Below are positions 1 through 48,658 of a DNA stretch of 48,658 bases, in pieces. The stretch is from an uncultured Acetobacteraceae bacterium (GTDB taxonomy: Bacteria > Pseudomonadota > Alphaproteobacteria > Acetobacterales > Acetobacteraceae). The stretch covers positions 1 through 48,658 of the forward strand of contig CAXSEG010000002.1 of NCBI GenBank assembly GCA_964235545.1, in the 5' to 3' direction. The notes below the pieces were generated by a model that saw nothing but the letters and a program-made list of their open reading frames with translations, ran no database searches and was not told the origin of the DNA. The position numbers and the translations under genes were made by a program. Numbering within the stretch: the stretch's first letter is position 1; each line of letters begins with the position of its first letter.

Positions 1-309
1 CGTGCTCAAGGCGTTGCTGCTGCCGATGTTGCCACCCACTGCGCCGCCGTCAGAACCTCCCGAACCGGTGCCGCCCCCCGCGCCGGCGCCGCCCGGAAAT
101 GGGTTCGGTGTCCCCGGGTTGATCGCAATCAAGGGCACGCCCGGTTCGGGCGCCGTCGGTATCACCTGAACAGGCGGCCCATTCAGTGTCGCCGCCTGCT
201 GGCCGGCTGCCGGTGCGGCAAACTCCACCACCAGGGCCGCGGCGCAGATGGCGACGACGATCGGCCCCTTGACGGCGAGCTGTCGCCGGCCGGCTGGTGT
301 CAGCCTCAT
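1..309 (-). CDS. Exported Pro/Gly-rich protein, N-terminal part (runs off the window edge)
   Basis: Not in the ORF track. Reading by hand from ATG 309 gives MRLTPAGRRQLAVKGPIVVAICAAALVVEFAAPAAGQQ..., a signal-peptide-like start followed by a Pro/Gly linker, open to base 1. Confidence 0.6.
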   Translation of the reverse strand, partial: MRLTPAGRRQLAVKGPIVVAICAAALVVEFAAPAAGQQAATLNGPPVQVIPTAPEPGVPLIAINPGTPNPFPGGAGAGGGTGSGGSDGGAVGGNIGSSNALST

Positions 310-413
310 CGAGGACGCGTGCAAATGGGACACGGGGGTGGAACCCCCTCGGACGCAGAAGGCGATATTGCCGCTGCCTTCTGCGAACGGAACTGTCGAT
401 GACGCTGTCTTCA

Positions 414-1094
414 TCATGGCGCCGGCGCGACAAGCCGCGTGACGTCGCAGTATATGTGGCTTCCCGCCTGATAGGGGTGCGCCAGGCATTGCGGCACCAG
501 GCTGGTGGCATCCGCATCCTGCCACGACCGCAGTGCGTAGCCGCCCAGGAATAGGCCAAGCGTGACAGCCCCGACCGCGGCATAGCGGCGGCGCTGGATG
601 TCGGCATTCAGCCGCTTCTCCCGGAGCACCAGTACGCCCTGCATCCGCTCGATGAACATGGGCAGGGTCTTGTCGATCATGCGGATGACGACATTCTCCT
701 GCTCCACCACGTAGGAGATTTGTGCGCTGCGCGCCTGGCTCAGCGCGGTGTTGGCCGCCTTGGTGATCTCTCTGGCCCGGGCCAACTCGTCTTTGGCGGC
801 CTCCCTCTGTTGATCAAACAGCCGCGCGAACTCCGCCCGGGATCCGTCCATCACGCGGCCGATGCCGGCGATTGCTGCCATGAGGGCCGACACGAACCGG
901 CCCTCCGGCAGGTCGCCGCGGATATCCCACGCGCGGGCAGCCTCTTCGACCCCGGACACGACCGGCGCAAGCTCCTCGCTCGGATTGCTCGGAACAGGAG
1001 CCGCCGGTCGCGTCGGTTCCCGCTCGCCCGCAGGTGCTGTCATTTCCTGCGGGTCGCGAGCCTGGGTCTCGCGTTCTACGGCAAGGTCTGTCAT
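414..1094 (-). CDS. Coiled-coil protein with C-terminal membrane anchor (StbC-like position)
   Basis: 226-aa ORF with a helical core and hydrophobic segment YAAVGAVTLGLFLGGYAL. It is the third gene of the leftward trio. Confidence 0.7.
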   Translation of the reverse strand: MTDLAVERETQARDPQEMTAPAGEREPTRPAAPVPSNPSEELAPVVSGVEEAARAWDIRGDLPEGRFVSALMAAIAGIGRVMDGSRAEFARLFDQQREAAKDELARAREITKAANTALSQARSAQISYVVEQENVVIRMIDKTLPMFIERMQGVLVLREKRLNADIQRRRYAAVGAVTLGLFLGGYALRSWQDADATSLVPQCLAHPYQAGSHIYCDVTRLVAPAP

Positions 1095-1185
1095 GGCAGG
1101 ACCTCGGCCGACGGCCTAGCGGGCCTGACATGCCAGGCTTCCTGTAGCTCCAGGCGGCTCCGCCGCTGATGGACGCGACGCTTCC

Positions 1186-2007
1186 TCATGGCTTGCTCGC
1201 CGCCATCGCCGACGCCGCTGCCAGGCTGGACGTGTGCGTGGGCAACCACTGAGGCGGAAACTGGCCGAAGAACGCCGGCATCTTCTTGGTCCACCACTCC
1301 CGCACCCGCACCGGATCGAACAGGGACATCGGCGCCTGGCCCGGTTTGACCTCTCCCATTGCTGCCTTTGCGAAGGTGATGCCCCGATCCGTCACTTCCG
1401 ACATGCAGGACAAGGCCGGCATCTCGACGATCTGCGCGCCGCGTGCAATCGCCGCCTTGACCACCGGACTGCCCGTCACGGAAGCGAAGGCACCCCGCGC
1501 CGATCGACCCGACAACACCAAGCCCTCATTGAGAACGATCGCGGTGGCCTTGGGCAGGAACGACCCACTCTCAGCGAACTGGTCGAGGTAATCGAGATCG
1601 GCTTGCTCCGGACCGACGATGAACAGGCCGATCACGTCGGTGCCGCGGCTTTCCAATGCCTCCAGGACCGGCACTTCCTGGACCAAGGACGAGAACCCCG
1701 TCCAGCCGCCACCCGCGTCGAGCACCGCATGGTAGCGGCGTTGACCCTGGTCGGCCAACTTCTCCTCGATCCAGCGTCGACCATCGATCAGCCCGCCCTC
1801 CGGCGGGACCGACGCTTCGGGGAAGAACGTGGAAAGGCTGTGCGTCCGGTTCTGCTGATCGGCATTCCAGGCCTCCATTGGCGAGCCAAGGGAGCGGAAG
1901 TACTGGACTGTCGCGTTCAACAGCGCGGTTTTGCCAACCCGCTGGCGACCGAGCGCGACCCAGAGCAGCGATCTCGACGGGACCGCGGGCACGTAATCAT
2001 CAGGCAT
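1186..2007 (-). CDS. ParA/MinD-like P-loop ATPase (StbB/MobD-like)
   Basis: Deviant Walker A LGRQRVGKT, NADQQN, Walker B-like AVLDAGG and IVLNEG; 273 aa. Confidence 0.75.
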   Translation of the reverse strand: MPDDYVPAVPSRSLLWVALGRQRVGKTALLNATVQYFRSLGSPMEAWNADQQNRTHSLSTFFPEASVPPEGGLIDGRRWIEEKLADQGQRRYHAVLDAGGGWTGFSSLVQEVPVLEALESRGTDVIGLFIVGPEQADLDYLDQFAESGSFLPKATAIVLNEGLVLSGRSARGAFASVTGSPVVKAAIARGAQIVEMPALSCMSEVTDRGITFAKAAMGEVKPGQAPMSLFDPVRVREWWTKKMPAFFGQFPPQWLPTHTSSLAAASAMAASKP

Positions 2008-2072
2008 GTTCGATGTTCCCCTTGCAGACCGGACGCGAGCGTGAGGCGGCCATTTGCGAATGGGGCACGATG

Positions 2073-2564
2073 TCAGCCACCAAACCGAAATTTGTCGCGG
2101 TCGCGCTGGCCGAGGCGGTCGAGCGCACGGTCGATTACCGCTTGCGTCTCTTCAGGGGTCAACTCGACACCGTTTCTCTTCTCGGGCGAAAGGACAGGAT
2201 CGGGGACGGCCGGTGCTGCAGGCCTGATCGGCGGGGGAGGGATCACCTCTTGCGGTCGCCACTCCGGCGACATGCGGCAGGGCGGCTTGCTCTTTGCCGT
2301 CTTGGTCGCCGCCTCCACCTCGACATCCCGGCACACGCGAGCCCAGACACCCGAGATGCTTTTCAGGGTAGGGCGGTCATCGTCCGGACCGGCGCCTGCG
2401 TGATCGACCATCTCGGCTATGATATCCGCCCAAGGCCGCTCGCCGTCGCGCAGCTCTGCTATCCTTGCATGATGCGCGCGTAACCATGCGTAAGTCTTGC
2501 CCCGGCCGGAGTAGGGGCGTAGCCGCTTTTTCGGGATCAGTCTGAGTCGCTGGTCGTCTGTCAT
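2073..2564 (-). CDS. Putative DNA-binding protein (StbA/TraK-like)
   Basis: Basic N-terminus with a YAWLRAHH...PWADIIAEM helical motif and a Pro-rich C-terminal half. First gene of the operon, ahead of the ParA-like ATPase. Start taken at ATG 2564 rather than the ORF-track TTG 2702. Confidence 0.6.
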   Translation of the reverse strand: MTDDQRLRLIPKKRLRPYSGRGKTYAWLRAHHARIAELRDGERPWADIIAEMVDHAGAGPDDDRPTLKSISGVWARVCRDVEVEAATKTAKSKPPCRMSPEWRPQEVIPPPPIRPAAPAVPDPVLSPEKRNGVELTPEETQAVIDRALDRLGQRDRDKFRFGG

Positions 2565-2690
2565 GGTGCAAGTCTGACGACCCATCTTGCGAACGGGCTG
2601 ACCCGGCTGACGCCGGTATGTCCAGCCGTTCCTCATCCACTCCTCAGGCCGTCGCCATGGAGTCCGCGCCGAGTCCCGATCAAGGGTGAG

Positions 2691-2716
2691 CATATGGACC
2701 AATGCACCGATGGTGC
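2691..2716 (-). other. Candidate oriT nick region (MOBF type)
   Basis: The minus strand reads GCACC-ATC-GGTGC-ATTGGTCC^ATATG: hairpin, 8 nt, then ATA. This matches the layout of R388 nic CGCACC-GAAA-GGTGCG-TATTGTCT^ATAGC as remembered. It lies upstream of the stbA-like gene. Confidence 0.5.
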
Positions 2717-2883
2717 TCTTTGGGGCGATGCCGATCGCACGCGTTAATCTACGACGGCAGCGTCGGCGCTATCAACGAGCCGGGCGCGCGCAGTGGCCGG
2801 CTCGAAGGCGGGGCTGGAACGGCCGGCAGTGGCGAGCGAGTTGGTGCGCAGCCCGCCTCGTGCCGACAACATGGCGACCAAGC

Positions 2884-3317
2884 CGGGTGGTGGTGCCTGG
2901 CATCGTGCTGGTGCGGTAGAGCCTGGGTCGGCCATGGGCGTGATGTTCATCACGGTCGAGGGCGAGACCGGGGTGGCGAACCTAGTGCTGTGGGCGGACC
3001 GCTTCGAGGCGCAGCGGCGGCTGGTGCTGTCGGCGGGGATGGTCGCCTGCCACGGCCGGGTGCAGCGGGAAGGCGACGTGATCCATGTCGTCACCGATCG
3101 CCTGGAGGACCTGTCCGATATGCTGCGCAGCGTCGGCGAGCGGAACGAGGCGTTCCCGATAACGCATGGCCGTGGCGACGGAGCGACGTACCCGGCCGGG
3201 TACGATCCGCGGTCCGGCCCGGGCGCCGGCCCAGGAGGGCGGCCGATGCGCGACATCTACGTGTCGGACCTGCGGCTCGGGTCGGGCATCAAGGTGCCGA
3301 CTAGGGACTTTAGATAG
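2884..3317 (+). pseudogene. dnaE2: dnaE2 3' fragment (OB-fold and TRDFR tail), inverted duplicate of the 3' end of the intact dnaE2
   Basis: [11 protein letters not shown] followed by a frameshift, then GVMFITVE...KVPTRDFR. There are 13 differences in 126 aa versus the C-terminus encoded at about 10790-11170. Confidence 0.9.
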
Positions 3318-3453
3318 GGAGGCTGGGATCATCCCCGTGGTGACCCGAGCGGCAGCACATCATACTGCTCTCCCGCGCTCTTGTCGGACGCCCACATAGC
3401 TGCCGGGGCGGAGCACGAGTTGGTGGGATCGGAATGGCCGGAGCTGGTGGAAA

Positions 3454-3643
3454 CCCGAGGGCGTACAGGCAATCCGTCCCGGCCTCGGCAAACGCGATCA
3501 GGCGCCGGATCGTGTGGTCCAGGTCGATCCGCCCGTGCACGAAGTTCCCCGCGCGTGCCGCCAGCACGAACGGTGCGGCGCGGCGCGGCGCAGGCGGCGA
3601 TCACGGCGGTACGGATACGTTCGGCCTTGTCGGCTTGGGTCAT
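3454..3643 (-). pseudogene. Isocitrate lyase/PEP mutase family remnant
   Basis: MTQADKAER is joined to IRTAV..., then a frameshift leads to PFVLAARAGNFVHGRIDLDHTIRRLIAFAEAGTDCLYALG, the family's AR-E...AGAD-LYAPG region. Confidence 0.7.
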
Positions 3644-3663
3644 GGATCAGGCTCCTTCGGGGA

Positions 3664-4635
3664 TCAGTCTGGCTGAACGGCGGGGGTGGTCGCTTCGGTG
3701 CCGGCCGAAGCGTCACCGCGCGATGGTCGCAGCCACGCCTGGGCCCGGCCGTCGATCACCACCAAGCCCAGCCCGATCAGCGCCATGCCACCGGCCTGCG
3801 CCGTGGACAGCCGCTCGCCCAGGAACAGGATGCCGAGCAGCACCGCGCTAACCGGGATCAGCAGCGTGACAAGGGACGTGTTGGTGGCGCCCGCGCTCGC
3901 CAGCAGGCGGAAGAAGATGATGTAGGCCAGCGCCGTCGACAGCAGCGCCAGCCCCGCCAGCGCGGCCCACACCGCCGGGCCGGGCACCGCCAGCTGCCAG
4001 GGCGCGTCGGCTAGTAGGGCCACCGGCAGCATCATCACGGACGTCGCCGTCACCTGGCCGAACGCGCCCACCACCGGCTCGATCCCCATGCGCCGGAAGC
4101 GGCGGCCGAACACGTTGGCGAAGCCGTAGGACAGCGCGGCGCCCAGGCATGCCAGGATCGGCAGCACCGCCTTGGATGCGCCTGCCAGCACCTCCGCCCC
4201 CACCAGCACCGCCACGCCGGCCAGACCGACCGCGATGCCCGCGACCTTGGCCGCGGACAGCCGGTCGTCCGCCGTCAGGACGTGGGCGACCAGCAGCGAG
4301 AACACCGGCGTGGTCGCGTTCAGGATAGAGGCGAGGCCGCCGGACAGCACTGTCTCGCCCCAGAAGATCAGCGCGAACGGCACCAGGTTGTTCAGTACGC
4401 CCATGCCGGCGAACGCCCGCCACAGCGCGGCCGACCGGGGCAGGGGCGTGCCGCGCAGCCGCAGCACCAGGCCCAGCGCCGCGGCAGCCAAGGCGACGCG
4501 CACCAGCACCACGGTCAAAGGTGGCAGTACCGCGACGGTGATCTTGGCGAAGAAGAACGACCCACCCCACAGCAGCGACAGCAGCGCCAGCAAGCTCCAC
4601 GCGGTCGGCGACATACGGTGCGGGGTGGTGTTCAT
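3664..4635 (-). CDS. DMT/EamA family transporter
   Basis: LWGGSFFF, about 10 hydrophobic segments, ASILNATTP and FLGERL motifs. Start at ATG 4635. Confidence 0.92.
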   Translation of the reverse strand: MNTTPHRMSPTAWSLLALLSLLWGGSFFFAKITVAVLPPLTVVLVRVALAAAALGLVLRLRGTPLPRSAALWRAFAGMGVLNNLVPFALIFWGETVLSGGLASILNATTPVFSLLVAHVLTADDRLSAAKVAGIAVGLAGVAVLVGAEVLAGASKAVLPILACLGAALSYGFANVFGRRFRRMGIEPVVGAFGQVTATSVMMLPVALLADAPWQLAVPGPAVWAALAGLALLSTALAYIIFFRLLASAGATNTSLVTLLIPVSAVLLGILFLGERLSTAQAGGMALIGLGLVVIDGRAQAWLRPSRGDASAGTEATTPAVQPD

Positions 4636-4744
4636 GCGGGCTCCGGGATCGTGCCACCGGGTTGGAGCAGGAAACGGGATGCGCCACTCGCCGGGAACGG
4701 ACCTCATCGTCCCTTGCGGCACGGGGCCGTGTAGGATGCGTGAC

Positions 4745-5368
4745 ATGACGGATGACGACGACCTGGTGTGGGAGGCGGCGTGGCTGCGGCACGACCCGGC
4801 GTTCGACGGCCGGTTCTTTATCGCGGTGCGCACCACCGGCATCTACTGCCGCTGCGTCTGCCCCGTCCGGCTGCCGTTCCGTCGCAACGTGTCGTTCCTG
4901 CCCAGCGCCGCCGCGGCGGAGGATGCCGGCTACCGCCCTTGCCTGCGCTGCCGCCCGGAGACGGCGCCGTTCTGCCCGGCGTGGAACGGCACGCGCAGCA
5001 CGGTGCAGCGCGCAGCCCGGCTGATCATCGAGGACGGGGCATTGGACGGGGAAGGCGCCACGGTGGAGGCACTGGCCGGACGGCTCGGCATCACCGCCCG
5101 GCACCTCAGCCGCCTGTTCCTCCGGCACTGGGGCGCGACCCCGTCCGCGGTGGCGCGCACGGCGCGGGTGCAACGGGCCAAGCGGCTGCTGAGCGAGACC
5201 GACCTGCCTATGACCGCGGTCGCGCTGCAGGCCGGGTTCGGCAGCCTGCGGCGGTTCAACGCAGTGTTCGCAGAGGTCTATAGGCGGCCGCCGGGTGCCA
5301 TCAGGCGAAGGTCCGTGACCGCCGCGAGGGCGCTCCGGCCAGCGTTGGCCGCACACGCCGGAGCGTAG
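4745..5368 (+). CDS. Ada-type Zn-binding domain plus AraC HTH regulator (AdaA-like)
   Basis: DGRFFIAVRTTGIYCRCVCP...GYRPCLRCRPE followed by an AraC tail ending GFGSLRRFNAVF. No AlkA or methyltransferase C-terminal domain. Confidence 0.88.
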   Translation: MTDDDDLVWEAAWLRHDPAFDGRFFIAVRTTGIYCRCVCPVRLPFRRNVSFLPSAAAAEDAGYRPCLRCRPETAPFCPAWNGTRSTVQRAARLIIEDGALDGEGATVEALAGRLGITARHLSRLFLRHWGATPSAVARTARVQRAKRLLSETDLPMTAVALQAGFGSLRRFNAVFAEVYRRPPGAIRRRSVTAARALRPALAAHAGA

Positions 5369-5648
5369 TCAACGCCCGCCTGCCTTGCAGGTGTGGAGCG
5401 CGAACCCGGTTTCGCCAGCCCCGCCCAGTCCGGAGTTGCAGGGTGGAGATGGCGTAATTGCCCGCGTTTGGCTGCCGTTCGGTCCCGCCACCCACTTCTG
5501 CTTTCGACACATAGCAATCCTACGTTGCTGCGACCGTCATAGTCTGGTCGGCGGCCCAAGGCCTACGTAGGGTCTCGGTGGCAGCTCCGCCTTCGGGACC
5601 TCAAGCTCGGGGGTAGCTACCCACGGTCCGCTTACCCACCTTCCATGC

Positions 5649-5954
5649 ATGCCCCGTTCCCCCGCTGCCGACCTGGCCCCTCTCGTCAAGCTCCTGCAAG
5701 CGGGCGTCCCGCCAGACCGCGCCGCCACCGAACTCTCCCGCGTCCTGGCGATCTGGACGGCCGACCTCAAGGACGACGACGAGCAGCTGCAGGAGCGGCT
5801 GTCCGGTTTGGCCGAGCAGATGGCTACGGGGATCGAGGAAATGCACGAGGGCATCGCCGAGGCGAGCGACAAAGGGAAGCCCACGCTGCGGCGGATCCTG
5901 GCGACGCACGAGGCGGTGCTGAACGGGGTGCGCAAGGCGCAGGCCGCCGGGTAG
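5649..5954 (+). CDS. Hypothetical helical protein
   Basis: 101-aa ORF with GC3-rich codons and amphipathic helices. Confidence 0.6.
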   Translation: MPRSPAADLAPLVKLLQAGVPPDRAATELSRVLAIWTADLKDDDEQLQERLSGLAEQMATGIEEMHEGIAEASDKGKPTLRRILATHEAVLNGVRKAQAAG

Positions 5955-6041
5955 GCATTCAACCTGCCATGGAGGCTACCATAGCACGCGACATTCCGAA
6001 CCTTCGCTTCTGGGACAATCATGCAGTGGTAGATTGCCGCC

Positions 6042-6571
6042 ATGAGTGAAGGTGGCAGCAAGGTGCCCACGCAGGTTCGGCGCCTCTCCGCATCGGACGC
6101 CGCCGACTACCGCGATCTGCGTCTCTGCGGCCTTCAGTCGCACCCTGAGGCGTTCGGCGTCACCTGGGAGGAGGAGTCCGCTCAACCACTGGCTTGGTTT
6201 GCAGAAAGGCTGGACCGAACGTTGTCTTCGGCAGTGGGCCGATGGCTGTCTCGGCCCTAAGGGGAATCGTGGGCCTCCATATACCGGACAGCGCGAAGCA
6301 GCGGCACAAGGGGGTGATCTGGGGCATGTTCGTTCAGCCGGAGTCCAGGGGAACTGGACTTGGCTCATCACTGCTCGTGGAAGTGCTGGACCACGCCAAG
6401 CGGACCGTCGAGGAAGTCTGCCTCACAGTGGTTGCCACCAACACCGCAGCGATCCGTCTCTACGAACGCGCCGGCTTCGAGCGGTATGGCCTGGAACGGC
6501 GGGCGCTGAAGGTTGGCGTCGATTACCATGACGAAGTGCTGATGGCCCTGTCCCTGCAACGTCCTGGTTAG
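6042..6571 (+). pseudogene. GNAT acetyltransferase, frameshifted near 6215
   Basis: The N-part YRDLRLCGLQSHPEAF is in one frame and HKGVIWGMFVQPESRGTGLG...NTAAIRLYERAGF is in another. Confidence 0.85.
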
Positions 6572-6633
6572 GGCCGACTAGTGGCTCTAGCTCCGGCCGA
6601 AGGCCAGCGCCGGCCCGGCACGAAGCAGGGCTT

Positions 6634-7444
6634 TCACACGCGGAGGCGGGCTTCGACGATCCATGTCGCCGCTTGGAGCGCGACATTGCCACGCTCCTCG
6701 CGATTTCCAAGGGCGGCCCGGAGTCTGGGTTCCGCCTCCGCCCTCAGACCGGGGTTCTCCCGCAGAATACGACCGAGCGGTCCCACCCGGAGTAGCACTG
6801 TGGCCATGGCGTCGAGGTTGCCGCTGGAGACCGCCTCGTCGCCGGCCTGGACCACGATGCCGTCGAAGCCTGCCGCCGAAAGCATCGCGTGCAGGGACTC
6901 GGCGTGGGCGAGGCTGAACGGCGTCGGGTCGGCCATCGTCTCAAGGCCCGTTGCGTGAAGGGGCATGAGGTCGAGTTCGTTGGCGTCCAGCGCGCGCCAG
7001 CACACGAAAGCCAGTTTCCCCGACGGCTTGAGGATGCGCCGGAAATTACCGAACGCCCCTGCGAATCGGCGAATGCCATGACCCCGAACCGCGAGTAGAT
7101 GCCATCCGCGCTCCCGTCCGGAAGGTCCAGGCGTTGGGCGTCGGCCTGGACGAAGCTTACCTGGATAGGGCGGCGGATCGCTGCCTGGCCACGTCCAGGA
7201 GAGGCGCGGCGACATCGACCCCGACGACGCGCCCGGTTGCACCCACACGCTCGGCCAATTGCAGCGTGGACTGTCCCGCACCGCAACCGATGTCCACCAC
7301 CGTATCGCCCGGCGCCGGGGCCAAGGTATCGAGCGCGCGCATTCCCAGCGGCGACAGTTGCCGGTCCAGAAGCTCGAACACCTCAACCCATGCCTGAGCG
7401 GCGAGGGCTGCCTTCTCGAATGCACCCAGCGAAGGTCCGGTCAC
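6634..7444 (-). pseudogene. Class I SAM-dependent methyltransferase with two frameshifts (near 7165 and 7065)
   Basis: VVDIGCGAG, ADAQ...SRFGVMAFAD and RRILKPSGKLAFVCW lie in three successive reading frames. Confidence 0.85.
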
Positions 7445-7712
7445 AATGGATCATGGCAGATCGGCACGTGTCGCACACCGGCAATGTCCATGGTCAAACT
7501 CGGGTAGCGGCTGGTTGGCCGTTATCGACCCATCCCGGACGGTCACGGCCCGATCGGTAAGCCTCGGAAGCAGACGTTCGGCCCGACGATCTATCGGCAG
7601 CTACGCGCCGCATCTTGGACATTTAAGTTCTCTAACTGGCTTCCTGGAAGCGGACACCGGCGACAGCTAGACCTGGGACCTTGGACGCCGCAAAATAACG
7701 CTCGTCAGAAGG

Positions 7713-7865
7713 ATGGATATGTGCCCGAAACGGCGAAGCATCGTAGCAGCCTACCTCCGCCGCATGGGAGAAAGCCAAGCCACCGGAGGTGCCACGACCG
7801 AGACTTCGTTCTACGGCGCGCTGGAAACGCATCCGAATGCCGTCGGTAGTAGCCTAAGCGCTGCC
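7713..7865 (+). pseudogene. N-terminal remnant of a type IIG/ISP-like restriction-modification enzyme
   Basis: VAAYLRRM...GGATTETSFYGALE...NAVG resembles the remembered N-terminus of such enzymes. Similarity ends just before the next gene. Confidence 0.5.
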
Positions 7866-7909
7866 GTTTGGACAGGCCGACAGAAAGCCACTTGGGAGAA
7901 CAGCAGTCG

Positions 7910-10597
7910 GTGACGCAGCTTCGGGATATCACAGCACTCCACAACGGCGCCGGCTTTGTGAACGTCGACTTGCACGTTCACTCCTTCGGGGCGTCCCATG
8001 ACGTTAGGGACCGCTCGATGACGCCGGCGGCGATCGTGGACTCGGCCGTCCGGCAAGGCCTCAGCGTCATTGCCATCACCGACCATAACTCGGCCGCCAA
8101 CGTGCAGGCTGCTATTGATGCTGCTCGGCAGCAACACGGTTCCAGGCTGCTGGTGCTGGCCGGTGTCGAGGTGACCACGTCGCACGGCCACCTGCTGGCC
8201 TATTTTGCACCGGACCGCGTCGACGATCTCGGCAGGTTCCTGATGAGGCTCGACCTGGTCGGCGAACCGGGCGCCGATAAGACTCACACCGCAAAATCGA
8301 TGACCGACACGATCGCCGAGGCAGACCGACTTGGGGGTATCTGCGTCGCAGCGCACATCGATCGAGCGAAAACCGGGTTCGAATCGTTCGGTTCGGGGTT
8401 CCAGAACTGGAAGAAGGACATCCTCTGCAGCCCCGGCCTCTACGGCCTGGAATGTGACGCAGCCGACCGTCTTGGCTGGTATTCGGACGACGACGAGCTT
8501 GGCCCGGCTGGCGATGAGCGGCGCAAGATGCTGGAGGCTCGCCGGGATGTTCCCGGCCTCGCACCCCGGCATCACCTGGCCCATGTCCAGGGGTCCGACG
8601 CCCATTCAATGGCGCAATTCGAACGGGCAGATCCCAACAAGCAATGGTGCCGGGTCAAGCTCTCAGCCCTCACGTTCACCGCCCTGCGCACGGCCTTCAT
8701 CGACCCGACAGCCCGGGTCCGCGCTACCGCCGCGGTGCCGCGGACGATCCCTCGGGTGCGGGGCATAGCAATCACTGGCGGCTTCCTGCACGGGCAGAAC
8801 ATCCATTTCAGCGATAATCTTAACTGCTTCATCGGCGGCCGTGGGACCGGCAAGTCAACGGCGATCCGGGCGATCGCCTACGCCTTCGGCATCAACGACG
8901 AGTTTGAGGAGTACGACAGCTGTCCGGATGTGGTGACCGTGTTCTGCGAAGACGAACACGGCATCCATTACCGCTACGACCGGACGCGCGGCGGCGAGAT
9001 CGACGTCAAGGCCAAGGAGGACCGCTTTATCAGCGACGTTCCAGTCGACTCGTTCAGGATCGAGTATTTCGGGCAGGGCGAGTTGGCGAAGATCGCCGAG
9101 GACCCACTCAAGCACCCGGCCCTGTTCCAGGAATTCCTGGATCGGCATACGAGCCTGCGGGACTTGATCGAAGACGAAGAAGCGGTCGTAACGAGCTTGG
9201 GCGAGAACGCGGGCAGGTTACTACCGCTCGAAAGCGCTTTCTCGCAACTGACCGGGAAGAGGATCACGCTCGAGGAGATCGAGAAGAAGCTGAAGATCGC
9301 TGAGGAGGGAAATCTCCGCGAGGTGGTCGCCACGCAAAGCAAACTCGCTTCGGAAAAGACTGTCAGGGAGTCAATCGAAGCGATCGTTAACGACTATACA
9401 GTGGGCTATAGCTTGGCAAATATCCGGCGGGATTACGATGGGATCGTTTCCACTGCCGGACTCTGTACTGACGACGAAGCGTCGGCGGCGGCACTGGCGA
9501 GCATCCGAGACACGATCGACAGGAGCAATGCCGCCATCGAGCGGAAAGAGGCCGAGCTCAAGAGCCTGCTCGAGGCGACTGCACGCACGTTGCTGACCCA
9601 CGCGGCACAGCTGAAGGCCAGCCATCTCCGGATGAGCAACGAGGTGGCCGTCAAGCTCGCCGACCTGCGGGCGCGGGGGCTCGCCACCGACCTGACGGGA
9701 TTGGAGAAACTGCTCCGCGACAAGACCACGGTCGGGCGTGAAATTGCCGCTGTCCAGCAGCGTTCAAATGAGTTGAACAAGTGCCGCGATGAACGGGCTG
9801 CGCTGCGAGTCCGGCTCGCAAACGTCAGAGGCGAACTCACCGCGCGCCGCAAGGCGCAACTCGCGGACATCAACCGCAACCTGGCAGCCACTATCAAGGA
9901 CTACACCATCTTCGTCAGGTATGACGAAGCCGGGATCACCAATGCTTTCGAGAGCTTCATGCAGGCACAAATGAACGGCACCTACATGCCGGACGTGGCG
10001 ATAGAGGCCCTCTGCCGAACCATCACGCCTTCGGAACTGGCCGACCTGGTGCTTGCTCGCAAAGAGGCCGCCATCGTCGCCAAAACCAGAGTCCAGAGCG
10101 AGTGGGCCGCGAAGCTCATCAGCACGCTCTGCTACTGGCACAAGCTGTTCGAACTGCAGGTCCTAGCGAAGCAACCGAAACCGGTTATCACCGTCCGCAC
10201 CAAGACTGCGCCGCAGAAGGAGATCCCGGTCCTGCAGCTTTCCGACGGCCAACGTCATACGATCCTGTTGACGATTGCGATGCTGGCCGAGACCAACATC
10301 CCCTTGGTGATCGACCAGCCCGAGGACGATCTGGATAATGCCTTCATCGCCAGCAGCATCGTCGGCACCCTGCGGCGGGTCAAAGAGCGGCGGCAGGTGA
10401 TCCTGGTAACTCACAATGCCAATATCGCGGTCCTTGGCGATTCCGAGCTAATCCTGCCGATGCAGCGTGAGAGCGATTGCGGCAAGACGTGCGACTGCGG
10501 GTCAATCGATGCCGAAGCGACCAGAGGCCGCGTAATCGGCATCCTCGAAGGAGGGTCCAACGCCTTCAAACGACGGCGGGAAATGTACAACCACTAG
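7910..10597 (+). CDS. PHP phosphoesterase fused to an ABC/SMC-like ATPase (TrlF family; Ppl-like anti-phage protein)
   Basis: PHP motifs DLHVHS, TDHN, AAHID and SDAH; Walker A GGRGTGKS; coiled coil; LSDGQR; IDQPEDDLD; VTHNANI. Start taken at GTG 7910 after GGGAG. Confidence 0.85.
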   Translation: MTQLRDITALHNGAGFVNVDLHVHSFGASHDVRDRSMTPAAIVDSAVRQGLSVIAITDHNSAANVQAAIDAARQQHGSRLLVLAGVEVTTSHGHLLAYFAPDRVDDLGRFLMRLDLVGEPGADKTHTAKSMTDTIAEADRLGGICVAAHIDRAKTGFESFGSGFQNWKKDILCSPGLYGLECDAADRLGWYSDDDELGPAGDERRKMLEARRDVPGLAPRHHLAHVQGSDAHSMAQFERADPNKQWCRVKLSALTFTALRTAFIDPTARVRATAAVPRTIPRVRGIAITGGFLHGQNIHFSDNLNCFIGGRGTGKSTAIRAIAYAFGINDEFEEYDSCPDVVTVFCEDEHGIHYRYDRTRGGEIDVKAKEDRFISDVPVDSFRIEYFGQGELAKIAEDPLKHPALFQEFLDRHTSLRDLIEDEEAVVTSLGENAGRLLPLESAFSQLTGKRITLEEIEKKLKIAEEGNLREVVATQSKLASEKTVRESIEAIVNDYTVGYSLANIRRDYDGIVSTAGLCTDDEASAAALASIRDTIDRSNAAIERKEAELKSLLEATARTLLTHAAQLKASHLRMSNEVAVKLADLRARGLATDLTGLEKLLRDKTTVGREIAAVQQRSNELNKCRDERAALRVRLANVRGELTARRKAQLADINRNLAATIKDYTIFVRYDEAGITNAFESFMQAQMNGTYMPDVAIEALCRTITPSELADLVLARKEAAIVAKTRVQSEWAAKLISTLCYWHKLFELQVLAKQPKPVITVRTKTAPQKEIPVLQLSDGQRHTILLTIAMLAETNIPLVIDQPEDDLDNAFIASSIVGTLRRVKERRQVILVTHNANIAVLGDSELILPMQRESDCGKTCDCGSIDAEATRGRVIGILEGGSNAFKRRREMYNH

Positions 10598-10789
10598 AAT
10601 CAAGCCTTCTACATAGCCGATTGGTTCTATGTCCGCTTCTGAGCTATATTGCTTCTAACCCGACAGTCCCCTGCGGCCCTTCACAACAATATCGGAATGT
10701 TGGCTGATCACCGTTTCGTTCTGATGCGGACAGGTCGCTATCCACCATACCCGGTCATCGTATCGACGCTCGATCAACCTGGCGTGCCA

Positions 10790-13700
10790 CTACCTGAAAT
10801 CCCGTGTCGGCACCTTGATGCCCGACCCCAGCCGCAGGTCCGGCACGAAGATATCCCTCACGGGCCGCCCTCCCGGCCCGGCACCCTGCCCGGTCCGGGG
10901 ATCCCGCCCGGCGGGGTGCGTCGCGCCGTCGCCGCGGCCGTGCCGGATTGGGAACGCCTCGTCCCGTTCGCCCACACTTCGCAACATATCCGACAGGTCT
11001 TCCAGGCGATCGGTGACGACATGGATCACCTCCCCCTCGCGCTGCACGCGGCCGTGGCAGGCGATCATCCCCGCCGACAGCACCAGGCGCCGTTGCGCCT
11101 CGAACCTGTCCGCCCACAGCACCAGGTTCGCCACCCCGGTCTCGTCCTCGATGGTGATGAACATGACGCCCTTGGCCGACCCCGGCTTCTGCCGCACCAG
11201 CACGATCCCGGGCACGATCACCCGGCGACCGTCCTGCAGGTGCAGCAGGTCGCCGCACTCGATCATGCCCCGGCCCCGCAGCTCCGCCCGCAGGAAGGCG
11301 ACTGGGTGCCGCCCCAGGCTCAGCCCGACGCTGCGGTAGTCTTCGACCACCTCGCGGCCCTCCTTCATCGGCGCCAACGGCACGACGGGCTCGTTCAGCT
11401 CCGGCTGCAGCCGCCCGTGACCATCAGCCGCCGCGAACAGCGGCAATACCGTGTCGGCCAGCCCGCGCACTGCCCACAGCGCCGCCCGCCGCTCCAGCCC
11501 GAGCGCCTGGAAGGCGTCCGCTTCGGCCAGCCGCTCCAGCATCGTCGCCGGCACGCCCGCCCGGTGCCAGACCTCCTCCACGCTGCCGTAAGCCGCCTCG
11601 CCCCGGTGCGCGACCAGCTGCGCCCCGTGCTCGTTGGCTAGGCCTTTCACCATCCGCAGCCCCAGCCGGACAGCCCGGCCTGGGCCGCCATCGCCGCGAC
11701 GCTCCAGCGTGCAGTCCCAGCGGCTGGCGTTGACGCAGACCGGGCGGACCATCACCCGGTGCTCGCGCGCGTCGCGCACGATCTGCGCCGGCGCGTAGAA
11801 CCCCATTGGCTGGGCGTTCAGCAACGCGGCGCAGAACACGTCCGGGTGGTGGCACTTCACCCAGGCCGACGCATACGCCACCAGCGCGAAGGACGCCGCG
11901 TGGCTCTCGGGGAAGCCGTATGACCCAAAGCCCTCCAACTGGGAGAAGGTCCGCTCGGCGAACTCCCGTTCGTAGCCGTTAGTCACCATCCCCTCCACCA
12001 GCTTGTCTTTGAAGTGCGACACGCCCCCGGTGAACTTGAACGTCGCCATCGACCGCCGCAGCTGGTCCGCCTCGCCCGGCGTGAACCCGGCGCAGACGAT
12101 GGCCACCTGCATCGCCTGCTCCTGGAACAGCGGTACGCCCAGCGTCTTGCCCAGCACCCGGCGCAGCTCCTCCTTGGGATAGTGCACGGGCTCAATCTTC
12201 TCCCTACGCCGCAGGTAGGGGTGCACCATGTCGCCCTGGATGGGGCCGGGCCGCACGATCGCCACCTGCACGACCAGGTCGTAGAAGGTGGTAGGCTTCA
12301 GCCGCGGCAGCATGGCCATCTGGGCCCGGCTCTCGATCTGAAACGTGCCCAGCGTGTCCGCTTTGCGGATCATCGCGTAGGTGCGGGGGTCCTCCGGCGG
12401 GATGGTGGCGATGTCGATTGAGATGCCCCGGTGCTCCTCCAGCATCTCGAAGGCGCGGCGCAGGCAGCTCAGCATACCCAGGCCCAGCACGTCGACCTTC
12501 ATGAACTTCAGTGCATCGATGTCGTCCTTGTCCCACTCGATGACCTGCCGCCCGGCCATGGCGGCCGGCTCGACCGGGACCAGTTCGTCCAGCCGGTCCC
12601 GCGTCAGCACGAAGCCGCCCGGGTGGGTGCCCAGCTGCCGGGGGAAGCCGATCAGATCGCGGGCCAGGGCGATGGACAGCCGCAGCCGGCGGTCGGCCAG
12701 GTTGAGGTTCAGCTCGGCCGCGTGCCCCTCCAGCACCCCGTCGTCCGACCAGCCCCAGACCTGGGACGCCAGCAGCCCGGTGACGTCCTCCGTCAGGCCC
12801 ATGACCTTGCCGACGTCGCGGATGGCGCCGCGGGGGCCGAAGCACATGGCGGTCGCGCACAGGGCGGCACGGTCCCGGCCGTAGCGCTCGTAGACCCACT
12901 GGATCACCTCCTCGCGGCGCTCGCTCTCGAAGTCCACGTCGATGTCGGGCGGCTCGCGGCGCTCGGCGGAGATGAACCGCTCGAACAGCAGGCCGGAGCG
13001 CACCGGGTCGATAGCGGTGACGCCCAGCACGTAGCAGACGGCGGAGTTGGCGGCCGATCCCCGGCCCTGGCACAGGATGCCTTTGGACCGGGCGTACCGG
13101 ACGATGCTGTTCACCGTCAGGAAGTAGGGCGCGTATCCGAGGGAGCCGATCAGCGCCAGCTCGTGCCGCAACTGCCTGTCCACCTCCGGCGGCAGGCCGT
13201 CCGGGTAGCGCAGCTTCACGCTCTCCGCTACCAGCCGCTCCAGCCCCTGCTGCGGCGTCTCGTCGTCACGCTGGAGCTCGTCGGGATACTGGTAGCGGAG
13301 TTCGGCCAGGCTGAATGTGCAACGATCTGCGATCTCCACGGTGCGGGCGACCGCCTCGGGGTAGGCGGCGAATAGGCGGGCGACCTCGTCCGGCGGCTTG
13401 AGGTGGCGGTCGGCGAACCGTTCCAGCCGGAACCCGGCCTGCTCGACGGTGCAGCCCTCGCGGATACAGGTGACCACGTCCTGGAGCATGCGGCGCTCCC
13501 GGGCATGGTAGAGCACCTCCCCCGTGACCACGGTCGGCACCCTCGCTGCCTGCGCCGCCTCAAACAGCAGGCGCAGCCGGACATGGTCTCCGGGCCGGCG
13601 GCGCAGGGTCAACGCCAGGTGGCACCGCCCGGGGAACGCGCCCCGCATGCGACGAAGCTCCTCATCCAGGCGCTCGTCGGGCTGGTCGGGCAGCAGGATC

Positions 13701-14062
13701 AGCAGCAAGCCGTCGCCGGCGGCGGCCAGGTCGGCCCAGGCGATGTCGCAGCCGCCCTTGCCGGTGCGCCCCTTGCCGAGGGTCAGCAGGCGGCAGAGGC
13801 GGCCATAGCCGGCGCGGTCAAGCGGGTAGGCCAGCACGGGCAGGCCGTCGCGCAGGTCGAGGCGACTGCCCACGACGAGGCGGATGCCGACCTCGGCGGC
13901 GCGGGCATGGGCGCGGGCGATGCCGGCCAGGGTGTTGTGGTCGGTGACGGCCAGGGCGTCGTAGCCGAGCGCCTTGGCCTGGAGCATCAGCTCCTCGATC
14001 CGGCTGGCTCCTCGCAGGAACGAGTAGTTGGATGTGACCTGCAGCTCGACGTAGCCGGGCAC
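10790..14062 (-). CDS. dnaE2: Error-prone DNA polymerase DnaE2 (ImuC)
   Basis: [37 protein letters not shown] and C-terminal TRDFR; intact 1090 aa. Confidence 0.97.
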
Positions 14063-14071
14063 GGCCGCGCC

Positions 14072-14314
14072 TTAGTCGGTCGCATTCGGGTGGCTGTGGC
14101 GGCTGGTGCTGGGCGGGGTGGCCGGGGGGCGCTTCATCAGCACGAACCCCGACCGCTCGAGGTGCTGGACCAAGCGCTCGGCGGTGATGCGGGCCATGGC
14201 GTCGTCGGCGTGATGGACCCGCTTGCGCCCGGAGAACCGCAGCGCGAAGGACAGGCTCTCCTCGATCTCCTGCGCCGAGGCGGGACGCAGGTTCAGCTTG
14301 TCGTCGTCGCTCAC
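14072..14314 (-). CDS. Small hypothetical protein directly upstream of dnaE2
   Basis: GTG 14314 starts an 80-aa ORF (LRPAS...LSFALRFSGRKRVH...AERLVQHLERSGFVLMKRPP) that ends 9 nt before dnaE2. Confidence 0.75.
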   Translation of the reverse strand: MSDDDKLNLRPASAQEIEESLSFALRFSGRKRVHHADDAMARITAERLVQHLERSGFVLMKRPPATPPSTSRHSHPNATD

Positions 14315-14604
14315 GTTCGCATCCCGGGCCGAGCAGGCTGCGGCGGGATACCGCGACGCCACACCGCCAGACGGTCCCGGCCGGCGCACGCCGCGATCAT
14401 CCTGTCCGCTGCTCCGGACCGGCTGCAGGGCGCGATCTGGTGCTGGTCGCGGCGATAGGCGTCCGTGTAAACGAGGGCGGCGGCATGTGCCCGGAAGAAG
14501 ACCCTGACCGGCGCGGACGTGGGCACAGGCGGCACGTCCGGCGTCGGCGCAGCCGCCACGATGGTCAACCAGAGGCCAAGAAGGAGCTGAAGGACGCCGA
14601 GCAT
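14311..14604 (-). CDS. Hypothetical protein with hydrophobic N-terminus
   Basis: GTGA stop/start overlap with the next gene. It begins right after the LexA box. Confidence 0.45.
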   Translation of the reverse strand: MLGVLQLLLGLWLTIVAAAPTPDVPPVPTSAPVRVFFRAHAAALVYTDAYRRDQHQIAPCSRSGAADRMIAACAGRDRLAVWRRGIPPQPARPGMRT

Positions 14605-14609
14605 CACTG

Positions 14610-14624
14610 GAACGTAGAGTGAAC
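14610..14624. promoter_or_regulatory. Alphaproteobacterial LexA (SOS) box
   Basis: GAAC-GTAGAGT-GAAC is an exact GAAC-N7-GAAC, lying between the divergent dnaE2 and SRAP operons. Confidence 0.85.
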
Positions 14625-14724
14625 ATGTAGCACGAGTCGATAGGCATTGTGTCTTTTCCTACCGCTTGACGCTCTCGCCCGCATCTCCGACCGTTGCGGT
14701 GCCCATGAGCCACAGGCGGTGCGC

Positions 14725-15006
14725 ATGACCGAGGCCAGCAACGTCGTCCCGTTCCCACGCCAGCTTCGCGCGATGCCGACCTCGCCTGCGCCCGACGCGC
14801 CGGTTGCCGCCGAACCGCAACCAGCGGTCGATCATGACGGTCGGCTGTATCCCTTGCATGACCTGCTCCGCGGCCTCACGCCGGAGGAGCTACCGACGGT
14901 GGACGCGTCGGCGCCGCGGTCGGGGCAGGAAGCCTGGGACCCAGTCGTCCGGAACTGGCCCGCGCTGGCTGCGGAGATCATCGCGAGCGTGCCGGAGGCC
15001 CGGTAG
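14725..15006 (+). CDS. Hypothetical protein upstream of SRAP
   Basis: MTEASNVVPFPR..., 93 aa, ends 4 nt before the SRAP ATG. Confidence 0.6.
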   Translation: MTEASNVVPFPRQLRAMPTSPAPDAPVAAEPQPAVDHDGRLYPLHDLLRGLTPEELPTVDASAPRSGQEAWDPVVRNWPALAAEIIASVPEAR

Positions 15007-15010
15007 CCGC

Positions 15011-15723
15011 ATGTGCGGCCGGTTCGCCTCCACCCTGCCGCTTGACGCCATCCGCGCGCTGTTCCGCACCGCCGGACCGGCGCCCAACCTGGCGCCGTCC
15101 TGGAACGTGGCGCCGGCGCAGGACGCCATGGTCCTGCGGCGGCATCCCGAGACTGGCGAGCGCCGGCTGGACCTGCTGCGCTGGGGGCTGATCCCGTCCT
15201 GGACTAAGGACCTGAAAGCCGCGCGCAAGCCGATCAACGCCCGGTCGGAGACGGCCGGTAGCTCCGGGATGTTCAAGGCCGCCCTGGGGGCGCGGCGCTG
15301 CCTGGTGCCCGTGGACGCCTTCTACGAATGGCGCACGATGCCGGACGGCAAGCAGCCCTACGCGATCGCCAGGCGGGACGGCTCGCCGCTGGCCTTCGCC
15401 GGGCTTTGGGAGGGCTGGCGCAGCCCGGACGGAGAGGTGGTCCGCACCTTCGCCATCCTGACCACCAGCGCGAACGCCACCATGGCCCAACTGCACGAGC
15501 GCATGCCGGTGATCCTTGAGCCGGACGCCTGGCCGACCTGGCTGGGCGAGGAGGATGCGGACCCTCCCTGATGCGCCCGGCCGGCGACGATGTGCTGCAC
15601 CTCTGGCCGGTCAGCCGGGCCGTCAACTCGGTGCGCAACGACGGAGCCAATTTGCTCGACCGCATCGACAACCCGCGGGCCCCGCCGCCCAGCGATGCGC
15701 CGCCGGGCACAAATCCTACTTAA
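15011..15723 (+). pseudogene. SRAP/HMCES (YedK-like) abasic-site protein, frameshift near 15565
   Basis: MCGRF, NARSET, FYEW and HERMPVIL are present, but the conserved tail WPVSRAVNSVRNDG lies in a different frame ending at TAA 15723. Confidence 0.88.
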
Positions 15724-15759
15724 CATCTACGCGCAACACCGCACGCCCCGTGCCGACCG

Positions 15760-16440
15760 AATGGCTCGTTGGTGCAGATGGCGCCTGGTCGAAGGTCCGG
15801 CCGCTGCTGTCGGACCCGAAGCCCGAGCATCTCGGCACAACGTTCATCGAGACCTATCCGCACGACCTCGATGAGCGGCACCAAGCGGCGGCCGAAGCGG
15901 TCGGCGGAGGCGCAATGTTCGCGCTTTACCAAGAAAGGGAATTGTGGCGCATCGTGAGGCGGGGAGCGTTCAACCGTATGTCGAGCTAAACCGCTCCGCC
16001 GAGTGGATCGCCAGCATCGACTTCACCGACACCTCGGCCGCGGCCGCTCGGATTGCGGCGGATTTCGACGGGTGGGCCCCCGCGCTGACCGCGCTGATCA
16101 CCGACGGCAAGACCGCGCCGAGCCGGCGCATGATCTACGCGCTCCAGGACAGACGCCGATGGGACCGCGTGCCCGGGGTGACGCTCCTCGGTGATGCCGC
16201 GCACCTGATGTCGCCGTCCGGCGAGAAGCGAATTTGGCGATGTTCAACGGCGCCGAACTCGGCCGCACGATTGACGCGCACCTCGACGACATTGAGGCGG
16301 CACTCACCGCCTACGAAGAGGCAATGTTCCCCCGCAGCGAGTTGGAAGCCGTAGACGCGCACCTGATCCTGGGCTCTGCCTCGACGACCGTGCACCGTTC
16401 GGACTCATCGACTTCTTCACCGGCGCGATCGGCGGGGTGA
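15760..16440 (+). pseudogene. FAD-dependent monooxygenase (TetX-like family) remnant, 5'-truncated and multiply frameshifted
   Basis: LVGADGAWSKVRPLL, VTLLGDAAHLM and NLAMFNGAEL...YEEAMFPRS lie in different frames. The N-terminal GxGxxG is absent. Confidence 0.8.
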
Positions 16441-16591
16441 GGGCCGCTGACGCTATTCACCGATGAGGCTGTGTGACTAGCGCGGTCGAACGGCCGCTTC
16501 CCATTTGTCGGCATTCGAAATCTGCCGGACCGCAATCCACTCTCCACTCGCAAACGGGAGGGACACCCTCCCGTCGACGACGGAGGGGTGC

Positions 16592-16918
16592 ATGGACAGA
16601 AACCAGGCCAGCAGGGTCGGTGGCGAGGCTGGACAGGCCGAGATCATCGTCGAGATACTGGCCAGGCTTGAAGAGCAGGGTCGCCAGACGTTGGAGCTGG
16701 TCCGGTCGCTGGTCACGATCCTGATGCCGAAAGAGGGCGGCCGGGAAGGACCGTCGCTCGAAGACCTGATCCGAGTGCTGATTACACAGCAGCGCGAGAC
16801 CATCACCCTTGCCAAGGCGATGCAAGAGGACCTGCATCGTCAGGGCGAAACCCTGCCGCTGGCCGTGGCCGAAGCCGTCGTGGAGCAAATCCGCCATTCG
16901 GGGGCCGCCCGGCAGTGA
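16592..16918 (+). CDS. Small helical protein coupled to the relaxase (possible relaxosome accessory)
   Basis: GGAGGGG RBS, ATG 16592, and a TGATG overlap with the relaxase start. Confidence 0.7.
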   Translation: MDRNQASRVGGEAGQAEIIVEILARLEEQGRQTLELVRSLVTILMPKEGGREGPSLEDLIRVLITQQRETITLAKAMQEDLHRQGETLPLAVAEAVVEQIRHSGAARQ

Positions 16919-19900
16919 TGAACTTCCGCAAGATCGCGGCCGCCTCCAAGGGCAAGCTGCTGCTGCGGTACTTCACGGAGAACACGCCAGAACCGATCCA
17001 TGAGCCCGGGGTAGACGCCGCCGGGCGGCAACTCGACTCTGGGGGACGGCTGACCGCCTACTACACCGGCCGCGACAGCCGGGCGACCTGGCGGACCGAC
17101 ATGCCGGCCGCGATCGCCAGAGCGGCAGGCATCGACGCCCTGCGTATGCCACGGGACGAGGCCATGGCCCGTCTTTTCGAGGGCCGCCGGGCCGATACCG
17201 GCGAGGCCTGGTCGAAGCACCACCGCAAGCTGAGCGGTTTCGACATGGTGTTCTCGCCCCACAAATCGGTCACGCTTGCAGCGGAGTTCGCGGCCACCCC
17301 AGCGGAGAGCGCCGCCATCTGGAACGCCATGGACCGTGCCAACGACCGCGCCATGCGGCACGTCGCCCAAATCCTTGGCTGGGCCAGGAAGGGGGCGGGT
17401 GGCGAGGACGGGGCCGACCCGGGGGCGGTCGGCTGGATCAGCTTCCGCCACCACGCCGCCAGACCGACGCTGCATGTGCAGGATGGCGCTAGCGGGCAGA
17501 CCTACCTGATCGACGCGCCAATCGCGGGCGACCCACACGCGCATATCCACAATTTCCTCCTGAACCTTGTCGTCACCGAGGATGGCAGGGTCGGGTCGCT
17601 CGACACACGGGCGCTGACCGATCCGCGGGTCAAGGAGTTCGGCGCCTACTTCCAGGCCGTGCTGGCGGACGAACTGCGCCGCCTCGGCGCCGAGATCGGC
17701 TACGATGCCGGCAAGCAGGCCGTGGTGCTCACGGCCATTCCGGAACACGTAAGCAAGGTGTTCAGCAAGCGCGACAAGCAAATCCTGCGCAGCGCCCGGA
17801 CTTTTGCCGAGACACAGGGCTTGGTCTGGAACGACCTCTCGGCCGAGCACAAGCTGCAGATCGTCGAGGAGGCCAGCGCCGAAGGCCGCCTGGGCAAGAT
17901 GAAGGCAGACGAGCGGCGCATCTGGCGGGAGCAGGCCAAGGCACTGGACTGGAACCACCGGACTGTGGCGGACACCGTTGAGCACGAGAAGCTGAGCGAT
18001 GCAGAGCGATTCGACAGGGCGTATGAGTTCGCCGCCAAGGAACTGGCCCATGAGTTCCACACCGCGGCCGTGCTCAGCCACGAGAAGCTGGCCATGTATG
18101 CCGCGCGCGGCCTGATCGGGACCGGTATCGCCGGCGGATCCGACGACATCAAGCGGGTCGTCGCTTTGCTGGAGGAGCGCGGGATCCGGCTCAAGGGCGA
18201 GCAGGTGGCGCTGGTCGTGGGCGTGTTCGATGGACAAGTCCGGGCCACCAACACCGCGCAGATCCGCATCGAGGAGAAGCTGGCGGCAACGGTCCGGGCG
18301 ACAGCACGTGACCGGACCGGAGCGCTGCCGGTTCAGGTTCTGCGGCAGGCAATCGCGGCCTCCGGGATCGACTTTACCGCCGGGCAACGCGCTGCGATCA
18401 ACGCGATGGGTTTGGGCGGAGCGCTCACCTTGCTGACGGGCGTCGCAGGAGCGGGTAAGACGACGCTGTTGCAGCCCCTGGTCTCGGCATGGCAGACCGA
18501 CACGCGGTTTGACCAGGGCGGGCGGGAGGTCATCGGTGCGGCGACTGCGTGGCGCCAGGCCGACGCGCTCAAAGATGCCGGCATCGGCCGCACCTATGCC
18601 TTGCACCCATTGCTCAAGATGATCGAGGCCGGTGAATTCAAGACGAGCCGGAACACGGTGCTGGTGCTGGACGAGGTGAGCCAGATCGGGCCACGGCCGA
18701 TGTTGAAATTGCTGGAGCTGCAAGCGCGCACCGGCATGACGGTCAAGATGTTGGGTGACCGGGAGCAGGCCCAAGCGATCGAGGCTGGCGACACGATCGA
18801 GCTGCTGCACCGCTCGCTTCCCCCGGAGGCGCGGCCTGGGTTGCTCACCACCGTGCGCCAGACGACGGAGCGAGGCCGGGAGATCGCCGGCCTGTTCCGG
18901 GAGGGACAGGCGGCCAAGGCTCTCGAGATGAAGCGGGAGGATGGCACCGCGCGTATGGTGGGCGGCGACCGCGACCAGGTCGTGAGCGCCATCGCCGACC
19001 TCTACCTTGAGCGCCGGGACGCCCTGGTCGCTTCGGGCAGCAAGCGCGGGGTCAGCGTGACGGCGCCGACGAACGACGACGCGGCAGAAATCAGCCAGGC
19101 AATCCGGCGCAGGCTGAAGGAGCGCGGCGAGATCGGCGCCGACGAGGTGGTCTATCGCGCGATCGACCAGCGCGGGCAGACCTACGATCTGGCGATCGCG
19201 GCGGGCGACCGGCTGCGGCTGTTCCGGCGAACGTGGGGCATGGCCGACGGCGAGCGCGTGCAAGTCGGGAACAACGGCGACGTCGTGGAGGTAATGGCCC
19301 GCACGGACGCCGGGTTGCGCCTTCGAAGCAAGGATGGTGGCGTAGCCGAGGTGGAGTGGCGGCGGCTGGCCGACGATGCCACCAACCGGTTGATGCTGGG
19401 TTACGGTCATGCCCTGACCATCGACGCTGCCCAGGGCATCACCTCGGACGAGCACATCAATGCGCTGCCAAGGGGCACGTCCGGCGTCACCTCCTTTACG
19501 AGCTACGTGGCCGAGAGCCGCAGCCGAGGCACGACTTGGACGGTGATTTCCGAGGGGGCCGTGTACGAGTCGGAACGGCGGCGGCAGGCGCTGGGAGACA
19601 TCACGCCGATCACCGCCGGTGATCTTTGGCGGCGGGCGGCCGAGGACATGTCGGACAAGCGCTATAAGATGCTTGGGATCGACCTGCTCCACGCTGTCCG
19701 CCAAGATCGTGAGCAGGCGACCGATGCCTTCATCGCGTGCCACCGGGCCATGGAAACCGCGGCAATGGACCGGCCGGAGGCCGGCCATGATGCCGTCAAG
19801 CGCTTCCGCGCCGCGGCGGTCAATGAGAGTCTCGGCCGGCATCTGGCCGGGCTCGACCATGCGCTTCAGGAAAACGCGGCCCTGCTTCGCGACGCCGTAC

Positions 19901-20028
19901 GCGCCCGCGAGACCGCCGAACACCTGCGCGCGTTGCGCGTCGAGGCTGCGGCCGCGAAGCGCGGCATCGATGCTACGGCCAAGGCCCAGCCCCGGCCATT
20001 CCCCCCTTCGGCCGGCCTCGGTCCATGA
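16918..20028 (+). CDS. MOBF relaxase-helicase (TrwC/TraI-like)
   Basis: N-terminal tyrosines (RYF, AYY), FDMVFSPHKSV, HUH motif DPHAHIH, and a RecD-like helicase with GVAGAGKT, VLDE, GDREQ, AQGIT and YVAESR. Confidence 0.93.
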   Translation: MNFRKIAAASKGKLLLRYFTENTPEPIHEPGVDAAGRQLDSGGRLTAYYTGRDSRATWRTDMPAAIARAAGIDALRMPRDEAMARLFEGRRADTGEAWSKHHRKLSGFDMVFSPHKSVTLAAEFAATPAESAAIWNAMDRANDRAMRHVAQILGWARKGAGGEDGADPGAVGWISFRHHAARPTLHVQDGASGQTYLIDAPIAGDPHAHIHNFLLNLVVTEDGRVGSLDTRALTDPRVKEFGAYFQAVLADELRRLGAEIGYDAGKQAVVLTAIPEHVSKVFSKRDKQILRSARTFAETQGLVWNDLSAEHKLQIVEEASAEGRLGKMKADERRIWREQAKALDWNHRTVADTVEHEKLSDAERFDRAYEFAAKELAHEFHTAAVLSHEKLAMYAARGLIGTGIAGGSDDIKRVVALLEERGIRLKGEQVALVVGVFDGQVRATNTAQIRIEEKLAATVRATARDRTGALPVQVLRQAIAASGIDFTAGQRAAINAMGLGGALTLLTGVAGAGKTTLLQPLVSAWQTDTRFDQGGREVIGAATAWRQADALKDAGIGRTYALHPLLKMIEAGEFKTSRNTVLVLDEVSQIGPRPMLKLLELQARTGMTVKMLGDREQAQAIEAGDTIELLHRSLPPEARPGLLTTVRQTTERGREIAGLFREGQAAKALEMKREDGTARMVGGDRDQVVSAIADLYLERRDALVASGSKRGVSVTAPTNDDAAEISQAIRRRLKERGEIGADEVVYRAIDQRGQTYDLAIAAGDRLRLFRRTWGMADGERVQVGNNGDVVEVMARTDAGLRLRSKDGGVAEVEWRRLADDATNRLMLGYGHALTIDAAQGITSDEHINALPRGTSGVTSFTSYVAESRSRGTTWTVISEGAVYESERRRQALGDITPITAGDLWRRAAEDMSDKRYKMLGIDLLHAVRQDREQATDAFIACHRAMETAAMDRPEAGHDAVKRFRAAAVNESLGRHLAGLDHALQENAALLRDAVRARETAEHLRALRVEAAAAKRGIDATAKAQPRPFPPSAGLGP

Positions 20029-20283
20029 CCGGCCGCCATCTTGGACACCATCAGGATATCAGCTTCGGTGACCTTGGACAGCACTTGACCGGCCTGCCGT
20101 TGGCCGTCCCTTCAGGACCAAACGGCCACTCAGAGGCAGGCGCATTGCGCGCGGCTTGCACTGTTCGACACGTCACAGTGTTCGATGGCCTATCTGGAAA
20201 ACGCGAAAGGGGTGTGCAGGCCAACATTACGCAGGTTGAGGCTAGGCCGGCCGTGAACAAGGGTGCCATGTACGAGCACTTGC

Positions 20284-21258
20284 TCACTCACTTGTAACAC
20301 CCGATCGATGCAAGGTCAGATGGAGCTGCCGAAGCGCAGCCTGTTCCACGTCGGTGGCGCACTCGTGCCGTGCCTGCTGAATGATCGCCGGCACCATGTC
20401 GCATCGCACCCATTCGGGACAACGGAACTCGCCATTCTCGAAGCGGAGGACCACCCGGTCGAACTTCTCGCCCATGCCCGGCAACGGCACGGTGTGTTGG
20501 TAGAAGTGGAACCGGTCAGGTCGCAGCGCAGCCCTGCGCTCGCGTGTTGCCCAACCGTTCGCCAGCCGGGATAGGAAGCCGCGGCCCTGGTCGGCGTCCG
20601 ATCCGGAAAGCCCCCGAGCCTCCCGGAAGATACACGTCGCCAGCCACTCGATGCAGTTCGTGACGCTGACCCCTTTGACCTCTGCTTCGTGCATGAAACA
20701 CACGTGCAACCCATCCGTTTGTTCATCAACGGTGAGGAGTGCCCGGGCACCGCTGCCGTTGTAGATGCCTGCCGGATGAAGGTCGCGAGCGGAGAAGTCG
20801 CGCCAATACCGCCTCAACTTGGGGGCGCGGGGATCGGCAAAGGCCAGTATCCCGTCAGGCTGGCGGGTTGCAAGCCGTCCCTTAACGTCGCGCGCGGCCG
20901 TCTCGGCCATGCAGGTCATGCGGGACCACTCGGCATTGACCTCCTCGACCGTACGCATATCGGCGCAGCACGGCACCGGGCATATTTGTCCCAACCACTC
21001 CAGCTCCTCACCGACAGGGAACGTCGTGAATACCCAGTCGGCGTACTCTTGCACCGTGCGGTGATGGGTCTCGAACGATCGTGACCAAGCCTCGAAGTGC
21101 CGGTTAAAGTCGGCTCTCGCCGGTATATGGGCTGCGTCCATAGCGCCCTCCGTTGTGTATAGCCGTCGCATCTCGTCGAAGGCACGATCGCGGTCGAAGG
21201 TCAGACGATCGTGAGCGACCTTCCAGTCGGGGTCATAGCGGATGTTGAGGTGAGGCAT
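20284..21258 (-). CDS. Hypothetical protein
   Basis: 324-aa ORF with normal globular composition, containing a GVSVTNCIEWLAT motif. No family recognised. Confidence 0.7.
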   Translation of the reverse strand: MPHLNIRYDPDWKVAHDRLTFDRDRAFDEMRRLYTTEGAMDAAHIPARADFNRHFEAWSRSFETHHRTVQEYADWVFTTFPVGEELEWLGQICPVPCCADMRTVEEVNAEWSRMTCMAETAARDVKGRLATRQPDGILAFADPRAPKLRRYWRDFSARDLHPAGIYNGSGARALLTVDEQTDGLHVCFMHEAEVKGVSVTNCIEWLATCIFREARGLSGSDADQGRGFLSRLANGWATRERRAALRPDRFHFYQHTVPLPGMGEKFDRVVLRFENGEFRCPEWVRCDMVPAIIQQARHECATDVEQAALRQLHLTLHRSGVTSE

Positions 21259-21331
21259 GTCATGGTCTCTCTGCTTTGGATCGCAATGCGGTCCGCGTTG
21301 TTACGCTGCGCGAATCTGGACAGGATCAGGG

Positions 21332-21751
21332 TCAGCCGGTTTGCGCCCGTAGTCTTCGCCCCACCGGCAGCATCACGGGGCTTACCGAATGCGACCGCAA
21401 CGGCGAGAACCAAAACCGATTGAACTTCCGAAAGGCGTCGCCACCGTCGGTCCGCAACTCGCCCGCCTTGCTATGGGCGCAAAGGTAGGCGATCAACTGA
21501 ACTTCCAGCACGTCTGCCCCAGGAATCCTCTGGGCGTCTGACAGAGACTCCGTCTCGGCCGCGGCCGCGGTGCAGTGGAATGCGCCGGCGATACACTGGC
21601 CGTTCCCAAGCAACACCTCGCCGGACCAGCGCCGGACCGCGCGCTCCGTGACCGGGCAACCGGTCGGCGCATCCTGCCAGGTTACGTCCCGTCCGGCCGG
21701 CAGGAACTCCGCATCTTCCGGCTGCGGCACGGCGGCGGCTTCACTGGTCAT
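21332..21751 (-). CDS. Possible hypothetical protein
   Basis: ATG 21751 overlaps the end of the upstream gene and the ORF fills the gap. No motif. Confidence 0.3.
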   Translation of the reverse strand: MTSEAAAVPQPEDAEFLPAGRDVTWQDAPTGCPVTERAVRRWSGEVLLGNGQCIAGAFHCTAAAAETESLSDAQRIPGADVLEVQLIAYLCAHSKAGELRTDGGDAFRKFNRFWFSPLRSHSVSPVMLPVGRRLRAQTG

Positions 21752-22409
21752 AATGGCGCGGCACCCACATCCAGGCTCCGTCGCGCCAGGCGTACTCGCC
21801 GGGCACGAGCTGACGACCCGCCACATGGCGCAGCGTCGTTTCGGGCGGAACCCAGTGATAGGTGGCGCCCCGCAGCTGCCAATGGCCCGGAAGCAGGGCG
21901 TATGTGGCGACAGGGGCAGTTGGAACAGGCAGAAGGACGGGTGGTGGGAAGAACGCGGCAGGCGGCACCGATACCGGCGCGGCTGCGGTATCGGCTGCCA
22001 GAGCGTCATCAATTGCCCGGAGCGCACCGAGGCGATCCCGGGCTGCGACGAAGCGCCGGGCCACGGCGATGTCCAGCACTGCTCGTTGATCGTCCGAGGC
22101 ATTGGTGCGGGCGTGGTCCAACAGCCGCGTTTCCGCCCGCTCCAGGGCCTCCTGCGCCTCTGCCGTCCGATCGCGACCAATTGCGGAGCGCGCGACCAGG
22201 AGATAGGCCCGCGGTGGATCGGCCGACGGCACCGGCGGGACTAGCCGCGCCGGCGCGATGGAGGGACGGCTATCGAATGGCTCGATGCCGCTGGCGTGCC
22301 CGGAGTAGGCGGCGATCTCCGTTTCTGCCGTCAGGGCGTTACTCGGAACGGGTATGGTGGCCACGAGGACGGCGCCGGCCAGCATCAAGGGAATTGTGGG
22401 TCGAGTCAT
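21741..22409 (-). CDS. Exported protein with YXWGXW-like C-terminal repeats
   Basis: GGAGG RBS, signal-like N-terminus, EAQEALERAETRLL helix, then PGHWQLRGATYHWVP and PGEYAWRDGAWMWVPRHY. Confidence 0.7.
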   Translation of the reverse strand: MTRPTIPLMLAGAVLVATIPVPSNALTAETEIAAYSGHASGIEPFDSRPSIAPARLVPPVPSADPPRAYLLVARSAIGRDRTAEAQEALERAETRLLDHARTNASDDQRAVLDIAVARRFVAARDRLGALRAIDDALAADTAAAPVSVPPAAFFPPPVLLPVPTAPVATYALLPGHWQLRGATYHWVPPETTLRHVAGRQLVPGEYAWRDGAWMWVPRHYDQ

Positions 22410-22554
22410 CGGGGGCAAGTCCTCCGTTGGGGATCGTGCGTCACAGCTCAGGCCGGACGCGGGGTCGGCGAACACGCCGCTGCGCGCCGCCCGACGTAGC
22501 GCGCGTTTGAGCGAGCGCTCCGCTCGGGCGGACGTGGCGAAGGCTGGCCAAGAC

Positions 22555-24900
22555 CTAAGCTGCCCGCTTGAGCGCTGCACGCGCCGTGATCGCTTCGACC
22601 CGATTCGTGACGGCGGCGAGATGGGCCTGAAACGTCACAAGCGTCATCGCCGGCGGCTCTACAGGCACGATGGCGTCCAGAGCCTCATCCCGGTCGCCCA
22701 AGATCGAGAGCGCAATGCCGCGGACGTCGTGCTGCGGCGCGCCCGCGAGCGCTTCGATAGCCTCGATCCGGTGGCGCACCCGAACGTCGACCGGCTCGTT
22801 CGGGTGTGCCGCCGTGTCGGGCCCGGCGAACACGGCCTTGCTGGCCGCTTGCAGCATCGGCGTCACGCTCGACACCGGCATGCCATCCGCCGGAGGAAGC
22901 GGTCGGGCGGGAAGGTCGCATTCTGGCACCTTCCCGACGCTCGCGAGGGCGGCCTGAGCGCAGCCGCGGGGGTCGGCGCCGCCGATTGCTGCGTCGGTGA
23001 AACGCTCGATCAGGGCAGCCAAGACGGGTGATTGCTCCTCAGATCCGCCTTCCCCCAGCTTGCCGCCCTCGATCGTCCGGACCATCCGCGCCAGGTGATC
23101 GACGCGGGCGCGCACCGCGCCGGCATCGGGGGGCAGCAGCATCACGGTGCGGCCCAGCCGCTTCGGGCCGGCATCGCTCACGGAGGCATGGAACACCTTG
23201 GCGTAGATGCGGCGGCCGCCGAACAGGATGATTGCCTCGCCCTCGATGAGGTTGGTGAGGTCCTGCCAGTCCACCCGGTAGACGGTCCGGATTTCGGCAC
23301 TGCGCGCCTCGCGGTACAGCCCGTCGTTGGCTCCCTGGTATGACGTGACCTGCGTTACGTTTGTCTGGCCCGCGGTCTTCTCGAGCCACTCGCGGGTGCG
23401 GCCGGCTTCCTGCTGACGCATGGCGATGGTCAAGTTCGCGTTGCCGAGCAGGGAAGCCGTTTTCTCGCCGAGCCGCGCCCAGATACCCGACACCTCCTGG
23501 AAGCCCAGCATGAAGCTGATGTTGAGGCCGCGGCCCATAGCCAGCATGCGGTCGAGGCCGGACGTTGCGTAGTAGGCCATCTCGTCCAGCACGATCGGAA
23601 ATGGCGCCGGACCCATGCCGGGCTTGTCCTCCACCGAGTAGTCACCTTCCAGGGAGATGCCGAGCAGCTGCGCCATCATGCCGCGCAGCGACGCCACGAC
23701 CAGCTTGCCGAGAGCGGCCAGGGTCGCGTCCGAGTTCTCCAGTGCCGGCAGGTTGACGACCAGGATGCGGCGATTGAGCACGACGTCGCGCATGTCGATG
23801 TCGCCGTTGGGCACTTTGAAGATGTGGCCGAGGCTTACGCCGAGTTGGGTGAAGATCGGCGTGAAGTACATCTGCAGGAAGCCATGTTGCTTGCTCGGCT
23901 CGTCGCCTTTCTGCTTATCGAGCGGCATCGATGGATCGTAGCCGGGCAGCTCACCCAGGTAGGAGCGCAGCGGCGAGATGATCTCTTCCGGGATCTCGCC
24001 GCCGACGTCGATGTCGGTGGTCTCGCCCGTCTCGGTGTTGCGGATGACGGCGATCTTCTCCATCGCCATCTTCCATATCCAGTTGAGCGGGATCGCGTCC
24101 CGGATTACCTCGACGTTGAGCGAGATGGCCTTATGGTCCCGCAACCAGACCAGCACGGGCGCCATGGTCCCGATCAGCGCCACGGCGCGCTCGCGGAACA
24201 CGCCGTTGGAGTCGCCCGCGGCCTGCTCGCCCAATTGCGAGGCGAGGATTTCACGCAGGGCGTCGGCGTTGCCGGTCGCGAACACGTTCCAGGTGTTGCT
24301 GTCCTTGAGACCGGAGGCAACCATGAAGTTGATCACCCGCACGTCGTCCTCGCGGCCGAAGCGGCGGGCCATTGCCAAAACCTTGGCGTAAACGTCACGC
24401 TGCGCCTTGCCGTCGACCAGCACGAAGCCGGAGCCTTGCGCGAGGGCATTTTCCAGCAGGCTCAGGATGGTCGTGGTCTTGCCCGCACCTGTCGTGCCGG
24501 GAATCGTCATGTGCTGGCGGAGGTCGTCAGCCGTGACCCATATCTCGTGCCCCTGGAGGTCCCAGCCGATGATCCAACCGCTTTCGGCCTTCTTGGCTTT
24601 GCGGGTGCCAGGGTCGGGATTGCCATAATCCAGCGTGGCAGCGCTTTCCGGGAGCCGGATCGGCAGCAGCACACGCCGGGTCAACACCCAGGCGGCATAG
24701 AACACGGACGCCGGCAGCGTCAGGTCGAGGACGGCCGGGAAAAGGAACGTGCCCGTCGCGGCAGCGGCCAGCACAACGCCCGACGCCGAACTGCGTAGCG
24801 CCTCGGACAGCCGGGTGGTGAAGGGCCGGATATCCCTGAGAGCCTGGGCGCCGCTGCGCTCGTACTGGTCCTGCGGACCGACGATCTGGCGCTGGATCAT
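22555..24900 (-). CDS. dotL: Type IVB coupling protein DotL/IcmO (TrbC-like)
   Basis: N-terminal TM segments, HMTIPGTTGAGKT, VDGK, RRILVVNLPALE, IVLDE and a long C-terminal extension. Start at ATG 24900. Confidence 0.9.
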   Translation of the reverse strand: MIQRQIVGPQDQYERSGAQALRDIRPFTTRLSEALRSSASGVVLAAAATGTFLFPAVLDLTLPASVFYAAWVLTRRVLLPIRLPESAATLDYGNPDPGTRKAKKAESGWIIGWDLQGHEIWVTADDLRQHMTIPGTTGAGKTTTILSLLENALAQGSGFVLVDGKAQRDVYAKVLAMARRFGREDDVRVINFMVASGLKDSNTWNVFATGNADALREILASQLGEQAAGDSNGVFRERAVALIGTMAPVLVWLRDHKAISLNVEVIRDAIPLNWIWKMAMEKIAVIRNTETGETTDIDVGGEIPEEIISPLRSYLGELPGYDPSMPLDKQKGDEPSKQHGFLQMYFTPIFTQLGVSLGHIFKVPNGDIDMRDVVLNRRILVVNLPALENSDATLAALGKLVVASLRGMMAQLLGISLEGDYSVEDKPGMGPAPFPIVLDEMAYYATSGLDRMLAMGRGLNISFMLGFQEVSGIWARLGEKTASLLGNANLTIAMRQQEAGRTREWLEKTAGQTNVTQVTSYQGANDGLYREARSAEIRTVYRVDWQDLTNLIEGEAIILFGGRRIYAKVFHASVSDAGPKRLGRTVMLLPPDAGAVRARVDHLARMVRTIEGGKLGEGGSEEQSPVLAALIERFTDAAIGGADPRGCAQAALASVGKVPECDLPARPLPPADGMPVSSVTPMLQAASKAVFAGPDTAAHPNEPVDVRVRHRIEAIEALAGAPQHDVRGIALSILGDRDEALDAIVPVEPPAMTLVTFQAHLAAVTNRVEAITARAALKRAA

Positions 24901-24949
24901 AGCTGCACAGGCTCCGTCGACATGACAGCAGATGCTCGCAGGCGGGGCA

Positions 24950-25330
24950 TCACGCGAAGAGCCCTGCCAGGATCCGGCGCAGACCGAACAGCACGTAAAG
25001 GTGCTGGTTGGCTGGCTCCGGCGATGGCTGCATGAGGGTCGGGTTGGCTGGGTCATAGCCGGGGGTTTCGGCAAGATACCGCTTGAGCGCGGCCGTCAGC
25101 GCCTCGGGCATGCCGGCAAGGTCGATGTCGGACCCATCTGGATCGAGCGAAGGCAGCCGGCGCTCCTGCACGATCGCCGTGATCCCGCGCAGGCTGATGG
25201 CCTTTCGTGCATGCGCCGGGGTCGGCTTGAACCCTCTTGTTTGCTGCGCCCAGGCGAACACGGCCTGCAGGTCGCGCAGGAGGACGTCGCCACGCTCTCG
25301 GTGAATGTCGAAGACCGCTGTGGTGTCCAT
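24950..25330 (-). CDS. Small protein paralogous to the internal all-alpha domain of DotL
   Basis: LKRYLAETPGYDPANP...EPANQH aligns by eye with DotL LRSYLGELPGYDPSMP...EPSKQH. The RER and DID anchors also align. Confidence 0.75.
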   Translation of the reverse strand: MDTTAVFDIHRERGDVLLRDLQAVFAWAQQTRGFKPTPAHARKAISLRGITAIVQERRLPSLDPDGSDIDLAGMPEALTAALKRYLAETPGYDPANPTLMQPSPEPANQHLYVLFGLRRILAGLFA

Positions 25331-25339
25331 TACAGACTC

Positions 25340-25774
25340 CTATTGATGCAGGCCGAAGGGATTGGAACCGCCCGGGCTGCTCGGCTGGCCCGGTGGCGGG
25401 ACTACGGTCGGAGCCTGCTGGAGCTGCTGGGTGAACGCTGGCGGTATCTGCGCCGGGCTTGCGGCCGGCCGGGCAGCCGCCGCGCGGGGCGGCTGGCTGC
25501 CTGTCTCGGCGCTGGGCTCGGCCACCAAGGAGGACGGCACGGCGGCCTGCGGCTCGGCCTGAGCGACCTTTGTTGCGCTGGCGCCGGGGCCGGTGTGTCT
25601 GCCAAACTGATAGGCGCCGAACAGCAGCGCGCCCGCGAGGGCCGCCGTCAGCAAGGGCCGGCGGCGGGTATAGCTGACGACACCGGCAGGGGGATCGTTG
25701 GGGAGCGCCAGCATCGGGGCATGTCCGCCCACGATGATCTGGATGTGGGCTCCCTCCGGGATGGTCAACTGCAT
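25340..25774 (-). CDS. Single-pass membrane protein with Pro/Ala-rich tail
   Basis: RRRPLLTAALAGALLFGAYQFG hydrophobic segment. The stop is followed by GGAG and the next ATG. Confidence 0.7.
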   Translation of the reverse strand: MQLTIPEGAHIQIIVGGHAPMLALPNDPPAGVVSYTRRRPLLTAALAGALLFGAYQFGRHTGPGASATKVAQAEPQAAVPSSLVAEPSAETGSQPPRAAAARPAASPAQIPPAFTQQLQQAPTVVPPPGQPSSPGGSNPFGLHQ

Positions 25775-25905
25775 GCGCGCCGCCTTCAACTTCGACTGTG
25801 TCAGGCGGGAGCTTGCCGGGGGACGTTGCGAACGGGATGCGCCAACGAGTTCTATGCACGTGGCTGCGACTGGAGGAGCTGAGGACCGGCGTGGTATGCA
25901 GCGCC

Positions 25906-26268
25906 ATGGCGGCATTGCAGACGGACCCGGCGGACAGCTTCACCCCACGGGAGCGGGACTACATCAGGCGCGAGTTGGATATGTTCTTTTCCACCTATCC
26001 GACCGTGGCTGAGGGTCTCCACCTCAAGAGGTGGACGGGCGGACCCCAGGCCGGGAAGCCTAAAGTGCCGCAAGTGGCGCAGGGCCTCATCGAGCGTGGC
26101 TTTGTTCGGCTGGATGCGAGCAGCCGCATTCCCCGGCTGTTTTTCACCGAGGCCGGACTGGAAGTCCTGCGGCGCATGATGCGCGACAAGCGGCTTGCCG
26201 ATCCGGTGAAGTTCGCACACATCCGGCAGGAACTCGGCATCGACCCAGTTCCGGCCGAGTTGACGTGA
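25906..26268 (+). CDS. Hypothetical protein, possibly winged-helix
   Basis: 120 aa. GLIERGFVRL...FFTEAGLEVLR resembles a wHTH wing. Confidence 0.7.
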   Translation: MAALQTDPADSFTPRERDYIRRELDMFFSTYPTVAEGLHLKRWTGGPQAGKPKVPQVAQGLIERGFVRLDASSRIPRLFFTEAGLEVLRRMMRDKRLADPVKFAHIRQELGIDPVPAELT

Positions 26269-26413
26269 TACGTGCGCGGCCTGGCACTTCAGCGATCGTC
26301 ATCGATCATCGCCGGCTCAGTATTCTGCGTTAAGTCACAAACAAGCCGCGTCACGAGACCACAAGGCCGGCATGACAACGGCCGCATTCGCCGAGACGAC
26401 TGCGTAGATAGCA

Positions 26414-26444
26414 TTGCCGCGTAGCCCAAATGGGCGGTTGGCAA
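26414..26444. terminator. Imperfect hairpin between convergent genes
   Basis: TTGCC...GCCCA-AA-TGGGC...GGCAA, with no U-tract. Confidence 0.25.
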
Positions 26445-26518
26445 GGGCTGATCGATCTACCAATCGGTCCTGAACGACTTCAGACGACGCTTGCCGACTT
26501 GCTCATGACGTCTGTCTA

Positions 26519-27688
26519 TCAAGAGTGCGTCTTCGACGGGCCGGCTCGCGAGGACGCTGCCCTACGCAGCGCGTCGAGAGCGCGCTCCACGTTCGGCTCG
26601 ATGACGGGTCCGCCTGCCAGGCGCTCATACGCCCAGTGGTCCCGGGCGCCGACGGCCTCCGCCCTGGGATTAGGGTGCATATAGCGGTCGAAGATTTCCG
26701 TCTCGAAGCCGAGCGAGTGCAGCGCATACCAGAGCGGCCGGTCCACCAGCTTGAGCCAGGCGAATTGCCCGGGCGCCAGCACGCCCGCCCGCGCCCGGGC
26801 AGCCGTCAGCAGACTCATCAGGGCGGTGTGCGTGTAGGCATGGCGGTTCATCGCGGCCAGGGCAGGAGCCGCTACGGGATAATCGACCAGCACGGCCTGC
26901 ACGTCGCGCGATACAGATGCTGGAAAACCGAGCGGCTTCTCAGGGCCTTCCCGGCTTGGGTCCCTGCCTGCAAGTGCCGCCGACACTTTGCCAAGCAGGT
27001 CGACGGCTTCGGCGCGGTGTTCGGCGAGATGGAGGGCGCAGATCGCGAACAGGCATCGGACCTGCGCACTCGCGCCGTCCAGCCCAGACCAGTGCGGGCC
27101 GAGCTGGCGCACAAGATGGGCGCGCGCCATCCTGGACGAAAAGGCCCCATGTTCATCGGTCGCGTAGCGGGCGACCCATTCGGCAGCCGTCAGCGCATAA
27201 TCGGCGGGCCGCGGGTCCTTAGGCGCTGGTGGCACCAGGCCGAGGCGGCGGCCCACAAACGCTGCCGTCGTCCTGAAGCTGGCGGCCTGCTCACGGGCTA
27301 GGCCATCGAAGTCGAAGGCACGGCGGAACCGTGCGGGAGCTGCGCGCGTCATGCACCATCCGGCGAGCCCGAGCATGAACAAGCCGGCCGGAATGCGGAA
27401 CAGCATTCCGACGTCGCGAGCAATGCCGTATAGGTCGCGCAGGCTGACCGCTACGGGATCGGCCCGCATCATCTGGCGGTCGGCCAGGTCGTAGCGGTCG
27501 GTGAAGTGCCGGGCGAAGGCGATTTCCCGGTGGAAGAGCTGCATCACCGCGCTGCTGATCGGGCCATGGTAGCTGTCCCAGAGCAGGTAGGCGCCGGCGC
27601 AGCTGCACGCGACGATGACGATGAGGTAGAAGCCGCCGTTATCGTCGCTGGATGCCCAGCTCGACCGGGAGTTGGATTGTGGGTGCAT
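26519..27688 (-). CDS. dotM: DotM/IcmP (TrbA-like) coupling-complex subunit
   Basis: Two N-terminal TMs, QLGPHW, HAYTHT...ARARAGVLAPGQFAWLKLVDRPLWYALHS and EAVGARDHW. Confidence 0.9.
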   Translation of the reverse strand: MHPQSNSRSSWASSDDNGGFYLIVIVACSCAGAYLLWDSYHGPISSAVMQLFHREIAFARHFTDRYDLADRQMMRADPVAVSLRDLYGIARDVGMLFRIPAGLFMLGLAGWCMTRAAPARFRRAFDFDGLAREQAASFRTTAAFVGRRLGLVPPAPKDPRPADYALTAAEWVARYATDEHGAFSSRMARAHLVRQLGPHWSGLDGASAQVRCLFAICALHLAEHRAEAVDLLGKVSAALAGRDPSREGPEKPLGFPASVSRDVQAVLVDYPVAAPALAAMNRHAYTHTALMSLLTAARARAGVLAPGQFAWLKLVDRPLWYALHSLGFETEIFDRYMHPNPRAEAVGARDHWAYERLAGGPVIEPNVERALDALRRAASSRAGPSKTHS

Positions 27689-27690
27689 GA

Positions 27691-28248
27691 TCAGTCGCCC
27701 GCCGTCACGATGGACGACCTTGGACGGCCGGGTAGGGCTGAGCGGGAGTCGGCCATCGTCGGGTGGTTGGCCTTGGCCTGCAACCGAAGAGCTTGGTCGA
27801 GCACGAGCCGCAGGTAGTGCGCCTTATGGTCCGGATCGTGGGAGTGGTAATAGCCGACCCCCTCCCAAAAATTACCGCGAGCCTCGTCCAGACCCTTGCG
27901 AAGTATCCACGATCCGGCCTCGACGTTGGCGCAGAAATTATCGCGAAGGGCGCGAGAGGTGGCGGACTGGGTGGCGCCCCAATGGGCGGCGATCTGCGGT
28001 ACCCAGATCTGGTTGACCTGCATCGGGCCGATGTCGACGGTGTTGTTGGTATTCTGGCTCACGGCGCCGAGCGACCCGCCCTCGACCCGCAGCAAGATCA
28101 CGATCACCGCCGGAGGGAAACGGTACGCTTCGGCCGCCGCGGTGATGCATCCGCGGATCGCGGCCAACCCCTCGGGGGTTTCGGCGGCGCGGGCATTGAT
28201 GGCCGCAGTCGAAAGCAACGCCGTAGCGGCCAAGAGCAGGCGTGTCAT
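27691..28248 (-). CDS. Lytic transglycosylase (SLT/TrbN-like)
   Basis: Signal peptide, catalytic VEGG, DIGPMQVN and VGYYHS motifs. Confidence 0.9.
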   Translation of the reverse strand: MTRLLLAATALLSTAAINARAAETPEGLAAIRGCITAAAEAYRFPPAVIVILLRVEGGSLGAVSQNTNNTVDIGPMQVNQIWVPQIAAHWGATQSATSRALRDNFCANVEAGSWILRKGLDEARGNFWEGVGYYHSHDPDHKAHYLRLVLDQALRLQAKANHPTMADSRSALPGRPRSSIVTAGD

Positions 28249-28679
28249 GGTGCGGGTCCCCGGTTGGCAGAGGGCGTCGGCGTGGCCTGGCGCTCGATGG
28301 TGTTGGTCGCCGCTTGCCAAAGGGCATTCAGGTCGTGGACCATGATGGCGCCGGGCCGCGCGACTTGCGCCGTGGCTTCCATGGTGGACAGCATGACGGT
28401 GCTGAAGGTGCCTTCCCGGATGGCGCGCAGCCGGTAGCCTAGCAGCGCCGCCGGATCGCGCACGATGTCCAGCGCGAAGCCCTTGCCGGTCGCCTCGCGC
28501 CAGACAGCCTCGCCTGCGACCACCAGCGCCGGGAGCAGGCCGTTCGGGGCCGCAGCGCTGGCCGGAGACACCGGTAGATCCTCGCCGGTAGCCCGGTCGC
28601 GGTAGATCACAGGCCGCCCCTCGCGGGTCAGCAACGCTTCCATGGCGCGGCCCACGGAGTCGACGCTGACGGCGCTCAT
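28245..28679 (-). CDS. icmS: IcmS-like adaptor protein
   Basis: GLLPAL...GKGF...ALLGYR matches remembered IcmS GLLPAI...GYGL...ALLGIR. It directly follows icmT with an ATGA overlap. Confidence 0.6.
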   Translation of the reverse strand: MSAVSVDSVGRAMEALLTREGRPVIYRDRATGEDLPVSPASAAAPNGLLPALVVAGEAVWREATGKGFALDIVRDPAALLGYRLRAIREGTFSTVMLSTMEATAQVARPGAIMVHDLNALWQAATNTIERQATPTPSANRGPAP

Positions 28680-28924
28680 GCCAGCCGACGCCGCTTCCAA
28701 GCCGGGACCGCGGTGCGCACCGATCCCACCAGAAACCGCCGCGCCAAGCGCATCATCGCCGGCAAGGTGAGCCCGAAGAACGAGATGACCGAGAAGAACA
28801 CCGTTCCCATCAGCGCGATGTAGAACGTCGCCCAGCTCCAATAGACCAGGAAGCAAAGGATCGGCAGGCAGGCCCGCGCGTCGAGCATGAACAAGCGAAC
28901 GGGTTGGGCGGTGTTGCGCCACAT
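28676..28924 (-). CDS. icmT: IcmT/TraK family inner-membrane protein
   Basis: MWRNTAQPVRLFMLDARA signature, 82 aa, hydrophobic core and basic tail. Confidence 0.9.
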   Translation of the reverse strand: MWRNTAQPVRLFMLDARACLPILCFLVYWSWATFYIALMGTVFFSVISFFGLTLPAMMRLARRFLVGSVRTAVPAWKRRRLA

Positions 28925-30117
28925 CAGCCGATATTCCTTTTCTGGTCGATCGCGACCTGTTCCGTGATCCTGCCCCCCGCCAACGCAAGGTCGATGGCGC
29001 GCGCATAGGATTGGCCCTGCTCAGCGACCGCGCGCCGTGTCAGTGCCGGCCATTCGCTCGGGTTGGTCTGTAGGAACTCGTCACGCAAAGTGCGGTCGAA
29101 GGCGAGGAACTCGCGCAGTGCCGTGCGCCTGCCGTCCACGGACGGGGCAAGGCGCTGGTTGATCACCAGCCGGAGCGACTGTGCGACGGCGGAGACCAGG
29201 TTGTCGCGCTCGTCCGAGGGGCACAGGCTGGCGATGCGCTGCATGGTGAGCGCCACGTCGTTGGCGTGGACCGTCGTGGTCAGCACATGGCCGGAGATCG
29301 CCGCCTGGATGGCGGCGCTCATGGTCTCGCTGTCGCGGCACTCGCCCACGATGATGTCGGTCGGCTCGCGCCGCATCGCGCCGCGCACGAACGCCGCAAA
29401 GGTCGGCAGGTCGCGCGGGATTTCGGTCTGGTTCATGGTCGAGTTCACGCCCCGCACGCGCTCCAGCAGGAACTCGACCGGGGCCGCGCCTTCCACGATG
29501 TTGTAGTGCCCGGCCGGGTCTTGCAGCTTGGCGACAGTCATGCCGGCGATCAGCGTGGATTTCCCGGAGCCAGTGCCGCCGGCGACGATGACCATGCCCT
29601 GATGTGGGCAATACGCGTCGAGGATGCCCGGCTCGACCAACTGCTCTGCCAAACAGGGGGGCATGTCGGCGATCGGCCGCAGCACGACGTTACCGCCTTC
29701 CCGCCGGGACGTGCGCGTCGGTGTCGCGTTCAGGCGGAACCGGAGCCGCGTGGAGCGATCGATGGAGATGGAGTAGGCGGTGTCGAAGTCGGTCCCGCTC
29801 TGCAGCCGGGCCATGCCCTCCGCACCGTAGAGGTGGTTCACGATCATCGAGAACTCGTGCTCGTCGAGCGAGGCCCGCGTTGCCCGGCGGTTACGGCCGT
29901 GAATGCCGACCCAGACCGGGTGGCCGGTCTGGAAGGCGACGCGGGAGGCCTTGGCACGAAAGGCCCAGACCAGCAAAGAGTCCAGGCCGGGCGCGCTCTT
30001 GCGCGGCTCCTGCACCCAGCGCACGCCCTCATCGGGCCAGGAGCCATCGACTTCGTCGCTGATCGCCACAGACCGTACGGGTAGGGTCAGGCCGTCAAGC
30101 ATCGTCTGTTCCGACAT
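28924..30117 (-). CDS. dotB: DotB/TraJ PilT-like ATPase
   Basis: GGTGSGKST, EGAAPVEF, IIVGECRD and GHVLTTTVHAN. Follows dotDC. Confidence 0.9.
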   Translation of the reverse strand: MSEQTMLDGLTLPVRSVAISDEVDGSWPDEGVRWVQEPRKSAPGLDSLLVWAFRAKASRVAFQTGHPVWVGIHGRNRRATRASLDEHEFSMIVNHLYGAEGMARLQSGTDFDTAYSISIDRSTRLRFRLNATPTRTSRREGGNVVLRPIADMPPCLAEQLVEPGILDAYCPHQGMVIVAGGTGSGKSTLIAGMTVAKLQDPAGHYNIVEGAAPVEFLLERVRGVNSTMNQTEIPRDLPTFAAFVRGAMRREPTDIIVGECRDSETMSAAIQAAISGHVLTTTVHANDVALTMQRIASLCPSDERDNLVSAVAQSLRLVINQRLAPSVDGRRTALREFLAFDRTLRDEFLQTNPSEWPALTRRAVAEQGQSYARAIDLALAGGRITEQVAIDQKRNIG

Positions 30118-30198
30118 TGCACGGCAAGGCGGACATACCTGCCGAAGATGGCGTAGAGAACCGGTCCCATTGGAACGGTTCGAGGCTTCTGACCACGC

Positions 30199-31155
30199 TC
30201 ATCGCGGGCACCCGGCTCCAGGGCGCCAGCGCCGCGCGTTGCCCTGAAGGCCGGGTTGGTCGGTGATGCGGATTGTCTGATCGCCGACGTGCAGGCTATC
30301 CCGGCCGCCCTGCACGGCCTGGTTCTGGAACGCCACCTTGGGCTGTTCCACCAACCCGGCCCGCAGCAAGACGCGGTAGCGGGCCATGCCGACGATGTCG
30401 CGCTCGAGGCGGCTGAGATCGGACAGGTAGATCTCGACCGCCTGCTTCTCGCCCTGCGCCCAGCCTTCGGCCACCCATTTGTTCCAGTAGGCCACCTCCT
30501 GCTTGGTGCGCGGCAGCGCGCCGTCGGTGGGGCGCTGCGGCGCTGACCAACTTCGAACGAGGTAGGCACGCCAGTTTGGCGGTGTCGAGGACAGCTGCGC
30601 CTCGCGGGTGATCTGGTAGATGCACGAGGTTTCTCGGGCGACTTGGCCGCCGTCGCCTAGGGCGAACGCCATCTGCGCGGCCGACACGATCGGCGGCCGC
30701 ATCAAGGTCTGTCCGCTGCTCACCGGCAGTACGAGTGTGTGGAAGTCGTAGGCGCTGTCCAGTTGCGGCTGGTAGCGGCGCAGCATCTCGTTGAGGGCGA
30801 AAGATCGGCCTGCCAAACCGCCCTGAGCACCATACGTGAGGGCGGCGGTGCGCACCATGTCGGCGCGGCCCGGTTCCAATCCGTCACCCTTCTCGTCACC
30901 CGGGCGGGTCGCCTGCAGGGCCTCCAGCGACGGCGGCTGCGGCGTTCCGACCACAAGCGGATCGACTTGCGCGCCGGTGATCGGCTTGTTTAAGGGATTG
31001 GCCAGGTCGGGGACGTTCGCCTCCACCTGATCGGCCGTGGGGTCGGGCGGCACGCGGGTTGCGGTGAGAGCCGGACCCTCGGCCCGGGTTGGCGCAGCGC
31101 CTGCTAAACCGGCCAGCACCGTCGCCGCAGCGAGCAGCGCGCGAAGGCTAGGCAT
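30199..31155 (-). CDS. dotC: DotC/TraI family core protein
   Basis: ALTYGAQGGLA, LDSAYDF, PPNWRAYL, WNKWVAEGWAQG and RLERDIVGM. Confidence 0.9.
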   Translation of the reverse strand: MPSLRALLAAATVLAGLAGAAPTRAEGPALTATRVPPDPTADQVEANVPDLANPLNKPITGAQVDPLVVGTPQPPSLEALQATRPGDEKGDGLEPGRADMVRTAALTYGAQGGLAGRSFALNEMLRRYQPQLDSAYDFHTLVLPVSSGQTLMRPPIVSAAQMAFALGDGGQVARETSCIYQITREAQLSSTPPNWRAYLVRSWSAPQRPTDGALPRTKQEVAYWNKWVAEGWAQGEKQAVEIYLSDLSRLERDIVGMARYRVLLRAGLVEQPKVAFQNQAVQGGRDSLHVGDQTIRITDQPGLQGNARRWRPGAGCPR

Positions 31156-31612
31156 GATGGATCACCTGGACTTGGTGGTGGAACGGATCGACCTCGACGG
31201 TGGCGCGGGTACCCGCCTGATTGCCGAGTGCCTGGAAGACCCGGAAGACGGGGACGGAGCCGACCTGGACCGTGACCGGCACTGGATCCTGCGACGGCGG
31301 GCCGCTGGTATAGAACGTGTAGCCGATGCTCTGTGCGAGCTTGGCGACGCCTTGGTCGAGCGGGCCGGACCAGGTGAACGACACGGTGCGCTGCAGGTCC
31401 TCCGGCACCAGCGGCGTCACGACGCGTTCGGCGATTGGGGAGAGCTGACCGAGTTGGGCCATCTCGGCATCGACGTGCTGCATGCTCAGGCGCAGCGCCG
31501 CCTCCGGGTTGGGCATCCCGGCCGTCTCGACCGTCGTGGGGACCGGGACGGTGTTGGCGCAACCTGCGAGGAGCAGCGCCGCGAGAACGGCAGGTAGCAG
31601 GGGTGGCTGCAT
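31148..31612 (-). CDS. dotD: DotD/TraH lipoprotein
   Basis: Lipobox LAGC, SFTWSGP...LAQSIGY and LGNQAG. Confidence 0.88.
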   Translation of the reverse strand: MQPPLLPAVLAALLLAGCANTVPVPTTVETAGMPNPEAALRLSMQHVDAEMAQLGQLSPIAERVVTPLVPEDLQRTVSFTWSGPLDQGVAKLAQSIGYTFYTSGPPSQDPVPVTVQVGSVPVFRVFQALGNQAGTRATVEVDPFHHQVQVIHHA

Positions 31613-31890
31613 CACAACCGGCTCATCGACCAGCTGGCCGCAATCAGGGTCGGGCATGGATGTGAGAGTTCGTGCCAGTCTACCGAGTGTCCGCGCGACC
31701 GACGCGAGCTCAGCCACGCGCAGGGACCACGGGCACCTGTTGACCATCTAGCGGCCACTTTCCATGGCGGGAAGGACGGCCCCGGCAGAGCGGCCCCGAG
31801 TTGCATAGTGAGATGAGCCACGTGCGATCCCTCCGTCATGCACGGAGGCTACGAACGCGATTTGCAAACGGGCACACCCGCCGCCGCCGC

Positions 31891-32181
31891 TCAAACTTTG
31901 GTACGTGGACCCCGGCGATACCCCCACCGGTAAAATGCGACCGGCGGACCCTGATAGTCGGCCCGGGCGTAGGCGGCGAACCCGATACGCAGCACCAGCC
32001 CTTTCCGGCGCATGGCGGCGAGATGGCCCGTCGCATTGGGCACTGAGCGGCCAATATGCGCGGCGATGGCGCTCGCAGACCGCGGCTCGGACAGAAAGGC
32101 CAGGATCGCATCGCGAATCGGCTGGGGACGCGATGTCCGAAGCGCCGGCGGCACCTCTGGCCAGACAAATTTCCCAGGCAT
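31891..32181 (-). CDS. Small winged-HTH (ArsR-like) protein
   Basis: ILAFLSEPRSASAIAAHIGRSVPNATGHLAAMRRKGLV. It starts 1 nt after the dotO stop. Confidence 0.65.
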   Translation of the reverse strand: MPGKFVWPEVPPALRTSRPQPIRDAILAFLSEPRSASAIAAHIGRSVPNATGHLAAMRRKGLVLRIGFAAYARADYQGPPVAFYRWGYRRGPRTKV

Positions 32182-32182
32182 T

Positions 32183-35100
32183 TCACTCGGCCGCTATCGA
32201 GGTGTCCTCGTTGGTCGCGTCCTCGTGCGGGCGCAGGACCAAGCCGAGGCCATGGCCGCGCACCAGCTCGTCGGCAAGCTCGTCCACCACACCGGCCTCG
32301 ACGCGATCCGCCGCATCGCCCTTCTTGAGCCGCGCCTTGGTGCGGCGCTCGATCTCGTCCATGGCCGAGCCTTTCGGGAACACCTTGGAGAGCCGGCGCA
32401 GCCCCTCGCTGAAGCCGACCTTGGCGTAGAGCCGGTTGCGCAGGCTGGTGTCGCCCGGCGTGGTCGACAGCGCCCACAGCTCGATGGGGCCGAGCGAGTT
32501 GATCAGCATCTGCTCGTAACGCGCCTGTTCGGCCCGGAAGATCGCCAGGAACGGGGCGCCGTCGCGGTTGGGGCCGGTCAAGCGCATGCGCACCACCTTG
32601 GCGCTAGCGTCGGTCAACCCGAACCTCTCGATGACGGCCTCGCGCTCCTTTTGGTCGTCGGCGCCGAGCACGAACCGGCCGGTCGATTGTGAGACGATGC
32701 CGTCGCTGAAGTCGGCAAGGCGCTGGCTGGCAAAGCCGAGCTGCACGTTGTGCTTGCGACCCTCGCGCACGTCGCGCTCGGCTTGGGCGCAGATCAGCGG
32801 GCTGCCCTCGGTGCGGTGCCACTCGTCGTAGTCGATGCGCTTGACCGTCTCGTAGATCTCGGTGAAGCGCCGCGTGTGGTAGTCCAGCACACGCGCCGGC
32901 ACGTATTCCAGGTATTCAGGGTGCAGGAAGAAGTTGCGGGCTAGGATGTGCCGGGCCAGCAGGTACATCATCTCGGTCTGGCGCTGCGCGGAGGCCGACC
33001 CTTTGGGCGCCACGTACTGCAAGTCGAGGGCGATGATGCGGGCCGGACCGAAATCGAGTTGCGTCGGCGCGTTCAGCGTCGGGAAGCGGCGGATCATGTC
33101 CTCTATGTAGCGTTCGAAGATCTGCGAGACGGATTCGGAGGTTTCCTGGACCTTGATGTCCTCGAACGCGTCCCGCACCTGGTCCGTGCGCACGGCGCTG
33201 ATCAGGTCCTGGATGATCGGCACGGCATGGCGCTGGGCCATCTCGGCAAGGCGATATTCGCCGTGGTCGCACAGCGCGTTCACCACGTCGCGCCAGAACG
33301 GGCGGTCGGCATGCAGCTCGATGCCGTAGTGCTCGATCGCACGGTCCACCTCCGGCTCGGCGCCGCGCCGATAGTGTTTGGAGCCTTCGTCCGAGGCGCA
33401 CAGCCGGTAGGCCTCGTCGATCACCGCCTCGATCAGCTGCGACATGCCTTCGAACGGGCGCGAGCGGTCCGGCGGCGTGGTGGCGAGGGCAAGGAAGTTC
33501 TGGAGGAACACCCGCTCCAGCGGAAGCGGGTACTCGCAGCCGACCTGCAGGTCGAAGATGTTGAACTCGAAGCCGGGTGCGAACTGCAGCGACACGAAGA
33601 TCGCCTCATGCCGCCGCCTCGGGCCGAGCGCCTCCTGCATGAGCCGGACGAAGCCTTCCACCGACCGCCCGATATCCACCTTGCCGATCAGGGGCGGCTT
33701 GGCGCCCTTTGCGCCCACGGCGGCGGTGCTCAGGCAGAGGCCGATGTTGATCGTGTTGGCCAGCACCGATTTTCCGCTGCCAGGCGGGGCCACGAAGATA
33801 TCCACTACGAGGGGGCGCTTGCGTCCACCAGCCGGGTCATAGGGCCAGATGCCGCCATCGGGACGGCGGAACAGCACGCTGCCACTCTCCCAGGGCGAGG
33901 CGGTGCGGTTCCACGGCAGCATCGTCAGTGCGTCGCCGAGTAGTGCCAGGGCTGGATTGGCGGTCGAGGCAAGCGCCAGGCCGGGTGCGGTGCTCATCAC
34001 CGCCTCCAGCGGGTCGCCCACGACGGAAGTGGCCTTGGCGTTGCCCCAACCCTCGATCCGCTGGGACAGGATGGACATACGCCGGCGCAACTTGGCCGGC
34101 TCTTCGACGGGAGCCCAGGTTGCAAAGCTCGCCCGCAGCTTGACGCTGATGTGGTTCTCCTCGGCCGCCTCGCGCAGGAACTTGAAGGAGCGCCGCAGGT
34201 CGGCGTTGCCGGGGAACATCGCCAGGAACGACGCGCCCAAATCCTTGATCTGCATCGACCCCTTGCCGCCGCCTTCCATCACGATCGCAACGCGCCAAGG
34301 AATGCGGTCGAGGCCAAGCGTCGAGGACAGCTTGACAAAGGGCTGCGGGTCCTCGGGTCCGATGTTCATGTCGACGCAGGCAAAAGCGTGCTCACCGAAA
34401 TCCACGCGCTGACCGCCATGGGTCACGGCATCGGCATAGAACAGCTGGTCACGGATCGGCGGCCACAGCACGTGCTCGGCCTTTGCCTTGGTGACATCCT
34501 CCTCAGGTGCACGCGCCATCACCTTGTCGCCCGGCAGGATCGGCATCCAATCCGAGCCGGACATCTCACGATACATTGCCTCGCGCGAGACCTTGAGCGC
34601 CTCGTGCGGATCGAGGATGGCCGCCGAGACGTCGTGGGCGCGCAGGGCCGATAGCAGCCGGGAGGTGAAGGCGGAGTGACGTGCGGCCATCACCTCGCTG
34701 CGCAGGTAGAAGCGCTGCGTGTCGCCGATCGCACCGGCGGCGTTGGCGGCATACTCGGCTTTGAGCTGCTTGCGCTCTTCCTTGGTCAGCACCGACGTCT
34801 TGGTCCAGACGATGAAGTAGGCGGCCTCCCAGCGCATCAGTTTCGGCCATAGCCGGGCGCGTTCGTCGAGGATGTCGTCGAGGTGCAGCCCGCCCAGACG
34901 GGCGATCTCCCGGCAGGCCCGCAGGTTGAGGTTCTCGATCTCGACCAGGGCTGCATCTGGGTCGGAAATATACCAGCCGACGATGGCATGCCCGCGGGCG
35001 TCAAGCGCACCCGACAGGTCGAGGCGCATGGCTTCGGAGATCTGCGCGAAATCCTTTGCCTCACCCATGCGCTGCATCCCGTCCACACGAATCCAGGACT

Positions 35101-35224
35101 GGTAATGGCCGGCCTTGGTGATCAGCGCATCGCCGTGGGCAGTCTCGACCTCGCAGAAGGCGCCGAGCGGCTGCTTGAGGGCCAGCGACAAGGCGGCGAA
35201 GCCGCGGGCGATGGCGGCGAACAT
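32183..35224 (-). CDS. dotO: DotO/IcmB (TraU; VirB4-like) ATPase
   Basis: 1013 aa with APPGSGKS, NIFDLQVG, YDEWHR, REGRKHN and ELWALSTT. Confidence 0.92.
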   Translation of the reverse strand: MFAAIARGFAALSLALKQPLGAFCEVETAHGDALITKAGHYQSWIRVDGMQRMGEAKDFAQISEAMRLDLSGALDARGHAIVGWYISDPDAALVEIENLNLRACREIARLGGLHLDDILDERARLWPKLMRWEAAYFIVWTKTSVLTKEERKQLKAEYAANAAGAIGDTQRFYLRSEVMAARHSAFTSRLLSALRAHDVSAAILDPHEALKVSREAMYREMSGSDWMPILPGDKVMARAPEEDVTKAKAEHVLWPPIRDQLFYADAVTHGGQRVDFGEHAFACVDMNIGPEDPQPFVKLSSTLGLDRIPWRVAIVMEGGGKGSMQIKDLGASFLAMFPGNADLRRSFKFLREAAEENHISVKLRASFATWAPVEEPAKLRRRMSILSQRIEGWGNAKATSVVGDPLEAVMSTAPGLALASTANPALALLGDALTMLPWNRTASPWESGSVLFRRPDGGIWPYDPAGGRKRPLVVDIFVAPPGSGKSVLANTINIGLCLSTAAVGAKGAKPPLIGKVDIGRSVEGFVRLMQEALGPRRRHEAIFVSLQFAPGFEFNIFDLQVGCEYPLPLERVFLQNFLALATTPPDRSRPFEGMSQLIEAVIDEAYRLCASDEGSKHYRRGAEPEVDRAIEHYGIELHADRPFWRDVVNALCDHGEYRLAEMAQRHAVPIIQDLISAVRTDQVRDAFEDIKVQETSESVSQIFERYIEDMIRRFPTLNAPTQLDFGPARIIALDLQYVAPKGSASAQRQTEMMYLLARHILARNFFLHPEYLEYVPARVLDYHTRRFTEIYETVKRIDYDEWHRTEGSPLICAQAERDVREGRKHNVQLGFASQRLADFSDGIVSQSTGRFVLGADDQKEREAVIERFGLTDASAKVVRMRLTGPNRDGAPFLAIFRAEQARYEQMLINSLGPIELWALSTTPGDTSLRNRLYAKVGFSEGLRRLSKVFPKGSAMDEIERRTKARLKKGDAADRVEAGVVDELADELVRGHGLGLVLRPHEDATNEDTSIAAE

Positions 35225-35227
35225 CGG

Positions 35228-35872
35228 CTATTCCTTCGGGTCGGCGGCGTTGGAGGCGTGTTGGGCCGTCTGCGCCCATGTATCGACGATGTCCGGATAG
35301 ACGTCCGCGCCGTCGTGGAAAAAACGGCCGAGCGGCAGCACGCGGAGGCTGCCCAGCAGGGCCGCTTGGTGAGTCCGGGCAATCGGGGAAAGGCGGTGCA
35401 GCGCGGCGGCGAGCTCGCTCGGTGCGCTCGTGCCGAGCCGCTCGGCTGCTTCATCGGATCGCGTGGCGAGGGCGCGACGCGCGTGATAGATCGAGCGCCG
35501 TGCCGGGGTGTCCTCGCGCAAGCCGGCGTCGTGCAGCAGGCTCTCACCAAAGGACCGCAACTGGACGTGGATCTCGCGCATCATCGTGTTCAGCGCCGCT
35601 TGACTGGTCTCGGGGAGCCAGACGAGCACGGCCTCCTCGTCGATGCGCGGGCGCTCCAAATGGCGAGCCAGGTGGCACAAGGGGCAAGCCGCAGCCGGTT
35701 GCCCAACCATTTTGGCGTCGAGCGCCGGGACGCCGCGGTCCGGAAAACACCATCGTCCAGAAGCGGCGCCGCAATAGAGGCACGGCACTGGTCCCGCCTC
35801 GCCCAGCAATACGAAGCAACTCGCGCACTCGTCACTATCATGCGCGGAAAGGGTGAGGCGGTGGAGCGGCAT
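35228..35872 (-). CDS. dotN: DotN/IcmJ-like Zn-binding coupling-complex subunit
   Basis: CLYC...ACPLCH...LVWLPETSQAALN. Immediately upstream of dotO, as icmJ is of icmB. Confidence 0.75.
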   Translation of the reverse strand: MPLHRLTLSAHDSDECASCFVLLGEAGPVPCLYCGAASGRWCFPDRGVPALDAKMVGQPAAACPLCHLARHLERPRIDEEAVLVWLPETSQAALNTMMREIHVQLRSFGESLLHDAGLREDTPARRSIYHARRALATRSDEAAERLGTSAPSELAAALHRLSPIARTHQAALLGSLRVLPLGRFFHDGADVYPDIVDTWAQTAQHASNAADPKE

Positions 35873-35875
35873 TCC

Positions 35876-36196
35876 TCAGCCGCCGACAATGATGCAAGGT
35901 GCGGCCGCGACCAAAGCGGCGCCCGCGAGCGTCACAACCACCATGGCCTGACGCAAGGGACGGTCGAAGGTTTGGGGTCGCGCCATCCAGAGCAGCAGGA
36001 CAACGAGTAGGCCGGGAGTCGCACCGGCGCTGAAGACCGTGGCGGCGTCGGTCAATGACAGCCGGTGCGGCAGGGCGGCCGTCGCAGTGAGAGCGTAGGG
36101 GAACGAGGCCGCAAGCAGTGCGTGCGAGACCACGCGCCTGCGGCGGCGGGAGAGGCCGTCAAGCAACACGGCATCCGTCGATGTTGTTGGCTGCAC
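35876..36196 (-). CDS. Small multi-pass membrane protein
   Basis: Three hydrophobic segments, co-oriented within the operon. Confidence 0.6.
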   Translation of the reverse strand: MQPTTSTDAVLLDGLSRRRRRVVSHALLAASFPYALTATAALPHRLSLTDAATVFSAGATPGLLVVLLLWMARPQTFDRPLRQAMVVVTLAGAALVAAAPCIIVGG

Positions 36197-36273
36197 CGCA
36201 ATGGTCCTCGTGGGTTCGCAATAAAGATGCTGCCGCCGGTGTGTCCGTCAGGCGCCGGCGGCAGCAGGCTGAC

Positions 36274-36747
36274 TCAGCCGCCGCTGGTGCCGAACTGCAC
36301 CATGCCCGGCGTGGTGTTGATCGTGGCGTTCGAGCCCGTGGCGGTGATGGAAGCCTTGTTGATCCACACGCCACCGGTCGCGAACAGGCCGCAAAGGGCG
36401 AGGCCCGCAATGGCGCGGCCGACATAGCCGGTTTCGCGGTTCTGCGGCTGGCGGCTCTGCCAAGCAGCCCAGACGCCGAAGAAGAAGCAGACGGTCGCGG
36501 CCAGGTAGCAACCCATGCCGAAGGCGGTCGAGCCCGAGTTGATCGCCTCGCTCGACATGGTGTTGAGTTGGGCGCCGAGGCCGCCGGCGGGCGACGATGC
36601 CTGGGCAAGGGCCTGGCCGATGTAGCCGAAGCCAAGAGCAAGACTGCCCGCGACGCCGGCGACCGACTTGCCCCGATTCCGCAGGAAACGGAGTGCGCGC
36701 GGAGTGGCGCGGGCCGGCACCTGCTTGTTGATGATGGTGAGGTTCAC
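36274..36747 (-). CDS. Pilin-like membrane protein (IcmD/DotP or TraR-like)
   Basis: GGAGG RBS, GTG start, long leader ending ALA-Q, then two TMs joined by a short polar loop. Confidence 0.6.
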   Translation of the reverse strand: MNLTIINKQVPARATPRALRFLRNRGKSVAGVAGSLALGFGYIGQALAQASSPAGGLGAQLNTMSSEAINSGSTAFGMGCYLAATVCFFFGVWAAWQSRQPQNRETGYVGRAIAGLALCGLFATGGVWINKASITATGSNATINTTPGMVQFGTSGG

Positions 36748-36851
36748 GCTTCTGCCTCCAAAAGTTCCCGAGGGAGGAATCCCTCGACGATCACACTCGC
36801 AAAACCGCTTGCAAACGGGATGGATGCATCGAAGACGGACGACAGAAAGTA

Positions 36852-37400
36852 TCAGCCGCCAGTCTGGAAGAACGACACCACGCCATTGGCGACGGCAAGT
36901 ATGTTGATGCACATCACACCGAAGGTGAACTGCACGCCACAGGCGACGGGTGAACCGTTGGCGCGGCCATTGACGATGGCGCGCCACGTCAGGATCGACC
37001 AGAACACGCAAGCGGCGCCGAACGCCTCGAAGAAGTACTGGAACATCGACACAACATTGATGACCGTCGCCTGCGGGGTCGCGCCCAGGATGTCGCTTGC
37101 GCTCCCCGGTGTGGTCGGCACGTAGGTGGTGAGGGAGACTGCCATCGAAGTGCCGGCGCTAACGTTCGCCAGGGTCAGGAAATGCGGAAAGCCAGCAAAC
37201 ACGCCGCATAGCACGAGTGAGACGAACGGCACCCAGGGCCGCTGCCAGTGGTGATGATGCCGACGGTGCGGCTCCGCGAAGGTCCACAGCGTCCAGACCG
37301 CGAAAAAGAAGCAGCTGCAGGCTGCGATGTAGCAGAAGGCGGGAAGCAGGACGGCAATGCCATCGGCGATTGCCGTCGCGAAATTGACCAGTCCCTGCAT
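36852..37400 (-). CDS. Four-TM protein (IcmC/DotE or TraQ-like)
   Basis: Four hydrophobic segments and a C-terminal FGVMCINI. Position is directly after dotF. Confidence 0.6.
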   Translation of the reverse strand: MQGLVNFATAIADGIAVLLPAFCYIAACSCFFFAVWTLWTFAEPHRRHHHHWQRPWVPFVSLVLCGVFAGFPHFLTLANVSAGTSMAVSLTTYVPTTPGSASDILGATPQATVINVVSMFQYFFEAFGAACVFWSILTWRAIVNGRANGSPVACGVQFTFGVMCINILAVANGVVSFFQTGG

Positions 37401-37418
37401 GAAGCAGCTCCTTGCAGG

Positions 37419-38819
37419 TTACTGGATGGTGCCGTGTTCGGCGGTGACGACCCAGGCGGTGCCGCGCTGGGCGATCGACTTGACCTTGCCGTAGTCCGGC
37501 AAGGTGTCGCCGACCATGATTTGGGTCTGTGCCCCCTCTCCACCGCCGCGATCGACCTCGGCCAGCAATGCCAGGCCCGGCGATGCCGCCTGGACGCGAT
37601 ACCGCTTCAGCCCGGCGACCGGAGCCGGTGCAGGGATGGGTGGCGGCGTCAGGACCACCGGGACCGTGCGGGCAACGACTGGTACTACGGAGGGTGGATC
37701 GGCCGCCTGCGTCGAGGCGTCATCCTGCGCTGCGTGGGAAACGGAATTGCGTGCCTCGGCCAGGGCCAGGCGGCGGCCGTAATCATCGAGGCGCGCGGTG
37801 TAGTCCGTCGTCGCGCGGCGAAGATCGGTGCGCAACTGGGCGTCCTGCAGGCGGAGGTCACGGACCATGTGGGCCATCTCGGTTACCAGGTTCAGCACCT
37901 GCACCTGGTCAGGCGGCGACATAGGAGCCGGCCGCAAGTTTTCGGCTACTGAAACGGCATCCGGGGCCGGGGGGAGTGAAGCCGGAGCGGGTGCGGGTGG
38001 CGACGTCGGCATGACCGACATCGCGGCAGGCGCCGTGATTTGGATCGGCGCCAAGGTCGCAGGCGTCATCGTGGGCGCTGGCGGCTCGGGAGCTGCGAGG
38101 CCCCGGTCCGGCGGCTGAGGGGTCGCGAGGACGGTCGTGGGTGCCGGGCCGGGAGCCGCGGGCGCCGTGGGCGCGGGGAACGGGATGCGGACAGCTTGGC
38201 TGCCAGGCTCGGCCACTACGATGTCCGGTTGGACGTCCGGGTTGGCTGCCGCCGCGACATGCCCCGGGGGCGACGGCGGAGCTGGCTGCGTCGGAGGCAT
38301 GGCAAGCGGCGTTGCGTGTGACGCAGCTCCCGCATCGTGCGCCGCCGGAGTTGGGCGGACATCGTTCGGATGCAAGGCCAGCAACTCGCGCATTTGCTCG
38401 TCGCGCGGCTTCGCGGCGTAGACGTCCCGGACAGGCGGAGCCGGAGGTGGCGGCAGCGGCACCCGCGCCAGCGTGGCCGATGGCGCCAGCGGCTTCGGCA
38501 ACGCGATTCCGGCCGAGGCGGCGATTTGGCGCACCTCGGCGGTCAAGCCCGGCACTGGCAGGATATGGTTGTAAGGGGAGACCAGGAACGCCACGGCTCC
38601 GCCTGCAGCCAGGATGACACCAGCGCCACCCAACAGCAGGCTGCGCCGCCGCGAACGCGTCGGTGCGGATCGTGGCAGGCGCTCAGCCGGATCGGGCGTG
38701 GCCGACTCTTGGGGTAGGGCGTTGATAGGAAGCGGGCCGTTGGGCTCGCCCGGCAGGCGTGCGCTTAGCCGGACTGCGTCCTCATCGATCATCTGACGGC
38801 TGGTGATGTGCGTGTCCAT
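37419..38819 (-). CDS. dotF: DotF/IcmG (TraP)-like core protein
   Basis: One TM, a long Pro-rich region, a coiled coil, and a C-terminal YRVQAASPGLALL...VGDTLPDYGKVKSI domain. Confidence 0.7.
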   Translation of the reverse strand: MDTHITSRQMIDEDAVRLSARLPGEPNGPLPINALPQESATPDPAERLPRSAPTRSRRRSLLLGGAGVILAAGGAVAFLVSPYNHILPVPGLTAEVRQIAASAGIALPKPLAPSATLARVPLPPPPAPPVRDVYAAKPRDEQMRELLALHPNDVRPTPAAHDAGAASHATPLAMPPTQPAPPSPPGHVAAAANPDVQPDIVVAEPGSQAVRIPFPAPTAPAAPGPAPTTVLATPQPPDRGLAAPEPPAPTMTPATLAPIQITAPAAMSVMPTSPPAPAPASLPPAPDAVSVAENLRPAPMSPPDQVQVLNLVTEMAHMVRDLRLQDAQLRTDLRRATTDYTARLDDYGRRLALAEARNSVSHAAQDDASTQAADPPSVVPVVARTVPVVLTPPPIPAPAPVAGLKRYRVQAASPGLALLAEVDRGGGEGAQTQIMVGDTLPDYGKVKSIAQRGTAWVVTAEHGTIQ

Positions 38820-38958
38820 TCGAGCCTCTTGCAACCGATGGCGACCAGCATGGGCCAGAGCGTTGCGAACGGACGCGAGAACGGAGTTGGACGTGGCTGA
38901 ACGACAAATCCCTTTCGCACGTCCGGCCCAGACCGGACGGCGACAGGGTGAACGCCCT

Positions 38959-40275
38959 TTACTGCGCCGCGTGCGATGTGACGTTGGAAAGGAACATGAC
39001 CCCGACCGCGACATTGGCCTCGAGCGAAACGGTGGGGCCTTTCGGCGCCGCCTGGTTCAGCGTGGCCCCGGCCTGTGCAGCTGCCGTCCCTGCCGCGATG
39101 CCGAGCTGCTGCCGGATATTGAGGTTCGTGGCGGTGGTGGCGCCGCCCAAGGGACTGAGCACGGACACGGAGTTGGAGGTTGTGGCGATGGCTTGTCCAA
39201 GGCCTGCCACGAAGGCAGCGGCAGCCGGGAGGGCGAAACGCGTCAGGTAGTGCTGGTCCACGTCGGACGCGACGCCTGCCTCCATGGTATCCGGGGCGAT
39301 CACCAGCCCGTCCACGCCGAGGTTCTCTCCATCATGGATGACCGAACTGATGTGGATGACCAGCCGATCGTTCTGCTTGGCAAAGGTGCCGATCATGCGG
39401 TCTCCGGCGATCGGTCCGGTGTCGGCCTGCAGCACGACGGGGCTGCTGGCATCGGAGTTCACCGCAAGGATGGGATGCGCGTAGATGCCGCGGCCCGCCG
39501 GAACGAGGAGGTGTCCCTGGTCGGACCGGGTGGACACCGGCAGTGGCAGAGATGCGTCGCGCGTCCTGGCCGAGGTCGAGGGAGTCCGCTGCACGGGCGA
39601 AGCGTCGGTCGCGTCGCTATCGTGCTCCGGCGGCGGCATCACGACGTCGGTGCGCGGTGCACGACCGCCCCACTGGGCGAACAATTCCCGGATTTGCTGG
39701 TTATAGGCTTGCTGCGCTGCCTGCTGTGCCGCCGCATCGCCCTGCGACGGCGCTGCGACCGGGATGGGGCGGACCGGCTCGCTGACCGGCGGCGCGGCCG
39801 GCGGCGGAAGCGGCGCCGGAAAAGCGACACGGAGCGGCTCCGGCAGCGGATTGTACGGAGGACGGGCGATGGCGACCGGTTCGTGCCGGACCTGGGGCGG
39901 AGGGACGGCTTGTTCGACGTGCAGCGGCGGGGGATTGATCAGCTGGCTGGGACTCAGTGGAGGGGTATAGGACACCCCCCGCTGCATGGCGGCCTGCACC
40001 TGGCTATCGTTGGCCTGCTTGGCGAGCGCGTCCTGCTCGGGCGTGGTGTGAAGGCCGCCCGGCAACGGGTCGACAGCCTTCATCCGGGCATCGTGCGACA
40101 GCTCAGGAGCGGACTTGCCGGTGAACGATACGCCGACGGCAAGCCCCGCGACCCCAATGATGCCGCCTGCGATGATCATCAGCCGGCGTGGGCCGGCGGT
40201 GTTCGCTGCATTGAAGAATTGCCCGGACGGCATCCGGGGGATCAGGGTGCCGAGTTTGGCGAGCGCACCGGACAT
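38959..40275 (-). CDS. dotG: DotG/IcmE (TraO; VirB10-like)
   Basis: TM, Pro-rich linker, AVNSDASSPV, ASDVDQHY and VGVMFL. It is short and lacks the long Legionella repeat region. Confidence 0.85.
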   Translation of the reverse strand: MSGALAKLGTLIPRMPSGQFFNAANTAGPRRLMIIAGGIIGVAGLAVGVSFTGKSAPELSHDARMKAVDPLPGGLHTTPEQDALAKQANDSQVQAAMQRGVSYTPPLSPSQLINPPPLHVEQAVPPPQVRHEPVAIARPPYNPLPEPLRVAFPAPLPPPAAPPVSEPVRPIPVAAPSQGDAAAQQAAQQAYNQQIRELFAQWGGRAPRTDVVMPPPEHDSDATDASPVQRTPSTSARTRDASLPLPVSTRSDQGHLLVPAGRGIYAHPILAVNSDASSPVVLQADTGPIAGDRMIGTFAKQNDRLVIHISSVIHDGENLGVDGLVIAPDTMEAGVASDVDQHYLTRFALPAAAAFVAGLGQAIATTSNSVSVLSPLGGATTATNLNIRQQLGIAAGTAAAQAGATLNQAAPKGPTVSLEANVAVGVMFLSNVTSHAAQ

Positions 40276-40280
40276 GACGA

Positions 40281-41327
40281 CTATTCCTTCAGTTCGGCCG
40301 AGACCGTGCGGCCATTGACGGACAGCAAGACGACGGGCGTGTTCGGCACGGCGTAGACCGTGAGACCCGCCTCCGCCTCCGAGGCGGTCCACTCCGGCGA
40401 CAGCAGCGTGTAGCTCGTGCGCAGGTAGACGTTGCGGCCGAGCCGCCAGGCGCGCAGTCCCTCCGGCGAGACGCCGACCACGGAAAGCGGCACGGCGTCG
40501 GCCGGCGGAACGCCTTCCAGCATACCGGTCAGGAACGGCGCGCCGGTGTCGGGCCGGTCCGGCTGGGTGATGATGTCGACTTTGGCGTGCGGCCCGCGGT
40601 CGGCGACGTGGATGCTGAGGCTAGCATCGTAGCGGCCGCCGCCGGTCACCAGCAGGAAGGTGATCGGCTTGGGCGAGCCTTCCAGCGATACGACCAGGCC
40701 GCCCCGCGGACTGAGCGAGGCGGGGGTGATCTGCAGCACGTTGCTGCCCTTGGTGGGGGTGCACACGTAGAACCCGTTGACCGGCCCGGACTGGCCGCCG
40801 CCAGCGGCATTGGAGACGTTGCAGTTGTTGCTGCCCGACGCCGCGGCTGGGTTGGAGTTCGTGTCCCATTGGATCGGCCAAGGCTGGCCGGTGCTGTCGA
40901 AGAAGCTGACCGCCGTCGGGAAGTTCTTGGCAGTGTTGATGATGCTGGTGGCCGCGCCCGGCGCGAAGCTGACGTTGACCTGACGGTTGTTCGGCGCCGC
41001 CAACTCGCTGACGCCCTCCTCGCGGGCACGCTGGGTCGCGTTGTAGCGTCGCGCCAGGTCCCGGATCATGTCTTCGGTGAGCGGGATCGCGTCCTGGGCA
41101 GCCCGGTTGGCGGCGGGGTTGCCGTTTGCAGGATTGTCCGGGTCGCCAGCTCCCGGGAGCAGCGTGACCGGCTGGCCCGCTGTTTGGGCGAATGCTGGGG
41201 CGCCCATCAGCGCGCTGGCAAGGATGAGCGTTGCAACGAGGGCAGGGCGCACGGTCGCCTCCTGGCGGGTTGGGGCGGCTCTCATGGCGCGACCGGCTTG
41301 CGCCGCCGGGGGTTCGGCAGCGGACAT
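40281..41327 (-). CDS. dotH: DotH/IcmK (TraN)
   Basis: TAVSFFDSTGQPWPI, RGPHA, LEGVPP and YLRTSYTLLSPEW. Confidence 0.88.
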   Translation of the reverse strand: MSAAEPPAAQAGRAMRAAPTRQEATVRPALVATLILASALMGAPAFAQTAGQPVTLLPGAGDPDNPANGNPAANRAAQDAIPLTEDMIRDLARRYNATQRAREEGVSELAAPNNRQVNVSFAPGAATSIINTAKNFPTAVSFFDSTGQPWPIQWDTNSNPAAASGSNNCNVSNAAGGGQSGPVNGFYVCTPTKGSNVLQITPASLSPRGGLVVSLEGSPKPITFLLVTGGGRYDASLSIHVADRGPHAKVDIITQPDRPDTGAPFLTGMLEGVPPADAVPLSVVGVSPEGLRAWRLGRNVYLRTSYTLLSPEWTASEAEAGLTVYAVPNTPVVLLSVNGRTVSAELKE

Positions 41328-42025
41328 CAGTGCGACGACGCCACGAGCTGATCGACGGCCAGCCCGTCCGGGTGATCGTCGCTGTTGGTTCGTACGATCG
41401 TGGCTGTGATCAGCAGGTTGTTGGGCGAGGTCTGGTTGACGTTCTCGCAAGTCTGCAGGATCGGCACTTGGATCTCGTAGGCCAGCGCGCCCTGCTTGTA
41501 GCTGGTCTGGTGGATGATGGCCGCCCGCTGCGACTGCGCATGGCACAGCAGCCGAGCCCTCTTCAGCTGTTCGAAGTTGCCCTGGCCGATGTAGCTGTTG
41601 GCGAACGTGTTCCAGCCGGACAGGGTGAAGCGCCGGCTCGCAATGTTCAGCTGGGCCGGATAGTTCATGTAATCGACGTTGTAGGGCGCCAGGATCGCCT
41701 TGACCGACCACTCCAACAGCTCGGTGTCATCGACGATCGGACTGTCGAGGCTGACGACCGGGTGTGGCGGGTTCTTGCCGTCCACGAAGAAGTAGCGCGG
41801 CTGCATGGGGTTGACCCAGACGTAGGCGTCGTGGACGAGGGACAGCCCGAGCAGGGCGCCCATCCCAAGCGTGAGCGCCAGGCATTTCGTGACTAGCCCG
41901 GCCTGGAAGTCCGGATCCGACAGGCGGCGGATGACCGCGGCGTTCTGATTCCTCATCTCGGCAATCCACGGTCTGTGTGTTACGGATGCAGCGTCGCTCG
42001 GCGTTCTGCGAACGGCCTCGGGCAT
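41327..42025 (-). CDS. dotI: DotI/IcmL (TraM; VirB8-like)
   Basis: TM then PRYF, DYMNYPAQL...FTLSGWNTF and GLAVDQ. Confidence 0.88.
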   Translation of the reverse strand: MPEAVRRTPSDAASVTHRPWIAEMRNQNAAVIRRLSDPDFQAGLVTKCLALTLGMGALLGLSLVHDAYVWVNPMQPRYFFVDGKNPPHPVVSLDSPIVDDTELLEWSVKAILAPYNVDYMNYPAQLNIASRRFTLSGWNTFANSYIGQGNFEQLKRARLLCHAQSQRAAIIHQTSYKQGALAYEIQVPILQTCENVNQTSPNNLLITATIVRTNSDDHPDGLAVDQLVASSH

Positions 42026-43401
42026 GGTATGCGAGCGAAGGGCCGATCCGGTGCGTCGTCGCAGTGAAGATCCAATTCCAGGTCAGGGTCATCGAGGTCG
42101 GCCCGGGTCAGCAACGTGATCGACTCGCCCTTGTACTTGTCGTATTCGCCGAGAATCCCGTTGCGGAACCGGGCTGCGCGGTTGGTCCTGACGTTCCTGT
42201 CGCGCCGCTCGTGCTTCCAGAACAGGTGGCCTTTACCGGTTTCACGACCCACCCCGGTCTTGTCGCGAACCAACACGTAGCGGGACGCCTCGAGCGTTGC
42301 CGCAGCCATCTCCGGGTCGAAATCTGCGCTGAATTTCCTGCGGTTGCGATCGCGGGGCAGGTTGGCCCGGTACAGCACACCATGCAGGGCCGCCTCGGTC
42401 ATACCAGCGTCGCGGGCGATGTAGGCCGGATGCTGCCCGCCGAAATAGCGCATCGAGAGCGCGAGGATGGCTTCCTGGTTGGAAGCGAGCCGGCGGGTGC
42501 GGCCGATCCACGCGATGTCGGACACGGCTGGAGCTACCGCTGTGGTCACGCCGATCGGCTTATTTCCGAAGGACAGCGGCATGGCCGCAGGCGGCACCAG
42601 CTCGCTCGTAGTCCCAGGCGCGACCGACTTGGGTGCTGCCAACGACGGTTTTGCGGCAGATTTTGCGTCTGCTGACGACACGACCACACCGAAGAACGGC
42701 ATCTCGCGCTGTGCCTGCCTCTTGCCGGCTGCCAGCCTGGCTGCCGTTTGTTTGGCCGCTGGCTGCAGAGGCTCTGCCGAGGCAGTAGTATCAGCGGTCG
42801 TCGCCGCCGCAGTTTGCAGGGCAGCGACGTTTGGGATCGATGTCAAATCCCAGGTGGGATTAGGCGCCACTGCCAGGGTGGGTGGTGTTGACCCGGAGTT
42901 CGGGGACCGGGTGGCGCCTGCCCGGAACCGCGTGGAGTTGTCAGACAGGAAATATCCCAGCTCCGGGTCCCGGAGCGTTGCGGGATCGACCCGGCGCAGA
43001 TCCTTCCGGTTCGGCGCAGGAATGCCAAGGCGTCGGGCCTTGGCCCTGACGGCTCCCACCGATCTATTCAGCCGTTGGCCGATGACCTCGGGGTGGATGC
43101 CCGCGACGCGCCAGGCGATGAGCCGCATGGTGTCGAAAGGTGTCCAACCCTTGTCGCCCGGCTTGCGCATTGGACGATCATGCGGTGTGCGTAAGCCTAG
43201 CCGGACCAGGTTCTCGTCGAGCACCTCTCGGGACAAGCCCAGGAAAAGGCAGATGGCGTTGATGCCCTGACCAGCGGCCACCATGCCGGAAAGGACGCGA
43301 TCGAACGGAAATGATGCAACGGCGGCGATGCACCGCACGACTGACGCAAGCCGCGGCGAAGCCTCGTCTAACTTGGTTCCGCAGAAAAGGGCTGCCGACA
43401 C
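41980..43401 (-). CDS. Multi-HTH regulator with a GcrA-like domain (start uncertain)
   Basis: WTPFDTMRLIAWRVAGIHPEVIGQRLNRSVGAVRAKARRLG resembles the GcrA N-terminal HTH. Two further HTH-like segments and an Ala/Pro/Thr linker are present. Confidence 0.6.
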   Translation of the reverse strand: MSAALFCGTKLDEASPRLASVVRCIAAVASFPFDRVLSGMVAAGQGINAICLFLGLSREVLDENLVRLGLRTPHDRPMRKPGDKGWTPFDTMRLIAWRVAGIHPEVIGQRLNRSVGAVRAKARRLGIPAPNRKDLRRVDPATLRDPELGYFLSDNSTRFRAGATRSPNSGSTPPTLAVAPNPTWDLTSIPNVAALQTAAATTADTTASAEPLQPAAKQTAARLAAGKRQAQREMPFFGVVVSSADAKSAAKPSLAAPKSVAPGTTSELVPPAAMPLSFGNKPIGVTTAVAPAVSDIAWIGRTRRLASNQEAILALSMRYFGGQHPAYIARDAGMTEAALHGVLYRANLPRDRNRRKFSADFDPEMAAATLEASRYVLVRDKTGVGRETGKGHLFWKHERRDRNVRTNRAARFRNGILGEYDKYKGESITLLTRADLDDPDLELDLHCDDAPDRPFARIPCPRPFAERRATLHP

Positions 43402-43434
43402 GCTGCACTCCGGGATACGATCCGAAGGCAGTCT

Positions 43435-43494
43435 AAGTCGGCTAATTTCGACTTGTCGAGATGAAAGTCGACTGGATCCGACGTATTTCGGCTT
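43435..43494. promoter_or_regulatory. 10-bp-phased TCGRCT repeat array (candidate operator)
   Basis: TCGGCT 43438, TCGACT 43448, TCGAGA 43456, TCGACT 43468, CCGACG 43478 and TCGGCT 43488. Includes the palindrome AAGTCG-N8-CGACTT. Confidence 0.55.
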
Positions 43495-43531
43495 GAGCGT
43501 TCAGTCGTTCATGGGAACCGTGTGGTCACCG

Positions 43532-43957
43532 TCAGTCGGATTGAGCGACCATCGGTTGGCTTGCAAGTGCATGGCGGAGATCGGACAAGCTCCTTAGTTC
43601 CTGCAACAGCTCGCCCTCCTGTTGATGCCAAACGGCCAAACGGTCGGGTAAGTGCTCTAGTAGAGAACAAAGATGCGCCAGAGCCGTCGGAGACACCGGA
43701 GCTGCCTTGCTCTCCGGTAGAAAGTCTCTCACGTCCACGCCGAGCACCTCTGCAAGTTTCGCCATGGTCTTGAGTGTGACATTCGCGTCGCCGCCTTCGA
43801 GTTCGACGACGTAGGACCGTTGCAAATCGGCCTTCGCAGCGAGTTCGGCTTGTTTCAGGCCGGCCTTCACCCGGGCATGCTTCAATTTCGCACCGAAAAC
43901 TTCGGCTATCGAGACGTCGCCAGTTGGTCCAGACGACAATTGGGAGGCTTTGGACAT
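43532..43957 (-). CDS. XRE-family HTH transcriptional regulator
   Basis: FGAKLKHARVKAGLKQAELA...RSYVVELEGGDANVTLKTMAKLAEVLGV. Confidence 0.9.
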   Translation of the reverse strand: MSKASQLSSGPTGDVSIAEVFGAKLKHARVKAGLKQAELAAKADLQRSYVVELEGGDANVTLKTMAKLAEVLGVDVRDFLPESKAAPVSPTALAHLCSLLEHLPDRLAVWHQQEGELLQELRSLSDLRHALASQPMVAQSD

Positions 43958-44130
43958 CGTTAGGAACGGCACCCTTTCTCAAGTGGTCGCTGCCGACCGG
44001 CCGCGAACCATGCGAACAGGCTGTTCTACGAACCAATCGCCTTATCGGATGCAACGCGACGGCATCGCAATGCCCATTCGCAAGATGTCACAGGATAATT
44101 CGCCAAAATGCAGTTTAGAGGCTTCCGCCG

Positions 44131-44544
44131 ATGCTTCGTACCACAACCATTGCACTCGTTAGCGCCCTGACGTTACCGGCCATCGCGCACGCCGACTTCA
44201 TTCTGGACGGGACTGCCGCCCCGCCAGCCGCACTACTTCCAATTGCTTCTGTGCCCAACGTGGTTGTTCCGACAAAAAATCAGCCTGAGTCCGGGCAAGC
44301 GCTATTTTCAAGTTCGATGCGGTTCAAGATCGCAAACGGCTTTGGGAATCAAGTGCCCCTGGCGTTTGCCGTCCGACAGATCGTCCCGCACGGCTTCGCC
44401 GTGTCGTACGGCCCCGATACGAACGCGGATACCCTCGTGAGCTGGAAGGGGGGTGCCCCCTGGAACCGTGTGTTGCTCGCTTCCGTGAGGCCACTCGGGC
44501 TGCGGCTGGTGTTGACGATGACGGACGTAAAAATCCGCAAGTAG
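44131..44544 (+). CDS. Exported protein with a PilL/TcpQ-like C-terminal domain
   Basis: Signal peptide ending AHA-D, then GFGNQVPLAFAVRQIVP...VSWKGGAPWNRVL. Confidence 0.7.
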   Translation: MLRTTTIALVSALTLPAIAHADFILDGTAAPPAALLPIASVPNVVVPTKNQPESGQALFSSSMRFKIANGFGNQVPLAFAVRQIVPHGFAVSYGPDTNADTLVSWKGGAPWNRVLLASVRPLGLRLVLTMTDVKIRK

Positions 44545-44601
44545 CGACGCCGTTCGCAACGCGAGAGGTGATCCTCGCTGCTGACAGGTCAGGAAGCTGC
44601 C

Positions 44602-45066
44602 ATGCCCAACCTCGAACTCCACGCCGTCAGAGCTTGGCTCGCCGACTGGCACCCCATCGCTCTCGCGGCTTGGCCGCCAGCGGTGCGTGCTCTCGAAAAC
44701 GAGGGCGACATGCCGGTACGGCTCGCCCAGCTTGGCACGGCGCTCGACGGAGCGGCAGAGGCCGATCTGGAGCGGCTTTCACAGGCTTTGCTCGCCGAGC
44801 CTGTCGTCTCGGACCTGAGATCGCTGCTCGCTCAGTTCGGCGCAGCCCGAAGCGTCAGGCTCCTGCACTGGTTGACGGAGTCCGGGCTGCCTGACGCCGA
44901 TAAAGTGTTGCAAGCGCTTCTGCGGGGACAGACCGACGGCTCCAACGCCTTGCGCGGGCTGCTTGGCGCTCTCCGCCGCCGCGCCGTCCTGGACCGCATC
45001 TTTGCGCCGGAGCGCCTCGCAGCGCTCGAGAGCGCTTGTCGCGACACTCTTTTGGAGGATGCTTGA
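44602..45066 (+). CDS. icmW: IcmW-like adaptor protein
   Basis: MPNL..., LAQLGTALD, RSVRLLHWL and VLDRIFAPERL parallel remembered IcmW MPDL..., KQLGQELD, RGLRLLQAI and LLSRVF...RL. Length is similar (154 aa). Confidence 0.65.
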   Translation: MPNLELHAVRAWLADWHPIALAAWPPAVRALENEGDMPVRLAQLGTALDGAAEADLERLSQALLAEPVVSDLRSLLAQFGAARSVRLLHWLTESGLPDADKVLQALLRGQTDGSNALRGLLGALRRRAVLDRIFAPERLAALESACRDTLLEDA

Positions 45067-45617
45067 TGGTCGGAATCCTTGCCCGCGGGCTCGTCGTGCT
45101 GCTCCCGGCCATGGCCGTCGCCGGCCCGGCTGCGGCTCAAGGCACGGCGACCGGAAGCGTTGGCTGCGCGGCCGTCACCCAGGCCGCGATCAACGGCCAG
45201 ACATCCCGCATCGGCGCCGACGACACCACGATCAACCCACCCCAGAGCGTCAAGAATCTGACGTGCCTGGATAATTTCTTCAACGGGGTGGGACTCAACC
45301 TCGTGACCAACCTACTGAACCCGGGAAACCTGCTGCAGGCCGTCGAGGGACAGATCTGCAGCCTGGCGAAACAGGAATGGTCCTCCCTGCTCGGCAGCGC
45401 CCAGTGCGGCTTAACTATCACCGGGTTCAATCTCGGCTTCGGCGGCATCGGCGGCGGCTTGTCCTGTCCAAAGCTGTCGTTCGGTGGCGGCGGACCGCCA
45501 ATTGGCTCGGTCGGGCTCGGCGTCGGGTCCGTCAATGGCAGCAGCCTCTACATCAACGGCAATGGCCTGCCGCCTACCGGCTACAGCGCGCCGAATGTGC
45601 CGCCTGGCATCCTTTAG
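45066..45617 (+). CDS. Exported Cys/Gly-rich protein (TraV-like by position)
   Basis: TGATG overlap with icmW, signal peptide and spaced cysteines. Precedes the TraW-like gene. Confidence 0.65.
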   Translation: MVGILARGLVVLLPAMAVAGPAAAQGTATGSVGCAAVTQAAINGQTSRIGADDTTINPPQSVKNLTCLDNFFNGVGLNLVTNLLNPGNLLQAVEGQICSLAKQEWSSLLGSAQCGLTITGFNLGFGGIGGGLSCPKLSFGGGGPPIGSVGLGVGSVNGSSLYINGNGLPPTGYSAPNVPPGIL

Positions 45618-45629
45618 GGACTGACCGCC

Positions 45630-46850
45630 ATGAAAAGGCTCACCCTCGTTTCTTCCACCGCCCTCGGCATCGTCGTCGGCGGCGTTGTCTTCAATACCGT
45701 CCCGGCGCTGGCGCAGCTCGCGACCATCGACGTTGCCTCGATCGTGCAGCAGATCAAAAGCTTTGCCCAGGAAACCGGCATGCTCGATGCCCTGAACGCG
45801 ATCAACACGATTCAGACGACGATAAACTCCGGCATCAGCGACCTCAACAAGGCGCTGGGTGCCGGGACGTTCGGGGACGTACAGACGCTGCTGCAGCAGG
45901 GCTTCACTCAGACGTCGAATTACATGAAGGCTCAGGTCGGCGCCCAGCAGCAGATCACCGACGCTTCCAACACGGCCATGGCCCGGTTCCATCGCGATAT
46001 GAGAAACGCGCAAATCCGCGACGAGCAGACCCCAAGCCCCCTGGCCTGTTCCGCGATCGACGGGGGCGTCAGCGCCCAATCGGCCGGCGTGCAGGCGTTC
46101 GGCGTGGGGGCACAGATCGCCCATATCCACGATATGAGGGGCGAGGCGAGCGTGGGAATGCCGTCGCATTTCGGTCAAGCTCAGGCCGTCGCCTCCATGT
46201 CAGCGGTTCACAACGGCCTGTATTGCAATGCAGACGACGACGCAGCCGGCCTTTGCCCAAACGGGCCGAGCGTTACGCCGGATGCCGACCAACAGATGCT
46301 TAGCCTGTTCGGCTCGGGGACCTACCCGAACCAGGCCGCGGTCAACACGGCGAAGGACTACGCCGTCAACCTGATCCAGCCGATTGCCCCAGCCGCCTTG
46401 CGCGGCGATCAGCTGAGGTCCACGGCAGGCCGAGACGCGGCGGTGCGGCGGCGCAGCTACAACGCCCGCATGTCGTTGGCCCAGAGCTTCATCGACATGA
46501 CGATCGGTATGCAAACGCCATCGGTTCCGCTTACCGCTGTCCAGTCGCAGTTCCTTAGCAACATGGGCCTGCCCGCGCAGGCCAACGGGTCCTGGCTGCA
46601 GGTCGTGCAGATCGAAGCCGAGCGCCGCATCAGCGACGTCACCTGGAATACCAACCTGCAAAGCATGCCGCCTGCATCGGTCGAGCGCGAGATGGCCAGC
46701 GAGTTGGCCTTGAACAACTACCTGCTGTTCCAGAACTATAAGATGAGCTTGATGCACGCCTCGATCGGCGCGGCCCAGCTTGCCGCCGATACGGACCGCA
46801 ACTTCCAACCGACCGTCCGTATGCCGACGCCGAACATGGCGTCGAACTGA
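45630..46850 (+). CDS. TraW/IcmX-like periplasmic conjugation protein
   Basis: Signal peptide, 406 aa, helical and Gln-rich, with YCNADD...GLC, YNARMSLAQ and W...L...REMA. Lies between icmW and dotA. Confidence 0.6.
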   Translation: MKRLTLVSSTALGIVVGGVVFNTVPALAQLATIDVASIVQQIKSFAQETGMLDALNAINTIQTTINSGISDLNKALGAGTFGDVQTLLQQGFTQTSNYMKAQVGAQQQITDASNTAMARFHRDMRNAQIRDEQTPSPLACSAIDGGVSAQSAGVQAFGVGAQIAHIHDMRGEASVGMPSHFGQAQAVASMSAVHNGLYCNADDDAAGLCPNGPSVTPDADQQMLSLFGSGTYPNQAAVNTAKDYAVNLIQPIAPAALRGDQLRSTAGRDAAVRRRSYNARMSLAQSFIDMTIGMQTPSVPLTAVQSQFLSNMGLPAQANGSWLQVVQIEAERRISDVTWNTNLQSMPPASVEREMASELALNNYLLFQNYKMSLMHASIGAAQLAADTDRNFQPTVRMPTPNMASN

Positions 46851-46881
46851 GCGACGCGGACGCAGCATTATCGGAGCCCCC

Positions 46882-48261
46882 ATGGCGGACCCAAACACCC
46901 ACGCAGCGAGTGACAACACGCCAAAATCGCCCCCCGCCAGTGGAAGATCAGCCGGTGACGGTGCTGCTTCAGCCCCGCCGGAAAAGGATCCCATGCGCGA
47001 CCTGCTGCAGCGGATTGAACGTGCCACGCCGTTGCTGGCGAACGTGGACAGCGAGCTGGCCCGCAGCGTGAAGGCGCTGGCCCGTCAAAGTGCCGACGCA
47101 GAACGGGCCGTCCAGCCGGGTTTCCGGACGGAGGTGGCCTATCTCCTTCAGGACATCGAGAAGAGCGCGGTCGGTCGCATCGAACTCTCCGCCACTCTCC
47201 GGTCGGAGATGACGAACTTGGCACGCAGCGCACCCGGCCTCGAGAACGAACGCATGCTCGGGCTCATGGGTCAGACCGCGGGCATCTCGGATCGGAGCCT
47301 CGTCCGTGAAATCCGGGTTGCCGGGAACGACATCGGGCAACAGGCCAATCAAGCCACTCCAGAAACCCAAAGCCGGATCGACGTCATCGAGAACCGTCTG
47401 CGATTGACCCAACGGGCCCCCGAGCCGAGGCAAGGCCCTCCGACTGGGCCGGAACAACCGGTAGAGCCGCGCCAAGGCCAAACTCCTGAGCGTCCTACCA
47501 CCCCTGAGCCACCGTCACGACCTCGGCCGGACGCCGTCTCAGCCTTTACGGCGATGCCCGGGAACGGTGGCCAGGCTACCCAGCCTGTGCTCATGGCCCG
47601 ATCGCCGCTCGACGCGGTGTTCTCGGCCATGCGTCCCAGCGAGAAGGTCACGGGCGCTCCTTGGGATCCCTCGCCAACGCCCATGCGGGACCGGCTCTCG
47701 ACCTTCGAACGGACCATGCAGGAGGGTGCCGACGACAGGACCTTACGACGGGCCGAGCAATCAGGCCGGGCGGCGTTGGACGCCCTGCAGGCGTTCAGTA
47801 CAGGCGAAGGCGCCGCCGTGATGAGCCGCATCCGTGAAGCGGCCCGCAGCGAGCCAGGCGGCATGGCGTCAGTGTTGTCCGAGATGAAGCAGGGCGGGCG
47901 CTTCGCCGACCTGCGTGGTCAATTCAACAACGCCCTGCTCGATGAACGCGACGTCGCTGCCGCCTATGACCGCGCCGCCTCGGCGCTGGCGCGTCACGGC
48001 GAGGACCGGACCGCCGTCGAGCAGGTCATCGCCCGGCGTCCTGATGCCGCCAATCTCAGTGCCAAGTTCGACCAGATGGACGCCGCCATAGGTGAAGCCG
48101 CGGGCAATACGCCTTCCCGCAAGGATGGCAAGGCAATGCTCGACGATCTGGCGAAGGCCGCAGGCGAGCTGCTGCACCGCGCCGTCGTGGCCGTGAAGTC
48201 CATGGTCTCCCGCTCGCCCTCGGCTGAGCCGACCGCGCGGCCCTCCTCACCCTCGCCGTGA
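46882..48261 (+). CDS. Soluble helical protein with two domains and a Pro-rich linker
   Basis: GGAG RBS, ATG 46882, 459 aa, no TM or signal peptide, tail SRSPSAEPTARPSSPSP. Confidence 0.75.
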   Translation: MADPNTHAASDNTPKSPPASGRSAGDGAASAPPEKDPMRDLLQRIERATPLLANVDSELARSVKALARQSADAERAVQPGFRTEVAYLLQDIEKSAVGRIELSATLRSEMTNLARSAPGLENERMLGLMGQTAGISDRSLVREIRVAGNDIGQQANQATPETQSRIDVIENRLRLTQRAPEPRQGPPTGPEQPVEPRQGQTPERPTTPEPPSRPRPDAVSAFTAMPGNGGQATQPVLMARSPLDAVFSAMRPSEKVTGAPWDPSPTPMRDRLSTFERTMQEGADDRTLRRAEQSGRAALDALQAFSTGEGAAVMSRIREAARSEPGGMASVLSEMKQGGRFADLRGQFNNALLDERDVAAAYDRAASALARHGEDRTAVEQVIARRPDAANLSAKFDQMDAAIGEAAGNTPSRKDGKAMLDDLAKAAGELLHRAVVAVKSMVSRSPSAEPTARPSSPSP

Positions 48262-48330
48262 TGGCGGCCGCGGAGGAGCCGTTCGCAAGCAGGACTGACA
48301 GTTTCGCGGGAACATTCCCGCGAGGCACCC

Positions 48331-48658
48331 ATGCGCAGCACCCGGACCACTATCGCCGCCTTGGCTTTAACGGCCATTGCCGGGCCGGTCTTCGCCCAGA
48401 GTGTTGCACCGGCCAGCAACCCCTATAACGTCAGCTGGGCGGCCCTCAGCCCCGGCAACGACTGGGCTGCACAGGTGATCCGGTCGGTGTTCCCCGTCCC
48501 GGGATTTACGTCCGACGTTCCGACCGGCAACGCGGCGACGGTCGTCCAGCAGCTGGTCGGGCAGTTCACGGGCTTCGTGGGCGCGATCGCGTGTGCCTTC
48601 GTGGCCTATAACGTCATCATGAACATCCACCGCGCGGCCGAGAGTTCCCGTATCCTGG
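48331..48658 (+). CDS. dotA: DotA/TraY family protein, N-terminal part (runs off the window)
   Basis: Not in the ORF track. ATG 48331 gives MRSTRTTIAALALTAIAGPVFAQ...NDWAAQVIRSVF...QFTGFVGAIACAFVAYNVIMNIHRAAESSRIL, a TraY/DotA-like first TM in the expected position after traW. Confidence 0.7.
   Translation, partial: MRSTRTTIAALALTAIAGPVFAQSVAPASNPYNVSWAALSPGNDWAAQVIRSVFPVPGFTSDVPTGNAATVVQQLVGQFTGFVGAIACAFVAYNVIMNIHRAAESSRIL

Follow-up and report, generated by a model that had tools for sequence, protein, structure and literature searches.

A TrwC-type relaxase encoded next to a Dot/Icm machine raises the question of what that machine carries: plasmid DNA, chaperoned proteins or both. IcmS-IcmW is the effector adaptor familiar from Dot/Icm pathogens, and both adaptor types are encoded at this locus, which lies in a stretch of 48,658 nucleotides (the window; contig CAXSEG010000002.1 of assembly GCA_964235545.1, from an uncultured Acetobacteraceae bacterium). 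Our reading is that the locus probably serves a self-transmissible plasmid as its transfer region, with a DotL tail predicted to bind IcmS-IcmW.

The coupling complex and its adaptors

The DotL/IcmO coupling ATPase (22555-24900, reverse strand, 781 aa) matches the solved DotL of 783 aa with an E-value of 1.5e-103, in an alignment that spans residues 11-736 and includes the C-terminal tail, which is full length. A small ORF (24950-25330, reverse) resembles, at about 30% identity, part of DotL's own domain that from its position we take to be the all-alpha domain. DotM/IcmP (26519-27688, reverse) was identified by PF23127 (E 5e-49), and DotN/IcmJ (35228-35872, reverse) by a four-row alignment against solved DotN (E 3.8e-11), the single-sequence family search being weak (E 0.0097); LvgA, DotY and DotZ did not surface in an untargeted family scan of 58 ORFs. 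In a quick tree, from which the Acinetobacter row L020 was left out, in which long branches were flagged and four IcmS- and IcmQ-positive genomes stand in for named Legionella rows, the window's DotL clusters with Dot/Icm proteins and separately from the TrbC of IncI and IncL/M plasmids, with support of 100 on both sides. The preliminary description had cast the locus as a bridge between IncI conjugation and Dot/Icm secretion, a view that this placement does not support.

Directly after icmT lies a gene for a 144-aa protein (28245-28679, reverse) whose IcmS identity was recovered only through fold comparison and a deeper profile. Sequence searches gave no Pfam match and no PDB match by single sequence or close alignment, and PF12608, run over 16 records, missed the protein. 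Its fold aligns with solved IcmS at Z 14.8 (rmsd 1.8, 110 of 114 aligned; next match Z 5.2), Foldseek gives an E-value of 3.6e-6, and profile-profile comparison with four PF12608-positive IcmS proteins reaches 94.9% (E 4.7e-8). The IcmW-fold adaptor (44602-45066, forward, 154 aa) passes PF23130 with 28.7 bits against a cut-off of 27, and its fold aligns with solved IcmW at Z 11.9 (rmsd 2.8, 140 of 149 residues). Against the PDB it was matched by alignment (E 0.025) and by Foldseek (E 0.03), with no match to the single sequence; the IcmW query found nothing over the genome collection, and the profile had no match on three of seven family plasmids. Both adaptor assignments, first made from the letters of the window, withstood profile and fold comparison. 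On pND6-2 and pXCV183 IcmW was matched with E-values of 5e-18 and 4e-15, and an IcmS-like gene is present on both (profile-profile 95.2%, E 2.5e-8); the genes of 155-165 aa preceding the transglycosylase on these two plasmids are not IcmS-like. TraL of IncI plasmids, considered as an IcmS homologue, was rejected by profile comparison.

When the DotL tail was modelled together with IcmS and IcmW, the complex scored 0.73, a value that may reflect memory of, or likeness to, the solved DotL-IcmS-IcmW structure, against 0.00 for the best of three controls. Partner pLDDT was at least 73 and at least 72% of contacts were common to the runs; among solved pairs 116 of 157 attain the mark set for this score, and among mismatched pairs 2 of 215, figures that apply only roughly here. 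In the model, DotL residues 712-718, within a tail of about residues 660-781, form the core of the interface. Binding of the IcmS-IcmW pair by the DotL tail is what this model predicts.

The channel and the mobilization module

Among the channel genes of the Dot/Icm (MPF-I) machine, dotB (28924-30117), dotC (30199-31155), dotD (31148-31747), dotG (38959-40275), dotH (40281-41327) and dotI (41327-42025), all on the reverse strand, have Pfam or NCBIfam matches. The same strand encodes a TrbN-like lytic transglycosylase (27691-28248; family match), IcmT/TraK (28676-28924; NF038220, 117 bits against a cut-off of 40) and the DotO/TraU ATPase (32183-35224), which has TraU/DotO homologues on 3782 plasmids. 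A dotF-like gene (37419-38819, reverse), which has no family match, was named by position and partial conservation, and two small membrane proteins, likewise without a family match, partially conserved and encoded within 36274-38819 (reverse), occupy the traQ/traR (dotE/dotP) position. The forward strand carries a conserved gene for 183 aa (within 45066-48261, ahead of 45630), a TraW/IcmX-like gene (45630-46850; NF033888, E 3e-7, below the cut-off), a gene for 459 aa with no family assigned (46882-48261) and the 5' end of dotA/traY (48331-48658; TIGR04346, E 5e-5), truncated at 109 codons where the contig ends; one relative has a full dotA at the matching position. As far as the contig end, every assigned gene of the window has an open, full-length reading frame. 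The TrwC-like relaxase beside dot/icm genes, as first described, is confirmed, with dotF placed by position only and dotA incomplete.

That relaxase is a MOBF relaxase-helicase (16918-20028, forward; PF08751 TrwC, E 1e-41; NF041492 MobF, 146 bits against a cut-off of 100) in which a TrwC domain is fused to a helicase. The N-terminal tyrosine and three histidines (HUH) are present, and Y18, H178 and H209-x-H211 are invariant in the seven sequences compared. Its start is overlapped by a small gene in the nikA/trwA position (16592-16918, forward), likely to encode a relaxosome accessory protein; this position is kept in the relatives' loci L001, L002, L004 and L021-L023, and homologues were found in five loci.

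A putative oriT/nic site of R388-like build, predicted from motif conservation in the sequence only, lies at 2695-2716 on the reverse strand, with hairpin arms GCACC/GGTGC of 5 bp each followed by an 8-base stretch and then AT; by analogy, the nick is predicted between 2696 and 2695, and the R388 nic oligonucleotide served as comparison for the hairpin-plus-nic build (PMC4176350). The motif search returned one match against a chance mean of 0.01. The motif occurs once in the 4.1-Mb genome and once in five of seven family plasmids, the pattern having been derived from the same loci in which conservation was scored; it was missed on two of the seven and found on one of 12 other plasmids, that one without TrwC. 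Intervening cargo sets it about 14 kb apart from the relaxase, and on a complete plasmid it is also distant from mobF, at 22 kb; no such motif was found in the window within 3 kb upstream of the relaxase gene. Two backbone genes (414-1094 and 1186-2007, reverse; no family match), the second with a P-loop-like start, lie beyond it. In relatives this pair is divergent from the mob operon, just past the oriT motif, and its homologues adjoin mobF in L001, L002, L022 and L023. The system had originally been delimited as 16918-48658; it reaches further, to the oriT-like site.

A plasmid family with a linked relaxase

The locus does not stand alone as a hybrid; some 60 plasmids, from Acetobacteraceae and methanotroph relatives, share it as their backbone, with plasmid matches numbering 62 to DotL, 60 to the IcmS-like protein and 85 to the relaxase. 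Among 65 loci of the DotL clade, 37 have at least 9 kb downstream, and mobF is found in 21 of these 37, the other 16 having none within 10 kb; no mobF was found in 13 non-clade loci. Where mobF occurs it is convergent with dotL in 26 of 28 cases, and the IcmS-like gene is present in 45 of the 50 loci with enough upstream DNA. All seven family plasmids carry TrwC, against none of ten other MPF-I-type plasmids, and the VirB4 family (PF03135) was found on none of 17 plasmids, all seven family plasmids included. DotL and MobF distances correlate (rho 0.67, 27 rows, exceeded in 0 of 999 permutations), although the MobF tree contradicts 6 of the 16 supported splits of the DotL tree and the kin compared are not independent. 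Layout, tree match and the presence of the relaxase on seven of seven plasmids with no VirB4 found make it very likely that the relaxase belongs to the Dot/Icm machine. The original proposal of a conjugative element from an alphaproteobacterium, combining a MOBF relaxase with DotL-M-N-IcmS-IcmW, is supported.

The relatives are plasmids with repC nearby, downstream of dotA in one of them; no replication gene was seen in the window. Within the genus DotL has a patchy distribution, being found in 5 of 24 genomes, and IS elements interrupt some of the relatives. The host genome holds a second dot/icm set, in which dotC and dotO are split, and gave no match to MOBP (PF03432), to NikB by tblastn, or to Sog primase and PilV. 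Several family plasmids have been typed as non-mobilizable despite their mobF and dot/icm genes. The adaptors are "hypothetical" in nearly all records of pGOX1-related plasmids.

Probable DNA transfer and its alternatives

Since the machine is paired with the relaxase and a predicted oriT, it is likely to transfer plasmid DNA to other bacteria and not to inject effectors; transfer itself we infer from the gene identities and linkage observed. The accessory protein and the relaxase would attach to the hairpin (2695-2716), where the nick would be made. A coupling complex of DotL, DotM, DotN, IcmS and IcmW would then recruit the relaxase-DNA, to be pumped into a neighbouring bacterium by way of a channel that DotB and DotO power. 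IcmSW would most likely stabilise the DotL tail and aid recruitment of the relaxase or of other transfer proteins. MobA-mediated DNA transfer via Dot/Icm is abolished without IcmSW, while transfer through Dot/Icm was undetectable with R388 TrwC itself and TrwC-RalF did not require IcmSW (PMC5572225), so that IcmSW need not serve a MOBF relaxase. Our literature search found no report of transfer for any member of the plasmid family, and no paper on the type IVB systems of its Gluconobacter, Acetobacter and Roseomonas plasmids.

Protein delivery by the window's machine is possible, and a machine that moves both DNA and IcmSW-chaperoned effectors, into bacteria or eukaryotes, would account for the full coupling set and the DotL tail being kept, as well as for several genes without an assigned family (for example 46882-48261 and 20284-21258). 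The pXCV183 system aided protein secretion, and preliminary tests of plasmid transfer showed no contribution from it (PMC10432156); according to work cited in PMC13664640, a type IVB system of P. putida that includes icmW kills bacteria. We nevertheless regard such dual use as unlikely. No effector or immunity signature and no recurring effector-immunity pair appeared in the 78 of 93 dotL-mobF ORFs scanned (one interval), many of which had no match, and the cargo matches were to defence, toxin-antitoxin, metabolic, regulator and transposase families and two Fic proteins. IcmQ (PF09475) is present in four of four chromosomal IcmS-positive systems against none of nine plasmids; it was found on none of the seven family plasmids and nowhere in the genome, though a diverged copy could escape the profile. 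Effector systems are, moreover, typically free of relaxases (PMC3548315).

It is very improbable that the machine secretes protein only and that a hitch-hiking relaxase is mobilised by another conjugation system. The variable cargo of 0-8 kb that parts dotL and mobF would allow it, as would a VirD4-like gene on another contig (C19) of the incomplete genome; against it stand the convergent layout, the congruence of the trees and a VirB4 family search without a match on seven family plasmids, and no VirB4-type T4SS, on which the relaxase might depend instead, was found in the 72%-complete genome either. An integrated or decaying remnant, in which the window's copy has lost transfer, is just as improbable: the distance of the oriT motif from the relaxase, the split genes of the second dot/icm set and the IS-disrupted relatives could be read that way, but the assigned genes of the window are intact as far as the contig end and the motif is also remote from mobF (22 kb) on a complete plasmid.

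Implications for IcmS-IcmW

Returning to DNA transfer as the preferred reading, we tentatively propose, as an idea somewhat short of probable, that IcmS-IcmW did not originate in pathogens but is an ancient conjugative coupling part, here recruiting a captured MOBF relaxase on the DotL tail, and that Legionella-type effector secretion re-used the adaptor. Effector secretion had been deduced from IcmSW in the preliminary description; this deduction is not supported, because pND6-2, reported to be conjugative, and pXCV183 have IcmW and IcmS-like genes too, and because MobA DNA transfer needs IcmSW. The pair is thus no marker of effector secretion. PMC6112013 describes the rest of the coupling complex in MPF-I conjugation systems as awaiting characterisation. 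If the proposal is true, these plasmids would provide a harmless natural model in which the complete DotL-M-N-S-W complex has a single defined substrate, and chaperoned proteins may reach recipients as well. Here the full set comes together with a relaxase and an oriT-like site, in a plasmid family that is widespread among acetic acid bacteria, Roseomonas and methanotrophs, and the origin and first job of IcmSW are therefore testable in hosts that are harmless and can be cultured. The oriT motif offers a handle for mobilisable vectors, and the non-mobilizable typing of several of these plasmids is likewise a point of practical value.

Comparison with known systems

The same dotL-mobF layout, with an IcmS-like gene after icmT, is found on pGOX1 of Gluconobacter oxydans 621H, where dotL and mobF are adjacent, and on related plasmids of Roseomonas, Acetobacter, Komagataeibacter, Methylosinus, Methylocella and Beijerinckia. 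The Methylosinus trichosporium OB3b plasmid carries mobF, the IcmS-like gene, IcmW and the oriT motif. pGOX1 differs in its extra type IVb pilus cluster and in that neither IcmW nor the oriT motif was found there. The 2011 type IVB review of Nagai and Kubori reportedly surveys plasmid-borne clusters and may already show pGOX1. With Legionella and Coxiella Dot/Icm the window shares a DotL of the same length with its tail, DotM, DotN, the IcmS and IcmW folds and the icmT-icmS adjacency; it is, however, of plasmid type, with a relaxase and an oriT-like site, and neither IcmQ nor an effector set was seen. IncI1 (R64-type) and IncL/M plasmids have homologous channel genes, and in IncI1 the nikB-nikA relaxase operon faces trbC as mobF and its accessory gene face dotL here, but these plasmids use a MOBP relaxase (NikB in IncI1), their TrbC forms a separate clade and they gave no IcmW or IcmS match.

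A Dot/Icm-side DotL with IcmW and an IcmS-like protein is also plasmid-borne on pND6-2 and pS04 90 of Pseudomonas, both conjugative according to a published report (pND6-2: PMC6133989), and on pXCV183 of Xanthomonas. These three differ in having no TrwC and another gene order; a relaxase has been typed on pXCV183, as MOBP, and none on pND6-2. R388 has in common with the window the relaxase family and the hairpin-plus-nic build of oriT, and differs in its coupling protein, TrwB; its channel is of the MPF-T type. MOBF relaxases are reported with four MPF types (PMC9185392). The surprise of a MOBF relaxase on a Dot/Icm machine is tempered accordingly, since mixing between classes of relaxase and channel is known and MOB-suite had already typed pGOX1 automatically as MOBF with MPF_I.

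Secretion machine, coupling genes and adaptors

The relaxase, dot/icm genes and adaptors listed in the preliminary description are present in the window, as judged by family, alignment and fold matches, with dotF assigned by position alone. DotL (22555–24900, 781 aa) aligns over residues 11–736 with the solved DotL (E 1.5e-103), DotN is confirmed by alignment with the solved DotN (E 3.8e-11), DotO matches TraU/DotO, and family matches were found for DotM, DotB, DotC, DotD, DotG, DotH, DotI and IcmT; dotA is truncated by the end of the contig. Directly before dotL lies a separate ORF (24950–25330, minus strand) resembling part of the DotL all-alpha region, with counterparts (33–45% identity) before dotL at three other loci (L059:89–427, L060:9992–10345 and L103:10013–10378); these could be a substrate-binding module split off DotL, or a decoy. 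Downstream of dotL, as in close relatives, is a predicted exported protein with WXXGXW-like repeats (21741–22406, minus), and likely backbone regulators are an unassigned protein with a conserved N-terminus encoded before dotI (41980–43401, minus), an XRE-type HTH (43532–43972, minus) and a small winged HTH (31891–32181, minus).

The IcmW-like protein (44602–45066, plus; 154 aa) scores above the Pfam IcmW cut-off and its model matches IcmW with Z 11.9 (rmsd 2.8, 140 residues; runner-up match 5.1). The 144-aa IcmS-like protein encoded after icmT (28245–28679, minus) gave no match in sequence searches of Pfam and PDB; its structure model (pLDDT 81) matches IcmS with Z 14.8 (110/114 residues, rmsd 1.8; Foldseek E 3.6e-6), and its 97-row profile, compared with four PF12608-positive proteins, gave 94.9%. 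The DotL tail co-folded with both adaptors scored 0.73 (best control 0.00), with partner pLDDT no lower than 73 and 72% or more of contacts shared; the scoring mark was reached by 116/157 solved and 2/215 mismatched pairs, counts that are only approximate for a three-chain job. Because a similar complex has already been solved, the score is one of likeness, and the predicted model shows resemblance to that complex, not binding. Unannotated IcmS-like genes also occur on pND6-2 (L115:15581–16006) and pXCV183 (L116:10474–10839), with a profile match of 95.2% (E 2.5e-8), the pXCV183 gene in contrast to the available text of PMC10432156, which gives IcmS as missing from pXCV183. A Bosea megaplasmid encodes, near a DotL gene, a 297-aa protein with a C-terminal IcmS-like domain (L018:19476–20369).

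Distribution and phylogeny

The system belongs to a plasmid family and is not a single case. DotL matches at E 1e-100 or better occur on 62 plasmids, the IcmS-like protein on 60 and the relaxase on 85, mainly from Acetobacter, Roseomonas, Komagataeibacter, Gluconobacter, Methylosinus, Methylocella and Beijerinckia, and gene order is mostly kept. On pGOX1, typed by MOB-suite as MOBF and MPF_I, dotL adjoins mobF; some other family plasmids are typed as non-mobilizable. The window takes up its entire contig in an assembly of 4.09 Mb (348 contigs, 72% complete), its type of DotL is carried by 5/24 other genomes of the genus, and the nearest DotL relatives are Rhodopila, Acidisphaera, Acidisoma and Acidocella records.

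A quick DotL tree of 51 rows (midpoint-rooted, with long branches, without locus L020 and with no row named as Legionella), which does not give the order of events, places the window in a 27-row clade (support 100) nested in a 44-row group (support 100). pND6-2 and pXCV183 fall in this group too, together with Micavibrio-like systems and with four genomes that have canonical IcmS and IcmQ, and the TrbC proteins of IncI and IncL/M are among the remaining seven rows. The phylogeny thus sets the window DotL apart from TrbC, and the bridge proposed earlier between IncI conjugation and Dot/Icm is not borne out in the coupling protein.

Relaxase and predicted origin of transfer

The relaxase (16918–20028) matches TrwC and MobF, contains a helicase domain, and has Y18, H178, H209 and H211 invariant across seven homologues. 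It is very likely part of the window's Dot/Icm machine. Out of 533 matches, the best 80 yielded 78 retained loci, 65 of them in the clade; mobF is present at 21 of the 37 clade loci with at least 9 kb downstream and at 0/13 outside it, and is convergent with dotL in 26/28 cases. A single TrwC was found on all seven family plasmids tested versus none of ten others, and VirB4 (PF03135) on none of the 17. DotL and MobF distances are correlated (rho 0.67), with 8/16 supported splits in common and 6/16 conflicting. A different T4SS elsewhere in the genome is an unlikely partner for the relaxase; the 72% complete assembly holds one TrwC and no match to PF03135 or PF03432, though a VirD4-like coupling gene is present on contig C19, for which neither VirB4 nor a matching relaxase was found. 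We take the genes adjoining this VirD4-like gene (segment C19:288–6285) to be replication-initiator-like and ArdC-like. Another, diverged dot/icm set lies on contigs C158 and C103; its DotL is 48% identical, an IcmS-like gene is included, and dotC and dotO are split, through decay or assembly error.

Absent from the preliminary description is a predicted origin of transfer (2695–2716, minus), in which a hairpin (GCACC/GGTGC) precedes a short stretch and AT. The surrounding non-coding DNA (~2680–2740) matches that upstream of mobF in three relatives. The motif lies upstream of mobF at 14/22 loci, and 15 of the 16 motif-bearing loci (among 122) also have mobF. The window contains a single copy (chance mean 0.01), the only one in the 4.1-Mb genome; the motif is likewise present as a single copy on 5/7 family plasmids, and it occurs on 1/12 others. 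None of these counts is independent of the pattern, which was derived from the same loci. Some 14 kb of cargo separates it from the relaxase in the window: an EamA transporter, a TrlF/Ppl-like ATPase and DnaE2. The second (7868–10597, plus) is a PHP and ATPase protein of the TrlF family, above cut-off and resembling the anti-phage protein Ppl, in a stretch of lower GC; the error-prone polymerase DnaE2 is encoded at 10790–14062 (minus).

Discussion

We consider the window probably to be the transfer region of a conjugative plasmid, equipped with an oriT, a MOBF relaxase of its own and a coupling complex of Dot/Icm type. The initial interpretation stands for the conjugative element, the relaxase and the coupling set, and finds no support for the IncI bridge or for effector secretion deduced from IcmSW. 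Reviews, in the text available, place IcmSW within the effector system (PMC11338181, PMC13664640). IcmW is found on pND6-2 and pXCV183, as well as on a MOBP plasmid of Alteromonas, and conjugation is reported for pND6-2 and pS04 90 in the accessible part of PMC6133989. The Alteromonas IcmW is clear (NC_021718, E 3e-26; plasmid typed MOBP and MPF_I). According to excerpts of PMC5572225, transfer by the MobA relaxase through Dot/Icm is abolished without IcmSW, TrwC-RalF is independent of IcmSW, and plain TrwC gave no transfer.

That the machine also serves effectors seems unlikely to us. Counting against our reading, the pXCV183 system, as described in the available portion of PMC10432156, contributes to protein secretion with no role in plasmid transfer detected, IcmW was not found on 3/7 family plasmids, and several conserved genes are unassigned. 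IcmQ was not found on the plasmid family, and matches among 78 of the 93 ORFs between dotL and mobF (the 15 omitted being near-duplicates or from one partial locus) were ordinary cargo and two Fic proteins.

Our literature search, of incomplete coverage, found no publication on the family to which this probable transfer region belongs. Combinations across relaxase and channel classes are already known (PMC9185392, PMC3548315, both in part), and IncM coupling complexes are described, in the accessible text of PMC6112013, with TrbC and TrbA and with other components uncharacterized. In the window, mobF with an accessory gene behind it faces dotL, an arrangement like that of IncI1, in which nikB-nikA faces trbC, and the predicted oriT motif has the same architecture as the nic substrate of R388 given in excerpts of PMC4176350.

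Follow-up and report, generated by a model that had tools for sequence, protein, structure and literature searches.

An IcmS-like adaptor gene downstream of icmT in a relaxase-linked type IVB operon of an uncultured Acetobacteraceae bacterium

Type IVB secretion systems on plasmids are not in themselves new, because Dot/Icm-like clusters were reportedly listed on several alphaproteobacterial or relaxase-linked plasmids by Nagai and Kubori in 2011. In Legionella, the IcmS–IcmW pair (IcmSW) is described as binding and stabilising the C-terminal tail of the coupling ATPase DotL and as recruiting a subset of the substrates directly or via LvgA (available text of PMC9302130, PMC7251119, and PMC3441705). 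IcmS and IcmW were listed as gained in the last Legionellales ancestor in the available part of PMC8896642, where gained need not mean invented, and the missing DotL tail of the pOXA-48 TrbC was read as a divergence between DNA and effector transfer in that of PMC12365149. The view that IcmS is specific to effector-secreting systems, stated in a sequence-only reading of the DNA analysed here, agrees with both sources, and IcmS and the DotL tail have been used as markers separating effector-secreting from DNA-transferring type IVB systems. As far as the available text of each source goes, IcmS and IcmW were not found in pCTX-M3 (PMC6112013), icmS and icmW were reported absent from pVM82 with icmW present in Pseudomonas putida (PMC13664640), and icmW belongs to the P. 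putida kib cluster (PMC9519443). Besides, a Roseomonas protein has already been named IcmW by NCBI. No plasmid IcmS is named in the available text of PMC12857230, PMC10432156, PMC9519443, and PMC11338181, and the literature searched yielded no account of an IcmS from alphaproteobacterial or relaxase-linked plasmids; the supplements of PMC10432156 and PMC9519443 may name such genes. IcmW outside Legionellales is thus already annotated and known, and what is surprising in the locus described below is the missing IcmS partner and its link to a relaxase.

The window, i.e., the whole stretch of 48,658 bp that was analysed, is an entire contig with a type IVB operon, the genes of which were full-length compared to the complete Roseomonas plasmid L216. 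On the minus strand, the operon includes genes for DotM/IcmP (26519–27688; PF23127, 167 bits), a TrbN-like lytic transglycosylase (27691–28248; PF01464, with NF010463 below cut-off), IcmT/TraK (28676–28924; NF038220, 117 bits, cut-off 40), the DotB/TraJ ATPase (28924–30117; TIGR02524, E 1e-85, below cut-off), DotC/TraI (30199–31155; PF16932), and the DotD lipoprotein (31148–31747; PF16816). These are followed on the same strand by a gene for a 1013-aa protein (32183–35224), 62% to an ATP-binding protein encoded at the corresponding place in L216, which has no family match and would from its size and position be IcmB/DotO, by a conserved slot with a weak DotN/IcmJ-like match (35228–35872; NF038221, E 0.0097, far below cut-off), and by the core genes dotI, dotH, and dotG (38959–42025; PF11393 and PF12293, with NF033900 below cut-off; full-length compared to L216). 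On the plus strand, a TraW-like protein is encoded downstream of icmW (45630–46850; NF033888, E 3e-7, below cut-off), and the 5′ end of dotA/traY (48385–48657; 49% to DotA of L216) is cut by the contig end. An intact MobF relaxase-helicase of 1037 aa in one open frame (16915–20028, plus strand; NF041492, 146 bits, cut-off 100; PF08751) was found 2.5 kb beyond dotL and was 61% to the L216 relaxase over the full length. Type IVB genes, coupling protein and relaxase are thus present together on one element. No LvgA, IcmQ/R, DotU/IcmF or effector family was found among 32 window ORFs and 23 L216 proteins in scans that would miss divergent forms and novel effectors, IcmS itself having been missed in this way.

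The same assembly contains a second, more distant and partial type IVB operon copy on contigs C158 and C103, the IcmS-like protein of which is 40% identical. About 14 kb of cargo (2007–16500) lies between the relaxase and a gene at 1186–2007, a homologue of which adjoins the relaxase unit in L216; the cargo includes an error-prone DnaE2 (10790–14062) and a PHP-ATPase of the TrlF family, similar to the anti-phage protein Ppl (7868–10597).

Directly after icmT, positions 28245–28679 (minus strand) were found to contain one intact open frame of 144 aa, which includes the peptide that the sequence-only reading had quoted as IcmS-like. Its ATG overlaps the icmT stop by four bases (28676–28679), and at the other end its stop shares four bases with the ATG of the transglycosylase gene (28245–28248). 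At E 0.05 the protein had no match to a family of Pfam or NCBIfam, none of 53 family members matched an IcmS family at E 1, a PF12608 search over the own genome gave no match at the locus, the single sequence gave no match in the PDB, and the homologue P0004 gave no usable match in Atlas. Relatives were recognised among 389 of 643 candidates and, by profile search, among 631 of 7995; neither the best 120 of the 389 nor the best 120 of the 631 had a Pfam domain or an informative name. In 137 loci, many of them near-copies, icmT was directly upstream in 123 of the 125 loci with room, so that the icmT–icmS order pointed out in the first reading is widely kept, and the transglycosylase gene was directly downstream in 108 of 109. 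The IcmS-like gene was retained in almost all operon copies examined. It is a real and conserved gene.

The resemblance of the single sequence to IcmS is weak on its own (11 of 48 positions identical, pairwise E 6e-4), but profile and structure bear it out. An AlphaFold model built from 53 sequences showed a mean pLDDT of 88, which was low only in the last 14 residues. When this model was used in a Foldseek search, five matches at E 0.001 or better were obtained, and these best five rows were all IcmS chains of DotL–IcmS–IcmW structures (E 8e-6 to 4e-5, target TM about 0.8; next row E 0.22). By VIA-align, chain 5xnb_B, which is IcmS by its PDB name, was the sole one of 48,161 representatives with a Z of at least 5 (Z 15.0, rmsd 2.0, 109 of 114 residues, 17% identity; next Z 4.6). 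On profile level, a family alignment of 52 rows (A5), more diverse than alignments A1 and A2 and without any canonical IcmS, placed four IcmS sequences on top in the PDB (E 0.005–0.006; next 0.82), and the narrow profile A1 had no match there. Compared by hhalign with canonical IcmS, i.e., 31 PF12608-positive proteins gathered from genomes, A5 gave 87% (pairwise E 3.7e-6, 89 columns) and the narrower A2 gave 49%. With the family profile, 25 of the 31 canonical proteins scored above the best unrelated of 11,346 own-genome ORFs; the reverse search was weak, recovering 2 of 52 family members at E ≤ 0.02, with the window protein not among them. Thirteen alignment columns are conserved in both the family and canonical IcmS, and the common motif residues are P45, G47-L48-L49-P50, G65, G67, L80-G81, L97, and L117. 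The family does not reach the PF12608 gathering cut-off and is a new subfamily beyond the current PF12608 model. The suggestion that the unannotated gene after icmT looks like IcmS was borne out by frame, fold and profile, and we consider its product to be almost certainly a real, divergent IcmS.

Compared to IcmS of the Legionella and Coxiella Dot/Icm systems (PF12608; 5XNB, 5X1E, 5X90), the protein has the same fold, which spans about residues 5–120, and as in Legionella its gene directly follows icmT (cf. lpp0507–lpp0508 in the available text of PMC6761968), an IcmW partner and a DotL tail are present, and the interface is predicted to be the same. In contrast to Legionella IcmS, it has an insertion of about 13 residues, predicted to form a beta-hairpin near residues 26–38, and a variable, low-confidence C-terminal tail of about 30 extra residues. 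It also has no cysteine (canonical median 2) and is less acidic, with a pI of 6.6, or 5.8 without the tail, against medians of 5.4 for the family and 4.7 for canonical IcmS. Its gene is followed by the transglycosylase gene instead of icmR–icmQ, and the type is plasmid-borne and relaxase-linked, without an LvgA family match. The IncI/IncM MPF_I systems (R64, pCTX-M3, pOXA-48) are similar in the type IVB core, the DotL and DotM homologues and the presence of a relaxase on the element, and in both the window and pCTX-M3 the transglycosylase gene adjoins dotM; however, their relaxases are MOBP and not MobF, and the pOXA-48 TrbC has no DotL tail according to the available part of PMC12365149, whereas the window DotL has one.

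The putative partner is a 154-aa IcmW-like protein (44602–45066, plus strand), which narrowly clears the Pfam IcmW cut-off (PF23130, 28.7 bits, cut-off 27). Its profile ranked the PDB IcmW first (E 0.025), and the top two Foldseek rows of its model were IcmW chains (TM 0.66–0.69, E 0.03–0.06; next 1.8). The coupling ATPase DotL/IcmO (22555–24900, minus strand; 781 aa), recognised by alignment to Legionella DotL, has the C-terminal extension: residues 11–736 aligned with residues 7–736 of Legionella DotL in one collinear stretch including the tail (E 1.5e-103), and the tail was retained in 24 aligned family members. When the IcmS-like protein, the IcmW-like protein and the DotL tail were modelled together, as the sequence-only reading had suggested as a check, the score was 0.82 and the best of three controls scored 0.00; of the reference cases, 116 of 157 solved complexes and 2 of 215 mismatched pairs attained the score mark, a calibration that is only approximate for a three-chain job built on own alignments, and the pass may stem from likeness to the solved DotL–IcmS–IcmW structures. 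The runs agreed in at least 84% of the contacts, with partner pLDDT of at least 85. Contacts were predicted for residues 5–19, 59–66, and 91–104 of the IcmS-like protein, the IcmW C-terminal helices (125–150) and DotL residues at about 712–740; the IcmW surface corresponds to the two C-terminal helices described in the available text of PMC6761968, and the DotL segment lies within the 671–753 region described in that of PMC9302130. The invariant or near-invariant family residues W60, G65, L97, and E101 fall in the predicted interface, and swapping out IcmW lowered the score to 0.00. It is very likely that the IcmS-like protein belongs to an IcmSW–DotL complex.

Just upstream of dotL, a free-standing 126-aa protein is encoded (24950–25330, minus strand) that showed 31% identity to DotL residues 230–342 over 116 residues (pairwise E 4e-14). 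Separate copies of it were also found in loci L008, L025, L036, and L037. Possibly, a piece of the all-alpha region of DotL was duplicated to give this protein, which would act as a decoy or regulator.

The IcmS-like gene was found on 65 of 72,556 plasmids, from Acetobacter, Roseomonas, Komagataeibacter, Gluconobacter, Methylosinus, Methylocella, Kozakia, Bosea, and others, and it is sporadic in Acetobacteraceae (27 of 300 genomes, sometimes in several copies). Co-occurrence was counted in the 28 family-bearing genomes and in 20 taken from the 273 negative genomes. An IcmW-like gene was present in 17 of the 28 and in none of the 20, a close MobF relaxase (E ≤ 1e-90) in 20 and none, respectively, and any relaxase match at E 1e-10 in 23 and 3. 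These counts are descriptions and not tests, because the relatives are not independent. Three of the 11 genomes without a detected IcmW were inspected: at the icmW position, G633 and G487 had a diverged IcmW-like ORF (E 6e-5 and E 0.04, respectively), and the contig of G732 stops before this position. In G633:C2 (L201/L202) and G487:C2 (L204/L205), IcmW is shortened to about 115–128 aa and retains mainly the C-terminal helices predicted to bind IcmS.

Among the best 60 of the 65 plasmids with the IcmS-like gene, 45 were also among the best 60 of 97 plasmids with the relaxase, and on these 45 listed plasmids the two genes were within 20 kb of each other in 37 cases and within 31 kb in 42. Eight of the 15 remaining listed carriers were copies of one A. 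pasteurianus plasmid in which the region is broken by insertion sequences; for this reason a truncated DotL (676 aa) on the A. pasteurianus plasmid L032 was rejected as a co-loss with IcmW. By MOB-suite, 23 of the 65 plasmids were typed as non-mobilizable, though some of these carry an annotated mobF. Thus, one relaxase subfamily follows the type IVB system across genera and sits close by, and since the IcmS-like family travels with the MobF relaxase, we regard the element as likely to be conjugative.

A scan of 1331 ORFs from nine plasmid regions, picked by DotL or IcmS matches, revealed unannotated IcmS-like ORFs in six regions (Acidovorax, Methylibium, Bosea, Pseudomonas, Xanthomonas, and a second Gluconobacter type), which a joint IcmS profile matched at E 5e-14 to 3e-5 and none of which had a Pfam match. 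Among the 1331 ORFs, the Acidovorax protein was matched both by a profile of canonical sequences only (E 3.9e-8) and by one of the family only (E 3.2e-9). A Teredinibacter candidate was weak (E 0.007). No IcmS-like ORF was found in the Leaf58 region, in 150 of the 153 kb of pVM82, or in the Piscirickettsia region, where a canonical-profile match at E 0.0055 was not recovered in a later search. IcmW cleared the Pfam cut-off on Pseudomonas, Xanthomonas, Teredinibacter, and pVM82 plasmids. The transfer regions of R64 (48 kb) and pCTX-M3 (44 kb) showed no IcmS or IcmW match at E 1, and the idea of IncI TraL or a pCTX-M3 gene as a hidden IcmS thus found no support in these regions. The P. putida IsoF kib cluster and Xanthomonas pXCV183 are likewise non-Legionellales type IVB systems with icmW. 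From its description in the text available, kib is a chromosomal killing system, unlike the plasmid-type system of the window; pXCV183 has PF23130 above cut-off and an unannotated IcmS-like ORF, and it is typed MOBP with its DotL outside the alphaproteobacterial clade.

The IcmS-like ORFs of Acidovorax, Methylibium, Pseudomonas, and Xanthomonas (L223:19860–20372, L224:16212–16706, L225:15649–16026, and L226:15480–15845) lie two to three genes upstream of transglycosylase–dotM–dotL and not after icmT. In Bosea pANAM02, a 311-aa protein (L228:27091–28026) has the IcmS-like region as its C-terminal part, apparently fused to an N-terminal domain, and L228:9284–9769 occupies the icmW slot without a profile match. 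On NC_009705.1 (L235, pVM82-type), a hypothetical protein at 8462–8983, far from the main dot/icm cluster, clears the Pfam IcmW cut-off with 61.8 bits (local profile E 1e-7), although icmW was reported absent from this system (PMC13664640).

In a quick DotL tree (29 rows, one duplicate omitted, only two canonical-IcmS genomes, midpoint root), the alphaproteobacterial systems formed one group (100), which fell outside a group of the canonical-IcmS genomes, Piscirickettsia, pVM82, Methylibium, and Acidovorax (97); long branches set R64 and pCTX-M3 apart. The tree is compatible with an old origin of IcmS–IcmW inside the non-IncI branch, and it does not fix the order of events.

Taken as a whole, the reading that we prefer, with a probability of roughly 65%, is that a divergent IcmS and IcmW clasp the DotL tail in a plasmid type IVB system that conjugates via the linked MobF relaxase. 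In this mechanism, the modelled IcmS-like protein would pair with the IcmW of the element and clasp the C-terminal tail of the DotL ATPase; by analogy with the Legionella complex, the pair would keep the tail folded and may form a platform at which protein cargo docks and is passed to the ATPase in the course of mating, and the system likely conjugates DNA between environmental bacteria through the relaxase. Conjugation as such does not require the IcmS–IcmW pair, because mobilisation of RSF1010 in Legionella does not need IcmS (available text of PMC3441705) and the R64 and pCTX-M3 regions have no IcmS or IcmW match; the pair would be expected to affect the DNA strand itself less than the stability of the tail and the proteins that are co-transferred. 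No report of DNA transfer by this type IVB system was found in the literature search.

An unlikely alternative is that the same IcmSW–DotL complex belongs mainly to a protein translocator, aimed at bacteria, as in P. putida kib, or at fungal, algal, plant, or amoebal partners, and that the relaxase uses the system secondarily or not at all. This would agree with the available text of PMC7251119 and PMC9302130, in which the DotL tail and IcmSW had a role in recruiting effectors in every case tested, with the presence of icmW in the kib cluster in the text available for it, and with a related Xanthomonas plasmid system that secreted protein and, when tested in a preliminary way, gave no indication that the plasmid is transferred (available part of PMC10432156). 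However, one relaxase subfamily tracks the type IVB system across genera at close distance, and the scans of the window and L216 proteins, which miss novel effectors, gave no match to an effector, LvgA, IcmQ, DotU, or IcmF family. Slightly less probable still is that IcmSW on the DotL tail is the receptor of the MobF relaxosome, comparable to the TrwB tail and TrwA in R388, and essential for DNA transfer. Tails of coupling proteins do recruit the relaxosome via accessory proteins in R388 and F (available text of PMC12857230), and the retention of the IcmS-like gene in nearly all operon copies examined would fit such a role, but IcmS-like genes are also present on MOBP-typed plasmids of Acidovorax, Methylibium, and Xanthomonas, and the IcmS-independence of RSF1010 mobilisation by Dot/Icm argues in the same direction. 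An IcmS fold with a role apart from IcmW and DotL, or a mere vestige, could account for the 12–23% identity to canonical IcmS, the insertion and tail, and the carriers in which IcmW was undetected (11 of 28 genomes), but is improbable in view of the four conserved residues in the predicted interface, the collapse of the complex score when IcmW was replaced, and the lack of IcmW in all 20 genomes without the family.

If the preferred reading of a DotL-tail/IcmS/IcmW module on relaxase-linked plasmids is true, it would remove IcmS and the DotL tail as a marker separating effector secretion from DNA transfer, and claims of icmS or icmW absence that are based on BLAST or Pfam need rechecking. IcmS is likely older and more widespread than the host-infecting systems. 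A bolder proposal, which we put forward tentatively and hold to be rather doubtful, is that the IcmSW adaptor arose in conjugative plasmids as a general cargo-handing device, that it is concealed under the name “hypothetical protein” on type IVB plasmids of alpha-, beta-, and gammaproteobacteria, and that Legionellales inherited it ready-made, with the plasmids delivering unrecognised IcmSW-dependent proteins during mating. The relaxase-linked plasmids of the preferred reading come from acetic acid bacteria, from methanotrophs, and from alphaproteobacteria of soil or lichens. A plasmid IcmS, if true, would give “orphan” IcmW genes the partner that they lack, and would provide harmless, culturable hosts, such as the plasmid carriers Komagataeibacter xylinus, Methylosinus trichosporium OB3b, and Beijerinckia indica, for studying the function of the adaptor prior to host infection.
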